From: a virus
Taxonomy: Duplodnaviria > Caudoviricetes
Reading direction: 5' to 3' (one strand)
IMG/VR virus record: IMGVR_UViG_3300011724_000025
Location: 1-64,000 of that record
DNA: 64,000 nt
The notes beneath the pieces were generated by a model that worked only from the letters and a program-made list of their open reading frames with translations, was not told the DNA's origin and made no database searches. Shown in pieces: positions 1 through 64,000 of the stretch; position 1 is the stretch's first letter; each line of letters opens with the position of its first letter. The position numbers were made by a program, and so were the translations under genes.

Positions 1-101
1 GTTACTCCTCCACATCTGGTATTATCATTTCCCATTATACAATGCCTTTTCCAGTTTTGGCAAGTTTCTGGCATTTATTTTGATAAATTCATAAAAAAGT
101 A

Positions 102-131
102 TTGAACTTTTCCAACACCCTATGCTATAAT
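102..131 (+). promoter_or_regulatory. sigma-A promoter of host tRNA-Gly
   Basis: TTGAAC (102-107), 18-bp spacer, TG-n-TATAAT (126-131), 25 nt upstream of the tRNA. Confidence 0.75.
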
Positions 132-155
132 GTAAAACGTATCGAATGAGAATAT

Positions 156-226
<71 letters not shown>

Positions 227-236
227 TTGTGTGAAT

Positions 237-281
237 GCCTTAAATTCCTTGTGCCGCAAGGGTTTGAGGCTTTTATTATTT
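237..281 (+). terminator. intrinsic terminator after the tRNA
   Basis: GCCTTAAATTCCTTG...CAAGGGTTTGAGGC stem followed by TTTTATTATTT. Confidence 0.65.
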
Positions 282-289
282 TAACAAAA

Positions 290-309
290 TGAATACACTT
301 GACTACACC
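290..309. repeat. tandem 10-bp direct repeat, putative integrase arm-type binding sites
   Basis: TGAATACACT (290-299) and TGACTACACC (300-309) between the tRNA and the integrase stop. Confidence 0.5.
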
Positions 310-318
310 TCGTTAAAA

Positions 319-1575
319 TTAAAAAGCGTTCCGAATCATGTCGAGAGTTTCGTCCTTTGGTAATGGGTTATAGATGTACCCCAATGTAGTCTGAGTGTCG
401 GTATGTCCAAGTAAGATGCGGATCTCGTCAGTTGGAACGCCATTCGCATCTAATTTACTAGCGAATGTCTTCCTTATCTTATGTGTTGACTTTTGAGTAA
501 TATTAGCTTTGCTACAAGCGCGCCTCAAAGCGTTTCCCACACAATTTGTATTCAAATGACCGCCGTCTTTAACAAATAAATAGTCACTTTTTATACATTC
601 CTGTTCATGTTTTGATATAATTTTTTCTAATATATCAATAGCTTTAGGAATTAGTGGAATATATCTACTTGTATAGGTTTTTGTGTGTTCTTCAATTCTC
701 CGCTCATATTTCATCGATCCGTCACTTTGTGGAATTCTGACACGTACCTCTTCCCGCTCAACTGATAAATAATTTCTTTCAAAACTAACATCACTCTTTT
801 TTAAAGCAACCAGTTCTCCAACACGCAACCCGCAATATAGATTAAATATTACAGCAATATATGCCTCATTATTTGTATTCTCAAACATCTCATTACAAGC
901 TGCAATTAGTTTATCTACTTCGTTTCCAACGAAAACCTGTGTTTCTGGTGGTTTCTTAGTTATTTGTTTATACTTAACCGATATTTTTATACTAGGCCAA
1001 GGGTTGCTTTTTATCAAACCACTTCTAAATGCATAGTCCCATATACCAGTTATGACAGTTTTTAGATTTTGCCACTCCTTACGGCTCAAATTGTGTGTTT
1101 TAATTATTGTGTTAGCCCATGATTCAAGTTGTATAGTGGTTAAATCATTCATGTTGTTATCACACACATCAGTTTTGATACAATACTTATTCCAATGATT
1201 TATATGTCTTTGAATTGTATTTTCTGAATTGGTGATTGATCTTTTAAATAGCAGCCACTTTTCAAACACGCTATTCATTGTAACAACACTTCCGTCATCA
1301 ATTATCTTGTAGTAATGAGCTAGCTTCCTTAATAACTCATTTTCTGTTTGAGCTTTTAACAATCTGCGGTTATTTGATTTGGTTTCATCGGTTACGTAGG
1401 TTTGCCATCTACCGTCCTTTGAAATACTAGATGGCGGTGTAATAGTATAATTATGGATTTCTTTAACTTTATCAATCATTTTCATATTTACATTCTGTAA
1501 TACTTCATCCAAGTTAATCATACCATTACTCAGAGCATATTTCAATAATTCCTCTTGAGTCAAATAATGCTTCAC
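319..1575 (-). CDS. int: prophage tyrosine integrase
   Basis: GLRVGE, HKIRKT, LGH...TLGY catalytic motifs plus N-terminal and core-binding domains; 418 aa. Confidence 0.95.
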   Translation of the reverse strand: MKHYLTQEELLKYALSNGMINLDEVLQNVNMKMIDKVKEIHNYTITPPSSISKDGRWQTYVTDETKSNNRRLLKAQTENELLRKLAHYYKIIDDGSVVTMNSVFEKWLLFKRSITNSENTIQRHINHWNKYCIKTDVCDNNMNDLTTIQLESWANTIIKTHNLSRKEWQNLKTVITGIWDYAFRSGLIKSNPWPSIKISVKYKQITKKPPETQVFVGNEVDKLIAACNEMFENTNNEAYIAVIFNLYCGLRVGELVALKKSDVSFERNYLSVEREEVRVRIPQSDGSMKYERRIEEHTKTYTSRYIPLIPKAIDILEKIISKHEQECIKSDYLFVKDGGHLNTNCVGNALRRACSKANITQKSTHKIRKTFASKLDANGVPTDEIRILLGHTDTQTTLGYIYNPLPKDETLDMIRNAF

Positions 1576-1591
1576 CCCTTAATTTATGTAA

Positions 1592-1618
1592 ATCGCTGCC
1601 TTATTTAGAGACAGCGAT
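1592..1618. terminator. hairpin between hydrolase and integrase
   Basis: ATCGCTGCC...GACAGCGAT inverted repeat with A/T flanks. Confidence 0.55.
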
Positions 1619-1625
1619 AATATTA

Positions 1626-2294
1626 TTAATAGCAATACTGATGCCATTTAGTCTTTAAGTACACACCATGCCCCTGTTTGCCCTTTGACTGATAAACTAC
1701 ATATCCCGGAAGTATGCTCCCGTTTTCAAGCAACCATTTTGCATTTGTCCAATTACTTTTCGTTGGTTCTCTATAATAATTGCCATCGGCCACACTAGAA
1801 TATTGTTTCTTCTGGAATACGACTCCTTTAATTGTACTTGGAAAGCCAGCTTTGGCAACACGATTCAAAACAACAGATCCCACGTATTTTTGCTCAGCAT
1901 CATCACAGAATTGTGCTTCACCGGATAGTACATGTGCCATTATGTATAAATCTTCAGTGGTATATTTTATTTCATCATCGTTTAGAAACTCTGATTTTAT
2001 ATATGCATACCCGTCTTCAGTGGTTATCATACTCCAACCACCGATATCCAGTACTACTTCAAATGTTGTGTTTAAGAGTGTGCGTCCTAAGATTCTAGAA
2101 CTTGTATTCGGCTCTTCTCTAATGTTTACTCCTGCTTGATTAGCATATTTCAGTGTAAAATCTGTAGTATATGGTAATTCTTTTTCAAACTGTGCCGTTG
2201 TTACGGTTTCTTCTATATTATTCGCCCATGTTGCCATGGGCATCGTAAAGGCGAGACAGAATGATGTCATGCCTACTGTTATCAATTTTCTCAT
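1626..2294 (-). CDS. secreted SH3b + SleB/CwlJ-type (Hydrolase_2) cell-wall hydrolase
   Basis: Signal-like N terminus; VNIREEPN...GWSMI...YIKSEF (SH3b); MAHVLSGEA, VVLNRV, FPSTIKGVVFQKKQYS. Confidence 0.85.
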   Translation of the reverse strand: MRKLITVGMTSFCLAFTMPMATWANNIEETVTTAQFEKELPYTTDFTLKYANQAGVNIREEPNTSSRILGRTLLNTTFEVVLDIGGWSMITTEDGYAYIKSEFLNDDEIKYTTEDLYIMAHVLSGEAQFCDDAEQKYVGSVVLNRVAKAGFPSTIKGVVFQKKQYSSVADGNYYREPTKSNWTNAKWLLENGSILPGYVVYQSKGKQGHGVYLKTKWHQYCY

Positions 2295-2383
2295 TACAAT
2301 CCTCCAAATTTTTGATTTGAAGGATACCGGTATCCTTGTCTATCTATGTAAACTGTGTCTGCGCAAACACAGAGTAATTGTAT

Positions 2384-2815
2384 TTAGTTAATTCCTGTAG
2401 ATCCATGACCTCCACGGTCTTTGTTGTCTAGTACTTCTACTTCTTCAAAATTAATACTTGGCTGGTGTTTCACAATGCGGAATTGACAAATACGATCATT
2501 AAAATTGATCTTTGTGTCTCTCAGTGCATAAGCAGGAAAGAACCAAAAATCATTATCTCCACAATATGATTCATCAATTACTCCCATGCTGTTTGTCTGA
2601 ATAATTCCGTAATTCTTAAATGTACTACTTCTCGGAACCACATGTGCTTCATATCCGTCTGGTAACTGCATTGCAACTCCCAATGGAATTAACCTAAATT
2701 CTCCCGCCTTCATTTCAATATCTTCGTTACATCGTAGGTCGATCCAGTCGCCAAAATTAATCTTTTTAATTCTTTCTAATAATTGGCTAGAATACTTAAT
2801 TCTGATTTTCTGCAA
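2384..2815 (-). CDS. dut: trimeric dUTPase
   Basis: [29 protein letters not shown] motifs. Confidence 0.93.
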
Positions 2816-2863
2816 ATTTGTTTCTCCTTTTATTTAATCGCTTCTTCAATAAATCTCCTACCT

Positions 2864-2965
2864 TTATTCATCATCAGTATCCCAATTTCTAGAACTAGCT
2901 ACACACAAAGATGTTAAAATAAGTCCTATAAATGCGCCGACAAATATTCCTGCTATAAACCACAT
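2864..2965 (-). CDS. 33-aa single-TM phage peptide (absent from ORF track)
   Basis: MWFIAGIFVGAFIGLILTSLCVASSRNWDTDDE preceded by AAAGGAG. Confidence 0.6.
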   Translation of the reverse strand: MWFIAGIFVGAFIGLILTSLCVASSRNWDTDDE

Positions 2966-2985
2966 AATGCCACTCCTTTCGTTAA

Positions 2986-3471
2986 CTACTTATTCCAGAA
3001 CAGATATGTTTTATCATCAAATGTAAACTGGTGCTCTGTATTAGTTTTAATTTGATAAAATCTTTGGTTTGTGTCTTTACTGTTAAGACCACCAAGCTCA
3101 CTAACATATTCTCCAACTTTCAGATAATCAAGTAAGCTGAGTAAATCATCAAAAATTGATATGTCATTAGAACCACTATAAACACATGTCTTGAACCCTA
3201 ATGATTTACACTTTATAAGCAATAGCTTAAGTTCAGCTAAATTTTGGTCACCGCCCATAAAGCAAACACAAGTGACCAATCCTTTATATTGCATAAGTAT
3301 TTGTTCAATCTCTTCCGATATATATTCTCCTGTATATTCCCATAAATACTGACTGTGGCAACCCCTACATTTATAGGGGCAACCACTAATGTTAAATATT
3401 AATGATGTCTCATTTGGAACTTCTTGAAATGTCACAGCGTATCCAGTATATTTAAGAGGTAATGTTTCCAT
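2986..3471 (-). CDS. nrdG: anaerobic ribonucleotide reductase activase (radical SAM)
   Basis: CPYKCRGC cluster motif, MGGD, LKVGEY, NQR; follows nrdD. Confidence 0.92.
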   Translation of the reverse strand: METLPLKYTGYAVTFQEVPNETSLIFNISGCPYKCRGCHSQYLWEYTGEYISEEIEQILMQYKGLVTCVCFMGGDQNLAELKLLLIKCKSLGFKTCVYSGSNDISIFDDLLSLLDYLKVGEYVSELGGLNSKDTNQRFYQIKTNTEHQFTFDDKTYLFWNK

Positions 3472-3910
3472 AGAATCTCTTCCCTGCTTCCTTAATTCTT
3501 TCTGACGAGAATTTTGAAACTCGTTTTAAATATCCTATAATTCTTGTAATCCAGTCGACATTTTCACTACCGCATTTTTGACACTTTTTCGTATAGTGTT
3601 TACTTATATATCCACAATCATTGCAGATGGTATTTGGGATATTGAAAGTGAAGTACGAGCAACCTGTTTTAATTGCCACCATTAGTAGATTAGTATACTG
3701 ATCTTTTGATAGATGCTCATCAAGATTGCAATGAAGAGCAGAACCTCCATCTAAATACTTTGTTAGCTTTTTCCCGTGTAAGATAAACTTATCTATGACA
3801 TTACAGGATTCGTCCTCAACTTTATAAAAATAGCTGTTATAACAATCTCTGGGGGAGAAATACCCGTCTTCTTTATCCCACTTTGCGTTCTTCACTCCTA
3901 AATTCTCAGC
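3452..3910 (-). CDS. nrdD: NrdD 3' exon
   Basis: Begins GCT GAG AAT TTA GGA GTG (AENLGV); CxxC...CxxC zinc site and TRIIGYL glycyl-radical motif. Confidence 0.9.
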   Translation of the reverse strand, partial: AENLGVKNAKWDKEDGYFSPRDCYNSYFYKVEDESCNVIDKFILHGKKLTKYLDGGSALHCNLDEHLSKDQYTNLLMVAIKTGCSYFTFNIPNTICNDCGYISKHYTKKCQKCGSENVDWITRIIGYLKRVSKFSSERIKEAGKRFYGNITS

Positions 3911-4816
3911 CTCTCTGTTACTTTTATGACCTATAAAAATTAATCAAACAATTCTTTCTCTTTTATTTTTCTATTTAATAATGCTTCTTCCATTGTATCG
4001 TATGTGCCAATATAATGTGTTTTACCATTCTTGACTATTGTAGATCTATATCTTCCGGATTTTACTTTATATATTCCATTATCATAGTTGTGCTGATTAG
4101 TTAAGTTTTTACTGTGAGAACAAATACATAAATTAGATTTTCTATTATTTAATCCGTTGTGGTCAAGATGATCGATATCGTCGCTTCCATCGTAGTCAAG
4201 CAACAATCTGTGAATAAACAATGGTTTTCCACCATTTAATGTTGTTATTGCGTAGTTTGTATTTCTGCTTTTCCTTATGTGCCATTTATACTTTTTGCAA
4301 TTACTAACATCTTGTATGTCTATAAAACATGTTCCAGCAAACTCCCCATATTTATTCAACAAGATTATCTCAGCATGATCAGAATGTAAGATATATTCAT
4401 TTTTGTCATATATTGTTTTGTCTAAAAACTTACCATGTCTCATATATTGACTAATGTGTTTCCTACAAAGTACCATACCTTTGTATCCTTTAACGTCAAA
4501 ATGATCACTGTCTCTTCCACATATTTCACAGCATCTTATAACATGTACCTCTTATTGTTTGTTTTTATAGGCGGTCGAGATTCTTCCGAAAGTGTCTTTA
4601 CACTTGATCTCGACTCTCCAATTTCATTTTTAGATTATATTTGGAGTCCAGACTATCGCATCCTCATATATAATATTCCTATGAGGTTTCCTTATTTAGT
4701 CGTTCAGGCTGTATTTAAACTTGCCCCCTGTTATCCATCTCTGGAACTTCAAGTCAATTAAAGGAAATTTTGTATTGATGGATTATGGATTATTCCATCA
4801 TATCCCCACTCATTTT
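3911..4816 (-). mobile_element. group I intron (906 nt) in nrdD with homing endonuclease
   Basis: 5' exon ends in U (ATC CCT); P1 TATCCCT/GGGGATA with U-G pair; intron ends in G; P7 GACTA/TAGTC (4697-4701, 4651-4655); P3 TTTCCTT/AAGGAAA; splicing restores NTEFIP-AENLG. Confidence 0.92.
3940..4539 (-). CDS. intron-encoded HNH homing endonuclease with AP2-like C terminus (probable ATA start at 4539; track starts at 4476)
   Basis: HRLL...IDHLDHNGLNNRKSNL...N HNH motif; GRYRSTI...YIGTYDTMEEA AP2-like tail; upstream in-frame CxxC (RCCEICG) follows SD GAGGT. Confidence 0.88.
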   Translation of the reverse strand: MRCCEICGRDSDHFDVKGYKGMVLCRKHISQYMRHGKFLDKTIYDKNEYILHSDHAEIILLNKYGEFAGTCFIDIQDVSNCKKYKWHIRKSRNTNYAITTLNGGKPLFIHRLLLDYDGSDDIDHLDHNGLNNRKSNLCICSHSKNLTNQHNYDNGIYKVKSGRYRSTIVKNGKTHYIGTYDTMEEALLNRKIKEKELFD

Positions 4817-6205
4817 AGGGATAAACTCTGTGTTAAACATTAGTTTAGATGTTCTCGCCTTTTTATTTTCTTCATAAATGGGCTTCAAAATCTTTTCGCC
4901 GTATTCAAAGTACTTTTCGTTTGGAGATATCTCAATACCAAGAAATTCAGCGGACTCCACAAATCCGTTTATACCAATTGTTAAGAATTGCTTTTCTAAT
5001 GAAATATATCCAGAGTCATAAACAGGAAGTAGTTTTGCTTCAAAGTTATCTTTTACAATTTCATTGTATGCTGTCAGATAGTGGTGCATTTTGAGTGTTT
5101 GTTCTCTAATCATCTCTGTAATGTCTTTTCCTTCTCGTGTTGCAATCTGGACAAGACGGTTGATGTTCATCGTCATCACACCCTTTGATCCAGTGGCAAC
5201 ACCACCCGCTCCAAGAGTATAAGAAAATGTGTTGTCTTGAATTTCATTTCTTAACCGGCAGCATGACGCCAACGAATCCACACTATTACTTGTATACGTA
5301 AAGAAGGAGTGTCCTTCAGTGTACATTTCCGCCGTAAAATCCTTGTATTCCCTATCAACATAATCATTTCCATCGTTTAGCAGGTTCATAGTTTCTACTG
5401 GAAATGTTAAAACCGTTTTAGTTCTTTCGTGATTAAACCATTTCATAAATCGCTTTTGTAACCAACTAACACTCTCCCACGTAGGCACCGTACCATCAGG
5501 AAAAACAAAGTTGTTGAATATTCCATTGAAATATTCATTATCAAAATAAGCAATGTTCCAGAAAACACTTTGAAAATTCCTTGCAGCTGCCGGCTGATTT
5601 AATGAATAAACCACCTGTTCAAAGCTATCAGTGATGATTTTATCGATGGTGCGATGCTTGTTTGACAGATCTACCACTTTAGTAGAATTCTGATAATAGT
5701 CATCTCCATATTCCATGCGAATAAAGTAATCTAAATATGTGAGATATTCAGGTGTTGATACTGCTCCTGCAAACTGTGAGGCAATAGCAAATACTAAATT
5801 GATAAATGCTCCGTTAAAAGCCTGTAGATTCGTTGGGGCTTCCGACATACCCCCTATTGAACGCAGACCGTGAAACAGAAAAGGATACATAGTAATTGAA
5901 ACACAGTATGGCATAATACTTGTTTCATCATTTTTATACATCTCATGGTTGTCCAATTGACGAATATATTCTTCTGCCCATAATTCACCATACATCTCTG
6001 TAAGCTTATCAATCATTAAAAGTCGATTAGTACCTATCATATCTTTTTTAGGAAGCTCTCCTGTGCAGGTAGTAACATTCTTATTCTCCACATTTGCGTT
6101 AGAATCAACTTCGCTACCACTTGCTGCGTTAATCGCTCCTTTGTATTTATTAATAAAATTTACATACCGCCTGTATTTCTCGTATTTCTTTGTTATATTT
6201 GTCAA
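4817..6205 (-). CDS. nrdD: NrdD 5' exon (class III ribonucleotide reductase, no ATP cone)
   Basis: PYC, TFPV, LASCCRL, TIGING motifs; ends at NTEFIP. Confidence 0.92.
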
Positions 6206-6222
6206 ATCAAGTCCTCCAGTTT

Positions 6223-6426
6223 TTATAATGTTTTAATCCATTTTATAGCTTCTTTTGCGTTCATGATTTTTTCATCTACTTCTAACATCGGAGCACTTTT
6301 AAATCCTTTGGTAGACATAATATTCAAATCATCGATAATTTCAAATTCAACACCCTTTTGCAACAGTGTAAGTTTTACCATATTGCAGACAGGACAATGT
6401 TCCGTTGTATAAAGTGTAATTTGCAA
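6223..6426 (-). CDS. glutaredoxin/NrdH-like protein
   Basis: CPVC active site, SAP motif, directly upstream of nrdD. Confidence 0.8.
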   Translation of the reverse strand: MQITLYTTEHCPVCNMVKLTLLQKGVEFEIIDDLNIMSTKGFKSAPMLEVDEKIMNAKEAIKWIKTL

Positions 6427-6450
6427 TTAATATTCACCTCCTTAGTATTT

Positions 6451-6885
6451 TTATCCTAACAGCATTACAAATGCCAACGGGTAATATATGTAATCCAGTA
6501 CTACATTGAATAAAAAATACCATCTGTAGAACGGAAAATCATCTATGTATAGACTTATCGGACTAATGTTTCTTTGTAATCGCAAAGTTATTACTACTGT
6601 ACAAATTTGAATAAATGATAAAAAGTTGATTAATGGTAAATCGAGAGAAATACAAACTATAGCATAAATAAAAATTGTAAAACCAGAATATAGATATGGT
6701 GCAACCTTAGCGATCTTCTCAACGCAAACCATTTTTTCATATGGCAACTCATTAAGAAATTTCTCGTTATTTTTTATGATACCCCTTACCTTTTCATAGT
6801 ACCGATGTTCACTTAACATAGAAGGTGTTTCTTTAATCCTAGATATAAGTAGCATCACTATGCAAACTAATAAAACAGATGTCAT
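6451..6885 (-). CDS. hypothetical membrane protein
   Basis: 144 aa with several hydrophobic segments, SD present. Confidence 0.6.
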   Translation of the reverse strand: MTSVLLVCIVMLLISRIKETPSMLSEHRYYEKVRGIIKNNEKFLNELPYEKMVCVEKIAKVAPYLYSGFTIFIYAIVCISLDLPLINFLSFIQICTVVITLRLQRNISPISLYIDDFPFYRWYFLFNVVLDYIYYPLAFVMLLG

Positions 6886-7052
6886 TTAAGTCTCCTCTTC
6901 AATTTCTCTTTTTAGCTTCTTTCTTGCAATTTTCCTAAATAGTCTTTTCGCTTTACCTCTCCAATTTGGTTTATACAATTGGGGGCAATCTAAATCCCAC
7001 GCTGTCATATTTGATTGACTTTTGTTTTTAAATTCATCTTTTCTCATATGAA

Positions 7053-7517
7053 TTATTCTCCATAATATTTTTCTATGTACTCCAAAGCATCTAACCTTGC
7101 GTCGTACCCTGTTTCTATCCTATTACAACACTCAATAACAAACGGGTGACATACTTTCTTTAAATCTAGTGGTAATGTACCCCCACCTATCTCAATCTCA
7201 TCATCTTCCAGGAATCCGATAATTGGTTTTCTTGCTTTCCATGCCCAAGCAATTTCCATAATGCTTCCTACCGATTGCCTTATACTCTGAAGATTCACTA
7301 ATATTACATCAGCCTTTTCAACCCTGTTATCGCAAAAGTCACGAATTTCAGAATCAGACTTATGCAACTGCTCACGGTAATTAAAATAACGATTTGGATT
7401 CCAAGCTCTAAAACACTCAGAATTATTCTCAAACCATTCAACACAACGCTCCCTCCACCAGTTTCCATCTTCGTAACTGACCTTTTCAGACGCTCCACAC
7501 AGCCAAACATGTTTCAT
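7053..7517 (-). CDS. nucleoside 2-deoxyribosyltransferase-like protein
   Basis: VWLCGA, WRE, ADVILVNL, SVGSIMEIAWA, KPIIG; SD AGGAG before MKHV. Confidence 0.75.
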   Translation of the reverse strand: MKHVWLCGASEKVSYEDGNWWRERCVEWFENNSECFRAWNPNRYFNYREQLHKSDSEIRDFCDNRVEKADVILVNLQSIRQSVGSIMEIAWAWKARKPIIGFLEDDEIEIGGGTLPLDLKKVCHPFVIECCNRIETGYDARLDALEYIEKYYGE

Positions 7518-7527
7518 TTCACTCCTC

Positions 7528-7740
7528 CTAAAATTCCCAAAAATGCTGCAAACTTCTCTCACTTGAATACGGAATCTTTTCCTTTACAAAATCATGACCA
7601 ATTGTAGTGTCAAAATACACCGACAACTCGCAATTATGTTTCTTCTGCTCAACAATAACCTCATAGATATGTCCATTTATAAAACCCATAGGGTTATCTT
7701 TGCCTTTATATGTAGCAAGGCAATTCTGATCAAATACCAT
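7528..7740 (-). CDS. hypothetical phage protein
   Basis: ORF with SD, co-oriented. Confidence 0.6.
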   Translation of the reverse strand: MVFDQNCLATYKGKDNPMGFINGHIYEVIVEQKKHNCELSVYFDTTIGHDFVKEKIPYSSERSLQHFWEF

Positions 7741-7754
7741 ATTTCTTCTCCTTT

Positions 7755-7982
7755 CTAATAACCCCTCATTTCACGAATTTTCAACTCTTCTTCTGTCTCT
7801 AAAAGTTGAATCCATTTTCTCGCATCTTTCGCAAAACCTTTCGCTCTACTCATGGCACTAATCCTATAACAACTATAGTCAGAAGAATAGTCGTATTGAT
7901 CAAGTATCACATTGACTTCTGAGATTAATAATTCAAGTTTTTCTTTGTCTTCCTTTAACACTGGAACTTCTCCGTTGAACAA
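7755..7982 (-). CDS. hypothetical phage protein
   Basis: ORF with SD, co-oriented. Confidence 0.6.
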   Translation of the reverse strand: MFNGEVPVLKEDKEKLELLISEVNVILDQYDYSSDYSCYRISAMSRAKGFAKDARKWIQLLETEEELKIREMRGY

Positions 7983-8032
7983 TAAAACCCTCCTTCATAT
8001 AATTTTTCCGATAAAAACCATCATTCATCTCC

Positions 8033-8476
8033 TTAATCTTGATATGCAATTGCTTCTAACTGCTCGTTGAGTTCTTCAATCTCAAACTCAAGATACTGTT
8101 TTGCCTTACCTAAATCTTCAATCGTAGATTTCAGCACATCACCTTTTAAATCTTTTTTACCGGCTCTGCTTATGTATTTTGCAACGTTACCAAGATTAAA
8201 ATTTAATCCCCATGCTTTTATAACCTTTCTGGCTTCATATGGATTATTTTTCCCTCCATAATGGGACGGGTGGTTTACCTGCTCTTTTTCTGTCAATGTT
8301 TTAATAACCTCTTTCATATACTTACTTTCCATGTTAATATTTTTATCTGGATATTCAGTGCATTCATGACCGATATTATCAATCACAAATGGCTCTTTAA
8401 CACCTGTACAAACATACTCTTCTGGTTTAGATTTAAAGAATCCTTTCTTGCAAGCGTCACAATCCACACAATTCAC
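8033..8476 (-). CDS. DUF3310-family protein with Cys-rich N terminus
   Basis: VNHPSHY, GNVAKYISRAGKK, EDLGKAKQYL. Confidence 0.85.
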   Translation of the reverse strand: MNCVDCDACKKGFFKSKPEEYVCTGVKEPFVIDNIGHECTEYPDKNINMESKYMKEVIKTLTEKEQVNHPSHYGGKNNPYEARKVIKAWGLNFNLGNVAKYISRAGKKDLKGDVLKSTIEDLGKAKQYLEFEIEELNEQLEAIAYQD

Positions 8477-9058
8477 TTACTCGCCTCCCAATACTAATTC
8501 TCCAAACATCGGTAAAGTTTCAACCCATTTACAGAACTCTCGCCACTCAGGAAGCCTGTGATTTCTTCTCTGAATTAAAATTGTTTTTAGTTGCCGATAA
8601 TTTGTTGTGAACCCGGCAGTCAGCTCAAAACCAGACGGTATATTGTATAAAATTTTCAAATATAAGTCCTTTGCAAATTCAGTGCTCTTGTCCTCCAATC
8701 CGTTATAAACATCAATCATTTCTTGAACTACATTAATAATTCGCTCATCCACATATTCATTGCACTGCTCTTTCAGATTAAATTTTGTAATTCTGTGCAT
8801 GGTGGACTGACTCGAAATAAAATCAATGAAGTGATATCTCTGCATTTCCGTAAGGAATTTATTGCTCACCCGTAAATCAAACTGAACAACTATCCCATTT
8901 AGGAAATTATCGTGGGCGGCTCCAATATTACTTGCTCCAAGTTTCTTAACAGTATTCGTCACTTCTTTTGTACAGTCTTCTAAGTTTACTGCCATAGGAA
9001 ACTTACTAACCCTGATAGCATTATCAAGTCCATACACATTCACATTGCTAATTTGCAT
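8477..9058 (-). CDS. divergent ThyX-like FAD-dependent thymidylate synthase
   Basis: EMQRYH, SSQSTMH, TNYRQLKTI..QRRNHRLPEWREFC resemble phage ThyX-like proteins. Confidence 0.65.
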   Translation of the reverse strand: MQISNVNVYGLDNAIRVSKFPMAVNLEDCTKEVTNTVKKLGASNIGAAHDNFLNGIVVQFDLRVSNKFLTEMQRYHFIDFISSQSTMHRITKFNLKEQCNEYVDERIINVVQEMIDVYNGLEDKSTEFAKDLYLKILYNIPSGFELTAGFTTNYRQLKTILIQRRNHRLPEWREFCKWVETLPMFGELVLGGE

Positions 9059-9069
9059 TCACTATCCTC

Positions 9070-9270
9070 CTACCTGTAATATTTCAGTTCTCCATTTTCG
9101 TCATAACTTTCCACATTTAAGACGACGGTATCACCATCTCTCAAAAACACATTCTCAATTTTTCTGTCATTTCTGTATGTTTCTGATCCCATTTTGCCAG
9201 CACAAACCAAAGCCCTGGGATATTTGAGTAATTCCATTGCTAAATCTTCAGCATAAATAATTCCTTTAAT
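9070..9270 (-). CDS. hypothetical protein with ATT start (absent from ORF track)
   Basis: GGAGG-7 nt-ATT AAA GGA..., open for 66 codons. Confidence 0.5.
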   Translation of the reverse strand: MKGIIYAEDLAMELLKYPRALVCAGKMGSETYRNDRKIENVFLRDGDTVVLNVESYDENGELKYYR

Positions 9271-9343
9271 CGCTTTTGCCTCCTATATTTAATTGTAAAA
9301 TTGTTGGGATTTTTGTTGATGTGTTTGGTTTAAAACAATGCTT

Positions 9344-10489
9344 TCATTGCCCCACTAATAAATTCGCTCTATGTTCCATGACCTTGCTTTGTAGAAGTGA
9401 TGGCTGTACCGGAAGATCAATTGAGAACTTTTCCAACAAATCCTCACCATATCCTAGTAATTTCAAACACTCTAAAGCTTGACCTCTATCAAAATATTCA
9501 AGTTCTTCTTGGATATCAAATCTACCATGTCGTATTAAAGCAGAATCAATCCTGTCTTTATAATTTGTTGTTGCAACATAGATAGTATTCTCAGTAGAAT
9601 AGATTCCGTCTAAGAGTTGAAATATCGCATTTTGATTTACATCTTTCTGCTTTTTCTGTGCAACATCAAGTTCCATACCTTCTATTTCTTCTCTACTTTT
9701 AAAGAACATATCAAAATCTTCTATCAATACAATAATTGTGCCATCATATTTCTTTCTCATTTTTAGAATTCCATTTATCGAATTCATGATATTTTGAGGA
9801 TCAATAGTCAAAATAGGTGCATTAGAAAATTTTGTGCTTATAGCTTTTGCAATAGTTGACTTACCGGTTCCTGGCTTACCATAAAGAAGAACACCGATCT
9901 TGTGAACTAGCTGATGATTCTTATACCAGCCTTTGCTTGATTCCCAATTGTCAAGACCATTGATTATTCTCTTTTTTACAGATGAATCCAATACTATATT
10001 GTCAAAAGAGTGTGGAATAATATCACAACTCATTTCTTGTTCATTTAAGTATTGAACTCTGATGTGATTATCGTCTGTAATCTTTAAAGCGTTGTTTAAG
10101 AATCGTTCTCTTATTGCGTACCTTTCCTTTCCATAGAAAATGATTTTTATTCTATTTTCAGGATAGTACGACTTATCTTTCATATTTTTATAGGTTTCTA
10201 CTTTAATGAAGTTATTCTTTTTGACTTTGATGAAATATGCTGTATCGCCGCACAATTCATAATAATCTTTGTTGGTTGTAGGGATACGGTTTTTAGTGTA
10301 TGTATCAGGATTCAGTTTGTAAATTAATTTGTTAATATTATTATACGATCTGTCCCATTCTCCAATATCAATCACCGAACTTTTAAGCCCCTTGATTATC
10401 TTTGCAACACCTGTTATAGCTGACACGCCAACAGAAATCGCTATTCCAGACAATATTTGTTTGACGTATGAATTTTCTTTATCTGCCAT
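9344..10489 (-). CDS. BCS1-like AAA+ ATPase with N-terminal TM segment
   Basis: GKPGTGKS Walker A, IEDFD Walker B, TTNY..RIDSALIRHGRFD. Confidence 0.85.
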   Translation of the reverse strand: MADKENSYVKQILSGIAISVGVSAITGVAKIIKGLKSSVIDIGEWDRSYNNINKLIYKLNPDTYTKNRIPTTNKDYYELCGDTAYFIKVKKNNFIKVETYKNMKDKSYYPENRIKIIFYGKERYAIRERFLNNALKITDDNHIRVQYLNEQEMSCDIIPHSFDNIVLDSSVKKRIINGLDNWESSKGWYKNHQLVHKIGVLLYGKPGTGKSTIAKAISTKFSNAPILTIDPQNIMNSINGILKMRKKYDGTIIVLIEDFDMFFKSREEIEGMELDVAQKKQKDVNQNAIFQLLDGIYSTENTIYVATTNYKDRIDSALIRHGRFDIQEELEYFDRGQALECLKLLGYGEDLLEKFSIDLPVQPSLLQSKVMEHRANLLVGQ

Positions 10490-10967
10490 TTAACCTCCTT
10501 TCATCATTCAGTAATCGTATTGCCTTATCAACATTCTTCTGTTGGAGTCCTTTATTAAACGATGTCTGAACCAATCTATCCATGAACGGCTTCATATCCG
10601 TATCATCATCTATGATGATAAACGACTCTACCGATTCGCCACTCCAATTACCCAGCCATGACTTGATTTCTTCACCACGATACCCGCTTGCAAGCATTGG
10701 AGTCCGCGAAATGAATGTAATACCATACTCATTTAATTTATCTTCTAACTTAGTAAAATCCTCTGCATTTCTGCTATGTACGTCGTAATCTCTATCAAAC
10801 CAACCGATTCGCCATGTGGAAGACAGTACTACTTCTGCACCCGTGGCATCAATAATTTCTTTAAGAAGTTTAATGCGATTATCGTTTACAAAATATAATC
10901 CTCCGATTTTATCTCGACAGCCATTAAAATTAAGCACTCCGTCAATGTCTAAAAATATAACCTTTAT
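10479..10967 (-). CDS. HAD-family phosphatase (RNA-repair 'Swiss army knife' type); ATA/ATT start
   Basis: IFLDIDGVLN lies upstream of the track start; VLSSTWR, RGEEI, IIDDD. Confidence 0.82.
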   Translation of the reverse strand: MKVIFLDIDGVLNFNGCRDKIGGLYFVNDNRIKLLKEIIDATGAEVVLSSTWRIGWFDRDYDVHSRNAEDFTKLEDKLNEYGITFISRTPMLASGYRGEEIKSWLGNWSGESVESFIIIDDDTDMKPFMDRLVQTSFNKGLQQKNVDKAIRLLNDERRLNGR

Positions 10968-10976
10968 AATGTCACC

Positions 10977-11222
10977 TCACTTCTTGTGTCCAGGACAATT
11001 ACTCTCGTAGGCTCTAATGAAATATTCAACTCCATTTTCTTCAGTTGTTATTTTGCATTTACACACTGGACACCATATGAATTTCTCATATAATCTTTTA
11101 CCAAAAATATTCCAACCGGTATTTTGAATTCCTTCGTCAGATTTATTAAATTCAATCTCTGATTTGCAGCTCGGACAAATGGCTCTTGTTAAATAGTTGT
11201 TGCCATATTTTATAATTTTCAT
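10977..11222 (-). CDS. small zinc-ribbon protein
   Basis: CPSC...CPVC. Confidence 0.65.
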   Translation of the reverse strand: MKIIKYGNNYLTRAICPSCKSEIEFNKSDEGIQNTGWNIFGKRLYEKFIWCPVCKCKITTEENGVEYFIRAYESNCPGHKK

Positions 11223-11564
11223 ATTTTCTCTCTTTCCGCAATTGAAAGTCCAGTTTCATGTTATTTATTATTTTTAGGAGGATACTTATGATTCCCACAA
11301 TAACATCTTTCTTCTTTTACTAATCCACAATCAGGACAAAATATTTCGTCATATACTCTTCCTTCATAATCATCAGAAGTTTGATTACCAGTCCAATATG
11401 CATTTTCATGATCGCATTTATGTTTTAGTAACTCTAATTCACTTTCTAGTCTGACAAATTCATGATGAGAATCTTTTATTTTATTCATTTCTTTTAAAAT
11501 TGATTCTCTAGATTCTTTTATACTCATAATACCTACCTCCTTTATATGAATATATCTATGTTTA

Positions 11565-11945
11565 TTATAATTCTGTAGAAGGTTCTCTATAAGGTCTAGG
11601 CATCGATTTCCATGCAATTACCTCACAGTTTATTGCCACATTAGAATATTCATCCCAATGTTCAATAACCTCATACCAGCCATCCCTTGCATAATATGTA
11701 TCCTCATTCTCGTCATATACATCTAAATCATCGTTATCACAACTACTCCACAAATCTTCTGATTTAATAGCATGGGGTGGTATATATATGGCTTTACATG
11801 TTCCATATCTATATTTTTTGCTATATTCCATATATTCTCTAAACGTAATCAAAACATCTGTATTAGCATCAGGTAATCTCTCATTTACTGAAACCCATTT
11901 GATTTCTCTCATAGCCGACAAAGCACAATTTACCATTTCACACAT
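11565..11945 (-). CDS. DUF551-like protein (start may lie upstream)
   Basis: WVSVNERLP...VIAWKSMP. Confidence 0.75.
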   Translation of the reverse strand: MCEMVNCALSAMREIKWVSVNERLPDANTDVLITFREYMEYSKKYRYGTCKAIYIPPHAIKSEDLWSSCDNDDLDVYDENEDTYYARDGWYEVIEHWDEYSNVAINCEVIAWKSMPRPYREPSTEL

Positions 11946-12048
11946 CTCTCCATTATGCTGAGTCGTATATCTCTTTTATAACCCTTCAAAATGTTTTATG
12001 GATTTTTCTAAATAAATCATTTAGTTCCTCTCCTTTAAAATCCCAATT

Positions 12049-12579
12049 CTATTTATAGTTACCAATACAGTTTTGAGCGAATCCAATGATGTCATATAAA
12101 TATGGCTGGCTTCTGTTTAATACACATTTTGCTATTCTGCATTCTGAGGCGAAATCCTCACGTTCAATTTCCTCTATCCATTCGTTCCAGTTTTTATTTA
12201 TCATATCGCAGAAGATGTTTCCACTTCCTCTTAAGTAACATCTGCCAACCCATTCCGCTTTCATTTCTTTTTTATCTGGATACACCATAACATAATTTAT
12301 TCCTGCTTTTTCCAATGCGGATCTAACTTCTTTATGACTACTAACAAAAATCAAATCCGTTTTGCCAATATTTTCTTTAATATGTTTTATATAGTTTGTA
12401 GGGAATTCTGGATTTCTATATTTCTCGATCTTGTCTGACTCAGCAGGATTGTAGTCGTAGCACCAACTAAATTTGCTACTATCACTATCCAGTACAGAGA
12501 ACCCATCTTTCTTTAATGTATTATAGGCATATGTTTTACCGCAAGCAGGAAATGCACTAATTACAACTGTCTTGTTCAT
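12049..12579 (-). CDS. P-loop kinase-like phage protein
   Basis: SAFPACGKT, DSDSSKF. Confidence 0.65.
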   Translation of the reverse strand: MNKTVVISAFPACGKTYAYNTLKKDGFSVLDSDSSKFSWCYDYNPAESDKIEKYRNPEFPTNYIKHIKENIGKTDLIFVSSHKEVRSALEKAGINYVMVYPDKKEMKAEWVGRCYLRGSGNIFCDMINKNWNEWIEEIEREDFASECRIAKCVLNRSQPYLYDIIGFAQNCIGNYK

Positions 12580-12790
12580 TATTACTAACCTCCCTATAGC
12601 TTGGACTTAATTTTTCTTTACATACTGGACAAAATATTCTTTCTACAACCTCATTATATTTACTCCCATAAAAATCAATTTTTTGTTCATTTACTTCTTG
12701 CACATCAGACAGTGTATACTTAAAATCGCTTTTACACTTATAGCAATACAACTGAAAAATTTTATTATTCCCATTTTTTATTATCTTCAC
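12557..12790 (-). CDS. small zinc-ribbon protein, paralog of 10977-11222
   Basis: MKIIKNGNN...CYKC...CPVC. Confidence 0.65.
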   Translation of the reverse strand: MKIIKNGNNKIFQLYCYKCKSDFKYTLSDVQEVNEQKIDFYGSKYNEVVERIFCPVCKEKLSPSYREVSNNEQDSCN

Positions 12791-12839
12791 TTACTTATCC
12801 TCCTACTTTACAAACGAAACTTCCGTTTCAACCTTTGCT

Positions 12840-13103
12840 TTACAGTCTCCACAATCCTCTTGGAAACAATCTGTCTAGTGGGTATGTAAGATTATTTAGA
12901 AACATTGGCTCATCGTAGTCATCGGTAAATTTCTTCAGCAGTTCTGTAAAATTATCATAGGCCGCCACAACTTCATCTTTGCGTTTGTTCTTTTCAGCAA
13001 TCAGCTTTTCTCTTTTAGTTTTCTCTTCATTTAAAACTTTCTCGTGTTCCAAACATTCCTGTTCTGAATTAAATACTTTGTTATCATCTGAAATATATCT
13101 CAT
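12840..13103 (-). CDS. hypothetical phage protein
   Basis: YISDDNKVFNSEQECLEHE pattern, SD. Confidence 0.65.
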   Translation of the reverse strand: MRYISDDNKVFNSEQECLEHEKVLNEEKTKREKLIAEKNKRKDEVVAAYDNFTELLKKFTDDYDEPMFLNNLTYPLDRLFPRGLWRL

Positions 13104-15321
13104 ATTATCTATCTCCTTTCATACCATCTAAATTTAATGACTTCTCGCAAAACAGTTTAATATCATCAATGCTCTTACCTTCGTTACACATATTCAATAC
13201 GGCTCCTAAAATACCGGTAGCCCATGCTCTCATACCGGCTAATCTAACTTTATTCACAGTATCTTCTGCTGTTTTCTGAAATAACTTTTCCGAATTTTTA
13301 TTACTCATATTATTTTCTCCTTTTGAAATGTAGATTTTAATGTTACTTATCTTTGTCTTTTTTATGAGTTTCTTTATATGCGTCGCATATCATTTCAACA
13401 CATGCACCTGTAACTAGAATTGCAATTATGATAATCCAACCTAAATTACTCATTTATTTACCCCTGTTTTCATTTATTTCCTCCGATCAAACTTAAAGTC
13501 TAGTCGCAATTAAAATTCCAACAGCAATCACTATCTGAAACTTCCTCGATTCTAAGATTTGTATGACCTTCAATAATTCTTTTGTCGTTTTCAGTTGGAT
13601 TATTTATCATTCTTTCTAATGCTACATTCGCATCTTCCAACGATTTACCGCATACACAAACCAAACAATCATCAAATCTTTCCGTATCACCTTTTATAAT
13701 ATATTCTATTTTGGCTCACCTCTTTTCATATTGAAAGTATTATTTTATTTCTATTTCTCCAAATTTTAATCCTTCACATATGGCTATCCTGATTCCCTGA
13801 TATGTCGTAAACCCATTTGCGTATATCGTATAGCCATTTTTAAATTCAGATTCAATAACATCATTTGTTTCCTTATTCATTATTAAATACGAATTTTCAC
13901 GGTAATATGGTGTTAATTTAAAATTAGAAATCAAATGGTTTAAAACATTAATATCTATACTATTTTTCACAATATTAATCATATTAGTATTCTCCTATAT
14001 TCTGAATGAATCGTTACTTTCATCTGCTTAAATGTCCCTTAATTTCTTCAATTTTCTTAATCACTGGTTTATATTTTTTATCTCCACGCCTAATATCAAC
14101 CACCCTTTGTAATTCAGATTCAAGAGTACTAATTTCTTGATCCGTATACCATGTGTCGCTGTACTGAACAATATTACCAACAGTACCATCACTACAAATG
14201 GCGAATGTGTAATAGTCAACTCTATACATATTTAAACTCCTTTTCTTAATGAATCCTCTCTTTTATCTTATAAATATCAGTTTTGCTGTCCAAACAGTTC
14301 TATACTCTTCTGATGCAAAAACTCAATATCTTCTGCCCCAAGGCAAGTAATTTCTGTTTGCCAATGGCCGTATGTAGCGGAATAAGCATCTTCACCCATT
14401 GGTTCTAAGGTCGGCTCATCAGTTCTGTGAAACATCATTAAGCTGATATCAACCGTCTTTGTCTCCTTGTTGAAGATCATGCTCAACTCAACTCCACCGT
14501 CTTTATGCTTGTAACAAACGAGTCTTTCTGTTTCGCTATATTTATCTTTCTCTGTCATGATTAATTCCTCCTCAAAATCCTAATTTTTACAGATTGTTCA
14601 CGCTTTTATTGTAAATGCATATATTATTGTTACGAACGATTATCAAACGTAGGGGGAAGCTCCTTTCACAGTAAGGCTACCTCCTTATTACACTTCGCCC
14701 TGCTCCCTGATATGAAGTTCTGTAGCACTTACTGATCATGATCGTGTTGTTTACTCCAGGGGGGCGAAAATCTATGATTTTCACCCCCTTAAGTTAAATA
14801 CTAATTCACCTGCTGTTTTATAAATCTCCGAATCAGCGCATAGTCCTTATCCATAACAGATAAATGTTCCTTCGCTGCTAGCTTGCAGTATATAATCACA
14901 GTATCCTTATCCTTTCTTGCACGCAAAACCTCATAGGGATTTTTACTTGTTGCAAGGATCATATATCCTTGCTTTTCCAGCCAGATTTCTAATTCTTTAA
15001 GTTTACTCTTGTGCAGCAACGCCCTTGTAGCCATACCTCAATACCTCCAATCCTAATTTTCCCAACGAATCAGAAACGCATTTCCATCCCTCTGGTTTGA
15101 ATGATTCTCAACCACATACCCCAACCGTCTAAGTGCAGATAGAGCCTGCGGGTGCAAATATCTATCGCACCAGCATTTTGTTTCACCTGCATTTACCGCA
15201 TTTCTGATACAATTTTCTGCGATTCTCAATTCTTCCTTGGTATCATCACTTATAGATTTAACCGCTGCTTCTCTTGCTTCTCTTGCTGTCAACATATATT
15301 CTCCCTCCTCAAAATCCTAAT

Positions 15322-16206
15322 TCAACTTCCTTTTTCTGCTATCTTTTGGATTAAAAATGTAACTGTTTCAGCTTGTGTATGTGAATCATCTGCATATTTA
15401 ATAACATCATCTGTTAAAAAATTTTCGTTTACACTATTCATGTATGTTTTAATCATTGAGACTCTTTCTTGTAATTCATAAGTTTTAAATTCAGATGTGC
15501 GCTGGAATCTTCTTAACAGCGCCTTATCTAACCGATCTATTCTATTTGTTGCAGCAATAATTATCTGCCCATCAATGAGTCCATCCAAAGCTTGCATTAA
15601 TGCTATCGTTGTTCTTCCAAGTTCACCATCACTACCACTATCATTCCCGCGAGAAATGCCAATACAATCAACTTCGTCAAGCATCAAGACACATTTTTGT
15701 CCTTTACAATAATCAAATATTCTTTGCAAATTTTGCGAAGTCTTTCCCATATATGACTCAATAAGGTAAGAAAAATTAACATATGCATAAGGTAAACCTA
15801 ATTTATATGCTGTATATTTTGCAAATTCTGTTTTCCCCGTTCCAGGAATTCCATATATTATCGTGCTATTTCTATACGGAATTCCATATTCCAGAAGTTT
15901 TGTAGTTACGTTTACACCCCTGTCTATTTCTGAAAATAATGCTTTTTGCTGATTTCCCAAATAATATCTTTTTTCATTAAAATCTGAAACATCTAGTATG
16001 TTAAGAAGTCCTTTTAAATTCGGAGGTAACTCAAACATATTTACTGATCCATTTTCTAACAACCTTTTATAATAATGGATTTTTCCTTCGTTCTTTTTAG
16101 TTCCATCATTTATGCAGCAATGTATAGCAGCGTTTTTTGCATCTTGGATTCTATTTTCTGCTAATGCTTTAATTAACTTCAGCATATTATCGTCTAATCC
16201 TGCCAT
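15322..16206 (-). CDS. AAA+ ATPase
   Basis: GIPGTGKT, LMLDEVD, AATN..DRLDKALLRRF. Confidence 0.88.
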   Translation of the reverse strand: MAGLDDNMLKLIKALAENRIQDAKNAAIHCCINDGTKKNEGKIHYYKRLLENGSVNMFELPPNLKGLLNILDVSDFNEKRYYLGNQQKALFSEIDRGVNVTTKLLEYGIPYRNSTIIYGIPGTGKTEFAKYTAYKLGLPYAYVNFSYLIESYMGKTSQNLQRIFDYCKGQKCVLMLDEVDCIGISRGNDSGSDGELGRTTIALMQALDGLIDGQIIIAATNRIDRLDKALLRRFQRTSEFKTYELQERVSMIKTYMNSVNENFLTDDVIKYADDSHTQAETVTFLIQKIAEKGS

Positions 16207-16394
16207 TTATTTTTCTTTCCTCCTGTAAGTATCAGTTTACGGTATCTACTGATTGAATCTCTCCAACCGTCTCAATCGCACCCAAAGTATTATTAACTCC
16301 CATATCATAAGCTTTCCGCTCGGTTTTGGTCATTCCTTTGGTGTCTGAATCAATAGTCACGTTTATGAGGTTCCTAACGTCATTCAAGATTTCT

Positions 16395-16781
16395 TTAATC
16401 ATTTTGTCTTTCCTCCTTAAAATCCCCTCTGGTTTCCTGTCCCTGCTGATATGGCTGGTGGACTTTCCATGCCACTACATCACCTTTAAAACTCCGGTAC
16501 CGCTCATCAAACCATTTGCCCCCATCAAAGTACCCTATGAAGTACTCGATTGTATCTGTTTGCACTGCGATCTCCAACCTACGGAAGTATTCACCGTCTG
16601 CCGCAAAAGCCGCATATTCTATCTTATCTGGCAATCTTTCTGATACAGGAATCCACTGATAGTTTTTGATCTCGTTTTGTGCAGCTTCCAGATATGTAAT
16701 TATTCTTTCTCCGTCAATAGTAGCTTTTACCAGCCCTATCTTAATCCTTGAAAGCCCATCTAATAATTTTTCAACTTTCAT
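16395..16781 (-). CDS. DUF551-like protein
   Basis: WIPVSERLP...VVAWK. Confidence 0.7.
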   Translation of the reverse strand: MKVEKLLDGLSRIKIGLVKATIDGERIITYLEAAQNEIKNYQWIPVSERLPDKIEYAAFAADGEYFRRLEIAVQTDTIEYFIGYFDGGKWFDERYRSFKGDVVAWKVHQPYQQGQETRGDFKEERQND

Positions 16782-17136
16782 TATCTTCCTTTCTCCCGGT
16801 ACTACAGGATATACTAATTTTATCCGCTAACTCCAATGAGAACACAACCCTAGATGACAAGCATAATCAATTACGTTCGTCACAGATATTTCTAAGTTCC
16901 ATGCTGCCCTCTGAGGATTAAATGATTTATGGTCTGGACTATCAAAACTATGTATTACAGATAAAAACCTATCTTTTCCTCCACAAGCTTTCTCAATTTC
17001 TGTTATATACTCGTCACCCCATAAATCCCGTTTGTCTCTCACAATACCCATATCAAGAACTCCTTAACTCCATCTTGCATCATATTCATATATCATTCCT
17101 TTTTTAAACTTTGGTTTACCAATTGAAATCGTCATT

Positions 17137-18195
17137 TCATCCTACTGCTTTTACTCTCATTTCTCCTACACTACAGTAAGGTTCTTCTTCAGTATTCATC
17201 AATTCAACGTTTATGTATCTCAATCCATAACCATCATTTTTGTTGAGTTCTTCGCAAGCTACAGCATGAGTGCAGCTACCCGCAGTGATATCAATGGTCA
17301 TTCCGTTAATTGGAGTAAGTAATTTAATCAGCCATTTAATTAATTCAACAGGTTTTGGTGTTACATGTGGATTACGCTCTCCATTAGGGAGTTTTCTTTC
17401 TGAAGGAGATATCTTTGGTTCATATTTGATAACAGTAAAATATTTGCTTCCATCTTTTATCTGATCATCTAACAATTCCGCGGCAAACTCATCCACAACA
17501 ATGTTTGACGGAAACCTTCCCAACTCATTAGGAGGCATGGCCTTATCTTCTGCATACTTACCGTAGATACGGTCATCTCTATCTGAATAATTAGTGGTTG
17601 GTGTTTTAGATGCTTTGGCATTTAGCATATCAACATCTTCCTTAGATATAGGAACTCTGCAAGAGTCAATATTCATTCCACCGCAGTCGTACTTCTCAAT
17701 ATTTTGGACATATGTACCTTCTAATGGCTTCTGGAATATTGTGATAGGCTCATGTGCGGGCTTCAGGCCAGAAGTCTTCCAGCCACTCCATTTCTTTGCT
17801 AATTCTACTATATTAGCTTTATCAAAGAGCTTACCTATATCTTGATTCTTGGGCATTCCAGTAAGATAGATCCAATCAATCTCTTCGACAATCTTAAATC
17901 CTGAATCTTCAAAGGCACACTTCATTCTATGATTTGTCTTTGGGTGTCCAAATATCGCTACATATCCTCCAGGTTTCATCACTTTAAGTAGCTTTACTGC
18001 TCTCTCTTTATTCCATTGATAGAAGTTTCCAGTGTTGTCCCACTTTTTACCCATAAAGGATAAATCATATGGAAAATCAGAGATGCAACTATCAACCGAG
18101 TTGATTTTTAATGTATCTAATACATCTAAGTTATTACCATTAATAATGTTTCCATTATTCGTATGTAAAATTGTCTCTATAATTTTTACCTCCAT
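17137..18195 (-). CDS. orphan DNA amino-methyltransferase (beta class)
   Basis: Motif IV variant SDFPY, LKPAHEPI, HVTPKPVEL, motif I-like DITAGS. Confidence 0.82.
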   Translation of the reverse strand: MEVKIIETILHTNNGNIINGNNLDVLDTLKINSVDSCISDFPYDLSFMGKKWDNTGNFYQWNKERAVKLLKVMKPGGYVAIFGHPKTNHRMKCAFEDSGFKIVEEIDWIYLTGMPKNQDIGKLFDKANIVELAKKWSGWKTSGLKPAHEPITIFQKPLEGTYVQNIEKYDCGGMNIDSCRVPISKEDVDMLNAKASKTPTTNYSDRDDRIYGKYAEDKAMPPNELGRFPSNIVVDEFAAELLDDQIKDGSKYFTVIKYEPKISPSERKLPNGERNPHVTPKPVELIKWLIKLLTPINGMTIDITAGSCTHAVACEELNKNDGYGLRYINVELMNTEEEPYCSVGEMRVKAVG

Positions 18196-18220
18196 ATCTT
18201 AATTAAACTCTGTTTCTATT

Positions 18221-18796
18221 CTAAAAATAGAACTTATAGTCATAATCTTTAACTTGTTCTCTACTCCACTCAACATCTTTTTCATCAGAATATTTTAACA
18301 ATTCTTTTCTCTTTGTTAGAAGCTCCGGATTATCTTTTAAATATAAAAGAAAGTTATAAAACGACTCTAACCGACTAATGTAATCTTTCTCGTTAAAATA
18401 CTTATCAAACCTCACACAGAATTGTATTTCATTCATCTCATTGTGGTTAATTAGATCTGATTTTGTATAGTTCAGATAAGACAAATACTCACTCTCATCT
18501 TCACCTTTTTTAAATGATTCGTATATATGGAAATCTAGTTCTTCACAAATCCGCTTCATCTTGTTAAATAAAACTAACACGTCGCCTTCCATAATATAAA
18601 AATCATTTTTATCGTAGTATGTGTGATCTTCGCCATCTTTGAGTCTCTCAAAACACGCACTTCCCCTATATGCCGTGCTACCAATGTCACCTGGTTCAAC
18701 TTCACATTTTCCACATTTGCACTTCGTAAATTTCCCGGATTCTGCCCGAAAAACATCTCCACATTCTTTACATCTAAAGTTAGCTACAGTTTTCAA
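18221..18796 (-). CDS. hypothetical protein with N-terminal zinc finger
   Basis: CKECG...CKCG. Confidence 0.6.
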   Translation of the reverse strand: MKTVANFRCKECGDVFRAESGKFTKCKCGKCEVEPGDIGSTAYRGSACFERLKDGEDHTYYDKNDFYIMEGDVLVLFNKMKRICEELDFHIYESFKKGEDESEYLSYLNYTKSDLINHNEMNEIQFCVRFDKYFNEKDYISRLESFYNFLLYLKDNPELLTKRKELLKYSDEKDVEWSREQVKDYDYKFYF

Positions 18797-20069
18797 TCAA
18801 TTCCTCCTCGTCCTACAATCTGGAAGAATAATACTCTTCCCATTTTTCGTCCCAATATGGTTCAACAACATTTTCATAATATCCTTTGCAACACGTTATG
18901 TAATTTGATTCTTCATCTTTATACATAGTTCTCATATGGTATCTCTTCGGATATTTGAATAATCTAAATTTACAGTCCCCACAACCGTCACAATATCCTA
19001 GAGTTCTTTTGATAAAATTAACGATATTTTTCTTTATTTTAAATCCTCCATTTCTCAGCAAACTTTAATTTTATGTACGCTAATTGCAGGTGATGTAATC
19101 ACCAGATAAAAGCGGAGTTTCATTTCTATTTATATTTGATTTTTACGTGTAGTGTCTGTATTAACAAAATAACAATCTGCCAAATCGTTATTTTGATAAA
19201 TATCATCTATCCCATCTATCTTGGAAAGGTTCAATTTTTAACTCCATAAAGGCAGTTGTAAACTCAGGAATATTCTTTCCTTTTATTACCTCAATTTTCT
19301 TATTACCTGTAGGGAATTTTCTTGTCACTAAATATCGTTTATTATCCTCCAATAACTCAGATGTGAAACTTCGACTAGAACAATAAGTAGAGATCCATTC
19401 TTTTTCAGTAAAGTCAATCACTACCCCATTATCAAGGTTCAATCTTTGCTTGTCTCTTTCAGCCACCTCTATTTGATAGAGTAACTTCTTATAACGACTC
19501 GTAAAGAACCACTTCAAACTTGTCATTAATTTCCTCCTCTCATTAACTTAGATACCAGTGAACCGAAGAACCAACCATATCCACCACAACCGATTAAGTA
19601 CATTACAATTGCACCTGGCTCACACTTGCCAATTCCGTTTGTTCCAAGACCGATTATTATAAAAAAGTACAATCCTAAGAATAACAGTGTCAATAGTGAC
19701 ATTTTAAGTATTCGCTTCATTTTTCTCCTTTCGTGAAACTCGTATTTTATCTATACAATCTCATATTCTATGTCCAGTTCTCCTGATACAACTTTTAACA
19801 ACTTCACACCTATTCCACAGTTTCCATTACAGTCTTTTGGGTCGATATAAGTTATTTTGACTATAGCACTTGTTTCTTCTCCTATAAATTTTATACTATC
19901 GCCTACGGAGAGTGTATCGGCGAGACAATGCCCTAATATAGCATAATTACTCTCGCCCGAGCAGATTCTATTAAGTAGACTGGTATTGTAGAAAAAAGTA
20001 GCTCTTTTTACTTTCATTTGCTTTCCTCCCACAAAGTAAGTATTTCTTTGTCGTTTACTAATTCTCCAT

Positions 20070-22007
20070 TCACTTACCGATTAACCGCAAAAATTCTTCT
20101 TCCGTGATAATAGGGACTTTCAGCTCATTCGCCTTCTTATTCTTTGATGAACTGCTCATACTATCGTTATTGATGAGATAATTAGTCTTAGCGGATACCG
20201 ATCCCGATACTTTACCGCCCAGCCCCTCAATCTCTGTCACAAGTTCATTTCTGTTTGCATAATGAAAAAGACTCCCGGTAACTACAAATACTTTACCGGT
20301 CAAATCAACGCAATCACCATTATCTGACTTCACCTTTGGAATATCAAAATCTAATAACATAGGAATATAGGCATCTTCTGTATCGCTATATTTTTCATAC
20401 CAGTCATGGATACTCTTATTCATGGTACTTCCAAAGTCTTCTAATTGAGAAAAATCAAATCCATCTTCCAATGCTTCAATAAAATTTGAATAATCGCCTA
20501 TAAAATATTTACTAATAGTCTTACTGGCCGTTCTGCCGATCAGAGGTATAGATAAGCCATACAGATATCTTTCCAGCGTCGTTGTCTTGGATTTCTCTAT
20601 TGCCACTAATAATTTCTCAGTTGATTTCTTTCCGAATCCACCAAGAACCATCATCTCGTTTTTATGTTCGTGGAGAGTATAGATATCAGACAGAGTTGTC
20701 AACCAACCCAATTCCATAAACTTATCTATCGTAGCTTCTGAGAATCCATCGATATTTAAAGCATTCTTACTGACATAATGGGTTAATCTTGATAACAATT
20801 TAGCCTGGCAGCCATCATTAAGACAATGTAGGGTCTTGCTCCCATTCTCATTATGAATTTCTACTTCTCCACCACAACACGGACATTTATCTGGGAGTTC
20901 CCATGTGTTGCTCTTTGTAAGATTTTCATGGACTTTAGGGATGACCATATTAGCCCGATATAACATAATGGAGTCTCCGATACCTAATTTTAAATCTTCT
21001 ATATAAGATACATTGTGTAATGTGGCTCTTGTGGTAACGGCTCCATCAAGGTCAACTGGATCAAAAATAGCAACGGGATTTATTAAACCTGTCTTAGATG
21101 TGCTCCACTCAATATCTATCAACGTTGTTTCGTATAACTGATCTTGCCATTTTAAAGCTAACATATCGAGTGGGTGATGAGATGTAGTTCCAAGTGATTT
21201 TCCATACTCTTTGTCGTCATAGCGGTAAATCAGCCCATCTACCGGAAGTCTGAATTTCTCTGGGTTAAATGTATCAAAGCATTCATCCAAATCATTAACT
21301 ATACAACAATCAACTACGGGCATACCTAAATCTGAGGCATAGACATATTCTCCAACTAAAGTTCCGCAATTAGAGCCTTCCACGGCATCAAATACGTAAT
21401 ATTCAAGTTTTCGTTCAATGGCAATATTGGAATCCAACTGTCTGAGTGTCCCGGCTGCAAGATTTCGTGGATGAGAATAAGGTTCCTCTAGTTCAGAATT
21501 AATTCTCTCAAATGTATCCCATGGAATAACACATTCTCCTCTGAATATAATATCTACAGGTTTTCTTAGTTTAACCGGAAGATTTATACAGTGTTTGAAT
21601 GTATGAGTAACATCTTCTCCAATTATGCTGCTTCCCCTAGTAGATGCTTTATAAAGTAGTCCTTTTTTATATTCAGATACAATCGTGAGTCCATCGAGCT
21701 TCCATGACTGAATCACATCTCTGTCGCCAATAAATTTACGAACAACGTCTAAATCCTTTGTTTTGTTGGAAGAAAGCATCGGATATTTATGCTCCACTTT
21801 TTCAAGAAAATCAACTACCTCTCCTTGGACTTTCTGCGTCGGAGATCCTGTCAATATGTATCCCGTCTCATTTTCAAGCGTGGATAATTCATCATATAGG
21901 TCATCATACTGCTTGTCTGTTATAATTGGATTATCATATTTATAATAGGCATTGGCGGCTCTATTAAGTTCTTCTATTAATTCTCTGATTCTATCTGTTT
22001 TGTTCAA
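20070..22007 (-). CDS. ligA: NAD-dependent DNA ligase
   Basis: KLDG, STRG, RGE, PRNLAAG, DGL, Zn finger, HhH motifs, BRCT (FVVTGS...SVSAKT). Confidence 0.95.
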   Translation of the reverse strand: MNKTDRIRELIEELNRAANAYYKYDNPIITDKQYDDLYDELSTLENETGYILTGSPTQKVQGEVVDFLEKVEHKYPMLSSNKTKDLDVVRKFIGDRDVIQSWKLDGLTIVSEYKKGLLYKASTRGSSIIGEDVTHTFKHCINLPVKLRKPVDIIFRGECVIPWDTFERINSELEEPYSHPRNLAAGTLRQLDSNIAIERKLEYYVFDAVEGSNCGTLVGEYVYASDLGMPVVDCCIVNDLDECFDTFNPEKFRLPVDGLIYRYDDKEYGKSLGTTSHHPLDMLALKWQDQLYETTLIDIEWSTSKTGLINPVAIFDPVDLDGAVTTRATLHNVSYIEDLKLGIGDSIMLYRANMVIPKVHENLTKSNTWELPDKCPCCGGEVEIHNENGSKTLHCLNDGCQAKLLSRLTHYVSKNALNIDGFSEATIDKFMELGWLTTLSDIYTLHEHKNEMMVLGGFGKKSTEKLLVAIEKSKTTTLERYLYGLSIPLIGRTASKTISKYFIGDYSNFIEALEDGFDFSQLEDFGSTMNKSIHDWYEKYSDTEDAYIPMLLDFDIPKVKSDNGDCVDLTGKVFVVTGSLFHYANRNELVTEIEGLGGKVSGSVSAKTNYLINNDSMSSSSKNKKANELKVPIITEEEFLRLIGK

Positions 22008-22496
22008 TCAAATCCTCCTTAATTTTTAATATACTCAATATCGCTTTGGCTTCCCAAAATAATCGGTTCCTTGTCTGGTTGGAGAAATTTCATTTTCCAA
22101 TAAGCGGCTCTGCGATTTTCTAATTCCAACTGTTTCTGTAAAACGTCATTTTTATTTCGTAAGTCGAAATTTGCATTAACATATGTGCTAATATGAGATC
22201 TAATATTTTCAGTAACCTCTTTATGTTTCTTTTTGCTTATAAAACCAAGCAAATCATCACCTCCGTTTTGACATAAAATACTCGTTTCATTTGCTTTTCT
22301 TATATTTCTATCATAAAATTTTCTCTTACATCTTTTTCTTCATCGGTCATCCAACGGACATTAAACCCACTATTTTCAAGGTTTTCAAAGTCCTCAATAC
22401 TGTTAAATATTGGATTTAGAGCAATTTCCTTAATTTCACTACTTTTTATCATTTTTACCTCATTTCCACACCAATGAAACCACTGATTCATTGGTA

Positions 22497-23234
22497 TTAT
22501 AATTTTTTCAGCAATGACCTAACTGGTTCTTTGTTCATATTCTCTTTCGCCCAGACTATGTAATTTGGATCTGATTTTGCTACATCGATTAATTTTTCAC
22601 CACTATGTTTTCCAAATGTTAAGATATATTCATTGATATCAGGTATCTCAGGTGCTACATATTCTTCAAATGTAAACTCAATATCTTTTCTGCTTGCTAG
22701 ATAATCAGCTAAGTGAACCATCTTTTGATATTTATTCTTTGGCAATGGTAAGACTACTGAACTTTTCTTATCCATATTCCACTGCCCCATATGAGACTCA
22801 ATAGTAGTTGCAATAATTTCTAGTTCTTCTTCTGGAATAAAACCTAACATTTTTCTGACTTCGTTAGCTGCTAAAAGTGGGTGATTGAACTTTGTATATT
22901 TGCTTTTCAAATAATCTTCATCAGTGCCACTCTTTTGTGAATCATGCATTATTCCAGCAACTCTCATTAAATCTCGTTCTCTTGATGTAAATTTGTCACC
23001 AAAACACTCTACGTTCATAATGTGATTTAAAATTCTGACAAGTGCCTGAGTGTGTCGTGCTAGTCCCAAATCTCCTAATGCATATTGTGGATGATACTTA
23101 CCTGTACTACTTGCGCCCACATTCCAAAAGTAATCTGGAATTATTTCAATACACTCTAAGGCAAAATTCCTAATATCTTCATTCTCAAATGATGCAAGTA
23201 TCCCATCAAATATCTTTGACTTTTCGTTTCTCAA
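22497..23234 (-). CDS. HD-domain phosphohydrolase
   Basis: ASSTGKYHP, GLARHT, MHD, SHMG, LADY; C-terminal FGKHSG module. Confidence 0.8.
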   Translation of the reverse strand: MRNEKSKIFDGILASFENEDIRNFALECIEIIPDYFWNVGASSTGKYHPQYALGDLGLARHTQALVRILNHIMNVECFGDKFTSRERDLMRVAGIMHDSQKSGTDEDYLKSKYTKFNHPLLAANEVRKMLGFIPEEELEIIATTIESHMGQWNMDKKSSVVLPLPKNKYQKMVHLADYLASRKDIEFTFEEYVAPEIPDINEYILTFGKHSGEKLIDVAKSDPNYIVWAKENMNKEPVRSLLKKL

Positions 23235-23245
23235 TAATACTCTCC

Positions 23246-23776
23246 TTATCTCAAATAATTTTTTAAGTAATATTCAAAATATCCTCTAACGAAAATTCCT
23301 GAATACTTATTGTCTGGCATAAAGGATATTGGAATGTTATATTTATGCCAAAAACTATGTAATGAGGCCCAAAATGATTTTTTATTATATTGCGTATTAT
23401 AGTTTCCTGTAACAATATCTGCGTATGTTCCACCTTCAATCAACAATACTTTTATTTTGGGTGCTAAACTGAATTCTTTTTCTAATCTATCTCTTTCTTT
23501 TGTAAGATTCCCCGATATTTCTTCAAGAGAACCTTTCCTTTCAACTATTACTTCTCCATCGAAATACATGTCTCTTGGAATATTTAGATTCTCATTCTGC
23601 GGAAGCATAAAGGAATAATCTCCATAGGAAAGTGCTTTTTTCTTATGGGGTATTCCTTTACTATCCCAATAATCAAGCAGATGTTGATTATTCTTTTCTC
23701 TGGTATCCACAAGAATTGTCATTGATTTAACTAATTCGTCGAGTTCTTTATCCGTATACTTGAACTTATCTAACAT
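23246..23776 (-). CDS. ERCC4-domain nuclease (resolvase-like)
   Basis: VDTRE, GDY, VERK. Confidence 0.85.
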   Translation of the reverse strand: MLDKFKYTDKELDELVKSMTILVDTREKNNQHLLDYWDSKGIPHKKKALSYGDYSFMLPQNENLNIPRDMYFDGEVIVERKGSLEEISGNLTKERDRLEKEFSLAPKIKVLLIEGGTYADIVTGNYNTQYNKKSFWASLHSFWHKYNIPISFMPDNKYSGIFVRGYFEYYLKNYLR

Positions 23777-26700
23777 CTACCTTACAAAACTCCATTTCTT
23801 TAAAATAGTTTCTTTATCTGTTTTATCTTGCTGCCATTCATCATTTTCGTCCTTGTACCAACGTCCTTCATTGGAGCACTCTATTGTTTTTATAATATCT
23901 CCTTGCTGAATTGGGTTTTCATCATATCTAGGACGCTTTACCTTTACAGTCTCAATATCTCCATTACATAATCTATACAATGTCAATTTAGGATTTTTAA
24001 ATTTACACTCAAAGTCTTTAACAAAAGCATATTGTGGAGAAATTTCAGTAACAATTGTTTGAATATAGCCAAGATACTCCAACTCGTTTTGCAATCTTTC
24101 ATATAGTGGTATATCTTTATTCTCTAAATCATTCCATATATCACGCAATGCAGAATCATAATCAAATTTTCTATATTGTTTTTCTGTTTCTTCTGAATAT
24201 TTCATTATATATGGAAGGTATTCTACTTGAATTTCTACCTTGCTGAATTGAGAACGATCATATAAATCATTTGCAACTTCTATAAATTTCAGGATTTTAC
24301 CAATCTTACCAAAGTCATCGAAGTATCCAAGTTTAATGAGCACGTCGATCTTTCCTGCGTTTACACTTTTGACATTTTTAAGTGCCTTATATAAATCATA
24401 AAAACTATTAAAAGTATTCTTTTGTGAAAGCTTGTATAAATCATCTGCACATTTTTGACTTAATCCTTTAATGCCAAGCAATGAAGAATATATAACGTGA
24501 TTTTCTTTATCGGCTACAAATTTTCTATTATCTGATCCAAATTTATATTTGCCCTCCGTTATTCCAAATGCTTTTAGCATTTCTTGCTTGATGAGTGCCA
24601 CTTTATCTTTATTTCCTTTATCGGAGTAATGTTGTAACATCACTTCGTAAAATTCGTATGGATAATTTGCCTTCTGCCAGGCATTATATAGACTATCTAA
24701 AGCCATACAATAGGCATGAGCTGAGTTAAATCCATAGCCGCAAGAATCATCTATAATCTGCCATACCTTCTCGCTCATCTCCTGAGCATCTTCATCGGAA
24801 ACATCACTGTCTACTAATATCTTCTCTTTAAATCCTTTTAAAAACCGTTCCTTTAATGGTCTTACTTTTTCAGGATGCTTTTTGGCAATTGATTTAATAA
24901 TTCCATAACATTCATCAATCGGAAAACCGGCATAGTTTAAGGTGTTCATTGTCTGTTCTTGATAAAGTATAAAAGAATACGGAAACTCTTCAGTTTGGAT
25001 TATCTTATCAAATACAGGAATTCCATAATCAAATGATTCTCTACTCTCAAACTTAGAGTACATCGATTTAAACGCTGGTCTGATAGCTGCAATAAATGCG
25101 GTTAGTTCTGAAATATTCTTTGCCTTATACTTCATCATCTTTTTTGTTGTAGAATCTTTTTCACACTGATTCAGACCAACAGTGTATCCGTTTGCATATA
25201 ATTCCCAAACTTTTTCATCACTTTTAACCAATTCAGTAAGTTCAATTACATTCAGATGTTTAATGCCAATACGCCTAAAAATTTTATCTATAAGAACTAC
25301 TACGTCTACCTTAAGCAAATCATTTTTCAAAAACTTATAATGTTCTGCAATAGCACCATCGACAACAGTTGTTATATATTCTTTCTTAGTTGTATCACTT
25401 TTGCATTTTATTAGTCCAATTTCCTCACGAATATTGCCTGCATATAGTAGATATGCACACGGAGCTTTCTTTTTATCTGATATAATCCCCCAATATGGTT
25501 TACTCTGAGTGATGTAATCATGATACTTCTCATCTACATAATCATATATATTAAGTTCTTCTCTCTCGTCATCATCGGCATATTTCAGTGCTTCGTCGTA
25601 TTTTCCAATTTGTTCTGAAATTTGATTTGCAATATCAAAATCCAGATCTTTTGCTCTTGCATATAGTTTAAACGCTGACTTCTTTTTAAATGTTCCAAAT
25701 GCTATCATTGGATAGGCGTGTCCTGGTGTTCCATAAATTTCAGTCAAAACTTCGTCTTGAGCTTCTGCAAAAATATCTGGATTACCACAATTCAAGTCTA
25801 AATCAGGTAAAGATTTTGTCTCTAAAATACGACTTTCTGAAATAAATCGTTCAGGATATAATTTAATGGGAGATTTAAATCTGTCCACTTTTGAAAATCC
25901 ACATAGGGTATTAGTAAAGTATCCCACCGCGGAACCTCTTCCAGAGTCTGTAATTAGACCTCCCTTTTCAATAGCTCTTTGTACAATTCTATAGTCAATA
26001 AGCGGATAATCTACCATTCCGGTGTTTTTATATACCGATACTTCTGATTTTACACCTTCAAAATATTCTTCATATTCCTCTGGGGAAATGTCTTTCATGT
26101 ACTCTTTGAATTTTTGTGTTACTAATTTACTGTAAATTTTATTTCTTTCTTCTTGGGTTTTTCCTGGATATGCAGATGGAAGTTTTATATCATCAGAAAA
26201 TTCAATATCATCGAAAGTCAAACATATGTCTGTATTATCCATTGCTTTTTGAATTTGTTTTCTTGAAAAAATCCCTTGTTTTAAAAATCTATTCATTACT
26301 GTTTCATCGTCAGGATAGTCCATAAACCACCCTTCTTCATCTTCATAATGAACGTTTTTGGCCGCAAGAACATAATCCCTTTGACTAGAATCTTCTGGAT
26401 AAATATAATGACTATCCAGCCCAACAATCATTTCAATTCCATATTTTTTTGATAACATCAATATTCGCTTGTTTAATTCTATTTGCTTCACTGTATTGTG
26501 GTTTTGAATTTCAAGCATAAAATTGTCGCCGAAATGCTTATGTAATTTAATTACGATATCTTCTATATCATCATAATGCCAAAACGCTATACAGGCAGTT
26601 GTCACAAACACATCTTCTGGTGGAAGTGATAATAAAAGTTCTAAATCTACCCTTGGTCTAAAATAATATCCTTCTTCATTTGCATCTGACAAAATACCAT

Positions 26701-26992
26701 TTATTTTTCTTCTACCGTTTTCATTTTTTGCAAGTATAATAATGTGACTATTAGTCCTGTCTTTTTCATGTCTATCCTTTACCCAATATGCCTCTGCCCC
26801 AAATATAAATTTAAGGTTATATTTTTTTGCTAACTCAAACGTTTCATAATAGTATCCTTGCCAACCATGTTCTACACTGCTTATAACTTTATGTCCTAAT
26901 TCAACCGCCCGTTTTGCGTAATCCTCATTTACAGCAGCCGAATCAGCAACATAAATATTAGAATAAGAAGTATGTCTATGATAATTATTTAT
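23777..26992 (-). CDS. dnaE: DNA polymerase III alpha subunit (phage DnaE); ATA start at 26992
   Basis: Frame extends 100 codons upstream of the track start to (I)NNYHRHTSYS PHP motif after SD AGGTGGTG; GRGSA, PDLDL, GYGFNSAHA. Confidence 0.93.
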   Translation of the reverse strand: MNNYHRHTSYSNIYVADSAAVNEDYAKRAVELGHKVISSVEHGWQGYYYETFELAKKYNLKFIFGAEAYWVKDRHEKDRTNSHIIILAKNENGRRKINGILSDANEEGYYFRPRVDLELLLSLPPEDVFVTTACIAFWHYDDIEDIVIKLHKHFGDNFMLEIQNHNTVKQIELNKRILMLSKKYGIEMIVGLDSHYIYPEDSSQRDYVLAAKNVHYEDEEGWFMDYPDDETVMNRFLKQGIFSRKQIQKAMDNTDICLTFDDIEFSDDIKLPSAYPGKTQEERNKIYSKLVTQKFKEYMKDISPEEYEEYFEGVKSEVSVYKNTGMVDYPLIDYRIVQRAIEKGGLITDSGRGSAVGYFTNTLCGFSKVDRFKSPIKLYPERFISESRILETKSLPDLDLNCGNPDIFAEAQDEVLTEIYGTPGHAYPMIAFGTFKKKSAFKLYARAKDLDFDIANQISEQIGKYDEALKYADDDEREELNIYDYVDEKYHDYITQSKPYWGIISDKKKAPCAYLLYAGNIREEIGLIKCKSDTTKKEYITTVVDGAIAEHYKFLKNDLLKVDVVVLIDKIFRRIGIKHLNVIELTELVKSDEKVWELYANGYTVGLNQCEKDSTTKKMMKYKAKNISELTAFIAAIRPAFKSMYSKFESRESFDYGIPVFDKIIQTEEFPYSFILYQEQTMNTLNYAGFPIDECYGIIKSIAKKHPEKVRPLKERFLKGFKEKILVDSDVSDEDAQEMSEKVWQIIDDSCGYGFNSAHAYCMALDSLYNAWQKANYPYEFYEVMLQHYSDKGNKDKVALIKQEMLKAFGITEGKYKFGSDNRKFVADKENHVIYSSLLGIKGLSQKCADDLYKLSQKNTFNSFYDLYKALKNVKSVNAGKIDVLIKLGYFDDFGKIGKILKFIEVANDLYDRSQFSKVEIQVEYLPYIMKYSEETEKQYRKFDYDSALRDIWNDLENKDIPLYERLQNELEYLGYIQTIVTEISPQYAFVKDFECKFKNPKLTLYRLCNGDIETVKVKRPRYDENPIQQGDIIKTIECSNEGRWYKDENDEWQQDKTDKETILKKWSFVR

Positions 26993-27009
26993 GAAATCAC
27001 CACCTGTCT

Positions 27010-28140
27010 TTAAAATAAATCATCATCCGTACTATTTTGTTTTGTATCAAGATATTTCTTTATGTGCGGGCAACTCTTATGGTTACAAAGATTTAAACAG
27101 AAAAAAATATCATCAGCCTCTTTTCCTGTTGCTGTTGTTTTTGTAAATTTTCGAGGTGGATAAGATTTTTCTTCTTTATCAAGACTTTCCCATAAATCAG
27201 ATGTCTCTTTTATGTATTGCAAACATTCTTCCTTTACCTCGTCTGTTATCTCATACTTTCGTACATATGGTATAATTTTATATCTGCTCCTAATACTGTC
27301 TGGAAGATTGTCTAGCGAGTTGTTTTCAAGAGACTCATTAATCATAATTTCAATATCAATTTCATCATATCCACTGTTAGTAAGCCTTAATTCAATATCA
27401 CCTTTTAATTCTTGAACGATTTTTTTTCTTTCACAAACCTTTTCGATTAAAGATTCTGTTTTAGAATTTGACCGTTTCTTCCCAACATATTGAATGGTGC
27501 AATACTTTAACATGATCCAAGCGCACTCTTTAACCACATACCCCAGTTGCTCCAATGCCATTTGATAGATAACCAACTGTCTTCCATGGTGGATCAGATC
27601 ATCTTTACTAAATTGAGAACTTGTCTTCCAATCGTATACACTAACTATTTTGTTTTTCTCATCAACAATCTTGATCAAATCACAGTACCCTTGTAAATAG
27701 TGGTCTTCATCTATCTTTAAAATTAAAAATTCCTCAGTGATAAATTTCCCCTTAGGTTTCTTGAATGTATTACAGAAATGAGTCATATTAGATATCCAAC
27801 CATTTCTAATACTGTCTTCTCCGTTTCGGTCTTTTGGAAACGAAATTCCCAACATTTCATAATCATCCAATTCCTCATAAAGTGTTGGCAACAAGATCGA
27901 TTCATTATTTACCCCGTTGATAATCTCTTCAAGTTTGTCGTGTATTTTTCCTCCAGCTAATGCATATATATTATTTGAACCTTTTTCATGTTTAACATAT
28001 GTAAGGTATGAACTATATAAACAATTATCAATTGTAGATAATTTTGAATGACTGTATACATTCTTACCTTCATCAAACAACTTTTGTAATCTTATGTTTT
28101 TCTCTCTTGCTGCCATGCCCCTCCTATATCCAGACAACAC
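27010..28140 (-). CDS. PD-(D/E)xK exonuclease (Cas4/RecB-like)
   Basis: SHSKL..C, GYCDL, YDWKT, QLVIY, terminal Cys cluster. Confidence 0.8.
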   Translation of the reverse strand: MLSGYRRGMAAREKNIRLQKLFDEGKNVYSHSKLSTIDNCLYSSYLTYVKHEKGSNNIYALAGGKIHDKLEEIINGVNNESILLPTLYEELDDYEMLGISFPKDRNGEDSIRNGWISNMTHFCNTFKKPKGKFITEEFLILKIDEDHYLQGYCDLIKIVDEKNKIVSVYDWKTSSQFSKDDLIHHGRQLVIYQMALEQLGYVVKECAWIMLKYCTIQYVGKKRSNSKTESLIEKVCERKKIVQELKGDIELRLTNSGYDEIDIEIMINESLENNSLDNLPDSIRSRYKIIPYVRKYEITDEVKEECLQYIKETSDLWESLDKEEKSYPPRKFTKTTATGKEADDIFFCLNLCNHKSCPHIKKYLDTKQNSTDDDLF

Positions 28141-29146
28141 AATTTTTTATCAAATAGGAAAATTTCTCCTTGCCAAAATCAGAAGGACTTCCTTTACTAT
28201 TTTTAGGAATTATAATATTCTCTCTGTCAAAAATATATCCCACATAGTTATTGAAAATTGCGTTGTTTATTTTAAGTTTCTTTGCTTCTTCTCTTATATA
28301 TTCTTCCTCAAGCCCCTCATCGTAAGCCAGTATTGTTTTGTTTACTAATAGTCCTTTTGCGTATTTGACCTGCGTATCTGATAGATTGCACCCACATGAA
28401 GCGAGTCCTATTTTGCAATCAAAAGAATCTAATTGTTGTGGAAATTTCTCACTTTCACCTATAATACATAATCCTTTATTTTGAATGGCTTCGTAATTTC
28501 TGTGGTATGCGTAAAGTGTTAGACTTCGACTGCATGGTATAATTGGCAACCATCTTTCATCTTTTTGGCAATTAGAATCAATAGAACGTCCCATTATTCC
28601 ACACAATTTCCCATCAAAAGTAAACTCTGGAACTGTAATTCTATTTGATAACAAATCATATCCAATCTCATACTTCTCTTGTGTCTGATAGCTAATCCCA
28701 TCATTAAAAAACATTAAATTAAACTTACCGACATATTCATTAAGGATATTAGTCTCATATGTTTTCATCACAGTTTCAGGTTCTTGAATTTCACGAATTA
28801 AATTTTTATAGAATCCTCCAAATGGATACTTCACTGATTTATTAAAGCTATTTTTTTCAAGTCCTAATAAATCTGCCACATATTCTAATGCTTGAGGAAA
28901 ATTTAGTTCCTTTTGCTTCATTACAAGAGTATAGAGATTTCCCCTTTCATTTGTGCTGAAGCAAGTGAAATTTAATGTTTCAATATTTAACCTAACAGAT
29001 GATGGATTTCTACCAAAATCCCTTGCAAAACGAAATTCATTTTTAGATGGATTATATGAAATGCTCTTATATTCCAAAGACTCTAATACATGTAATATTT
29101 GATCTCTGCTATTCGATATGTGTTCAGTAAGTTTTAAAGCATTCAA
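28124..29146 (-). CDS. phage DNA primase (TOPRIM)
   Basis: RITVP, GIMGR, IGESEK, LAYD; adjacent to the helicase. Confidence 0.8.
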   Translation of the reverse strand: MNALKLTEHISNSRDQILHVLESLEYKSISYNPSKNEFRFARDFGRNPSSVRLNIETLNFTCFSTNERGNLYTLVMKQKELNFPQALEYVADLLGLEKNSFNKSVKYPFGGFYKNLIREIQEPETVMKTYETNILNEYVGKFNLMFFNDGISYQTQEKYEIGYDLLSNRITVPEFTFDGKLCGIMGRSIDSNCQKDERWLPIIPCSRSLTLYAYHRNYEAIQNKGLCIIGESEKFPQQLDSFDCKIGLASCGCNLSDTQVKYAKGLLVNKTILAYDEGLEEEYIREEAKKLKINNAIFNNYVGYIFDRENIIIPKNSKGSPSDFGKEKFSYLIKNCVVWI

Positions 29147-29163
29147 ATAATCACCACCTTAAC

Positions 29164-30639
29164 TTATGCTGCTCCCTTATGATCGTTCATTATATTACAG
29201 TGTCCGATTTCCTTCCATGAATTAAACCGCCCATTTACTTCAAATAGCACTTGTTGTTTATCTTCATCATTTCTGGTTTTATCTAGGAATACAACGATAT
29301 ACTTTTTATCAGTATCTAAAGTAATCATTCTCTTTACTTTGGTATATTTTCCAGTTTCATCCTTTTGAAGCTGATATGCTTTACAATCATATTTTTCTCC
29401 TGTATACTCGTCAGTCCAAAGCTGGCGCATATAAATCATTTCACTAAATACTTCCTTAATTTGTTTACCATTTGCCAAACAAGCAGCATCTAAATATCTT
29501 TGATTTATGGTGTATAACGCAAGCTGATATGTAGGGATAATAGATATGTTTTCTTTACTTGCAAGCTGAAAAACTTTTCTGCTGTTCATAAGCAACTGTA
29601 AAAACATTTTTTCATCAAGACTATCATCACTTTTCATTGTATCCCAAATAAATACTTGAAATCCTCTTTTGGCACTCTTCTTTATGTATTTCAAAACCTT
29701 ATTAATATCATTGTCAAAAAGCTTGATAAATTTTAGATTGCTATACTTTTCTTTGCTTATAACCTTTGCTCGATTTAACATTTCACGTTGCTCGTCTGTA
29801 AAATGCCCCATTTTTATTTTCTTTCGTGTCAATCCCCAATAATTCAAATCTTCTGTAAGAATATGAGCTAACAACATGATCTTATAATCCTTGCTTCTCA
29901 TCTCATTACTTACGATAGCGACCTTTACATTATCTTCGGTCATTGGTAAGGCTATATTCTCAAATGTAAATGAACTTTTACCAACACCGGAATGACCGGC
30001 TACCATGTACATTTCTCCAAGTGGTACACCAAGAGTTAAATAATTGAGAATAGGACACTTTTTTGCATAACTAATTCCAACTGCATCTCCAGAGTCGCAT
30101 TCCTTAATAAAGTCATCATCAATAACAAGAGATTCTTCTTCAACCTCATGAGCCGATACAATACTAATGTCATTCAGTTTATATTCAAAAAAATCATAAA
30201 CCTGTTGGCTTGACATCTTATCAAATTTACTAATATCATCGAATGCGCTAAAAGTAAGTTTACAAAGATTATCAAGTGTATTTAGTTTTGCGATCTTATC
30301 AAAATATGCATCAACATTTTCAGGATCAACAAGCTGCCTTAAACTTTCAACTTCCCTATATCCACCATAGTCACTGAAAGTCTCACCTACTGTTGGCTTG
30401 TCCTGTAAAAAGTTATGTACTGTTATATTGTCAAACTTTCTAAATCCAGCTTCATATAATGCTCTGCCCAAGTCAAAATAGAAAATGGCATCTTTGCTCT
30501 TAAGTGTGTCATCTCTTTTATTATTAACAAATTTATAATCATCATATAAATCTGGGTCTTTCCAAAAACAAAACACAAACGGAGCCTCTATTTCATCTCT
30601 ATTTCTATTTATTGCTTCTAAACATTTTTCTAATTCCAA
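29164..30639 (-). CDS. DnaB-like replicative helicase
   Basis: GHSGVGKS, SNEM, WDTMK, DKTR. Confidence 0.88.
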   Translation of the reverse strand: MELEKCLEAINRNRDEIEAPFVFCFWKDPDLYDDYKFVNNKRDDTLKSKDAIFYFDLGRALYEAGFRKFDNITVHNFLQDKPTVGETFSDYGGYREVESLRQLVDPENVDAYFDKIAKLNTLDNLCKLTFSAFDDISKFDKMSSQQVYDFFEYKLNDISIVSAHEVEEESLVIDDDFIKECDSGDAVGISYAKKCPILNYLTLGVPLGEMYMVAGHSGVGKSSFTFENIALPMTEDNVKVAIVSNEMRSKDYKIMLLAHILTEDLNYWGLTRKKIKMGHFTDEQREMLNRAKVISKEKYSNLKFIKLFDNDINKVLKYIKKSAKRGFQVFIWDTMKSDDSLDEKMFLQLLMNSRKVFQLASKENISIIPTYQLALYTINQRYLDAACLANGKQIKEVFSEMIYMRQLWTDEYTGEKYDCKAYQLQKDETGKYTKVKRMITLDTDKKYIVVFLDKTRNDEDKQQVLFEVNGRFNSWKEIGHCNIMNDHKGAA

Positions 30640-31157
30640 AGTTCATCACCCTCCAAGAAGTCACTAATGTCTTTTGCTTTTTGCTTAGAACCAATATTCA
30701 TTACTGTATCTTCGTTTACGGCTTCAAAGTTCGTCGCCTGTTCTTGTTGTCTTTCCATAACTTTTTCAGTTCTAAGATGTTCCTTATATACATCATTGAT
30801 ATTGTTTTTAATAATTGCCATGATGTAAGAGATCTTATTCATATCATTCTTAAAGGATTTTGTTTTTATACTGTATTCAATTGAAGACCGACATTTATCA
30901 ATTGTTTCTAAAATCACATCATATCCATAAAACTCTAACTCTTTTAGTTTTTTAGTTAATATTGTAGGAAATACTTGGCCAGTATTGTAATCTAGAAATT
31001 CACAAGCTATAACGCTTATTGTATGTTTTCTATCTTCGCATTCCTTATGCCATATTTCATAGACCTGCTGACTCTTATAGTATTTTCCTTCAATCTTTAT
31101 GAAAATATCAGATAAACCCACTTCGCCTGTTACCTGGCATTTAACTTTTCTTCCTAT
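30630..31157 (-). CDS. replication-associated protein (SPbeta YorH-like position); ATA start
   Basis: Between recombinase and helicase; SD GGTGGTG then ATA GGA AGA AAA GTT AAA TGC. Confidence 0.6.
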   Translation of the reverse strand: MGRKVKCQVTGEVGLSDIFIKIEGKYYKSQQVYEIWHKECEDRKHTISVIACEFLDYNTGQVFPTILTKKLKELEFYGYDVILETIDKCRSSIEYSIKTKSFKNDMNKISYIMAIIKNNINDVYKEHLRTEKVMERQQEQATNFEAVNEDTVMNIGSKQKAKDISDFLEGDELWN

Positions 31158-31203
31158 TTTTCACACCACCCTTTCAGGCGGTGGGGAAACCCCACCTCGA
31201 TTA

Positions 31204-32331
31204 TTAACCAAGCAAAGCCACGATTTCTTCAAGTCCTTTTGTCGAAACATCGCTATCCTTAAAATTAGGTATCTCATAATCAGACATTATCTTTTTTACT
31301 TTGTCTTTTATGTCATCGGATGCATCAGGAAATTTTGATTTAATAATATCAATCAATCCAACATTCTTATCCTCATCTGAATGAGACTTAATTTTATTCT
31401 CTGCATATTCAGCAGCAAACTTTTCCTTTTCCTTCGCTTCTTTCGCCGCCTTTTTCTTACTCTGTTCAACAGTAAGCGTCCCCTTGCTGTGTTCCTTCAT
31501 AATTGCATCTTGCATAGCTTTTATAAATTCCTCTGCGCTAAATGGAACGCAATCTACAATATCTGCGAATCTTGATTTGCTGTCCACCGAATATGTGTCA
31601 TCTCTAAATCTGATAACCCTACTCTCACTAACAATTTTGCCCTTGGTAATGTCTTCTCCTGTTTTCAGATTCTTTTTTCCTGTTTTTTCTTGTACAATAT
31701 TTCTATCAATATAGGCCATTCCAAGAAAATGGAGCTTAGTTTTAATAGCATTGAAATATTTCTGGCTAATATCGCTGGTCAAAATGGAATATTGATTACC
31801 AGTTATTACATCATCTACGTCTTTCTTTTTTGTATGTGCTACGATAATAAATGAAACTCCAACCTTTTTCAGTTCCCATAATCTGTCCAATACAAGCTCA
31901 ATCGCTCTATCTAATCCTTTACCAAATCCACCAAAAGCACTGTTGATAGTATCAATCTTAGGTTTATCTGAATTTTTCTTATTATGAAGTCTGATTACTT
32001 CTTTTTCTGCCAAATCGAACAACTGGTCATATGTATCAATTACTACCACCTGTAAATCTTTGTAATCGGTCGTCTTATTATCAATAATATCATCTGTAAC
32101 TTCCATAAATTTGGCCCAATCCTCAATACGTTCAGAGACAATATTTGCGATTGCTTCATGCCCATCTTCTTTGCCTACATCAAATGCTAGATATCCTTCT
32201 TCTCCTGCAAGAATTTCACATAATTCTTTAATGATTGTAGATTTTCCAATTCCAGATTCACCAAGTAATCCAATATTGTAATGTAAGGGGTTTAAATCAA
32301 TTTCAACTTTTTTACCGAATTTTCTAGCCAT
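31204..32331 (-). CDS. AAA_24/Sak4-like ATPase (ssDNA-annealing recombinase)
   Basis: GESGIGKS, VVIDT, FGGFGKG, IVAH, KSRF. Confidence 0.78.
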   Translation of the reverse strand: MARKFGKKVEIDLNPLHYNIGLLGESGIGKSTIIKELCEILAGEEGYLAFDVGKEDGHEAIANIVSERIEDWAKFMEVTDDIIDNKTTDYKDLQVVVIDTYDQLFDLAEKEVIRLHNKKNSDKPKIDTINSAFGGFGKGLDRAIELVLDRLWELKKVGVSFIIVAHTKKKDVDDVITGNQYSILTSDISQKYFNAIKTKLHFLGMAYIDRNIVQEKTGKKNLKTGEDITKGKIVSESRVIRFRDDTYSVDSKSRFADIVDCVPFSAEEFIKAMQDAIMKEHSKGTLTVEQSKKKAAKEAKEKEKFAAEYAENKIKSHSDEDKNVGLIDIIKSKFPDASDDIKDKVKKIMSDYEIPNFKDSDVSTKGLEEIVALLG

Positions 32332-32395
32332 ATATCCTCCAATTTAATTTTTATCATCTATTTTATTTTGTGGCGGTATTTTCAACCGCCAATTA

Positions 32396-33529
32396 TTAAA
32401 ACAGATCATCATCATCGACTTCTGGTTCTTCTTTTTCGTCCTCTTTAAAAGGTGGAGTTTCTTTTGTTTCCGACTTCTTCACTACATCATCTAATTTTTC
32501 ATCTTTTGCTGGTGCAAAAATCACCTCATCAAATTCAGAAACAGTCATCTCGGTATCAACTAAGCCATCAGCAAAATCCCCAGTCAGTTTAGGATCAAAC
32601 AGCCTATATTCGTTAATTCTGTCACCAAAAATGGAACCGGCAGGTCTAAAGTCTTCCAACTTTCTAATTCCTAATTCAACCTGCTCTTTTTGTGCCTTTG
32701 TAAGCTGAGATTCATCAAATTCAACTGCTTCTGAACCGTTTAACATTACACATTCCCATAAGAGGTGCTGCATTTTCTTAGCGGAAATATCAACATACTT
32801 AAGCTTATAGTCAAGTAGTTTCTTGTGCTTCTCATTGCTTTCATCATATTTGCTTGCATTAAAGACGAAACGTTGCGGGATATACTTGGTTCCTTCATCT
32901 TTGTTGATATATTGCTGTACATAGCCATCAATGGTAATTTTCTTTTCTGTTCGCCAATCATCTTTTTCAACGGAGTCCTTGTTATAATAAATATCAGCTG
33001 TAATTGTTAGACGATTTTTCTTATCTTCGTCCACTGCGTAGACATTCTGAATTTTGAATTTATCGTAATATTTATCTTTGTACCATTCTTTTGTCATTTG
33101 CCCAGTAACACAAATCTTTCCTTTGTAATGTGGAAGGTTTTCTTTTATAAACTGAATAGCATCATATGTAGTAAGAAACTCTTTACGACCACCAAGTTCC
33201 TCGCCAAAATCCACTGTTGTTTTTCTGTACGAAGCAACAATTTTAACAATATCTTCATCAAATCTGTCTTTCCATGCGACTTCGATGTCTTCATTATCTG
33301 AATTTTTAGTTCTGATTGTTGCCTGTTCACTTCCAAAGGCTTCAACAAACGCCATATTATTGTCGTTTTCTTTAACACCGAAATTTAAACTAAACGTTTT
33401 GATCTTTTTACCAGTAGGCTTTCCTTTTTTGTCCCTTTCATCAAATTCGCCCTCTTTCACAAAAGGTCTTTTAGCTTCTGCCTTAGGCAGCATAGTAGTT
33501 CCAATAAAATTAAATCTTGTTTGCGACAA
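32396..33529 (-). CDS. probable phage ssDNA-binding protein
   Basis: OB-like beta pattern, acidic tail DDDDLF, first gene of the replication block. Confidence 0.6.
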   Translation of the reverse strand: MSQTRFNFIGTTMLPKAEAKRPFVKEGEFDERDKKGKPTGKKIKTFSLNFGVKENDNNMAFVEAFGSEQATIRTKNSDNEDIEVAWKDRFDEDIVKIVASYRKTTVDFGEELGGRKEFLTTYDAIQFIKENLPHYKGKICVTGQMTKEWYKDKYYDKFKIQNVYAVDEDKKNRLTITADIYYNKDSVEKDDWRTEKKITIDGYVQQYINKDEGTKYIPQRFVFNASKYDESNEKHKKLLDYKLKYVDISAKKMQHLLWECVMLNGSEAVEFDESQLTKAQKEQVELGIRKLEDFRPAGSIFGDRINEYRLFDPKLTGDFADGLVDTEMTVSEFDEVIFAPAKDEKLDDVVKKSETKETPPFKEDEKEEPEVDDDDLF

Positions 33530-34124
33530 ATTATGTCCTCCTTTATATATGTAAAAATATAAAACACTCTATTACTTCAACGCCTGTCTCCAAGCGGAAC
33601 ATAGAAACTCGCTCTATAGTGAACATCTATGTCAAAACAGCTGTTTATGGGCGAACTCTCCCAAGGGTGAGCTATTTTAGCACCCGCACAGATATTCTCT
33701 GTTCAGTTTTTAAATATTTGGGATTTTTGTTGATTAGATTTTATGTAAAAACTTGTTTACCATCTCATTAGCCGCCAAACCAATTTTGATGGGTGTTACT
33801 TATTTATTCTCCACTCGGAACCATAGATATGACATAACACCATGGAAGCAATAGATATTCTCCATTATCCGTAAGGAAATGAACTTGACCAGTCCCCATA
33901 CCATTCACATTTACAAGTTTGACGTGGATATACCGATGTAAAGATGCATCTTTCAAATCATGTTTCCCTGCTCCTATGTAATTGAGTTGGCTCTTATTTT
34001 TCAACACTTCTAAGTCATAAAACTTTTCCATCATTCCGTCCATCATGTCTCTCATAGCCTGTTTTTCATCATTCATATACTGTATCCTTTCTCCATTAAA
34101 ACAGGAATTTTAATACCTTATTTT

Positions 34125-34214
34125 CTATTTACCTTTCCGCCTACCTGTTGAATATCCAAGTAGATAGCAACAGGCAAGACAAATAATAAATACTCCGATG
34201 TTTAGTACAATCAT
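34125..34214 (-). CDS. 29-aa single-TM peptide closing the ABC operon (absent from ORF track)
   Basis: MIVLNIGVFIICLACCYLLGYSTGRRKGK, SD AGGTG. Confidence 0.65.
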   Translation of the reverse strand: MIVLNIGVFIICLACCYLLGYSTGRRKGK

Positions 34215-34222
34215 ATTTTCAC

Positions 34223-35827
34223 CTACTCAATATTTTTGAATGAAATATCTGTTCTTCTGTTCATAGCTCTATGTTCTTCAGTATCATTTTCTACAACTGG
34301 CTTGCTTGAACCATTTCCAATAACAATAATTCTATCAGCGGAGATACCGTTCAAGACGAAATACTGCTTAACTGTTTCTGCTCTTTGCTGAGACAACATC
34401 TTATTAGCCACATCATCTGGATCAGATGTTGGATTGGGATCTGTGTTACCGGCAATCTCAATAATTGTTCCATCAAGCACTTTTGAAATTTCAATAAAAT
34501 CATTTAACGTCTTTGTGGCTTCGGCAGAATCTGTAAACTTTGCGGTATTAATTATGAAGTTAACAGACGTAGATTTCTGTAATAATGCTACTGTATCTAA
34601 CACATCTTGCCTATTCTCTTCTGTCACAACAACTTTGGCATCTGTTGATGTGATCTCACTTGAATCGTATTTATCAGCTAGCTTATTGATATATGTGTTG
34701 TCAAAAACCGTATCAATAAGTTCTTTGTTTACTGTTTCTCCAATAGATTCCCAAACAATACACATATCTGAATAAATTGTTTTTGCAGTACCATTAAGAA
34801 GATTCAAGTTGTCTGCATATGTAGTGAGCTTTGCAGACTTGCAATTATCTAAGATATCCTGGTCAGAAGCAGTTGAAAACATAGGCATAACAGTTTTAAT
34901 AGTTGTGGTGTCTGTTTCGTATAAATCTGAGGCCTGTAATGCACCATCGATAAAAGCCGAAACTACATCTGGATATTTCTCTGCAAACTCCTTATTGAAC
35001 AAAATACCATCCATAATTAAACTTGAAGAACTAGACGTGCTAAATAAAATGTGGGCATCTGACATATTCTGTGCCTGAGTTAAATACGGTTCCCACGTAG
35101 CTGCAACATCAATTTGTCCTGCAAAAAATGCCTTAGCTGCTTCATCAGGTGTCTCAAATAATATCAAATTACTAATAATCTTACTCTTATCAGACTCTGT
35201 TAAATCTGACTGATTAACAAACCATACTACAAGAGAATGGGCTTCTGAAAACTGTGGTACTCCAATCTTTGCATTTACCAGATCTCCAACTGATTTGATT
35301 TCTGATTTTGCAATGATACCATCACCGCCATTTGAGAAATTAGTCACATAAGGCATAATTACTTTAATGCCAGCGTCAGTGAACTTTTTGGATAAAAATG
35401 CTGTTCTGTTGATGGTATAACCGGCAGCATCAATCTTTCCACTGACCATAGCATTACTTGATTGTGTTGCGTCATTAATAATACTGATATTTACATTGAT
35501 ACCAAGCTTATTGTAGATTGATCCATCTTTAGTAGAAAGCCCTCCGTTAGCATCAATAATGCTCTTCCAACCGATCCATTCATCAAGAGATAAGTTAATT
35601 GTCTTATTATCGTCTTTCTCTGTATTAATTACATTTCCATCACTATCTGCCGACTTGTTTTCAGCTTCATCTTTTACCTTTTCGGTTGTTGCCACATCTT
35701 TGTTTGTTGTAGTCTTAATCAAGCCACTGTTAATTCCGAAGAAAATTCCTCCTCCAATTAATGCCATTACCACTACAAGCAATAAAATCTTTGCTGTTCT
35801 CGTTAATCTAAATCGTCTTGAACTCAT
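34223..35827 (-). CDS. membrane-anchored ABC substrate-binding protein (NMT1/SsuA-like) fused to OmpA-like peptidoglycan-binding domain
   Basis: N-terminal TM; WIGW, SNGGDGII, AATWEP; C-terminal GNTD...LSQQRA..V...G.G...P...NRRT. Confidence 0.85.
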   Translation of the reverse strand: MSSRRFRLTRTAKILLLVVVMALIGGGIFFGINSGLIKTTTNKDVATTEKVKDEAENKSADSDGNVINTEKDDNKTINLSLDEWIGWKSIIDANGGLSTKDGSIYNKLGINVNISIINDATQSSNAMVSGKIDAAGYTINRTAFLSKKFTDAGIKVIMPYVTNFSNGGDGIIAKSEIKSVGDLVNAKIGVPQFSEAHSLVVWFVNQSDLTESDKSKIISNLILFETPDEAAKAFFAGQIDVAATWEPYLTQAQNMSDAHILFSTSSSSSLIMDGILFNKEFAEKYPDVVSAFIDGALQASDLYETDTTTIKTVMPMFSTASDQDILDNCKSAKLTTYADNLNLLNGTAKTIYSDMCIVWESIGETVNKELIDTVFDNTYINKLADKYDSSEITSTDAKVVVTEENRQDVLDTVALLQKSTSVNFIINTAKFTDSAEATKTLNDFIEISKVLDGTIIEIAGNTDPNPTSDPDDVANKMLSQQRAETVKQYFVLNGISADRIIVIGNGSSKPVVENDTEEHRAMNRRTDISFKNIE

Positions 35828-35841
35828 ATATAAAAATCTCC

Positions 35842-36579
35842 TTATTTATTATATTTTTTCTTTAAACTCTCTAAGTAGTCATCACTATGTAGTTTCTTCG
35901 CTTCTTTCTCGGCTCTCTGTAGTTTCGTAGACATTTTACTATCGTGAACTACTTTTGATCCCTCAACAATAGCATCTAAATCCTTATTTTTATCCCTTAC
36001 AGAACTAAGTAGCTTGTCGGTTGCTGAAACGTTTTTAAGCTCGTCCATATCGTCATAGACTTCCTTCAATTGTTTCTTCACCTTCATATTCTCCACAACT
36101 TCCTTACTTTCCCGTTTTAATTTGCGAAGATTTCTTTCACACATTTCCTGTGCTTCCTTTGCTGTACTGGTAGCTACGTCATACGCCTTAATCAATTCTG
36201 TATATCTTTTGATGTCTGCCAGTATATCTTCTCTCTCCTCTGATTTCAACTGAGCCATATCAACTTTGCCAGATTTTACAAGAGCTTCACATTCAGACTC
36301 TACTCTCACAAGTTTATTCTTTAGACCCTCCATGTCTCTTTTAGCATTACTCAATTTCCCAGCGGCCACTTTCAACGCATTGTCAGCTTTATTGTATGCG
36401 TCCTGGGCTTCATCAATTTTTTCACCATAGATAGCCTCTGCTCCCTCTGGTGTAGTCGCCATGTCCTTAATAAATAATCTCGTAATTCCCTTAAATAACA
36501 CTCTTGCTTCCGGAAATAAAATGAGTATAAGGACAAACAATGCAACTGCAATAATGATAATTAGTTTTGTTAACTCCAT
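35842..36579 (-). CDS. PspA/IM30-like coiled-coil protein with N-terminal TM
   Basis: TPEGAEAIY..KIDE start of a long coiled coil, C-terminal YLESLKKKY. Confidence 0.65.
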   Translation of the reverse strand: MELTKLIIIIAVALFVLILILFPEARVLFKGITRLFIKDMATTPEGAEAIYGEKIDEAQDAYNKADNALKVAAGKLSNAKRDMEGLKNKLVRVESECEALVKSGKVDMAQLKSEEREDILADIKRYTELIKAYDVATSTAKEAQEMCERNLRKLKRESKEVVENMKVKKQLKEVYDDMDELKNVSATDKLLSSVRDKNKDLDAIVEGSKVVHDSKMSTKLQRAEKEAKKLHSDDYLESLKKKYNK

Positions 36580-37112
36580 TACTCCGCTCCTCCAATGAAT
36601 TTAATTAATTCTGAGATTCTTGCAATTTCTGCATTAATGTTTGTTTCCGATACTTTAATCTCATTCTGTTTCTCCGATATCTTCTTTTCTAAATCAGCAA
36701 TTGCTTTCTTATGAGCTTCTATTTCAGTCTCATTATTACTGATTTCACCCTTACCATCTGAGATAATTTTGGACAAAACTCCACTCAAAACACCGACTCT
36801 ATTTTCTCCATCTAATCCCACATCAGTTGTTGTGAGTCCAAAACTACTCAAAATCGCAAGTACACTTGCTTTCTTTGTTTCTGTTACCATTTCTTTGGGA
36901 AGTGAATTAATTAACTCCTCAACCTTAAAAATTGATTTCTTTCTGTCAAACAATTCATTCTGCAAATAAATGTCCTCAATCAAGGTATCTGTATTTACTT
37001 CTTCAAGCTCAACATCTGCCTCCGTGGAAGATTCATATGTATCAATATCTGATTCACAATATACATCTTCCTGGGGAATCTCCTCCATAAACAGCTTTTT
37101 TAATAAACTCAT
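36579..37112 (-). CDS. acidic coiled-coil protein in ABC operon
   Basis: Amphipathic MSLLKKLF N terminus, C-terminal coiled coil; stop overlaps the next start. Confidence 0.65.
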   Translation of the reverse strand: MSLLKKLFMEEIPQEDVYCESDIDTYESSTEADVELEEVNTDTLIEDIYLQNELFDRKKSIFKVEELINSLPKEMVTETKKASVLAILSSFGLTTTDVGLDGENRVGVLSGVLSKIISDGKGEISNNETEIEAHKKAIADLEKKISEKQNEIKVSETNINAEIARISELIKFIGGAE

Positions 37113-37126
37113 TCAATATTCCTCCT

Positions 37127-37738
37127 TCATAGATTTATAATCACATCACACACTTTTTCAGCTTCTTCTTTACTATGTGTGACCATAATTATCGTGTTGT
37201 TTGTTTCTCTGTGTGTCTTCATGATTAAATTCTGCATTTCTATTCTTGTTTTCTGATCTAAAGCAGATAACGGTTCGTCCATCAATACGATTTCAGGTTT
37301 CATGAATAATGTCCTAGCAAGTGCCAGCCGTTGTCTTTGCCCTCCCGATAATTGTTTAGGATATCTTGCTTCATTACCAGATAGTCCAACCTGTTTAACC
37401 ATCTCTTTTGCCTTCAATATGTCATTCTCTAAAACCTTCTCTTTTATCTTCTTCGCAATTAATACATTTTCCAAACACGTCAACCAGTCAAAAGAAGTAT
37501 AATTTTGATGAATCATATATACATTGTTTTTATTAGCCTTGCTAACAGGAACTCCATCAATTATTATTTCTCCACTTACAGGTTTCATTAATCCAGAAAT
37601 CGTTCTAAGCAGAGTAGTTTTACCACAACCAGATTCTCCTAAAATTCCATATATCTTATTGTCAAATTGATAATCAAATCCTTTTAGCAATGGTTTGTCT
37701 CTGCTATATCCTGTATAAACATTGTTCAACTCAATCAC
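37127..37738 (-). CDS. ABC transporter ATPase (TauB/SsuB-like)
   Basis: GESGCGKT, LSGGQRQR, MDEPLSALD, VTH. Confidence 0.92.
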   Translation of the reverse strand: MIELNNVYTGYSRDKPLLKGFDYQFDNKIYGILGESGCGKTTLLRTISGLMKPVSGEIIIDGVPVSKANKNNVYMIHQNYTSFDWLTCLENVLIAKKIKEKVLENDILKAKEMVKQVGLSGNEARYPKQLSGGQRQRLALARTLFMKPEIVLMDEPLSALDQKTRIEMQNLIMKTHRETNNTIIMVTHSKEEAEKVCDVIINL

Positions 37739-38477
37739 CTAAGTACCTCCATTTAAAGATTGTTCTTACAAGTTTCTTCGATGCGGAATCAAATAGAACA
37801 CTCAACATCATAATTACAATGATTGCCATAAAAACCATGTCAGTTCTGCCTCTTGACGAAGACTGTTGTATGATCCAACCAAGTCCATGTTTTGCATTAA
37901 TCGTTTCCGCGATGGCTATATATGTAAATCCAATCCCATACATCATAATGAAACTGTTTAGTATGCTTGGTAAGGAAGCTGGTAGTTGAATTTTGTAGAC
38001 CGTTTGGAATTTACTCATTCCTATGGTAATTCCCGTATCTATCAAATCAGGATTAACTTCATTCAAACATAAAATTACTGAGGGCATCATATACACAAAA
38101 GTTGCAAGAAACAAAAAAGCTATTTTCATCATTTCGTCGATTCCAAACCACATAATCAACAGCGGATAAAATGCTGTAACCGGCAAATACCTCATTATAT
38201 TAATTATTGGATTTAAAATGTCTTTCACAATTTTCACATTATATATCAACAAGGCAATTGGGATTGCTACCAGAGCAGACAAAAGTGCAGCAAGTGTAAC
38301 TCTTAGAAATGAATACTGTATTGCAATAAATATTTCTCCATTATTTATGAGAATCCATAGATTTTGAAACACCACCTTTGGTTTAGGAACAAAAACCCGA
38401 TTTGTGTACCATGAGCATACTTCCCACATAACCAATATGCAAAGCAAAAGCAATACTCTTTTAATTACTATTTTCAC
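37731..38477 (-). CDS. ABC transporter permease (TauC/SsuC-like)
   Basis: About 6 TMs, RYLPVTAFYPLL..WFG, LPASLP, AETI..GLG. Confidence 0.9.
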   Translation of the reverse strand: MKIVIKRVLLLLCILVMWEVCSWYTNRVFVPKPKVVFQNLWILINNGEIFIAIQYSFLRVTLAALLSALVAIPIALLIYNVKIVKDILNPIINIMRYLPVTAFYPLLIMWFGIDEMMKIAFLFLATFVYMMPSVILCLNEVNPDLIDTGITIGMSKFQTVYKIQLPASLPSILNSFIMMYGIGFTYIAIAETINAKHGLGWIIQQSSSRGRTDMVFMAIIVIMMLSVLFDSASKKLVRTIFKWRYLGD

Positions 38478-38748
38478 TTTTCCTCACCTGCCTTCTCCTT
38501 TGATATTTCGTAATTCTTCTTTGCTGATATTCTCTGTTCCACCCAAAATTTCTTCTACGAACATTACCTTTAAACCAAAGGACCTGTAACGGATTTAAGT
38601 GTTTTTCAACACCAAAGTCATAATCGTATTCTCCATCAGACCATAGAAAATGTGGAACAAAGAAAAATGATTCACCATATTTAGGCCTGATATATGTAAG
38701 TTTAACTTTTGATGGATTCCTGATTTTGTGCAGCATAGCTTGCACCAT
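38461..38748 (-). CDS. hypothetical protein heading the ABC operon
   Basis: Overlaps the permease start; PHFLWSDG. Confidence 0.5.
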   Translation of the reverse strand: MVQAMLHKIRNPSKVKLTYIRPKYGESFFFVPHFLWSDGEYDYDFGVEKHLNPLQVLWFKGNVRRRNFGWNREYQQRRITKYQRRRQVRKSENSN

Positions 38749-38861
38749 ACAATTTGAATAGAACTCCTTTGTTATAATCTCTGTCGATTTATTTCACCTC
38801 CACTTTTATATTCTCCATTAAAATCGAAGTTTTATCCTTTTACTTTTAATCCGTATTAATA

Positions 38862-38890
38862 TTGAAACTATTTATTATTCAATGTATAAT
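38862..38890 (+). promoter_or_regulatory. sigma-A promoter of the inverted moron
   Basis: TTGAAA-17 bp-TATAAT. Confidence 0.7.
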
Positions 38891-38920
38891 TACTTATATG
38901 TACAAGAAAGGAGATATGTT

Positions 38921-39646
38921 ATGACTCGTATAAATCCAAATTTATTAAGTAGTGTCAATAATTATAGAATTTCAATAGAAACGGAAATTGTGAATTTTTA
39001 TAGTTTTTTGTATTCACAGAAAAATATTAACCTCTATCAAACTCCAAATTATAGACTGTTTTCATTGATTACAGAAAACATTAGAATGAACCTTGTGTAC
39101 CTTGAAGTATTGAATCCAGAAACTAATTTCCTCGGTTTAACTGGTTTATACAGAAATATAAGAAATTCCATCGAATCGTATTATGATCTTTTTAATTTAA
39201 CTTGTGATGAGTCATATTTTAGTGTATTAAAATATTATTCAAATTGTTTACAGCATAATGAACAAGATGTTAATATTATTAAGACCACTTACAAAAATAT
39301 TTTAACTACAAATAATGGTATAAATAAATTTATTAACACAAAAACCAAATCACGCATTGCTAAAGAAAAATTTAATCTAGATCCTAATATATTTGATACG
39401 TTAAAAGAAATTGGTATAGAAAGCAATAAATATGTCCATCCGGATATCTTCGTTAGAGAAGATTGCATTGAAAATACAATTAAGGAATTAGTATATATAG
39501 ACTGCTGTCTATTGAAATTTTCTTTCGATTTAATTATTCATTACGCACACAGAACAACAGGATATTACTCACCTTTAAACACTACTGATTTATTACATCA
39601 GCTGAATGTATTTACTATTCGAACTCAACCAATAATAATTAATTAA
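38921..39646 (+). CDS. AT-rich moron, possible HEPN-like (DUF5677-like) protein
   Basis: SD AAAGGAG before ATG 38921; RNSIE and SNKYVH motifs. Confidence 0.5.
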   Translation: MTRINPNLLSSVNNYRISIETEIVNFYSFLYSQKNINLYQTPNYRLFSLITENIRMNLVYLEVLNPETNFLGLTGLYRNIRNSIESYYDLFNLTCDESYFSVLKYYSNCLQHNEQDVNIIKTTYKNILTTNNGINKFINTKTKSRIAKEKFNLDPNIFDTLKEIGIESNKYVHPDIFVREDCIENTIKELVYIDCCLLKFSFDLIIHYAHRTTGYYSPLNTTDLLHQLNVFTIRTQPIIIN

Positions 39647-40163
39647 TTCCATAATGCTTGAAAACTACGTGTTAATCAAAGTAATCAATTGAAAGACGTG
39701 TTTCAATTCTCTCCACCTACAGTAATTCTATATCTTTTCTAACACACATGCGTAATCAGCTCTGATCACTACGTCATCAATTTTTTGATTAATACCTTTT
39801 ACTATGTTCCACCGATAAGGACTGATATCTTTATTAAGAAATTCTGCTAATTCATCAATTTTTTTTTGTTGTTTGTCTGCATCTGATGAGTGTTTCATTT
39901 TATTAATATCGAAAACTGCTTGTTTAGCAAGTTTGTCCGATATAAGATATTGCTCTTTAGCTTTAACGTACTCATAAATATATTTAGAAATATTTTTCAC
40001 ATTATCCTGTAATACCCTTTCTCTACTTAAGCTGTATGGGTAAAGTACGACTATTCTTTGGTCATAATGTTCTATGCCTTCTATGTACGTATAGCATAAA
40101 TCCTGAATCAAATTGATTTTCACCTCCTTTCATAAGGACTTGAAAGTCGCATTTTCTTGGTAT

Positions 40164-40763
40164 TTAAAAACTATCTCTAAAACTCTGCAACCACATATTT
40201 CTCTCATTTGTTCTCTGAACTTCGGCTTCGTAATTAGCTTTTGCTCTCTGTGCAGCGGCCTCACACACGGCAATATTATCTTTAATGTAATCTTCTGGCA
40301 TAATTTCAATATGTATTCTTTCTAATTCTTTGTTGTAATAATCAGTATAATCATGGACACACATATCTATCTGCTCTAAAGCAAATTTTTTAAGGCCTAC
40401 ATGCTCAGATGTGGGAGGAACCCATTTTTCAACTTCATTCCGGACTTTGAGATACTTTACTTTTATTTCTTCATTTTTCTTAATGTGCTCTACAATACTT
40501 TCTTCTCTGTTTTTTCTATCTAATTTTATTTTATTTATAGCTGCCTCATTTGTTAAACTCTTTGCTCTTTCTAATTCAATCAAGGCATCTTCATATCTTT
40601 GTTTATAATAGGTGTCTGGTTCGATTTTTTCAGGGATTGGCATTAATAATGAATCTTCTCTCATGTCAGCACATACTCCAAAATTACGACAGCACAATGT
40701 TAAAAAGTCTTTTCCAGTAGTTATATTTCCATCTTCAATATAAACTGTATATCCAGTTGGCAT
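40164..40763 (-). CDS. conserved phage hypothetical protein
   Basis: MPTGYT...F...C.RNFG...W.PPT.EH..LK.F..EQI. Confidence 0.65.
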   Translation of the reverse strand: MPTGYTVYIEDGNITTGKDFLTLCCRNFGVCADMREDSLLMPIPEKIEPDTYYKQRYEDALIELERAKSLTNEAAINKIKLDRKNREESIVEHIKKNEEIKVKYLKVRNEVEKWVPPTSEHVGLKKFALEQIDMCVHDYTDYYNKELERIHIEIMPEDYIKDNIAVCEAAAQRAKANYEAEVQRTNERNMWLQSFRDSF

Positions 40764-40783
40764 TTTACTTTTCCTTCTTTCTT

Positions 40784-41512
40784 TTAATAATCCACATCGA
40801 ACGAATTATCTATGTCATCCGTATCTTCAACGTCAATAATAATCGGAAGCTCATTCATTGAAGCCTGTACCAATATCAATTCCACATCATTCAAGTTTCC
40901 AAATTTGAACTTCTCTTCAATTTTATGTCCATCAAGATACAATGAGAGAACCTTTCCTTTTGTCTTGTCGTTATAATCCCTATGTATAGTAAAGGCAATT
41001 TGGCTGTCTCCTCTATATCTATGGTTGCCAGTATTCTCGTAATCAAGCTCACAATCAAGCCAACCGTATTCACTTAATTCACATTTACAATGCCATCCAT
41101 CTTCACAGCGATCATATTTATCCTGTTCATTCACATTTTCACACGCAATCTCTCGGAATCTCTTAAAAATACTGGATAACTTAATTTCCTCTGTCTGGCA
41201 CAAGAATAATTCCTTGAATCTCTTTGCTGCCTTTTGACAAATATCTTCTCTGCAAGTTTCATTAATAATCTGTGACATCTTTTCTATCATGAAGCTGTTG
41301 TATGACTGGAAATCTAAATCAGCAACAACCTTTGATACCTGCTCGGTCATCTTCTTTTCAATTGTGTTTCGTAAATTATAGCTATCAAGAGAATCCGTTA
41401 CTGCCTTAATTACTGCTTTTTCAAATGTTTCTGTAATAGCTTTCTCAACTACACCTTCTGATTCAAGACTGTCTATTTTCTTTTGTACAATATCAGTTAC
41501 ATCTATTTTCAC
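40784..41512 (-). CDS. hypothetical phage protein
   Basis: 242-aa ORF, co-oriented. Confidence 0.65.
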   Translation of the reverse strand: MKIDVTDIVQKKIDSLESEGVVEKAITETFEKAVIKAVTDSLDSYNLRNTIEKKMTEQVSKVVADLDFQSYNSFMIEKMSQIINETCREDICQKAAKRFKELFLCQTEEIKLSSIFKRFREIACENVNEQDKYDRCEDGWHCKCELSEYGWLDCELDYENTGNHRYRGDSQIAFTIHRDYNDKTKGKVLSLYLDGHKIEEKFKFGNLNDVELILVQASMNELPIIIDVEDTDDIDNSFDVDY

Positions 41513-42733
41513 TCACAAACCTCCTCTAATCTATATACTGAATTTCTTGTTACAACTACTAATTCTCTATTGTTCTCTACAAATGATTCAATCAATGATG
41601 TTCTAATCATTCTTCCGGAATCATTGTTCCATAATAAGCAAAACCTCGTCCCAACCCCTATTAACTCCGGATACAAAACCTCACCACATGTCATCACAAA
41701 TATCCTTCATTTGGTCAATCGCATCTTGCTTAATATTTCCGCCTCTGTCAGTTACAGATGTAATTTTATAGAGTTTCCTCCCCATATTTCATCTTTCAAT
41801 CCATATGAAATTTACGTTTCAACTAACATATTTCTAAAATGCTTTTTAGAATATCTAACGGCATATAGTTAGACATAAAGTCAATTCTCTCCCCATACTT
41901 CTTTTCATATAAATTAACATCTTCAATAAGCATTGCCTGACTATTTTTTATTTTCTCTAACGCTTCTCTCTTCTCCTTTATAAATACATCACGCTCTGTC
42001 AATTTTTTGTCATGTGCTAAACAACCATCTTTCTTTAAAAACTTTGTACCATCATTTGCTACATAAACTACTTCTTCTCTCATAATTTTCTCCATTTCTA
42101 TTTTAAAGATTTGTTTTATGTTTTTATAAACTTTTCAATTAGTCCGAGTGCGCCATTCAACCAATCGCACACTTTAATTAATAAATTATATCCCGGTAAG
42201 TTTGGGATCAATTCGTGCCATAAAATTTCAGTTTTATAGTCAGATATACTTTAAGTTTTCCTGCTAAAATGTTATAATCTATAAAGAGTTTACAACCCTT
42301 ACAGGAGACATCATATGAGGAAAAGAGTAAAAAAACATAAACGAATTGCCTATTTAGTACTGATTTATCTACATTGCTTATTGTTTTAGTAAATACCCTT
42401 CTTGATAAGCCACTTCCAAGAGAGGTTATCCTTATTGTCACAAATATTTAGGTTTCAAGAATTCACATCGTTGTCCAAATTGCGAAAGAGAATTTCGTTA
42501 AATCCTAATTTTCATGTTCTTTTGGAAAGTGGTTTTTGCTTTTATAATGCCGTTTGCCAGATGCCGTTTTGCCGGGTTTGTCGTTGTGAATATTCGAGGT
42601 CAATTATTCATATTGGATACTCTTTTGTTTGAAATTAGCAATAAATATGATTTAATCAATGTGATCGTAATATTCCTCTGTTGCAGCTTGTTGAGGTTTG
42701 GAGCGAAAGCGAACTAAAAGTGAGGTAACAATC

Positions 42734-43075
42734 ATGAGTGACCAAAAGAGATCGCAGTTGCCGATACCAGCGCGGGTGACAGTTGGTATTTTTCTGATTT
42801 CTTTTCCCATTATAGGGGGAATTGCCCTTACCATTACAGGTCTATTAGATAGGTACGTACTGGTATACATTGGATATTTATTGAGTAGTTGGCATATATT
42901 CGGCCTTTGCACCAATCAGTCTATCTTCTTGAAGCGCTTTTTCGGGAAGGATCTTTCGTTTCAATATAGCGAGAACGAACTGTGGAGCAAACGCTTTGGC
43001 ATAGTAATGAATTTGCTTTTCCTTACCTTTGGCCTATTCCTGCTTGGCCTTGGGATTTATGATTTGATCCGATGA
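42734..43075 (+). CDS. small membrane protein (three TM segments)
   Basis: SD GAGG before ATG AGT GAC; hydrophobic segments. Confidence 0.55.
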   Translation: MSDQKRSQLPIPARVTVGIFLISFPIIGGIALTITGLLDRYVLVYIGYLLSSWHIFGLCTNQSIFLKRFFGKDLSFQYSENELWSKRFGIVMNLLFLTFGLFLLGLGIYDLIR

Positions 43076-44136
43076 TATATATAATATATATAAACATAGT
43101 TCACCTCCGATTCTAATGGTGAGCGAGGAGGTGCCACCCTTATTTTGAACGGTGCCTTAAAGTGGATTTTGATTTTTCATTGTAATATTCGTTTGACGAT
43201 TGCCAAAAAACCTTTATTTTATCAGAACTTCCGAGTTTGTCGTTACTATTCCCATACCTCTTTCTTCTGTAGACATTCTTTATAAAATTCAGGGAAATTA
43301 GCACTACCTAAATCGCTGTTCTCCGATATCTGGGCATTGCACAGCCATATGTCTAATAGGTATGGCTTCAAATTCAATCTTTATTTTTACTATTTTCTTT
43401 TCTGGCTCTACATTATTACCGTAATATCCCATTATTTTCTCCTCTCTCTTCAATAAAAGGTTCAATCTATGTACTTAACTTTTTCCTTCTCACAAAACGG
43501 AGATATGTCATAATCAATCAAATTTTTAACAATTTTATAAAGCCCAGTACCTGCTCCGCCATTATTAATATGAGTTAAGTCCATTGCGATTTCTCCATCT
43601 TTAGCTATTATATCGGCGAAGTAGAAATCGTCAGAAACCCTATAAACAGTATCGTGCCATATGGTTTCCGCATTTTGTATTGATGAACACTTTAATCCTC
43701 TTTTGTGGATATAATTTATAATTTCTATCATATTATATTTTAGTACTTTATTTAATAGCTCCGTTTCTTTATGTATTTCTTCTATCAATCCCTTTTTTAC
43801 TACTGCCAACTCGTACTCGCACATCTTTACTTTTTCTTCCTGTTTTAATTTAGATTTTTGTAGTTCTCTAATGATAGAATTCATAATTCCTATAACTCTC
43901 CTTTTTTTATATTAATTTTCAAAATAAAATTCCGTTTTTATTTAGCAGCCATCAAAAGAATATCTCTAAAACTCAGATCATTGTTATTTGTTCTTTTACC
44001 ATCAATCCTTACATGACATTTTGTACATTCCGTATATCTGTTGTGTTGCCCATTTTCGAAATGGGTTCCAGTAATCATAATATGTCCGCATCTATCGCAA
44101 TTCTTCATGAGTAACCTCCTTTGATCACTCGGCAAT

Positions 44137-44165
44137 TTGACAGTGTTTTTTCAACATGCTATAAT
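44137..44165 (+). promoter_or_regulatory. consensus sigma-A promoter, antisense to the operon
   Basis: TTGACA-17 bp-(TG n)TATAAT. Confidence 0.85.
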
Positions 44166-44171
44166 GCAATC

Positions 44172-44299
44172 GTGGCTAATGCCACTTCTACTTCACTTTT
44201 CCCCTCTGTGGGATCTTGCTCATTCGAGCAATGTGTAGTAGGTCTGTAAATTGGGACGAATCGAGGTACTGCCAATACCGTTTGAGATTCGTCCCTTTT
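44172..44299 (+). ncRNA. candidate sRNA 1 (about 130 nt)
   Basis: Promoter, hairpins GTGGC/GCCAC and TTGCTC/GAGCAA, terminator GGGACGAATC...GATTCGTCCC-TTTT; no ORF. Confidence 0.6.
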
Positions 44300-44303
44300 A
44301 TAT

Positions 44304-45098
44304 TTATGAGAGATATTTCATCACACCGGACTTTCTCTTGAGTAATAATTTTACATGCGTACTATCATGCAATTGAATTCCAAAATCCTCATCTATCTTA
44401 TTTGCTGTAAATGGGAGCACGTAATCCTCGAAATATATAATTTCGTATTTATCCGTCGGAACTTTGCTTAGCAATTTTTCCATAGTAATAGGAAAATAAT
44501 TCTCTCTTACTTCGCGCTCCCAGTTTGAAACATATCGATATTTCATGAGGAAATGTACTAAATTTCTATTCTCAGTTATACTTCCCCATATACTTTCGTA
44601 GTCTAATACTTGATTTGCATCTGCTTTTTGTATCACCTTTACCCAATCATTCACATCCGCCTTACGATTTACAGAAGAGCTAACACAAAAGTCTCGGATT
44701 GCGATGTATTGGAAGCCCGGATTAAATACACTATTCCAAAATTCACTAATGGCATACGGCATAGAGTATGAATAAACTTCGTGAATCACGCTAGATAAAT
44801 TTAGGAGTGATTTATTAGCATTAACAATACTTAAAGCTTCATTAAAATCGCTAGTAAACAATCCACTCGTTTTATCCTTACCTTTTGCTAATTTAATCAT
44901 TTCTTGACTAATGTCATATCCTATAAGACTTACGCCAGGTAGCCCTTTTGACATATGCTCAATTAACGTTCCGTCTGCGCAGCCAAAATCAACCAACTCT
45001 GTAATGTCATCAATCTTGTCCATAAAGAACAACTTGTCCTGAAAAGATTTCCCCATTCCTTCTATGTAAGTGTCATAATTTTTAATAGATTCACCCAT
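44304..45098 (-). CDS. class I SAM-dependent methyltransferase
   Basis: LVDFGCADG, GYDIS, LSSVIHE, IRD. Confidence 0.8.
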   Translation of the reverse strand: MGESIKNYDTYIEGMGKSFQDKLFFMDKIDDITELVDFGCADGTLIEHMSKGLPGVSLIGYDISQEMIKLAKGKDKTSGLFTSDFNEALSIVNANKSLLNLSSVIHEVYSYSMPYAISEFWNSVFNPGFQYIAIRDFCVSSSVNRKADVNDWVKVIQKADANQVLDYESIWGSITENRNLVHFLMKYRYVSNWEREVRENYFPITMEKLLSKVPTDKYEIIYFEDYVLPFTANKIDEDFGIQLHDSTHVKLLLKRKSGVMKYLS

Positions 45099-45099
45099 A

Positions 45100-47256
45100 T
45101 TACACCGCCCTCTTCTTTAGCAGCTGAGCAAAGCCATCTAAATCATCTCTCATATGTAAATAATTCTCTTTTTGATTCACTATGTATGTACTATTTTTCT
45201 TTGCAAACTCCGCAAACCAGCTCTGCGCAATGTCATCACATTCATGATCACATGCATATCCCACAATACCAAGTAGCGAAGAGAGGTTGTCCAAGTTAAT
45301 TAGCTTAGAGTCATAGTCTATATCCAATGTCCACTCATCAAGCATAGATAGATATAACTCTACATCTTCCTCTGTCTTTTCGGAGCCAGAATTTTCACGT
45401 ACAAAATCTAACGTCTGAATCGCTGCCTTGCAAATATCATCGTTTGTACTACCTACACATGCTTTTACATAGTCTGATTTTGAAAAGTTGTCCACATAAT
45501 CGGCAGATGTGGTTTTAATCTCTTTCTTTGATACTTTTGCTTTTTCAATATGTAAATAATCATTCATCAAATGCTCTAAATGATTTATCTTGCTGACAAC
45601 CACGGCTTTATCTTTAGTTGATTTTCCATTTAAGTTATCAAATGAAACGCCGTCGATCTCTTTGCTATGTAATGACTGATTAAATTCAGCCATAAATTCG
45701 ATGAACTTCTTGTCATCTAATCCGGTATCCATAAACCTGGCGTATAATCCAAAGTAAATAAAGGAATCCTTAGAATCAAACATATTGAAGACCTCTTCTG
45801 TTCCAACATTTGTGATTCTTCCAACCATATCCTCAAAATTGTCAAAACATTCAGTAGTGGCATTTTCTTTCATGTATTCGCATATATCCTCTTGCTTCTT
45901 TTTCCAATCATTTAAGAAGTTGACAGCCATTACGGATTCAACGACTACTCGATTCACAGTGCCATTATTTCCTTCTGACACTTTATACCCACCAAGATCT
46001 TTGAAGAATGGCATACCAGATATACTCTTGACCATTGAAGCAAACTCCTCTCCAAGCCTAGTAATACCCTTCTGAGAAGCCGTCATAGGCTTTCCCTCAT
46101 TGTATCGTGCGATGTGGTAAGCAATATCCTCACTAGAGCAGTTTAAATACTGTACGATTTCAAAGTTATACTCATTAAACTTGTCCTGCAATTCCTCTGG
46201 TAAATCTGAGAACCTTTTCCCACGTATATCAAATTCTCTTCTTTCGCTGATAGGGAATCTTTTATCGTCAAGTTTTGGGCTTCCATCTTCGTTTTTAATT
46301 TGAGCCTGATACTCGATATTCCATCTTCTAATATTTTTTGAAATCTTATATCCGCCCTTAACGAATGAATGTGCATTTGTGCAGCGTTGCTTTCCATCTA
46401 AGTCCCATATAATAGCAAGTCCATTCATTATCTGTTCTGCAAATACAAGGGCAGGAATTGGATTCCCCTGTAAAATGTCAGAAATCAGATTCCCCTTCAT
46501 GCCAGGACTCCATTGCTCTGATTCCCTCTGGAGTGGATGATCAAACCTGATAGTATAATTATCAATCTTTTTAATAATGGCCGCGATACTAAGCCTATCA
46601 GGCTTGCTTTTTTCCAGTGTCTGTGTAAATGTTTGCCCCATTTTCTTCTCCTCAATTTTTGAACATGCCGTTCTATCTCTAAATAATATTTGCGTGTTAC
46701 GAAAAGACTTTATTTGCCTACAATGATCTTCATATTGACCATCTGTTAAGTTTAGGTTGCATTTAATCTCCGAAATAGTAACATCATTCATCTTCATCTC
46801 AACTATTTGCCGTTGAACCGATGATAAACCATTGAGATATTTTTCTACTTTTTCATCGTTTGAAACACCAATTTTATCCAGTGTTTCTTTTTCAATGTCA
46901 TAGTCAGATGCCAACAGGTCGCCAATAGTGGCATTTTCATCTACACCAATGGGCGCATCAATAGAAACTGATAACCTGTCCGCCTTACGTTTTTCTCTAT
47001 TAAGTCCGGTCATCTCCGTTTTGAATTTTCTAGCTAGGCAACCCTTTAAATAAACTTCAAACAGAATCCCCTTTGATTCATCAAAAGTTTCTGTTGCCTT
47101 CCATAATTCTTCATTGGCTTTACTGTAAAAATCATCATGATCTTTTTCTGAAATTCCGCCAAACTTTATGAATAACGGATATGATATTTTTCTGAGTTTA
47201 GCCATGTTGTTTGATGCATACTCGTCCAATAATTGCTGTTTTTGCATAGAATCCAT
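45100..47256 (-). CDS. sigma-70-like factor fused to DUF262 (ParB/Srx-like) domain
   Basis: DDFYSKANEELWKA..TFDESKG..F..Y (region 2), LSSVQRQI...ISEI (region 4); HPLQR...W...LISDIL.GNPIP...LDGKQR...YNEGKPM (DUF262). Confidence 0.8.
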   Translation of the reverse strand: MDSMQKQQLLDEYASNNMAKLRKISYPLFIKFGGISEKDHDDFYSKANEELWKATETFDESKGILFEVYLKGCLARKFKTEMTGLNREKRKADRLSVSIDAPIGVDENATIGDLLASDYDIEKETLDKIGVSNDEKVEKYLNGLSSVQRQIVEMKMNDVTISEIKCNLNLTDGQYEDHCRQIKSFRNTQILFRDRTACSKIEEKKMGQTFTQTLEKSKPDRLSIAAIIKKIDNYTIRFDHPLQRESEQWSPGMKGNLISDILQGNPIPALVFAEQIMNGLAIIWDLDGKQRCTNAHSFVKGGYKISKNIRRWNIEYQAQIKNEDGSPKLDDKRFPISERREFDIRGKRFSDLPEELQDKFNEYNFEIVQYLNCSSEDIAYHIARYNEGKPMTASQKGITRLGEEFASMVKSISGMPFFKDLGGYKVSEGNNGTVNRVVVESVMAVNFLNDWKKKQEDICEYMKENATTECFDNFEDMVGRITNVGTEEVFNMFDSKDSFIYFGLYARFMDTGLDDKKFIEFMAEFNQSLHSKEIDGVSFDNLNGKSTKDKAVVVSKINHLEHLMNDYLHIEKAKVSKKEIKTTSADYVDNFSKSDYVKACVGSTNDDICKAAIQTLDFVRENSGSEKTEEDVELYLSMLDEWTLDIDYDSKLINLDNLSSLLGIVGYACDHECDDIAQSWFAEFAKKNSTYIVNQKENYLHMRDDLDGFAQLLKKRAV

Positions 47257-47299
47257 TTTGCCACCGCCTTATTTATACTAATGAGTCAACAGTGTTAAA

Positions 47300-47369
47300 C
47301 AACCGATGTGCGACTTGAACACACCCCAAGATAATCAAAATACCCTGTGCTACCTTACACCAATCAGTT
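47300..47369 (-). tRNA. phage tRNA-Gln(UUG)-like gene, degenerate
   Basis: Acceptor AACTGAT/ATCGGTT, D arm GTGT-AAGGTA-GCAC, anticodon arm GGGTA-TTTTGAT-TATCT, T arm GTGTG-TTCAAGT-CGCAC; no CCA. Confidence 0.7.
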
Positions 47370-47433
47370 ACAATATTTAATTCTCCATTCATTTATGGGA
47401 GACTATAGCAGAAACGCCGATACATGAAATTGC

Positions 47434-47462
47434 TTGACTAATAAAAAGAAATTATGTAAAAT
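47434..47462 (+). promoter_or_regulatory. sigma-A promoter, antisense
   Basis: TTGACT-17 bp-TAAAAT. Confidence 0.7.
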
Positions 47463-47468
47463 ACAATC

Positions 47469-47598
47469 AAGCATAGTAATCTGCTATGTTTCATAAGTCC
47501 GGCCGTTTCTGGCTTTGATTTATGTTATGTGTAGAATCACAGTCTGTTTGCGGAGGTGCGCCAACACCGATGAAGCTAAACAGACTGTGATTTTTATT
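47469..47598 (+). ncRNA. candidate sRNA 2 (about 130 nt)
   Basis: Hairpin AAGCATAG/CTATGTTT, second hairpin, 15-bp terminator stem AATCACAGTCTGTTT...AAACAGACTGTGATT then T-rich run. Confidence 0.6.
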
Positions 47599-47625
47599 TA
47601 ATCAATAGCACCGTGACTGGTTATG

Positions 47626-47676
47626 ATTATAAATCGAACATACGTTCTTTGTCAAGGTCTTTCGAATATATGTTCG
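47626..47676 (-). promoter_or_regulatory. sigma-A promoter with two LexA (Cheo) boxes
   Basis: -35 TTGACA (47650-47655), -10 TATAAT (47626-47631); CGAACATACGTTC (47635-47647) and CGAATATATGTTCG (47663-47676). Confidence 0.82.
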
Positions 47677-47688
47677 ATTATTGTCGTT

Positions 47689-48006
47689 TTATTCCCTTAA
47701 CAATATAGTACTTAATTTACCTCGCGGAATTATATTCCTTATATCTGGTTGCTTTTCAGTAAACACCCTCAATTGATTCACAAAATCATCATACACTCTT
47801 GCAATCGTTTCGGCTTCCATAATTATGTTTTCGCATTCATGTTTGCCTTTCTTTACAAACTCAGGAATCTCATCGCTTTCCAGGTCTTGAACTGCAACAA
47901 GAACTGTTTTAGATTTGTTGCCACGATTATATTTAAGTGCTTCTTCGATAGTCATTTCGATATATTGCATATTAGGCCACCTCTCCGAAATTAGCGTCAT
48001 ATACAC
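47689..48006 (-). CDS. hypothetical protein downstream of mazF-like gene
   Basis: ORF with SD GGAGGTG before MQYIE. Confidence 0.6.
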   Translation of the reverse strand: MYMTLISERWPNMQYIEMTIEEALKYNRGNKSKTVLVAVQDLESDEIPEFVKKGKHECENIIMEAETIARVYDDFVNQLRVFTEKQPDIRNIIPRGKLSTILLRE

Positions 48007-48334
48007 GCCTTATTTCTTTTTTCTCTTTTACATCGGAAATATAACCGAGGTATTTAATGATTCTCTTTTCTGATATTTGTCTCATGCATTCTCCTAACAC
48101 CATTGAATCCTCAACCAGCCCCTTTTCGTTTCCTTTCTCAATGAGAGTATGCGTTGGCTGATTGAGATTCTTAACTTGACTTGTTAACGGCATTACAATG
48201 GTTGTACTGCTATAGAAATTTCCCACGTCATTTTGTATAATTACTGCCGGTCTTATACCGCCCTGCTCTGAGTCAATTACATTTAATCCGAAATCTACAA
48301 GTACAATATCATATCTTTTTAAATCCTGTGTCAT
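47972..48334 (-). CDS. PemK/MazF (EndoA-like) endoribonuclease
   Basis: SEQGGIRPAVIIQNDVGN..S.TTIV.PLTS; start 48334 or 48346 after GAAAGGAGG. Confidence 0.88.
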   Translation of the reverse strand: MTQDLKRYDIVLVDFGLNVIDSEQGGIRPAVIIQNDVGNFYSSTTIVMPLTSQVKNLNQPTHTLIEKGNEKGLVEDSMVLGECMRQISEKRIIKYLGYISDVKEKKEIRRVYDANFGEVA

Positions 48335-48386
48335 AATTTTACGCATCCTCCTTTCTTCAACACTTGCCAATCTCTTTATACTCAAC

Positions 48387-48479
48387 ATTATATACTACGC
48401 TTTATATAAAGTCAAGTATATATAGCAAATATATTTTATATTTATATTTCTTTCTATATATGCTATACTATATATAAAG
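48387..48479. promoter_or_regulatory. divergent repressor/lytic promoter region with operators
   Basis: Minus-strand TTGACT (48410-48415)-17 bp-TATAAT (48387-48392); palindromes CTTTATATAAAG (48400-48411) and CTATATATAAAG (48468-48479). Confidence 0.75.
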
Positions 48480-48483
48480 TGAG

Positions 48484-48759
48484 GTGTATATAATGCGATT
48501 AAATATCAAAGACAAGCTAGCCGAAAAGAAAATTACCAGGTACGAACTTGCCAAACGCATCGGTGTCTCATATCCAACAATTACCGCTATTTTCAATGGA
48601 GATTCCACAAGCATTAAATTAGAGATATTAGAGGCATTGTGCAAAGAGTTAGAATGTACCCCAAACGACTTAATCGTTTCTGATGATCCCACAGTCAGTC
48701 GGTTACTCTTATATGTAGATAAGATGCAACAAGATGCAAAGAAAGACGATAGAAATTAA
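48484..48759 (+). CDS. XRE-family HTH regulator (probable prophage repressor)
   Basis: ITRYELAKRIGVSYPTI...LEALCKELECTPNDL; divergent from the lytic operon. Confidence 0.85.
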   Translation: MYIMRLNIKDKLAEKKITRYELAKRIGVSYPTITAIFNGDSTSIKLEILEALCKELECTPNDLIVSDDPTVSRLLLYVDKMQQDAKKDDRN

Positions 48760-48775
48760 ATCTATCGTCTTTCTC
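48740..48775. terminator. bidirectional terminator
   Basis: AGAAAGACGATAGA...TCTATCGTCTTTCT. Confidence 0.75.
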
Positions 48776-48836
48776 TTCTATTGATGAAACAGTTCTATTA
48801 TTTTGTCTTTTTACGGCCGGCCCAACAAGGACTCAA

Positions 48837-49193
48837 TTATATCTTTTTTCTCCACATTGCATATGATAAATTAAAATCGGCTTTTTTATTCTCTTCATAT
48901 AATTTCAAAACTCCTGGTAAAGCTTTTTCTATATACTCATCTTTAATATTTAAGGTAGCCATGATCTTATCTATATTTTGAATTTTTACAAGTTCACTTA
49001 TGTATTTCTCACGAGTAAACCATTTTAATTTATGATGAGCGTAGAGCGTCGACAAGCTTGACTGATGTATTCCGCAATTATTTATAGTTTCCCATAGCGA
49101 TTTGACACTCTTTTAATTATCAAGATATTCAATCCACTGCTGTGTATAGTTTCTATTAAAATATACAATAATATCTTCTTCACTAGTAGACAT
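48837..49193 (-). pseudogene. 118-codon ORF with in-frame TAA at codon 27
   Basis: SD AGGAG + ATG at 49193, stop at 49113-49115, same frame continues as track ORF 48837-49055. Confidence 0.55.
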
Positions 49194-49220
49194 TTCTCTT
49201 CTCTCCTAATCTATTTTTAA

Positions 49221-50444
49221 TCAATCTTTCATATTTGTTTTCTTTTTTGCTGCTTTATAACTATTACGATATTCATCACGCAGTAGAGCATATGAGATTA
49301 AATTTTCTATAAGTGTGACAATTTCTTGGTCGTCCAAATGCCAAAGCCTATCATGTTCAAGCTTTCCGAGAAAAAATCTTTTCCCATCTACAATTTGTGG
49401 ATATCTTGCGTAGACGAGTTTTCGAAGCTCGCTAACTTTACCACTCCCTAAATTACCAATTCCGATACGACCATGATGATAGAAGTAACATGAGTTACCG
49501 ATTACCGTTAAGTTATCATCTAGAATAAGTTGCAAAGAATGATGTGTATCTTTTTCATTGTCAATTGCAACATTAAGTGATGTCTTTTGAATCTCTTGTT
49601 TCGCTTCTGTAACATATGTAGATATGTTTATAGAAACAAATTCTGTACTTCCATTTACATCAATTAAAAATGAACGATATGGCCCTGAAAATATTCCTCC
49701 GCCGGCATTGCCATAAGATAAAAATCTTAAGCCATAATCTTCAAGCAAATTAAAAAGCTTATATTTATTCTTTGGGAATTTATAGCTTACATCCAGCAAG
49801 CATTCCCAAAGGTTCATTATGGGGATTGCTTTAGATAAGGTAGTATTCGTCCCAATTTCATAGTCTTGATAATCACATAAGTTTTTCTCCAAGTCCTCAA
49901 ATGGAATTCTAATTGGTGTTTCATCCTCTTCAATTTTAGAATAAATCCCTTTAATCATATCTTGATAATTCGGAAGTGCTTTTATATCAATATACTGATT
50001 CGATTCTGAGTCGAATTTACAACAAATAGTGTCTTCTCCATCTGTTAGCATAGCATATTCACATTCTAGAAAATCCGCATAATCTAAAACTTGATTTACT
50101 GCTTTTTCTCCTAGTAAAACACCTTTGGCTTTACATTCCACCACGGCTATTGGCGACGAAGTATTATCTATATCATTAAGTTTATGGATAACAATATCAG
50201 CTCGTCTTTTAGAGTTAGCTACATAGTGAGAAATGTGTTCTTCTACTGTAATCATGCTGCGTGGCGTCTGTAGCTCGTCAATTAGATATGAAATAGTCTT
50301 TTGTCTTATAGTTTCTTCTGGCGTGATAAATATTAACTTTTCTCTAATAGAATCCAAATAGCATTCTTTACCACAACGTTTATATATCTTCGGTAGGGGT
50401 TGATTCTCCAAATTTATTTTCATAATCTCACCTCTAAAAGCCAT
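49221..50444 (-). CDS. HsdR N-terminal (HSDR_N_2)-type PD-(D/E)xK nuclease protein
   Basis: TPEETIRQ, RADIVI, VVECK, QVLDY, LTDG. Confidence 0.75.
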   Translation of the reverse strand: MAFRGEIMKINLENQPLPKIYKRCGKECYLDSIREKLIFITPEETIRQKTISYLIDELQTPRSMITVEEHISHYVANSKRRADIVIHKLNDIDNTSSPIAVVECKAKGVLLGEKAVNQVLDYADFLECEYAMLTDGEDTICCKFDSESNQYIDIKALPNYQDMIKGIYSKIEEDETPIRIPFEDLEKNLCDYQDYEIGTNTTLSKAIPIMNLWECLLDVSYKFPKNKYKLFNLLEDYGLRFLSYGNAGGGIFSGPYRSFLIDVNGSTEFVSINISTYVTEAKQEIQKTSLNVAIDNEKDTHHSLQLILDDNLTVIGNSCYFYHHGRIGIGNLGSGKVSELRKLVYARYPQIVDGKRFFLGKLEHDRLWHLDDQEIVTLIENLISYALLRDEYRNSYKAAKKKTNMKD

Positions 50445-50538
50445 GGCAATTTTTATCTTTATAGTTTATGCAAGCAATCTAATAATCAGACGATAGAATT
50501 ATTTACTTGCACTGAATATATAGAACTATTCTACCACA

Positions 50539-51342
50539 TTATTTATCGTATATAAACGACATTCTCTGCTTTCCAGCCTCAATATTTTTCTTCTCTAAAC
50601 AGGCGTATCTTTCTGTGATACGTAAATCACTATGGCCAAGCTGACTTGATACTTCTAATAATGCCTGGCTTTTATCTGGGGCGTTCTTAATATACTGGTG
50701 AGCCATGGTTTTTCTTAGTCCGTGAGTTCCGATTTTTTGCTTAATCCCAGCTTCCTTTCTCGTATCCTCCACTATCTTCCACCATCTCTTTGAACCGAGA
50801 TAACTACTCTTTTGGCTTTTGAATATATAATCATCAAGTTCTTGTTTAGCATCGTAGCTATTGAGCCAGATAAGCCACTCAGATAGCGCAATTTCAAAAT
50901 CGTCGTTCCATGATAATTCAATGTGCTTTGCTTTGGTTATATTTCCATCTTCATCTCTCTTATTTGTTTTTTCTGGCACGTAATCAGCCGATGTTTTATA
51001 ATCCCAGTTCCTATCAAAGATATCTGACCACTTTAGTGAGCAAAAATCCCCCCCTCGTAAACCGACATTGATAGCGCAAACAAGCATTGTAAGGTTACGC
51101 CTTGCAATCATCTCCTTGGCCAAAGAGGTAGCGTTTTCAATTCTGTCTTGGAATATATTATATATTGCAATGATTTCATCACGTTCGTATAAACACTCCA
51201 TTTTTGTAGATTCTCTTGTACCTACCTTTTGCTTAGAACCATAACGCAGGTCTGGCGTTCCATCCGCTTTAATATGAGGATACTGGATCACGTCTGCACT
51301 CTTATTTTCCATTATACTACGGCTTTCCTGTGTAGCTGACAT
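50539..51342 (-). CDS. minimal tyrosine recombinase (catalytic domain only)
   Basis: GLRGGD (R), PEKT (K), THGLRKT (HxxR), LGHS...TERY (H,Y); 267 aa with no room for a core-binding domain. Confidence 0.88.
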   Translation of the reverse strand: MSATQESRSIMENKSADVIQYPHIKADGTPDLRYGSKQKVGTRESTKMECLYERDEIIAIYNIFQDRIENATSLAKEMIARRNLTMLVCAINVGLRGGDFCSLKWSDIFDRNWDYKTSADYVPEKTNKRDEDGNITKAKHIELSWNDDFEIALSEWLIWLNSYDAKQELDDYIFKSQKSSYLGSKRWWKIVEDTRKEAGIKQKIGTHGLRKTMAHQYIKNAPDKSQALLEVSSQLGHSDLRITERYACLEKKNIEAGKQRMSFIYDK

Positions 51343-52028
51343 ATTGACTACCTCCTATAATTCATTGCCTTATAAGCACTATAAAAGGCACTGGATTATC
51401 ATTCTCCAATGCCCTATGTAGTACTTACAAATTAATTCTAATTAATATTTGTACAGTTCTAATCTTTCTTTGCACTTAATTATTTCTTCTTCACTGAATA
51501 ATGGCTGATATTTCGACATGACCACATAATATTCAACAGTCAGATTTAATTTGCAGATTGCAGCCAATTTTAGAAATGTATCGGTTGGTTCATTCATAAT
51601 CAGCCTTTTAACTACTTCAACAGAATCACCATCAGTCAACATTTGTATGAACCTCGATGGATTATGGCTGGCATTTTTTATTTCTATACAAAGCCGTCTC
51701 ATATCTTCAGTAAACTGCTTTTTTAGTTCCTCCATCAAATCCCCCTCCCTTTGAAAACCTAGTTTCATTCATTCAATATTGATTTTAATGAATTTAGATT
51801 TAATCTTCCCAATTTTATACATCTTCTTCAGAACCCATATCTCTTTCATCAGCCTCATGTGTTCTAATCATTTCATTAAAATCTTCTTCAACTTCTTCGT
51901 ATGATGAACCTTCATTGGTTTCTGTTTCCCAGAAATCTTATTTCATCTTTTCTAACATTATAATTTTATCTTGTTCCTTTTCAAAACTATTCACTTGGTT
52001 TCCTCCTTAAATCTCAAATTTCAATCGC

Positions 52029-52319
52029 TTAATCTTTGGCTCCATTTGCCCAATCGCGGAGTTCCATCTCATGTCTTATTTCATCAAGAAAATCATGACC
52101 TTTCCAAGTTAGTCCCCTTACTTCGAATGACAAAATTATACCGCCTACATACTGTCCCTCATAATTGTAAATATATCCACCCCCAAATAGCAGATCACAA
52201 TGATAAGCCACCTGATCCATTGTATAACCTTCTACCTCTAAGTTACTTACTGCAACATTGTCCACTGTTTCTTCTATTTTGAACAATATTTTTCGCACAA
52301 GTTCCATGTCTCGCATCAT
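52029..52319 (-). CDS. DUF2513-like protein
   Basis: MRDMELVRKIL...YHCDLL...LTWKGHDFLDEIR. Confidence 0.8.
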   Translation of the reverse strand: MMRDMELVRKILFKIEETVDNVAVSNLEVEGYTMDQVAYHCDLLFGGGYIYNYEGQYVGGIILSFEVRGLTWKGHDFLDEIRHEMELRDWANGAKD

Positions 52320-52883
52320 TTTAAATCATCCCTCCAAACTATTATTTCAATGTGATTTTCCTTTTTATATCAACCTCTACAAATTCAGATATTTCATACT
52401 GTCCGGAAAAATCTTTTTCATAACCATTAATCCAATCAACAGCCTCTACTTCCGTATCAAACCAATTCCACGTATTGCTTTCATCTTGAAAAGTTAGAAT
52501 AACTAAAAACTTCATATAAATTCCTTCCTCCTTATAATTGATCCACTCTGTCTCCACAAGTCTATAATGGCCTGTGCTTTATTATTGACCCTCCAAATTA
52601 ATCTCTCATACTAATTCTCCTATTACTAATGCTTGCCTTTCTCAAAGTAATCATGATAATAGATCCCTTTAATTCCGTATTCGCCTTTAACCAACGAAGT
52701 GTTACATTCAACCCACTCTTCTAATTCCTCAACTGATTCAAAATCCTTTGCTACTACTGGATCACAACAAACGGGCAATCCGTCGCCAGGAACTTCAGCA
52801 GCTTCTATAAAATCACCATAGCAGCTTTCAGTGAACAACTCTATGAAAAATCTCCACATATAAATCCTCCACATATAAAATAA

Positions 52884-53408
52884 TCATTTCAAGCTTTCTA
52901 ACATGTTCTTTACTCTATCAATTTCTTCTTTACTATGTGGCGTTCCTCCACTATTAAATTCAACATACCACTGTAATACTTCTTTTTTAGTTTTGAGATT
53001 ATTTACATTAAACAACAAATCAACATCAATTGATAATTTATCTTCAAAGTCATGTAAATAATTTCCAAATACTTTTATTTCATTATTCATAAACTTTATA
53101 ACAGCAGTGAGTCTTTGTAGTCCATCAACACATACAAAATCATCATACTCGTATATTCCATCGCCTCGCCAACTTGGTTTATTAAAATAAATAACCCTAG
53201 CTGATTTTCCACCTCTTAGCAAATATTCAATATAGGCAATTTGTTGGTTCTCTGTCCAAACATGTCCTCTTTGGAAATCTGGATCTAATTGCAAGCCATA
53301 ATATTCATCTTCTTGCCATTCTTTTATTCGTTCACTAACATAATATAATGGCATATTCACCTGATAACTTCCTACACTGGTAAGTTGCGGAATATCTTTA
53401 AATTTCAT
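52884..53408 (-). CDS. stand-alone DUF262 (ParB-like) protein
   Basis: LDPDFQRGHVW, VDGLQRLTA, FNSGGT. Confidence 0.8.
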   Translation of the reverse strand: MKFKDIPQLTSVGSYQVNMPLYYVSERIKEWQEDEYYGLQLDPDFQRGHVWTENQQIAYIEYLLRGGKSARVIYFNKPSWRGDGIYEYDDFVCVDGLQRLTAVIKFMNNEIKVFGNYLHDFEDKLSIDVDLLFNVNNLKTKKEVLQWYVEFNSGGTPHSKEEIDRVKNMLESLK

Positions 53409-55135
53409 AAATAGCTCTCCTTTACAAATAAAACAATCCTTTCAACTAAGCTACATTACTACTCTCTTTTCTAAAACATCTCATTCCAGTAGGAGTCTGC
53501 TCCAAACCTAGACTTCTTTTTAGCTGCTCCCAGTCGTTAGACGACATTACATGAGTCCCATGTGCTGCTTCGATAACCACCATATACTCATTGCCACAAC
53601 CAAACATACCAATCAATTTATATCCATCTAAGCCATTCATATAATCTTCCTCCATTATACTATTTTCATAATACAAAAGCCACCAGATTTTCATAATCCG
53701 ATGGCCGTCAGCAATGTATTCTATTCATTCATTTGTAATGCCCGTTGTTGATTCTTTTCGTCATCTCTTTCTTTGAGTATTTACTAGAATCTCTCATGAT
53801 CCCATCTAAGTCTCTTGTATTCTCAGCCGGCGTGTTTGGAGTCACGCTTTCTTTTGCCCATAAAAACAGCCCCACAAGTAATCCGATAAATGCTAATGCT
53901 CCCATGTTATTATCTCCTTCTTAATTGGATAATTTGCTCTTATCTCTTCTCTCGATTCATTTAATCGCCATTTCATGCCATCAAAATAGTTCTTTCATCA
54001 GTAAAATATCAGTTTATCCGTGCAATGATTTTGCCATGAAATCATATAATTTATCATGCGCTTCTTGGTTTTTGAAGATTTTGGTTTTTTGATATTTTCC
54101 TATAAGCAAAGCCCCACACCTTTTACACCTTTGGTCGATAATCTGCATAACAGAATCTGTTCCAAGTGGAATGTAACTAGGTTCACAATCTACAATTTCA
54201 CCACCACAATCATGCTTTTCATATTCCATAATTCATCTATCCTCCTATCTTCCGATACTACGGCAAATACTATTTTCTCAAATCATATAAACGGTTTTCT
54301 TTCTCCTGTTGGGTAATATCAAGAATCATACTCTCCATTTCTGCAACTTCTTCACTATTACTGCATTCAGAAAAACAGTTCATAATTATTTCTTGTATTT
54401 TAAGTTCACTTTTCATTGCGCTACTCCTTTAAATTGTGGTTCTATCGGTCATCTGTTTACTCTATATCCGAATTAACTAGACAATCCATCTGCAACGCCA
54501 TCTGCTTTTGATTCTCCATCATTATCTTAGCGTACACCTCCGCTACCTCCTGGCATGTAGTACAATCTGCATATACATCTTGAATTCTAGTTATTAAATC
54601 TTCCATCTTATTATTCTCCTTTTTAATCAAATCTTGTTTTCATTCTTCAAATAGACACTTGTGTCGCATTGCTAAATCACCATTGTCTAAAATTATAGTG
54701 TAATATTTTTGTATTTCAGCGCAAACTTCATATAATCTGCTTTTAGTTACCCCTACCACTGACAACTTTGCTCTAACTTGTTTCTTCATTTTATTAAACT
54801 CCTTCTTTAAATATATTAAATTCTTTACTAATAATCGTTCAGCCCTTCTCCAAAATCTAGAGTTTTCAGAGCAGCTTCCGCATCTTCACCGTTCTCATGT
54901 ACATACCTGCTAAAATCCGAAAAGAAACAATACACATTTCTACATGGCTGATCAACATCGAATATAACAATTTCTTTGTCCCAATCAATATATGATACGA
55001 CAACTTTATATACTCCGTCATATGTTCGTGTAGAAACGGCGATAATTCCATATAATTCTTGATCGACAACTATATTAGTTTCTTTATTAAAAAACGCTCT
55101 CATTCTTTATCCTTTCTTCCATTTAAATCACGCTT

Positions 55136-55702
55136 CTATCGGCATAAGGCACAAGCCAGCAATATATCTTTATTTACGACCTTATCATTATCTAAAACCA
55201 TCTTCTCTAACTTGAATAAATCAAATTCTTCCTTCTGAAACTTAAATTGAATCCATTCCGGTTCGTGTTCTCTATAATCCAACCAAGAAGAAGGATTTTC
55301 GTTGTTGAGCACTTCTTTAACAAGCTGCAATAGCCGATTACCGGCTTGTCTTGACTTAACAAATCCGCTTAAATCATATCCCAATCCCCTTGGACTCCAA
55401 TATTCACCATATTCCGGACGAACATCTGGTGTTTCATATTTCCATTTAGGAATGCCTCTTCTTGGGTGAGAAATCAATTTAGGATACTCCATTACATCTT
55501 CTCCGCTCTCATCTTTTCTTCCGGTTCCAAAACCAACCGATGATTCCGTAATTCCATCAGCAAATATCTGATAATGTAATCCACATGATCTACATGTTCC
55601 TGCTGGTTGGTTCCCCATATAGGAAGTATCCCTTCTCCATCTATCACATCCGCAATTAGGGCATCCGTATTTTTCTTCTTCTCTAAAATTTACTGCTAAC
55701 AT
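55136..55702 (-). CDS. zinc-ribbon phage protein
   Basis: CPNCG...CRSCG. Confidence 0.6.
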   Translation of the reverse strand: MLAVNFREEEKYGCPNCGCDRWRRDTSYMGNQPAGTCRSCGLHYQIFADGITESSVGFGTGRKDESGEDVMEYPKLISHPRRGIPKWKYETPDVRPEYGEYWSPRGLGYDLSGFVKSRQAGNRLLQLVKEVLNNENPSSWLDYREHEPEWIQFKFQKEEFDLFKLEKMVLDNDKVVNKDILLACALCR

Positions 55703-57200
55703 AATATTATTTTCCCCTTTCAATTCAGCAATTCAATGCTTACTCATTTTCATATTTGTAATAACGTCCATACAGTTTATATTCTGGCTTATAAATACTT
55801 CCTACGTTTTCACTAACTAGCATAGAATCTTCATACCCAAGATTCTTCATAGTCCGAGAATGAATACTCTTTTCTTCCTCTGAATCATAATAATATTCCT
55901 CTATAATCGTTCTCTTTTTAAATACCATACTTTCTTCCTCTCTTTCAATATAATATTCTCCATTGAAAGCACACATTCATGTACATTGCTCTATAAACTC
56001 ATCTGTACACATTGCACCTTCCCACCAGCACACAACCGCTGGCCTATCCTCTGATCCATTTAAATAGCCCCTTAACTGCCTTTCAAAGTATCCAAGCATA
56101 TAATCATCAAACACAGTCTTCAGCCTGTCAAAGTCCTTGCACTGTTCTAATTCTCTATATCCCATACAAAACACCTCCTATATTAAATCTACCGCTAATT
56201 ATGTGCGGTTAGTGACCTAAGCCAAATCAACCACTAATTCTCCGGTGGTAAGCAGCAATCACTTTTAGACTTCCGGGAATGCCTTGTTTACTTTTGCAGC
56301 ACGATCTATCCTTCCGGATCACCGACAAGGCTATGTATTAAGATATAAGGCAATGTAAAGCGAAAATCTCCGTGAAATTATCAAATGTAGATATGTAAAT
56401 ACCATTTGCATACATATCAATTTTCCCTTCCTTATTTTTCATGTAATGAAATTTTATATCGCTATTCATGTTTTAATCCTCCGGTCTGTGCAAATAAAAC
56501 TGCGCTTACAATTATCAGCAATGCTGCCAGCGTCCAGTTTCCGTCCTGGTCATTCAGTTTAAAGAACACAAAAATAGAAAGCACAGGCAAAATGCTTCCT
56601 AAAAGTTTGTAATACTTATTTAGTTGTGCTAATATCATGAAATCCTCCCTTAAAATGTTCTTTTCATCGTAATAATATATCTCTAATTTCTGTTGATCTG
56701 ACTTCAGGAATCATTCTAGCAAGCCAGTCACATCTTTCTGCTATATTTTCAATCTTTTCCGACTCTTCTAAAATGTTATCAAGCATGTCACGGGCAAACG
56801 CTGTTTCAAATGCCGTTGGAAATTCGCTAATAATATAATTCCATAGTTGGCTCATAGCCCCTCCTTTTCTAACGGTATCATCTTTCCGATAACTACTTTA
56901 TTTATCCTCAAAACGTTCCCACATATCGGTTTGACAGCCTTCACCACCCAACATACAATTATCCATAACGTGGTGTAAACACAACTCACAAGGACTATCT
57001 TCTGGATTATTTAACAAAAATTCGGCCTCACGATCAAGATTTAAAACTTCATTTGCAATTAAATTTGCAGTTGTCCTATCACAGCCAATCATCGGCATAA
57101 TTCTATTTTCCATAATTACCATTACATTATTTTTAGCATTTTTTAATTCTTCCCTTGTTAATGTCATTTTAAATTCCTCCTTAAAACCTGTCTTTTATTC

Positions 57201-57872
57201 CTAACGTTTAACGTTTTTCATGATTTCTTTTGCTTCTTCACAGCACTTACTTATTTTTTCTCTAGTGATTCCTTCGTAGTCGTAATTTGATTCCTTATCT
57301 TCCATGAAGTCGACAAACCATAAAAACCTCCTTGTATCTTCCCACTGTTTGACAAACTCTCCGTATTTACTCATTTCACGTATAAACCAGACAAGCCCTT
57401 CTCGTATATCTGTGTCAAAATGTAATTTGCCATTTTCATAATCGTAAAATCCATTTGAGCATGATGGAATCTCGCATCTTTTAGAACTGTCATTCATTTT
57501 TAATTCTCCATATAATTTTCCCCCGTTTACTGACTCACCATTCCAGAATGATGTTACCCAAATTATTAATCCATCTTCTCTGTAATACAGTGCTGCCTTT
57601 TCCGTTTTATCTTCGTATGGAAAAGAATATTCATATCCAGGTTTAAAACCGTTATTAGTTATAATCTCAATGAATTCATTCCAACTCATAGAAAAATGAG
57701 TGTCGTTATTTTCTTTTAATAGTTTGTTCTTATTCTGATTGTGTAAGAAACATAACCCCATCGACATACTTGCTTCATCTTCTGAAAACTCGCTCCAATG
57801 TTTGTTTCCAAATATTTTTTCTGCTTCGTTTAATGGATCAAATTCCAATGCTTCTTTTATTTTATCTCTCAT
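57201..57872 (-). CDS. hypothetical phage protein
   Basis: 223-aa ORF with SD, bounded by junction sites. Confidence 0.65.
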   Translation of the reverse strand: MRDKIKEALEFDPLNEAEKIFGNKHWSEFSEDEASMSMGLCFLHNQNKNKLLKENNDTHFSMSWNEFIEIITNNGFKPGYEYSFPYEDKTEKAALYYREDGLIIWVTSFWNGESVNGGKLYGELKMNDSSKRCEIPSCSNGFYDYENGKLHFDTDIREGLVWFIREMSKYGEFVKQWEDTRRFLWFVDFMEDKESNYDYEGITREKISKCCEEAKEIMKNVKR

Positions 57873-58231
57873 GACAATTCTCCTTTTATATTTTTATACT
57901 TGAATTCTATTTTTCATCTTGAATATTTATCTATCATGGCACCCATTACCTGACGAGCTTCCTTGTAATTTAATAATACTTGTGGTTTCCCTTTAGCTTC
58001 AAATTCATACTGTAGAGGTAATCCATTCTTTGTATCTGGGTTGTAACACGTACCATAAAATATATAAGATTCTGGTTTATCATGTAACCAGATTGTAAAT
58101 TCGCAGCCTATATATTTTTCAAACCATTTATTTGACATCTTATCACCATCCTCTTATATACATAGATAAATTTACAATTTTATTTGCTTAATATTTCTAT
58201 AAAACTTCATTTTAAATCTAAAGATTCGTAT

Positions 58232-58265
58232 AAAAAACCTTCCAATCACTATCATTGGAAGGTTT
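58232..58265 (-). terminator. terminator after def
   Basis: AAACCTTCCAAT...ATTGGAAGGTTT with U-run on the minus strand. Confidence 0.75.
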
Positions 58266-58324
58266 AACTACATTTAAAGACCCTATGTTAAAAGGCAGTT
58301 ACATGCTACAATTCAATTCGAGAA

Positions 58325-58783
58325 CTATTTGATGTCTAAATACTCGATTGCTTTATCTGTAAATAATACTCCATCTAAATGATCAGTTTCATGACATAGA
58401 CACTTTGCAAGTTCATCAAAAGCCTCAATTGTAATGGCTTCTCCATTTTCATTAAGTGCCTTAACCAATACTCTTTTGGGTCTCCGCACTCTACCCCATA
58501 TACCAGGACAACTTAAGCATCCCTCAATAACCAGTTGTTCTCCTTCAGATTCAACAATTTGGGGATTAACTAACTTTAATAAGCCTTGACCCATATCAAT
58601 TACAACTAAACGGCGTAATATTCCGACTTGACATGCGGCTAATCCACCTCCATTTTCTGTGCTATACATTGTTTCTGCCATATCGCCAAGAATTTCTCTG
58701 ATACGATCATCAACCATATCAACAGGTTTGCTTACTTTACGTAAAACATGATCATCAAACAGTCGAATTTCTCTTAGTGCCAT
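58325..58783 (-). CDS. def: peptide deformylase
   Basis: GGGLAACQ, EGCLS, HETDH; SD GGAGG before ATG 58783. Confidence 0.93.
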   Translation of the reverse strand: MALREIRLFDDHVLRKVSKPVDMVDDRIREILGDMAETMYSTENGGGLAACQVGILRRLVVIDMGQGLLKLVNPQIVESEGEQLVIEGCLSCPGIWGRVRRPKRVLVKALNENGEAITIEAFDELAKCLCHETDHLDGVLFTDKAIEYLDIK

Positions 58784-59018
58784 CTGTAAACCTCCTACTG
58801 ATATCCGCACGGGATTTTCGTTCACTTTCTTCAAATAAGAATACACTTTCAATCGGCACATTGAATACTTGTGCTATATCATACGCAAGCCATATTGAAG
58901 GCTCATTTTTTTCTGTTTCAATTGCATTTATAGCCTGTCTTGAAGTTCCGACTTTTTCACCCAATTGCTCTTGAGTCATACCCAATGCCTCTCGTAATTG
59001 ACGAACCTTATTTTTCAT
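58755..59018 (-). CDS. XRE-family HTH regulator
   Basis: MTQEQLGEKVGTSRQAINAIE...PS. Confidence 0.9.
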   Translation of the reverse strand: MKNKVRQLREALGMTQEQLGEKVGTSRQAINAIETEKNEPSIWLAYDIAQVFNVPIESVFLFEESERKSRADISRRFTDGTKRNSTV

Positions 59019-59040
59019 TAAGTTTATTCCACCTTCTTAT

Positions 59041-59105
59041 ATGTAATGTTAACCTTACATTCAGATTTTATCACAATAAAATAGCCCTGTCAACTTAACC
59101 TTACA
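59041..59105 (-). promoter_or_regulatory. promoter with two operators for the HTH-def unit
   Basis: TTGACA (59088-59093)-17 bp-TAAAAT (59065-59070); palindrome ATGTAATGTTAACCTTACAT (59041-59060) and a partial copy at 59088-59105. Confidence 0.75.
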
Positions 59106-60303
59106 TATTTTGAAAAATATAATTTGATCTATAAATCTAACTCCACCTCGTTTGGATTGTCTTCACAGTCCGACGGCAAATAACTAACTCCACCAACATA
59201 ATTTTTACTGTTCATTTTCGCCTAGTGAAACCGTATCAGTTACAAGCCCCTTTGCCTTCGCAGCATTCACGATAAGGCTTATTAAACCATTACTGATAAT
59301 TTTCAGTTCTTTATTTGTAAACTTCTCCATTACAATCTCCTTCCTGATTTTGAGCATAATAAAAGCAACCGGGTATATATTCTCCGATTGCTCACCATTA
59401 AACGTGCATTTTATCTTAATATCCAACAGGATAACTTTTCCTTCCCCCTTGAAATAAGTATCCATACTTCCGTTGATCCTCTAACCATTCCTCTTTTGTT
59501 GCCATCTTGTCAATCATAAATTCAACATCTCTCCCATTTGGCAAGTCATCAAAGAATCTTACAGCAAGTTCCAACGCTTCTTTTTCGTCATACCCCTTTT
59601 TCTGTATTAACTTTCCTGCTTTTAAAACACTATTATAGGTTTTTCGTTTCATACTCCCTCCATTCCTTACCAAAAGAAAGGCACAATTTATTCTATAATT
59701 TCAAAGTTGCTTTCTTTAATTTTATTGCTACATACCATTATTCTGCCTTTTTTATTAACCAACCAATCAGTAGGTGATATTACCGTTTTTTCTTCAGGAA
59801 ACCTTAATCCATACACATGTATATTGGGTATAATATGTCTTATACTTAAATTCCGATATTTTCTAATGATATTTATTATCTTAGAATAATTATCACCAGT
59901 ATATTGCATCATTTCACATTCGTAATCTGCAATAATATTTCTTGCTTTCACAACAGTCGACCTCTTCTTTCTCTTGAAATGTGAATTGCCACTGGTTATT
60001 TAAACACTGGAAAACTATCTTCATTTTCCATTGCAAAGTAATTATGGGCCTCATAATCATCAATTTCTATTACAGAGCACACACATTCATATCCAAGTTC
60101 TTGCATATCCTCCTTACAAAACTCTTCAGCTTCTTTAATAGAAGGCTCTCTAATTCCAATAATGCAAATAGAATAAGTATCGCATGGCGTATCAGGGTAT
60201 TTATCGAAATGTTCCTGATTGGCCTTTTCTTCATGACCAAATTCAATTTCAAAATATCTCGTTTCCATATTTCGCACCTCCATTTCCAAAGGAAACTTAC
60301 TTT

Positions 60304-61950
60304 TTATGCTGACTTATCTTCCAACAAGTTCATACTATTGTTTCCATCGAATAAATAATACTTAGTATCACTCATGACCTTTGAATACTCCTTCTCACCC
60401 TCAAATTCGTTTACTACAGCTTTTTCTTCTGCCGTCATATCTTTATATTGCTTTTTGCCATAAGAAGGTGGAAGCCAGCCTTTTTTCTGTGATCCGAATA
60501 TGTTGAACTTCTTCAGTAGCTCTGGATTAGTAAATGTAATATGACAGGTTCCTTTCTTATAAAAGGTAATATTAAAATATTTTAAAACGATGTTCTTCGT
60601 CTCTCCGTACTCTTCTGCAAATTTTAAGGTTTCCTCTAAATCAATTGCATCCGTCAAGCCTCCGTCAAGATAGTTAAAACATTTCTCAATGTCTTGTAGT
60701 TTCCCTTTAACCTTATAATCTGTAGGGTAATATCTATTCCAAAAAGAATCATACCCAGCTAATGGTATAATTACTTTTTCATTTATAAACCAACTTTTAT
60801 TGGTCTTCCACCCATTATAATAATGGATATTGCTTGATGTGTCTTTGTCCCAATAATGTTTATGGCTCAATTCATCAAATAAGGATATAATAGTTTCTTC
60901 TACTCCAGAAACTACTTTCTTTTGCATCTCAATTTTTAATTCGTAAATATTATATAAAGAAAAATCATAATCTTTTAAGTTCTCAAGTCTATTATAAAAA
61001 TCCTGTCTTAAGTTCTCGGTAAGCTGTCCGATAAATTTTTCATTATGAAAGAGTGCGTTCCAATATTTTCCACGCACTTCTCTTATGAACCCATTCACAG
61101 ATAATTTATTACTGTATTTATCTTTATTTGTAGATAAATCTAAGCTCAAAATGCAGCCACCCTTCTGAACTGTTTCGCCTGTCTCTTCATCTTTTCCGAA
61201 AGAAGTCATAATCAAAGGATACATGGCATTATATTCCTTGATTAATTTAATTCCCGCTTCTACCTCTAAATTGTATTGACTTACGATAGACTTAAACAAA
61301 TCGTTTTCTACTAGATATGCGCTTTCAGTCTGCCCATATTCCTGCTGTTCTTTTGCTTTTTTGAGCCCATCAAAGATAAATGATTGTCTTTCAACTTCCG
61401 GAAGTTGTACCTTTATTAATGCAATTTCAACATCTGTCTTTCGTTCTGCGTCCGCAAAAGCATTTCTTATATATTCAATGTCTGCATGATATTCTTCTAG
61501 CAGCCTAACAAGCGTTATTCTGTCATTGCTGCACTGATTTCTAAGCGTTTCGGCATTCAGCAAACAAACAATGGCACCGCCGTTTCTCTTCTGCATTTCT
61601 AAAGCCTTTAATAAGTGTTTACAGCCATTAGAAAAAGGAGGATTCATAATAATAAGGTCGTACTCTTTCATTGTGTCGTATGTCAAGAAATCATTGTGAA
61701 CTAGCCGATATCCTTTACCTTTAAGTATGTGTCGCAAATTTTCATCTTGTTCTATGCAATCAATATCAAAAGAAAACTTTGACCAACGATCAGACATGCG
61801 GCCCTCTTTCTCCTTAATTTTTTCTATTATGTCACCCTTCCCGGCCTCTGGCTCTAAAATACTTTTGATCCTGTTAAAGTCCAAAGAAAAGAGCATCTTT
61901 TCAATAAGATGCCCTGGCGTTGGGTAAAAATCTGCATTTGATGTAAACAT
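60304..61950 (-). CDS. DNA adenine methyltransferase-like protein with DUF4942-like C terminus
   Basis: FYPTP, LEPEAGKG, IMNPPF; GWKTN...K.I.P, YF....YKKGT.HI.F. Confidence 0.8.
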   Translation of the reverse strand: MFTSNADFYPTPGHLIEKMLFSLDFNRIKSILEPEAGKGDIIEKIKEKEGRMSDRWSKFSFDIDCIEQDENLRHILKGKGYRLVHNDFLTYDTMKEYDLIIMNPPFSNGCKHLLKALEMQKRNGGAIVCLLNAETLRNQCSNDRITLVRLLEEYHADIEYIRNAFADAERKTDVEIALIKVQLPEVERQSFIFDGLKKAKEQQEYGQTESAYLVENDLFKSIVSQYNLEVEAGIKLIKEYNAMYPLIMTSFGKDEETGETVQKGGCILSLDLSTNKDKYSNKLSVNGFIREVRGKYWNALFHNEKFIGQLTENLRQDFYNRLENLKDYDFSLYNIYELKIEMQKKVVSGVEETIISLFDELSHKHYWDKDTSSNIHYYNGWKTNKSWFINEKVIIPLAGYDSFWNRYYPTDYKVKGKLQDIEKCFNYLDGGLTDAIDLEETLKFAEEYGETKNIVLKYFNITFYKKGTCHITFTNPELLKKFNIFGSQKKGWLPPSYGKKQYKDMTAEEKAVVNEFEGEKEYSKVMSDTKYYLFDGNNSMNLLEDKSA

Positions 61951-61962
61951 TGTTTTTCTCTC

Positions 61963-63216
61963 CTATACAATTAGTTTTTCAGTTGGATCATATTTAAAAA
62001 TGAAACCGTCCTTTAAACTGCTATGATATCCTTGTATTTTTGCAAGTTCTCGTTTGACCTCTGCAAATTCCTGTTTTGATAATTCATTTTTTACTTTTAC
62101 AATATAAATAACTTTTTTGTTATCAAACGGGCTTTTATCCTCCATGATATCATACTCAATAATTGGTTTAACCTTTTCTTTAGGCTCTTCTGGTGGAGTT
62201 TCTGTTCTTATATATTCTTCTGCTTCTGGTTTACTCGATAAATCAGAGTTTAATAATTCTATTGGATTTGATTTGAATATAAAGCCATGTTTGAAGCGAG
62301 AATAGTAACCGCCGATTGACTTCATGTACTGATTTACTTTTATATACTCTTCACGGTCTAACTTTTCTACAACTTTTACAACCCATATTTTAGAATTGTC
62401 TCTTGTGTCGGTGTCTTCCGCAATATCGTAAGTACAGTTATTATCAATGCTTTCTATTTCCTTACAAGCTTCTGTTTTTGTCTGACTAGATGCATTATTG
62501 ATTCTTGCCGTTTTTTCCACTACTTTGAAATCACTTGATACTTTACATCCAAAATAATAGAAATCAACGTGAAAATAATCGGTCATAGCGTCGCAATCGT
62601 TGTAATTGTAGCTATTTACTTCTCTATTTACATCCTCTATGACCGCCGATGTTCCATCATTATACACTTTGTAAAAATCAGATTTGTCCCAAGCTTCAAG
62701 AATGGCTGTTTTTAATTCATGGTCAAACCATGAATCTTTATTGAATAAATGGTTTGCTCTAAGTTGCCTATGAATATTGTTAATATCATCTTTTGTCAAC
62801 TCGTCATAATTCTTATATAATCCGTGAGGTGCTTCTTTTAATTCGATATGAATTTCTGAACACATAGAAGCGTGTGAATATCTTATTGAAAATTTATAAG
62901 TCGGATATATTTCTTTTACATAAGTTCTAATTAATGAGGCAACTTCTTTTGTAGAACGGCTCCAATCGTGTTTTGAACCTTTCCAACCATACGCGGTATA
63001 AAATTCGCTTCTAGTGCTGTCTGCTGTTTCTTTAGTGGGTTCCGGTGCTGTTACGTTGTATTTGTACTTCCAGATAGGAAAAAGCTGATCATATTCGCCG
63101 TTAATCGCTTTCATGACTTCTGGATCGCCGCCAGCGTCTGGGTGATTCTTTCTTGCCAATGCCTTAAACTGATTCTTTAAATCCTCAAATGATTTTATAT
63201 CTTTAAAATGCTTCAT
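61963..63216 (-). CDS. J-domain protein with polyvalent-protein-like middle domain and duplicated C-terminal domain
   Basis: LARKNHPDAGG (HPD); YPTYKFSIR...SYNYNDCDAMTDYFHVDFY; two copies of YDI.ED.....I..VKV...L...E...V......I.GY.S..K.GFIFK..P. Confidence 0.75.
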   Translation of the reverse strand: MKHFKDIKSFEDLKNQFKALARKNHPDAGGDPEVMKAINGEYDQLFPIWKYKYNVTAPEPTKETADSTRSEFYTAYGWKGSKHDWSRSTKEVASLIRTYVKEIYPTYKFSIRYSHASMCSEIHIELKEAPHGLYKNYDELTKDDINNIHRQLRANHLFNKDSWFDHELKTAILEAWDKSDFYKVYNDGTSAVIEDVNREVNSYNYNDCDAMTDYFHVDFYYFGCKVSSDFKVVEKTARINNASSQTKTEACKEIESIDNNCTYDIAEDTDTRDNSKIWVVKVVEKLDREEYIKVNQYMKSIGGYYSRFKHGFIFKSNPIELLNSDLSSKPEAEEYIRTETPPEEPKEKVKPIIEYDIMEDKSPFDNKKVIYIVKVKNELSKQEFAEVKRELAKIQGYHSSLKDGFIFKYDPTEKLIV

Positions 63217-64000
63217 AGTTCCACCTTTTACCTTTCATTATGTAAGTTCATTTATTCCCACTATAAAAGCCACCGGAACGCTGTCCGATGACTTCTGACT
63301 AGAAATAATATTATTTATCCCATACAATAGAATCTATCTCGCACATGTCGTTAGCATAACCCACATATTTATTGCCAGGATAACCAACGCCCTTTCCCTC
63401 AAATATCGGGAAACGTTTAAAATCCGCAGACGCTCCGCATATGAACATATTTCTTTTAGCTAAATACTCAACAAGATTTTTATGATTTTCATTACATGTT
63501 ATAATCTTTGTTCTTAGCTCCTCTCTCATTTCTCAACCTCCAAATAAAAGAATAGTTTCAAAGACTTATCATATATTGATCGTCATTCTGTTTTACTGTA
63601 AAGCTAAAGCCTTGAAAATAATCTGCAAGTGATTTATCATCAATAGTCACTTTCCCGTCAAAGCGCAAACAATCAATTAAAAACCCCATGTTCTTATAAG
63701 TATCGTAAGACAATTTTCTTTTTTCTAACTCTGAATCGGAATCTATTTTTTGATAATCATGCAACATATTATTAAATATCTCCGCTGTTTTGTCTGTATG
63801 TTTAAACATTTCTCTCATTTTTATCCACTTTCTACCTCGCATTTAACCAAGGATTTATTTGAAATAAGAATTTTATTCAGCCATCGCATTTATATATTCG
63901 CTATCATTCCATGTAAAAATACAATTTTTGTATACATCTTCCATATCAATTTTCATAGAATCGAAATTCACATACCGAATGCATTTTTTAATTCCCACAG

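Follow-up and report, generated by a model that had tools for sequence, protein, structure and literature searches.

What are the short palindromes that recur between the small genes of this temperate phage, and what part do they have in the exchange of its genes? The window, that is, the whole stretch of 64,000 nucleotides analysed here, covers positions 1 to 64,000 of a 126.6-kb virus record (IMGVR_UViG_3300011724_000025). A first-pass annotation had proposed that about 40 sites of the form TRAAA-N6-TTTYA delimit its accessory genes as an integron-like cassette system. The observation of junction palindromes was confirmed, and the interpretation as a whole is partly supported.

The palindrome and its place among the genes

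Exact matches to TRAAA-N6-TTTYA numbered 24 in the window versus 2.72 expected from dinucleotide-preserving shuffles (sd 1.5, max 7), in agreement with the original estimate of about 3 perfect copies by chance. A spacing scan over k = 0-14, which served as the control for AT content and stop-codon context, gave 24 matches at k = 6 and 0-5 at the other spacings; the enrichment survived both the shuffled null and the scan. When one mismatch was allowed, 65 matches were found at k = 6 versus approximately 36-60 at other spacings. Intergenic positions account for 21 of the 24 perfect copies, whereas the matches at 22139, 29599, and 46861 are intragenic and probably due to chance. The junctions of the small-gene arrays hold 21 perfect and about 20 one-mismatch sites, which bears out the number first claimed. 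The full record contains 28 perfect copies, 24 of them in the leftward early/accessory arm; two of the remaining four (94816 and 79378) were inspected and have an SD or SD-like run inside the centre.

The extended palindrome measures 16-18 bp, (A)TRAAA-N6-TTTYA(W), with information limited to 5 bp per arm and a weak A/T signal one position further out. Its 5-6-5 layout, with inverted arms around a 6-bp centre and a sharp peak at spacing 6, is as in tyrosine-recombinase core sites. The site is symmetric and not oriented with transcription. The six-base centre differs from copy to copy, and centres are unique within the genome. The sites are listed below with strand given as (.) and with centres, where stated, read on the coding strand; L numbers denote relatives, and X numbers public runs.

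9331..9346 (.) perfect site, centre GCATTG; first three bases are the stop of gene 9344-10489
11243..11258 (.) perfect site, centre CTGGAC
13324..13339 (.) perfect site, centre TCTACA; 15 nt ahead of the start at 13308
13732..13747 (.) perfect site, centre TAATAC; upstream stop codon within the centre
17124..17139 (.) perfect site, centre TGACGA; contains the stop of 17137-18195
19107..19122 (.) perfect site in a stretch without genes
19734..19749 (.) perfect site, 13 nt ahead of the start at 19720
22274..22289 (.) perfect site ahead of gene 22019-22252
34097..34112 (.) perfect site, downstream border of the 4.7-kb transporter unit
38819..38834 (.) perfect site, upstream border of the transporter unit; also brackets + strand gene 38882-39646
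39690..39705 (.) perfect site, encloses the 3' end of the + strand gene together with 39659
41806..41821 (.) perfect site after gene 41823-42095
42221..42236 (.) perfect site in a poorly coding stretch
43925..43940 (.) perfect site, contains the stop of 43938-44135
51752..51767 (.) perfect site, centre CTAGGT; centre also in relative L095
52876..52891 (.) perfect site, centre TGATTA; common to L055 and L089, whose flanks are unrelated
53429..53444 (.) perfect site, centre GGATTG; homology of relatives stops at the site edge
56651..56666 (.) perfect site, centre AGAACA; reads AGCACA and links other genes in relatives
57182..57197 (.) perfect site, centre GACAGG; across five phages four different genes come next, with divergence directly after the site
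63545..63560 (.) perfect site, centre CTATTC; common to L092, with unrelated flanks there
63860..63875 (.) perfect site, centre TTCTTA; common to L088, with other genes on both sides
8012..8027 (.) one-mismatch junction site
12036..12051 (.) one-mismatch junction site, contains the upstream stop
12815..12830 (.) one-mismatch junction site
14007..14022 (.) one-mismatch junction site, contains the upstream stop
14250..14265 (.) one-mismatch junction site
22475..22490 (.) one-mismatch junction site at the replication-block edge
34206..34221 (.) one-mismatch site after gene 34223-35827
39659..39674 (.) one-mismatch site, in tandem with 39690
40141..40156 (.) one-mismatch junction site
42103..42118 (.) one-mismatch junction site
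44138..44153 (.) one-mismatch site ahead of gene 43938-44108
52008..52023 (.) one-mismatch site, centre TTTGAG; common to L055, L088, L089, and L095
53982..53997 (.) one-mismatch site, centre GAACTA; common to L095
54627..54642 (.) one-mismatch site, centre ACAAGA; joined in relatives to 5 partners upstream and 3 downstream
55964..55979 (.) one-mismatch site, centre GTGTGC; relatives have any of five genes downstream of it, contig joint of run X2 at its edge
57901..57916 (.) one-mismatch site, centre AATAGA; starts the 100%-identical block common to L050, L054, and L055
58167..58182 (.) one-mismatch site, in tandem with 58200; contig joints of runs X2 and X6 at the site
58200..58215 (.) one-mismatch site, in tandem with 58167; directly 3' of a terminator
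60291..60306 (.) one-mismatch site, centre AGTAAG; common to L088 and L089 with unrelated flanks, joint of run X3 at its edge
61966..61981 (.) one-mismatch site ahead of gene 60304-61950
38882..39646 (+) low-GC opposite-strand gene with sites on both sides and its own sigma-A-like promoter at 38862-38890

At 12 window sites the first three bases are the upstream stop codon (9331, 12036, 14007, 17124, 43925, 54627, 55964, 56651, 57901, 60291, 63545, and 63860), as had been noticed for many copies. The site usually lies immediately 5' of an SD, its end 12-29 nt ahead of the next start. The claim that every site separates a gene end from an SD holds for this usual position and fails at 39659 and 39690, where the + strand gene ends towards the sites and no SD follows. 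No site was found at junctions within the nucleotide-metabolism block, the replication block, the transporter operon, or the structural block; the junctions inside the first three are 0-25 nt long. The proposed absence of sites from whole blocks stands for the interior of the nucleotide-metabolism and replication blocks and gives way at the edges, where one-mismatch sites lie at the replication (22475) and switch (44138) blocks. Sites bound single genes and one operon, and the pairs 58167/58200 and 39659/39690 form tandem, "empty" arrangements. Some units have their own promoter or terminator, with terminators lying inside the array, and the units are therefore not all promoterless as first supposed. 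With sites bracketing a + strand gene and also found 3' of terminators, placement does not depend on transcription direction.

DNA target, RNA element, or operator

The R/Y position varies independently between the arms (GC 8, GU 12, AU 6, AC 6), and the pairing covariation test detected no compensatory arm changes, mismatches being uncompensated. Folding energies of the RNA hairpins ranged from 0 to -4.7 kcal/mol, often with no fold. In a test of the promoter reading no -10/-35 lay at a fixed distance from the sites, and no Rfam family matched them. The lack of compensatory changes and the weak hairpins argue for the target of a dimeric DNA-binding protein and against a folded attC-like or RNA element. 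With two invariant half-sites one helical turn apart, the site looks, from its sequence, like the target of such a putative protein.

An element of the polycistronic transcript, for instance a hairpin or protein site that controls translation or processing as the target of a phage MazF-like nuclease, would fit the position of most copies immediately 5' of an SD, and a MazF homologue is kept in the motif-bearing clade. This reading is weak: besides the poor hairpins and the absence of compensatory changes, there are sites with no following SD (39659 and 39690), sites 3' of terminators, and SPbeta copies that are not tied to an SD. We regard it as highly improbable.

Could regulation be the primary role? 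The sites would then be operators for a dimeric phage repressor or insulator that prevents read-through, one gene at a time, in the lysogenic state. The half-sites are arranged as in the targets of helix-turn-helix dimers, their sequence varies by clade in the manner of immunity specificities, and pairing covariation is absent. In this temperate phage the sites also occupy short intergenic gaps, often over stop codons, and within this record they are confined to the early arm. We nevertheless consider a primarily regulatory role unlikely, and equally doubt its corollary that the sites resemble the stoperators of mycobacteriophage L5, with crossovers as a by-product of site conservation. In cluster A mycobacteriophages, stoperators (L5 gp71) are 13-bp asymmetric sites whose orientation follows transcription and which double as the early-promoter operator. 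Both systems have dozens of copies of a short site in the short intergenic gaps of a temperate phage, often over stop or start codons, but the present site is symmetric, is absent from repressor control regions, and brackets an opposite-strand gene. Both XRE-type repressor genes have other inverted repeats in their control regions instead, and sites bracket the opposite-strand gene and follow terminators whatever the direction of transcription. Regulation alone does not predict conserved, ordered centres that are common to unrelated flanks (see below).

The known master repressor of SPbeta points the same way: all ten ChAP-seq peaks of MrpR lie at the SPBRE element (PMC10516654). SPBRE, the MrpR (YopR) site, is asymmetric, 15 bp long, and found at about ten promoters, and MrpR itself has a tyrosine-recombinase fold (PMC10516654). 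Like the palindrome it is a repeated intergenic element of an SPbeta-type phage; unlike in sequence, number, and placement, it is an element that SPbeta carries alongside the palindrome. The core common to seven MrpR-bound promoters is near AATATGTATA and differs from the palindrome, and identity of the two elements was rejected.

Gene exchange at the sites in related phages

A sister clade has the variant A-R-GAAA-N6-TTTC-Y-T (RGAAA-N6-TTTCY), with 29-39 copies in genomes G001-G003 versus 4-9 for the control pattern, and with 19-37 copies in seven more relatives. SPbeta holds 36 copies of TAAAA-N6-TTTTA at k = 6 versus 0-10 at other spacings. In a motif-less clade another junction palindrome was sought, and all candidates lay inside genes. 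The mosaic comparators used below are all confined to a single 20-kb part of the array (accessory C); an exact-protein look-up for close relatives of arrays A and B returned only the same genome. INPHARED contained no near-identical phages, a 20-mer containing one centre had no match in IMG/VR, and our literature search found no paper that describes these sites.

In nine mosaic relatives 62 of 127 unique homology boundaries, events whose independence is incomplete, fall at the outer edges of sites. Homology starts at -5..+2 of a site in 35 of 56 cases and ends at +13..+18 in 27 of 71 (P<1e-9 for both, against a uniform intergenic null). About a third of the boundaries (~30%) lie instead at SD sequences or just 3' of terminators; the sites are far hotter for joints than SD microhomology. 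Contigs from the public runs (X2, X3, and X6) add further joints at site edges and yielded neither circles nor transcript ends. One block of 100% identity spans site 57901 to site 57182, and at 57901 (AATAGA) the right arm changes with the downstream gene, being ATTCA, TTTTA, or TTTCA.

The first-pass annotation had suggested looking for breakpoints inside the N6 spacer. In the aligned relatives breakpoints cluster at the site edges, and whole sites, centre included, go with whichever flank is conserved, with no single crossover position. Boundaries at the cassette-distal arm are few (about 3-5 "end" and zero "start" boundaries), which indicates that the incoming segment seldom brings its own centre. 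Since spacer-tolerant exchange would import a new centre about half the time, this scarcity of donor centres counts against that part of the original proposal. Crossovers were placed between left arm position 2 and the centre and, on the right, between the centre and arm position 4; such a placement would be compatible with cleavage at the centre borders but is not specific to strand exchange.

Centres found at two junctions with no common 9-mer within 150 nt on either side made up 11 of 61, versus 0-5 for control 6-mers (P about 4e-5). Control 6-mers were used because the centres are shared, which makes a shuffled-centre permutation null unsuitable. Centre order is identical across ten loci although the intervening genes differ, and the same conservation holds in G001-G003. 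Relatives thus swap genes but keep the order of sites, and the copies therefore mark crossover points. Boundary clustering, centres with unrelated flanks, and ordered centres together uphold the claim that sites delimit exchangeable gene units; the claim that cassettes are shuffled conflicts with the conserved gene order. One deletion joint between two sites with different centres is 1 nt out of register. Junctions were polymorphic in 48 of 57 cases without a site versus 59 of 62 with one (P = 0.07, not significant), and as site-less junctions are almost as polymorphic, the sites are not needed for plasticity.

An integron-like array, with promoterless cassettes excised and inserted by a spacer-tolerant integrase and their order shuffled, would account for sites that bound single genes and one operon and for the tandem "empty" pairs. 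Integron attC sites are imperfect inverted repeats of 57-141 bp that fold, with paired R''/L'' and L'/R' boxes; integrons have one fixed crossover point, a site at the cassette 3' end, attI insertion beside the integrase, a common promoter, and free order. The present sites resemble them in separating mostly co-oriented small gene units. They differ in their 16-bp length, independently varying arms, uncompensated mismatches, and near-absent folding, and here the whole site stays with the conserved flank, order is fixed, and terminators and an own-promoter unit lie inside the array. Donor centres are almost never imported, and the phage's 267-aa recombinase matched only XerA and XerH in a PDB sequence search. 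The proposed integron- or Tn916-like mechanism also fails on the arms, which lack the covariation of an attC-like fold and are conserved over only 5-6 bp. Conserved order and the boundary pattern contradict the integron-like reading, which we find barely credible.

Route of exchange and comparison with known systems

Our preferred explanation, held with roughly even confidence, is that each site is a fixed joint with a mark of its own, at which gene slots are exchanged in register between related phages, most likely via short-homology recombination. The palindrome would be a fixed linker at gene-slot borders in the accessory arrays of an SPbeta-like prophage, its left arm doubling as the stop codon in many copies. 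Exchange would take place in register between phages at copies with an identical centre, replacing a gene slot (SD, ORF, stop) while the flanking sites remain. The substrate would be a shared core of 12-21 bp, made up of inner arm bases and centre, and distinct centres would keep one junction of a genome from recombining with another. A PDDEXK nuclease and an ERCC4 nuclease are encoded beside the replication genes and could serve recombination. These nucleases, the joints at SD sequences and terminators, and the out-of-register deletion joint make short homology the most likely crossover route. Several points were counted against the explanation. Homologous recombination would have only a short identity of 12-21 bp to work with, yet about half of the joints are at sites. 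The nearly equal polymorphism of site-less junctions, the restriction of the comparators to accessory C, and the incomplete independence of the boundary events count against it as well. Invariant arms, a 6-bp centre, and centres that are genome-unique but conserved across genomes also fit a matching-centre recombinase. An active site-directed process may take part.

Such a route would be like that of the repeated PeSL motifs of T4-type phages. PeSL (promoter-early stem-loop) cassettes show motif-bounded insertions, deletions, and replacements between related phages, and PeSLs, composites of a sigma-70 promoter and a terminator hairpin, are near-identical to one another (PMC2839356, PMC4122927). 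Because of this near-identity they recombine within one genome too, giving mini-circles. In both systems a short motif recurs between small non-essential genes of hyperplastic regions and marks where indels and replacements in relatives begin and end, and for PeSLs exchange is ascribed to recombination between copies. The present motif differs as a 16-bp palindrome with no promoter or stable hairpin, an own centre in each copy, and a conserved order.

Alternatively, a dedicated phage tyrosine recombinase would bind the 5-bp arms, cut at the centre borders, and exchange only copies with identical centres, which would act as addresses; we see this as possible though doubtful, and as less likely than short-homology recombination. 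The arrangement would be a natural counterpart of recombinase-mediated cassette exchange, in which a phage protein reads the arms and promotes same-centre exchange only, a tentative idea. It is also somewhat doubtful that centres keep order and prevent deletions as in heterospecific lox/FRT sites, an engineered system whose enzyme is known and whose sites have 13-bp arms and an 8-bp centre. There, too, identical inverted arms surround a short centre that differs between sites, and same-centre-only exchange would swap segments with no change of order, with which the observed pattern agrees; the arms here are 5-6 bp, and strand exchange would be putative. A dedicated recombinase would fit the 5-6-5 layout with invariant arms and constant centre length, the genome-unique yet conserved and ordered centres, the variable arm positions that change with the flanks around a shared centre (as at AATAGA), and the excess of joints at sites over SD microhomology. 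The phage carries three tyrosine-recombinase genes, and the 267-aa product keeps the catalytic R, HxxR, H, and Y and has a short N-terminal part that would suit short arms.

Several results weigh against such an enzyme. Tyrosine-recombinase core sites (lox, FRT, dif) have 9-13 conserved bp per monomer arm around a 6-8 bp centre; the present site matches the inverted arms and the centre but has only 5-6 conserved bp per arm. Relatives with the motif have internal recombinases, and so do the motif-less G004 and G005, where kind and position are the same; this counts against a phage recombinase behind the motif. The out-of-register joint and the third of joints at SD or terminator sequences also speak against it, and a protein comparison with SPbeta yielded no shared protein that stands out. 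As candidates, a YomM-like recombinase was rejected for want of clean co-occurrence with the motif, and DUF262 genes, which co-occur with it in the present clade and are absent from SPbeta, were rejected as a link confounded by descent. The pdif sites of Acinetobacter plasmids (XerC/XerD) are 28 bp long, with two different 11-bp arms, and form inverted pairs around modules. They likewise bound discrete gene modules in varied contexts by recombinase-type sites with a 6-bp centre; pdif modules move between plasmids, whereas here a symmetric 16-bp site borders colinear slots, and its arms do not appear to resemble the Bacillus dif sequence.

The usual accounts of phage mosaicism invoke either rare illegitimate recombination with subsequent selection or recombination at regulatory motifs that are repeated. 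In the present case the joints can be defined and counted: they are short palindromes, each with its own centre, and ordered joints span a wide group of large temperate Firmicute phages. As this group includes SPbeta, with its easy genetics, slot-by-slot exchange of accessory genes is directly testable. If exchange requires matching centres, dozens of individually addressed joints would allow related phages, SPbeta among them, to swap single slots without losing order or neighbouring genes. With a dedicated enzyme, this would be site-specific exchange of a new kind and might serve as a tool; with no such enzyme, the sites would be a clean example of very short conserved linkers that channel recombination. 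The centres themselves diverged less than the adjacent linker, though on weak numbers (2/96 versus 6-10%).

The palindrome and its placement

The window holds 24 matches to the palindrome TRAAA-N6-TTTYA, against 2.72 expected from dinucleotide-preserving shuffles. With the half-sites kept and the gap between them scanned from 0 to 14, gap 6 yielded the 24 and every other gap 0-5. Because the excess is restricted to gap 6 it does not stem from AT richness or stop codons, and the enrichment proposed in the first-pass annotation is real. Its placement at accessory-gene junctions was also confirmed: 21 perfect copies are located in gene junctions and 3 within genes, and about 20 one-mismatch copies occupy further junctions. 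Twelve window copies open with the upstream gene's stop codon, an overlap that had likewise been noticed, and in most copies the next SD follows directly after the site end. As previously claimed, no site was found at junctions within the nucleotide-metabolism and replication blocks; the transporter operon has none either, and junctions in these three measure 0-25 nt. In the small-gene arrays, where junctions typically span 24-55 nt, roughly half of them contain a site. The window covers the first half of a 126.6-kb IMG/VR provirus record, whose leftward arm (0.3-66 kb) accounts for 24 of its 28 perfect copies; of the remaining four, the two inspected (94816 and 79378) have a six-base centre made up of an SD or SD-like run.

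The base outside each 5-bp arm is A or T, and the element is therefore about 18 bp long. At the sole degenerate pair the arms vary independently (GC 8, GU 12, AU 6, AC 6), no compensated arm mismatches occurred among the copies compared, and RNA folding energies range from 0 to -4.7 kcal/mol, several copies having no fold at all. These observations counter both an RNA hairpin and a folded attC-like site. A promoter is countered by the lack of any -35 or -10 element at a fixed distance from the sites. The results agree instead with a pair of 5-6 bp half-sites separated by one turn of the helix, a layout usual for targets of dimeric DNA-binding proteins.

A purely regulatory role of such a target is weakened by three observations. 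Neither XRE gene has a site in its control region, the SPbeta regulator MrpR binds only SPBRE, which is unrelated to the palindrome, and sites lie on both sides of one gene on the opposite strand with a promoter of its own:

38882-39646, + strand: 254-aa gene, family not known; 29% GC stretch, near-consensus promoter, opposite strand, bracketed by sites

This gene looks like a self-expressed insert. The first-pass annotation had described the units as co-oriented, promoterless cassettes; site-bounded units are indeed present, but this one departs from both orientation and lack of promoter.

Homology boundaries and centres in mosaic relatives

Nine contigs, retrieved by exact-protein look-ups, share genes with window 44-66 kb and differ in gene content; all fine-scale comparisons are drawn from one part of the array. 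A 100%-identical block common to the phage and three contigs has sites 57901 and 57182 as its exact limits. In five phages a 223-aa gene is followed by the same stop codon and the entire site (centre GACAGG), and then by immediate divergence into four different genes. Over all pairs there were 127 unique homology boundaries. Homology starts fell at -5..+2 of a site in 35 of 56 cases and ends at +13..+18 in 27 of 71, a clustering at site edges with P<1e-9 under a uniform intergenic null. Almost none fell inside sites, where (within N6) the first-pass annotation had proposed to look for breakpoints. Contigs from four public runs added joints at 55964, 56663, 57182, 58167 and 60292, each at a site edge. 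A further 13 boundaries were at two-mismatch sites and 40 in site-less linkers, several of these at SD sequences or directly after terminators; only 7 were within genes. Polymorphism was nearly as frequent at site-less junctions as at site-bearing ones.

Eleven of 61 distinct centres were found at two junctions with no common 9-mer in the 150-nt flanks on either side, whereas control 6-mers from nine other offsets gave 0-5 such cases. In these pairs the variable arm positions follow the flanks and the centre stays common; AATAGA, for example, is followed by ATTCA, TTTTA or TTTCA depending on the downstream gene. A single centre order was kept in 10/10 loci, with intervening genes varying in number and kind: TATCCA, ACCGAA, TTCTTA, AGTAAG, TGCACG, GGAAAA, ATATTA, AATAGA, GACAGG, AGCACA, GTGTGC, GAGATA, ACAAGA and, further on, TGATTA, TAATAG, TTTGAG. 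The sister clade (G001-G003) is equally colinear, and 7 of its 13 same-centre pairs have one or both flanks changed. This common order speaks against the reshuffling of cassettes suggested earlier. Incoming segments seldom carried their own centre, which fits exchange between same-centre copies and not the spacer-tolerant exchange originally envisaged. Divergence was lower in centres (2/96) than in the adjoining linker (6-10%), although on small numbers.

Possible routes of exchange

Two routes would produce this pattern: recombination via a shared core of 12-21 bp, and the action of a recombinase dependent on matched centres. In the former, short-homology recombination would use the shared core as its substrate, with PeSLs as precedent. 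We favour this route since joints occur at SD sequences and terminators too, since the phage has nuclease genes adjoining its replication genes, and since one joint of two different-centre sites is out of register. The latter is a deletion joint between AATAGA and AGCACA sites in comparison locus L095 (L095:1246-1262); its centre is 7 bases long, a shift of one base from register, and it looks like slippage in an A run, not precise exchange. A dedicated recombinase requiring identical centres at both copies would account for the site design (invariant arms, fixed centre length, centres unique per genome) and for sites far hotter than SD microhomology, and the phage encodes a 267-aa tyrosine recombinase with its catalytic residues kept. 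However, relatives without the motif have the same kind of recombinase in the same position, and a YomM-like recombinase does not track the motif either; we consider this second route the less likely one.

Distribution of the motif and other features of the array

No near-identical phage was found in the cultured phage collection, and by DNA polymerase III alpha alone the phage groups with large siphophage-like genomes. The exact TRAAA-N6-TTTYA pattern is missing from relatives whose polymerases are 73-74% identical; these carry A-R-GAAA-N6-TTTC-Y-T, equally placed before the SD (19-39 copies in ten genomes, where a control pattern has 1-9). Nothing comparable was found in the clade at 57-59% identity. 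SPbeta (NC_001884), which has very few proteins in common with this phage, contains 36 copies at gap 6, where other gaps give 0-10; almost every copy reads TAAAA-N6-TTTTA, and they are located at gene junctions and after terminators. Full-text searches, which did not cover the 1999 SPbeta genome paper, turned up the SPBRE/MrpR work, SPbeta reviews and PeSL papers and no account of the palindrome. Among relatives G001-G023, DUF262/GmrSD_N genes occur in 11/11 motif-bearing and 0/12 motif-less genomes, a link confounded by descent, and are not in SPbeta. In the window they are:

45100-47256: DUF262/GmrSD_N gene
52884-53408: DUF262/GmrSD_N gene

A 718-aa protein combines a DUF262/GmrSD_N domain with a match to sigma-70 region 2, and the 430-nt leader of its gene contains a phage-borne tRNA-Gln(TTG) (47299-47370, - strand). 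A tRNA-Gly(CCC) (156-226, + strand) directly adjoins a 418-aa tyrosine integrase (319-1575, - strand) and probably marks the prophage attachment end.

Further junction repeats are TAAACTGATAYTT after stop codons (16226-16240, 14271-14285, 54002-54016) and AATTAGGATT(TT)GAGGAGG before starts (15311-15330, 15040-15056, 14790-14806); these repeats suggest that conserved linkers of several kinds serve the array. In place of the palindrome, the two XRE-type control regions (window 48389-48483; record 67600-67720) contain other inverted repeats, TATAGCAAATATA/TATATATGCTATA and AAATACTACGAA/TTCGTAATATTT, which are probably the true operators. Between an anti-repressor gene and a divergent XRE gene lies a gene-free 1.35 kb of apparently higher G+C (record 66030-67390; L085:2030-3390, L085 being the same record beyond the window), in which Rfam gave no match at gathering score. 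A 189-nt gap separating two small array genes just past the window contains a match to the Twister-P5 ribozyme (41 bits against a cut-off of 37.6; L085:164-232, - strand, record 64164-64232). The genes for a peptide deformylase and an HTH protein overlap at 58325-58783; across relatives L088-L097 the pair, with a MazE-like gene ahead of it, forms a conserved island within the plastic array.

Follow-up and report, generated by a model that had tools for sequence, protein, structure and literature searches.

A phage gene that joins a sigma factor to a DUF262 protein in a single reading frame raises two questions: which proteins does it make, and how might the joined partner bear on the sigma factor? 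We address them for the 718-aa ORF present on the minus strand at 45100..47256 of the window, by which we mean the whole 64,000-nucleotide stretch of viral DNA that was analysed. Literature searches for a sigma–DUF262 or sigma–ParB link found no description of one. Sigma factors have many known regulators, none of which, to our knowledge, has a ParB/DUF262 fold, and DUF262 proteins are known to us almost only as anti-phage defence sensors.

Domain organization of the sigma–DUF262 protein

The ORF and the modules of its product are as follows.
45100..47256, minus strand: full-length ORF, stop codon included, encoding sigma module, linker, ParB-DUF262/helical core and C-terminal module (AF2 model)
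46672..47256, minus strand: sigma-70-family module, residues 1–195, with regions 2, 3.2 and 4 and without region 1.1 or 3.0/3.1 (from stand-alone homologues of ~185–195 aa and profiles)
45541..46614, minus strand: ParB-DUF262 NTPase-like plus helical (ParBDB-like) domain, residues 215–572, with QR..W at 243–249 and DGKQR at 287–291 (Pfam, PADLOC, PHROG and Foldseek)
45103..45489, minus strand: C-terminal helical module, residues 590–718, without a known fold (absent from fused forms of ~570–630 aa)

The AF2 model of the 718-aa protein (mean pLDDT 83.9) contains three modules, with a disordered linker between sigma and partner; its pTM is 0.54 and it shows no confident sigma–partner interface. 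On sequence grounds the N-terminal module is a compact sigma-70-type factor, for which promoter melting and RNA polymerase binding are assumed. Region 2 is identified by phrog_351 ('RNA polymerase sigma factor', E 3.9e-11), by a sigma family profile that matches PDB sigma factors (SigA/RpoD, E 1.8e-8) over regions 2, 3.2 and 4 and aligns from region 2.1 on, and by PF04542, precomputed on many homologues; the protein itself matches Pfam Sigma70_r2 at residues 36–83 (E 1.6e-4) with a single-sequence score of 21.8, below the gathering score of 24. In the profile alignment the Trp pair of region 2.3 is replaced, YLKGC standing where housekeeping sigmas have YATWW. For region 4, the profile alignment reaches positions 162–185 for RpoD, RpoS and FliA and the AF2 model has helices at 146–191, while TIGR02937 (residues 38–179, E 2.7e-4) and Pfam r4_2 (E 0.14) fall under the cut-off and the gathering score, respectively. 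No target promoter motif of the phage sigma was found by eye in upstream regions.

The partner core matches DUF262/GmrSD_N (PF03235) at residues 232–373 with 36.6 bits against a cut-off of 33.2, the PADLOC NsnA model with E 9.7e-15, and phrog_2598; BrxU (7p9k) is its top Foldseek match, and no solved folds lie closer than those of BrxU and SspE. QR..W and DGxQR are the nucleotide-centre motifs as defined in PMC12065111, and among 50 fused-family sequences Q243, R244, W249, D287, G288 and Q290 never vary, and at least 90% have R291. No ParB N-terminal or HTH Pfam domain was matched in the 718-aa protein, and Pfam found no DUF1524 nuclease in it or in 28 C-terminal modules. The C-terminal module is an all-helical bundle without a nuclease match; Pfam gave no fold for it and Foldseek none at E ≤ 0.001, and in VIA-align its best score (Z 5.3, against designed helical repeats) lies within helical-bundle noise, sigma region-2-like chains scoring a non-significant Z of 3.6–4.3. 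The original prediction of about 200 aa of sigma-70-like sequence in frame with a DUF262 domain is thus borne out by phrog_351, the family profile and Pfam GmrSD_N.

Fused and split forms in related phages

No stop codon interrupts the fused frame in about 50 non-redundant lineages of large Lachnospiraceae phages and prophages (33–98% identity), drawn from genomes, independent isolates, MAGs and viral contigs of 70–180 kb, IMG/VR contigs included; one of them, L002, is a complete genome that is 98% identical and has the same open frame, and some clusters occur on hundreds of contigs. With an identical frame in such independent sources, the idea that a sequencing or assembly error deleted the stop codon between two genes can be dismissed as practically impossible, even though the wider family consists mostly of two-gene forms.

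The commoner state in related phages is that of two adjacent genes, a sigma gene of ~185–195 aa followed by a DUF262 gene of ~455–540 aa. The sigma part has 611 clusters at 50% identity (E ≤ 0.001), with family members on hundreds of contigs from human and animal guts, and among the best 150 of these clusters 112 are of stand-alone and 33 of fused length. The original prediction allowed that homologues might always be two genes and the fusion a lost stop or a sequencing error; two-gene forms are the majority, but the open fused frame of about 50 lineages contradicts this, and the internal Shine–Dalgarno (SD) sequence described below is kept in 48 of 51 lineages. Split forms (L085, L062, L095, L096-98 and L099-101) have the same synteny, with the DUF262 gene directly adjacent or overlapping, and their partner proteins are collinear with residues 215–717 of the fusion (33% identity over 215–709 for L095, 31% over 249–717 for L096). 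Free DUF262 genes of Bacillus and Enterocloster phages were considered as further split forms and set aside: their annotated neighbours include no sigma gene, so they are more distant relatives and uninformative here. Within the present family the ParB-like partner is always adjacent or fused to sigma. The tree requires at least three well-supported changes, by which measure fused and split states have interconverted at least three times. What once lay between the two genes is translated in the fusion as its linker.

An internal ribosome-binding site and start codon

Three nested features lie at and beyond the junction.
46648..46653, minus strand: internal SD, GAGGAG, codons Glu203–Glu204, in the disordered linker (sequence and comparative evidence)
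46639..46641, minus strand: internal in-frame start, ATG, Met206 (sequence and comparative evidence)
45100..46641, minus strand: nested ORF, Met206 to stop, for a predicted free partner of 513 aa (collinear with split-form partner genes)

GAGGAG is separated from the ATG by the spacer AAGAAA, and the original reading of this string as a strong SD and start is upheld by the sequence, by its duplex energy and by its conservation. The anti-SD duplex of the internal SD is −8.6 kcal/mol, compared with −7.9 for the gene's own start and −8.6 and −8.7 for neighbouring genes. With a strong internal start scored at dG ≤ −8, a GGAGG-type SD with ATG or GTG is found at the junction in 48 of 51 non-redundant lineages versus 5% of control windows, and strong internal ATGs cluster at reference positions 204–208; the remaining three lineages have no internal start (L026) or a weak one (L042 and L083).

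Comparison of the lineages indicates that the internal SD and start are under nucleotide-level selection and conserved beyond coding need. The upstream hexapeptides are distinct in 49 of 49 cases, GAG and GAA occur at the junction in a ratio of 64:26 against 917:1764 elsewhere (odds ratio 4.7, p 4e-12), and information content at the junction peaks only at GGAGGA and ATG. The repeated changes between fused and split states mean that recent fusions could account, by inheritance, for some of the SD conservation, though deep all-fused clades keep the motif (for example, one of 13 rows with support 98 and branch lengths of 0.4–1 substitutions per site).

The conserved SD and start, the differing hexapeptides and the preference for GAG strongly imply two products, so that one gene probably makes both the sigma–partner fusion and the free partner; the short product predicted here is exactly what natural split forms encode. 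The earlier proposal of a fusion and a free DUF262 protein from one gene therefore has strong comparative support as a prediction, in the variable linker peptide beside a retained SD and start. It is improbable that only the full-length fusion is made, with GGAGG and the Met as relics of recent stop loss or as an inter-domain pause. Some fusions may indeed be young, given the repeated interconversion, but such relics would have to persist in deep all-fused clades, with GGAGG and its spacing intact while none of the 49 upstream hexapeptides recurs and GAG is favoured against the genes' own GAA bias, and a pause site would not need the Met, which is conserved too.

Promoter, LexA operators and genomic context

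The region upstream of the gene and the gene that follows it contain the following.
47663..47676, minus strand: LexA (Cheo) box 1, CGAACATATATTCG, differing from GAAC-N4-GTTC at one position, shortly before the −35 (direct reading)
47626..47655, minus strand: sigma-A promoter, TTGACA-18-TATAAT, consensus 12/12 (sequence)
47635..47648, minus strand: LexA box 2, AGAACGTATGTTCG, in the spacer between −35 and −10 (direct reading)
47299..47370, minus strand: tRNA-Gln(UUG) in the leader (ARAGORN; Rfam tRNA at 42 bits, gathering score 29)
44304..45098, minus strand: class I SAM methyltransferase, starting 1 nt after the fusion stop (predicted co-transcribed)

The promoter is predicted to drive the tRNA-Gln, the sigma–DUF262 gene and the methyltransferase. 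Box 2 is a perfect GAAC-N4-GTTC, the one such site in the 64-kb window, and it also fits the longer SOS pattern CGAAC-N4-GTTCG in overlap with the promoter, from which LexA binding is predicted. Of 50 non-redundant relatives, 26 have LexA boxes within 500 nt upstream, the background rate being 0.0099 per 500 nt, and in these lineages, as in the window, they sit within the TTGACA...TATAAT promoter; the two-box layout is common to type B relatives. In the split-form loci examined, LexA boxes near the sigma gene were absent. With LexA operators in its promoter, DNA damage should switch the gene on, and the gene looks like an SOS-triggered lytic master regulator of the kind represented by SigN of pBS32. 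The suggestion of a lytic-commitment switch made in the original prediction thus gains support from these conserved operators, as far as its predicted control is concerned.

The gene is carried by a Lacrimispora prophage, a large temperate phage of Lachnospiraceae. Its phage context is evident from PHROG virion proteins, from IMG/VR contigs and from a recombinase/XRE/MazF module, and PHROGs identify the conserved neighbours of the gene as phage proteins, virion proteins among them; Pfam found almost nothing in the conserved neighbour clusters. The sigma–DUF262 gene is a core gene across two phage groups and lies at the head of the lytic genes or beside virion genes, not in the position of a lysogen-expressed moron. 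Relatives also carry tRNA genes upstream of the sigma gene, and many of these gut Lachnospiraceae prophages are without an adjacent CI-type repressor. The methyltransferase is a neighbour in five of 53 loci, namely in this phage and four other lineages.

A working model and the role of the partner

Our current working hypothesis, which as a whole we regard as probable, with reservation, is that an SOS-induced sigma–partner fusion and a free partner together act as an early regulator. In this view the gene, an early regulatory one, joins two proteins that related phages usually encode as adjacent, translationally coupled genes, the partner combining a ParB-fold DUF262 NTPase-like domain, a helical domain of DNA-binding type and an extra helical module. 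Host sigma-A RNA polymerase would transcribe it from the LexA-operator promoter upon DNA damage. As the stop codon between the genes is absent, translation from Met1 would give the fusion, and the former intergenic region, now an unstructured linker, retains the SD and start of the partner, so ribosomes should also initiate at Met206 and release the free partner of 513 aa. The phage sigma would then redirect RNA polymerase to phage lytic promoters. By gene-fusion logic, sigma and partner would interact physically; the partner may tether or gate sigma through NTP and/or DNA binding, and the free partner may set the stoichiometry, for example as a partner dimer carrying one sigma.

Two forms of this hypothesis deserve consideration. 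It is possible, and we suggest it tentatively in line with the gating idea of the original prediction, that the ParB-like partner serves as an anti-sigma that responds to NTP or DNA and, whether fused (in cis) or free (in trans), holds an SOS-induced and potentially toxic sigma inactive until a signal arrives and so sets a lytic threshold. A sigma gene followed by a co-translated partner is the classic layout of a sigma/anti-sigma operon, and the partner's own ribosome-binding site means that it can be made in excess over sigma; its NTP-binding motifs, QR..W and DGxQR, do not vary across the fused family. We know of no anti-sigma with a ParB fold, which speaks against this reading, as do the lack of confident docking of sigma on the partner in the model (pTM 0.54) and the need of a covalently tethered inhibitor for a release mechanism, none being evident. 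A need for threshold control does have a precedent in pBS32 SigN, an element sigma under LexA control only, which is intrinsically toxic (PMC10601692).

The second form, also possible though we would not call it probable, makes the partner a co-activator and not an inhibitor: as a site- or modification-specific binder or an NTP-dependent clamp on phage DNA, it would deliver sigma–RNA polymerase to the phage genome or retain it there. Homologous DUF262 plus helical modules bind or sense DNA in SspE, GmrSD, DndB and NsnA (PMC12065111), SspE and BrxU being the closest solved folds, and the fusion holds sigma and partner 1:1 on one molecule, as would suit a tether. The coupling of a methyltransferase downstream points the same way, but it is confined to the five loci noted above, and no binding site was found. 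TRAAA-N6-TTTYA palindromes are strongly enriched (24 versus 2.7) and were considered as binding sites or promoters of the protein; they were rejected, as they adjoin ribosome-binding sites and track the phage group and not the protein or its C-terminal module.

A role outside lytic control, in which the DUF262 part would be a prophage-borne anti-phage sensor of the Menshen NsnA/GmrSD type and the sigma output would activate abortive-infection genes, such as the nearby MazF, on sensing foreign modified DNA, appears highly improbable. The PADLOC match to NsnA, the service of DUF262 proteins as sensors in several defence systems and the presence of MazF and an HSDR_N protein near the gene would agree with it. 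Against it stand a LexA-repressed promoter, a position at the head of the lytic genes or beside virion genes, and core-gene status across two phage groups. A GmrSD-type restriction enzyme is ruled out by the lack of a DUF1524 nuclease and a Menshen system by the lack of NsnB and NsnC neighbours: the NsnB ATPase/NsnC effector pair occurs in none of 53 loci, the downstream gene being the SAM methyltransferase or another phage gene, and the likeness to NsnA is confined to the domain-level HMM match.

The lytic-regulator hypothesis can be carried one step further, to a proposal that we put forward as speculation and think rather unlikely as a whole. The sigma factor and a ParB-fold partner that binds DNA in a nucleotide-dependent way would form a single working unit, and promoter use would depend on whether the partner has loaded onto phage DNA or senses it; this would be a ParB-based counterpart of the sigma–sliding-clamp coupling of T4, and the SOS commitment switch of widespread gut Lachnospiraceae prophages. 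What can be said of the family more generally is that it is large and uncharacterized, that it links sigma factors and DUF262 by gene adjacency and repeated fusion, and that in abundant gut Lachnospiraceae it appears to sit at the step where host DNA damage leads to induction of the prophage. Tethering or gating of sigma by the partner, if it occurs, would mean that RNA polymerase specificity is controlled in a new way and that ParB-fold NTPases have a further cellular role, and the nested start shows cleanly, in a natural setting, selection acting on an internal ribosome-binding site.

Comparison with known systems

ECF41 and ECF42 sigma factors carry fused C-terminal regulatory extensions (SnoaL-like and TPR) that modulate sigma in cis. 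The present protein is like them in that sigma is covalently joined to another domain, which is regulatory in those ECF groups, but they differ in the domains fused, in having no nested second product, and in being neither phage-borne nor LexA-controlled. In T4 late transcription the sigma factor gp55 acts with the co-activator gp33 and the sliding clamp gp45; KorB is a ParB-family CTP-dependent clamp that regulates transcription. The likeness to both is one of analogy only, in that a nucleotide-dependent protein loaded on DNA is functionally coupled with sigma or RNA polymerase and transcription is so linked to the state of the DNA; there is no homology to gp45 or gp33, and a clamp-like action of DUF262 proteins is conjectural.

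Menshen NsnA consists of a ParB-DUF262 domain followed by a helical ParBDB domain, with extra N-terminal DNA-related domains possible (PMC12065111). The partner shares with NsnA and with GmrSD, BrxU, SspE and DndB the ParB-DUF262 domain with QR..W and DGxQR and the helical domain that follows, but it is encoded in a phage lytic-regulation operon from which NsnB, NsnC and DUF1524 are absent, and a sigma region 2–4 module is not among the NsnA N-terminal domains in PMC12065111, where only region 1.1-like domains appear.

For the nested start, the nearest parallel is offered by phage endolysins of which two polypeptides are made from single genes by an in-frame internal start in the linker, as outlined in PMC9430671. 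In both cases a Firmicute-phage gene has an SD and start in the linker and a shared stop, giving a full-length protein and a free C-terminal module; the endolysins of that outline are lysis enzymes with a free cell-wall-binding domain, whereas here a sigma factor lies upstream of a nested ParB-like NTPase-type protein and the two products are predicted ones.

In its apparent control the gene is closest to SigN (ZpdN) of Bacillus subtilis pBS32, whose LexA-repressed promoter lets DNA damage turn on the element's own genes (PMC10601692). Both are sigma factors of mobile elements, and the window has the same logic of a LexA-boxed sigma-A promoter, but a tblastn search against plasmids detected no sequence match between them; and unlike SigN, which has no known protein partner or anti-sigma, the sigma factor described here always has its ParB-like partner next to it or fused to it.

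Results

47256 to 45100, minus strand: sigma-DUF262 ORF, 718 aa

The original prediction, a sigma factor fused to a DUF262/ParB-like domain, proved correct as a description of the sequence, including the junction GAGGAG-AAGAAA-ATG (ATG at 46641-46639, Met206), which can be read directly. Pfam placed a GmrSD_N/DUF262 match above gathering score at residues 232–373 and weak matches to sigma-70 regions 2, 3 and 4 within the first 180 residues; sigma matches in NCBIfam were weak, with nothing stronger there. Residues 39–173 matched 'RNA polymerase sigma factor' (phrog_351, E 3.9e-11) and residues 216–467 the uncharacterised family phrog_2598 in PHROGs, and PADLOC matched residues 196–492 to NsnA, a ParB-DUF262 protein that serves as the Menshen system's sensor. 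A 50-homologue profile run against all PDB sequences hit sigma factors of both the housekeeping and the alternative kind (best E 1.8e-8); the aligned stretch passes from region 2 to the region 3.2 motif (SLDxPIGEE..LGD) and region 4, skipping region 3.0/3.1. The AlphaFold2 model from the 50-homologue alignment (mean pLDDT 83.9) has three folded modules divided by low-confidence segments at 197–209 and 573–590; its top Foldseek matches were BrxU, a GmrSD-family enzyme, and many sigma factors, with SspE lower in the ranking. The C-terminal module (590–718), for which no recognisable fold was found, is optional within the family.

The fusion is genuine, and it is conserved. Of 90 related loci retrieved from genome and viral collections, 70–180-kb IMG/VR viral contigs among them, nearly all have an uninterrupted frame at the junction, which disposes of the idea that homologues are always two genes and the fusion an error; on these loci the architecture is a family trait. 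A 176-kb human-faeces phage matched residues 20–718 in one piece (36% identity), and a large protein collection held full-length relatives at 57–98% identity under the names Lacrimispora, [Clostridium] symbiosum and 'Bacteriophage sp.', a number of which occur on hundreds of contigs; the closest genome is Lacrimispora sp. HJ-01 (98%). ESM Atlas clusters of 720–729 aa with GmrSD_N and Sigma70_r2, labelled viral or Bacillota, carry generic automatic names only.

In the sigma family, however, the two-gene form is the commoner state: among the best 150 50%-identity clusters of the sigma part in an exhaustive search, 112 were of stand-alone and 33 of fused length, and a search limited to short proteins gave 412 stand-alone homologues of ~185–194 aa. 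In all three such loci examined (L095, L096 and L099), which share the window's upstream synteny (XRE repressor, MazF, small ORFs), a separate 455–480-aa gene lies directly 3' of the sigma gene, with an 18-nt gap, a 40-nt gap and a 7-nt overlap, respectively. Natural splits also occur in two of the related loci: in L085 a sigma ORF of 186 aa and a DUF262 ORF of 537 aa share an ATGA overlap, and in L062 an in-frame stop is followed by a ~75-nt spacer, then GGAGG and ATG. Split-form partners align with residues 215–709 and 249–717 of the window protein at 31–33% identity, C-terminal module included, and would be the equivalent of the predicted short isoform (513 aa from Met206). Because split sigma ORFs stop just past the motif reading ...ILF in the window, the fusion linker is a former intergenic region read through, an origin with which its disorder in the AlphaFold2 model agrees. 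In a rapid maximum-likelihood tree for the sigma part, provisional in its branch details, fused and split states interleave (5 changes by parsimony, at least 3 forced by well-supported branches) and the window's sigma clusters with split forms.

Internal starts were sought in 51 sequences below 80% identity by scanning the 17 codons upstream of the invariant Thr213 for in-frame ATG, GTG or TTG and scoring the anti-SD duplex, the best candidate per window being chosen alike for the junction and for control windows from the same genes. Conservation of the internal SD in homologues was confirmed, a junction start at dG <= -8 kcal/mol being found in 48/51 sequences (5% of control windows) and at <= -10 kcal/mol in 31/51 (2%); the scan gave no candidate in one related locus, L026, and weak ones in two others, L042 and L083. 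Reference positions 204–208 take 30 of the 33 internal ATGs with dG <= -10. The preceding hexapeptides are all distinct (49/49; KIEEKK, VREGKL, QEVVTN etc.), yet the nucleotides persist as a G-ending codon, GAG and a G-starting codon. Glu codons in the five codons before the start are GAG:GAA 64:26 versus 917:1764 elsewhere (odds ratio 4.7, p 4e-12), GGAGG lies 8 or 11 nt 5' of the start in 32/49 sequences, and the only peaks of information content near the start are those over GGAGGA (-13 to -8) and the ATG. The window's internal site scores -8.6, on a par with neighbouring starts and with the start of the gene itself (-7.9), and the true starts of split-form partner genes share its design (-8.5 to -10.8). 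Some internal sites could be relics of repeated fusion; deep all-fused clades also retain the motif. This retention, with the conserved SD and start, the variable peptide and the GAG bias, makes production of a free partner protein likely, and the internal start is under selection.

Upstream of the gene lie:

47299-47370, minus strand: tRNA-Gln(UUG), bona fide (ARAGORN; Rfam 42 bits)
47655-47626: perfect promoter TTGACA-18-TATAAT

The promoter spacer contains AGAACGTATGTTCG, the sole perfect GAAC-N4-GTTC in the whole window, and a one-mismatch box stands immediately 5' of the -35. Boxes of this type occur within 500 nt upstream in 26/50 non-redundant relatives, the rest of these loci giving a background of 0.0099 per 500 nt; a second phage group keeps a near-invariant layout of box, TTGACA, box, TATAAT. 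The gene's neighbours are phage genes: tyrosine recombinase, XRE repressor, MazF and small ORFs precede it in the window-like group, and virion-protein genes are divergent from it in the other. Given this LexA-boxed promoter and gene context, it would appear to be the lytic gene that SOS derepresses first. In the window its stop codon is followed after 1 nt by a class I SAM methyltransferase gene, which accompanies it in only 5/53 loci.

Several other features were observed nearby. Many related phages (L049–L051, L073, L083, L095, L096, L099) have tRNA genes 5' of the sigma gene, tRNA-Gln and tRNA-Met among them. At 47689-48388 (-) a MazF/PemK toxin gene without upstream antitoxin is followed by an overlapping ~100-aa ORF; MazF is kept upstream of the sigma gene in 16/53 loci and the small ORF in 11/53, so the latter could be a downstream-encoded antitoxin. 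The same prophage has a second GmrSD_N/DUF262 ORF (52884-53408 (-), 174 aa, Pfam E 1.1e-10) and, between recombinase and XRE repressor, a 407-aa protein (49221-50444 (-)) that carries HSDR_N_2, a nuclease-like domain found N-terminally in the R subunits of type I restriction systems, but no helicase or methylase part. A ParB-N-like 275-aa ORF 3' of the split pair (L085:9601-10428) and a Thg1-like gene a few genes 3' of it in L096, L099 and L100 (L096:7645-8505; L099:8757-9662) are further nucleic-acid-related genes in the split-form operon. Chromosomal partner-gene remnants, one without a sigma part (L037:8082-9386) and one broken into two ORFs adjoining a tRNA gene (L048:7977-8570), are probably decayed prophages.

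The palindrome TRAAA-N6-TTTYA has 24 perfect sites across 9331-63875 (e.g. 34097, 38819, 51752, 57182) versus 2.7 expected. Window-like phage loci show the same degree of enrichment down to 35% protein identity (3.0 per 10 kb versus 0.39 expected), and the second phage group nearly lacks the palindrome. Most sites fall 0–10 nt 5' of the SD that serves the next gene on the minus strand, a placement that suggests an element acting at the mRNA level or adjoining the RBS, not recombination sites.

Discussion

The literature searched gave no account of a sigma factor paired with a DUF262 or ParB protein; among NsnA N-termini in the Menshen study, region 1.1-like domains are the only sigma-type domains listed (PMC12065111). 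The two parts keep their adjacency, are translationally coupled and have fused repeatedly, all of which argues for joint action of sigma and partner, probably in physical contact. The QR..W and DGxQR residues, invariant or nearly so across the fused family, form the nucleotide centre of ParB-DUF262 domains, and in SspE and related proteins the helical domain that accompanies them binds DNA (PMC12065111). The partner may be an anti-sigma that responds to NTP or DNA and imposes a threshold on a dangerous sigma; equally well, it may bring holoenzyme to phage DNA as a DNA tether or co-activator. Pfam found no DUF1524 nuclease in the protein or in 28 C-terminal modules, and its loci showed no NsnB/NsnC neighbours, which rules out both a GmrSD enzyme and a Menshen system.

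In-frame nested products, predicted here for the sigma-DUF262 gene, are known from Firmicute phage endolysins, as reported in PMC9430671. In its apparent SOS control the gene most closely parallels, among described systems, SigN of B. subtilis pBS32, a LexA-repressed sigma that switches on genes of the element itself, is intrinsically toxic and has no known anti-sigma (PMC10601692). The window also carries a perfect extended -10 sigma-A promoter (TTGACA-17-TATAAT with TG; 44137-44165 (+)) antisense into the methyltransferase/sigma-DUF262 operon, and antisense transcripts also restrain pBS32 SigN (PMC10601692).
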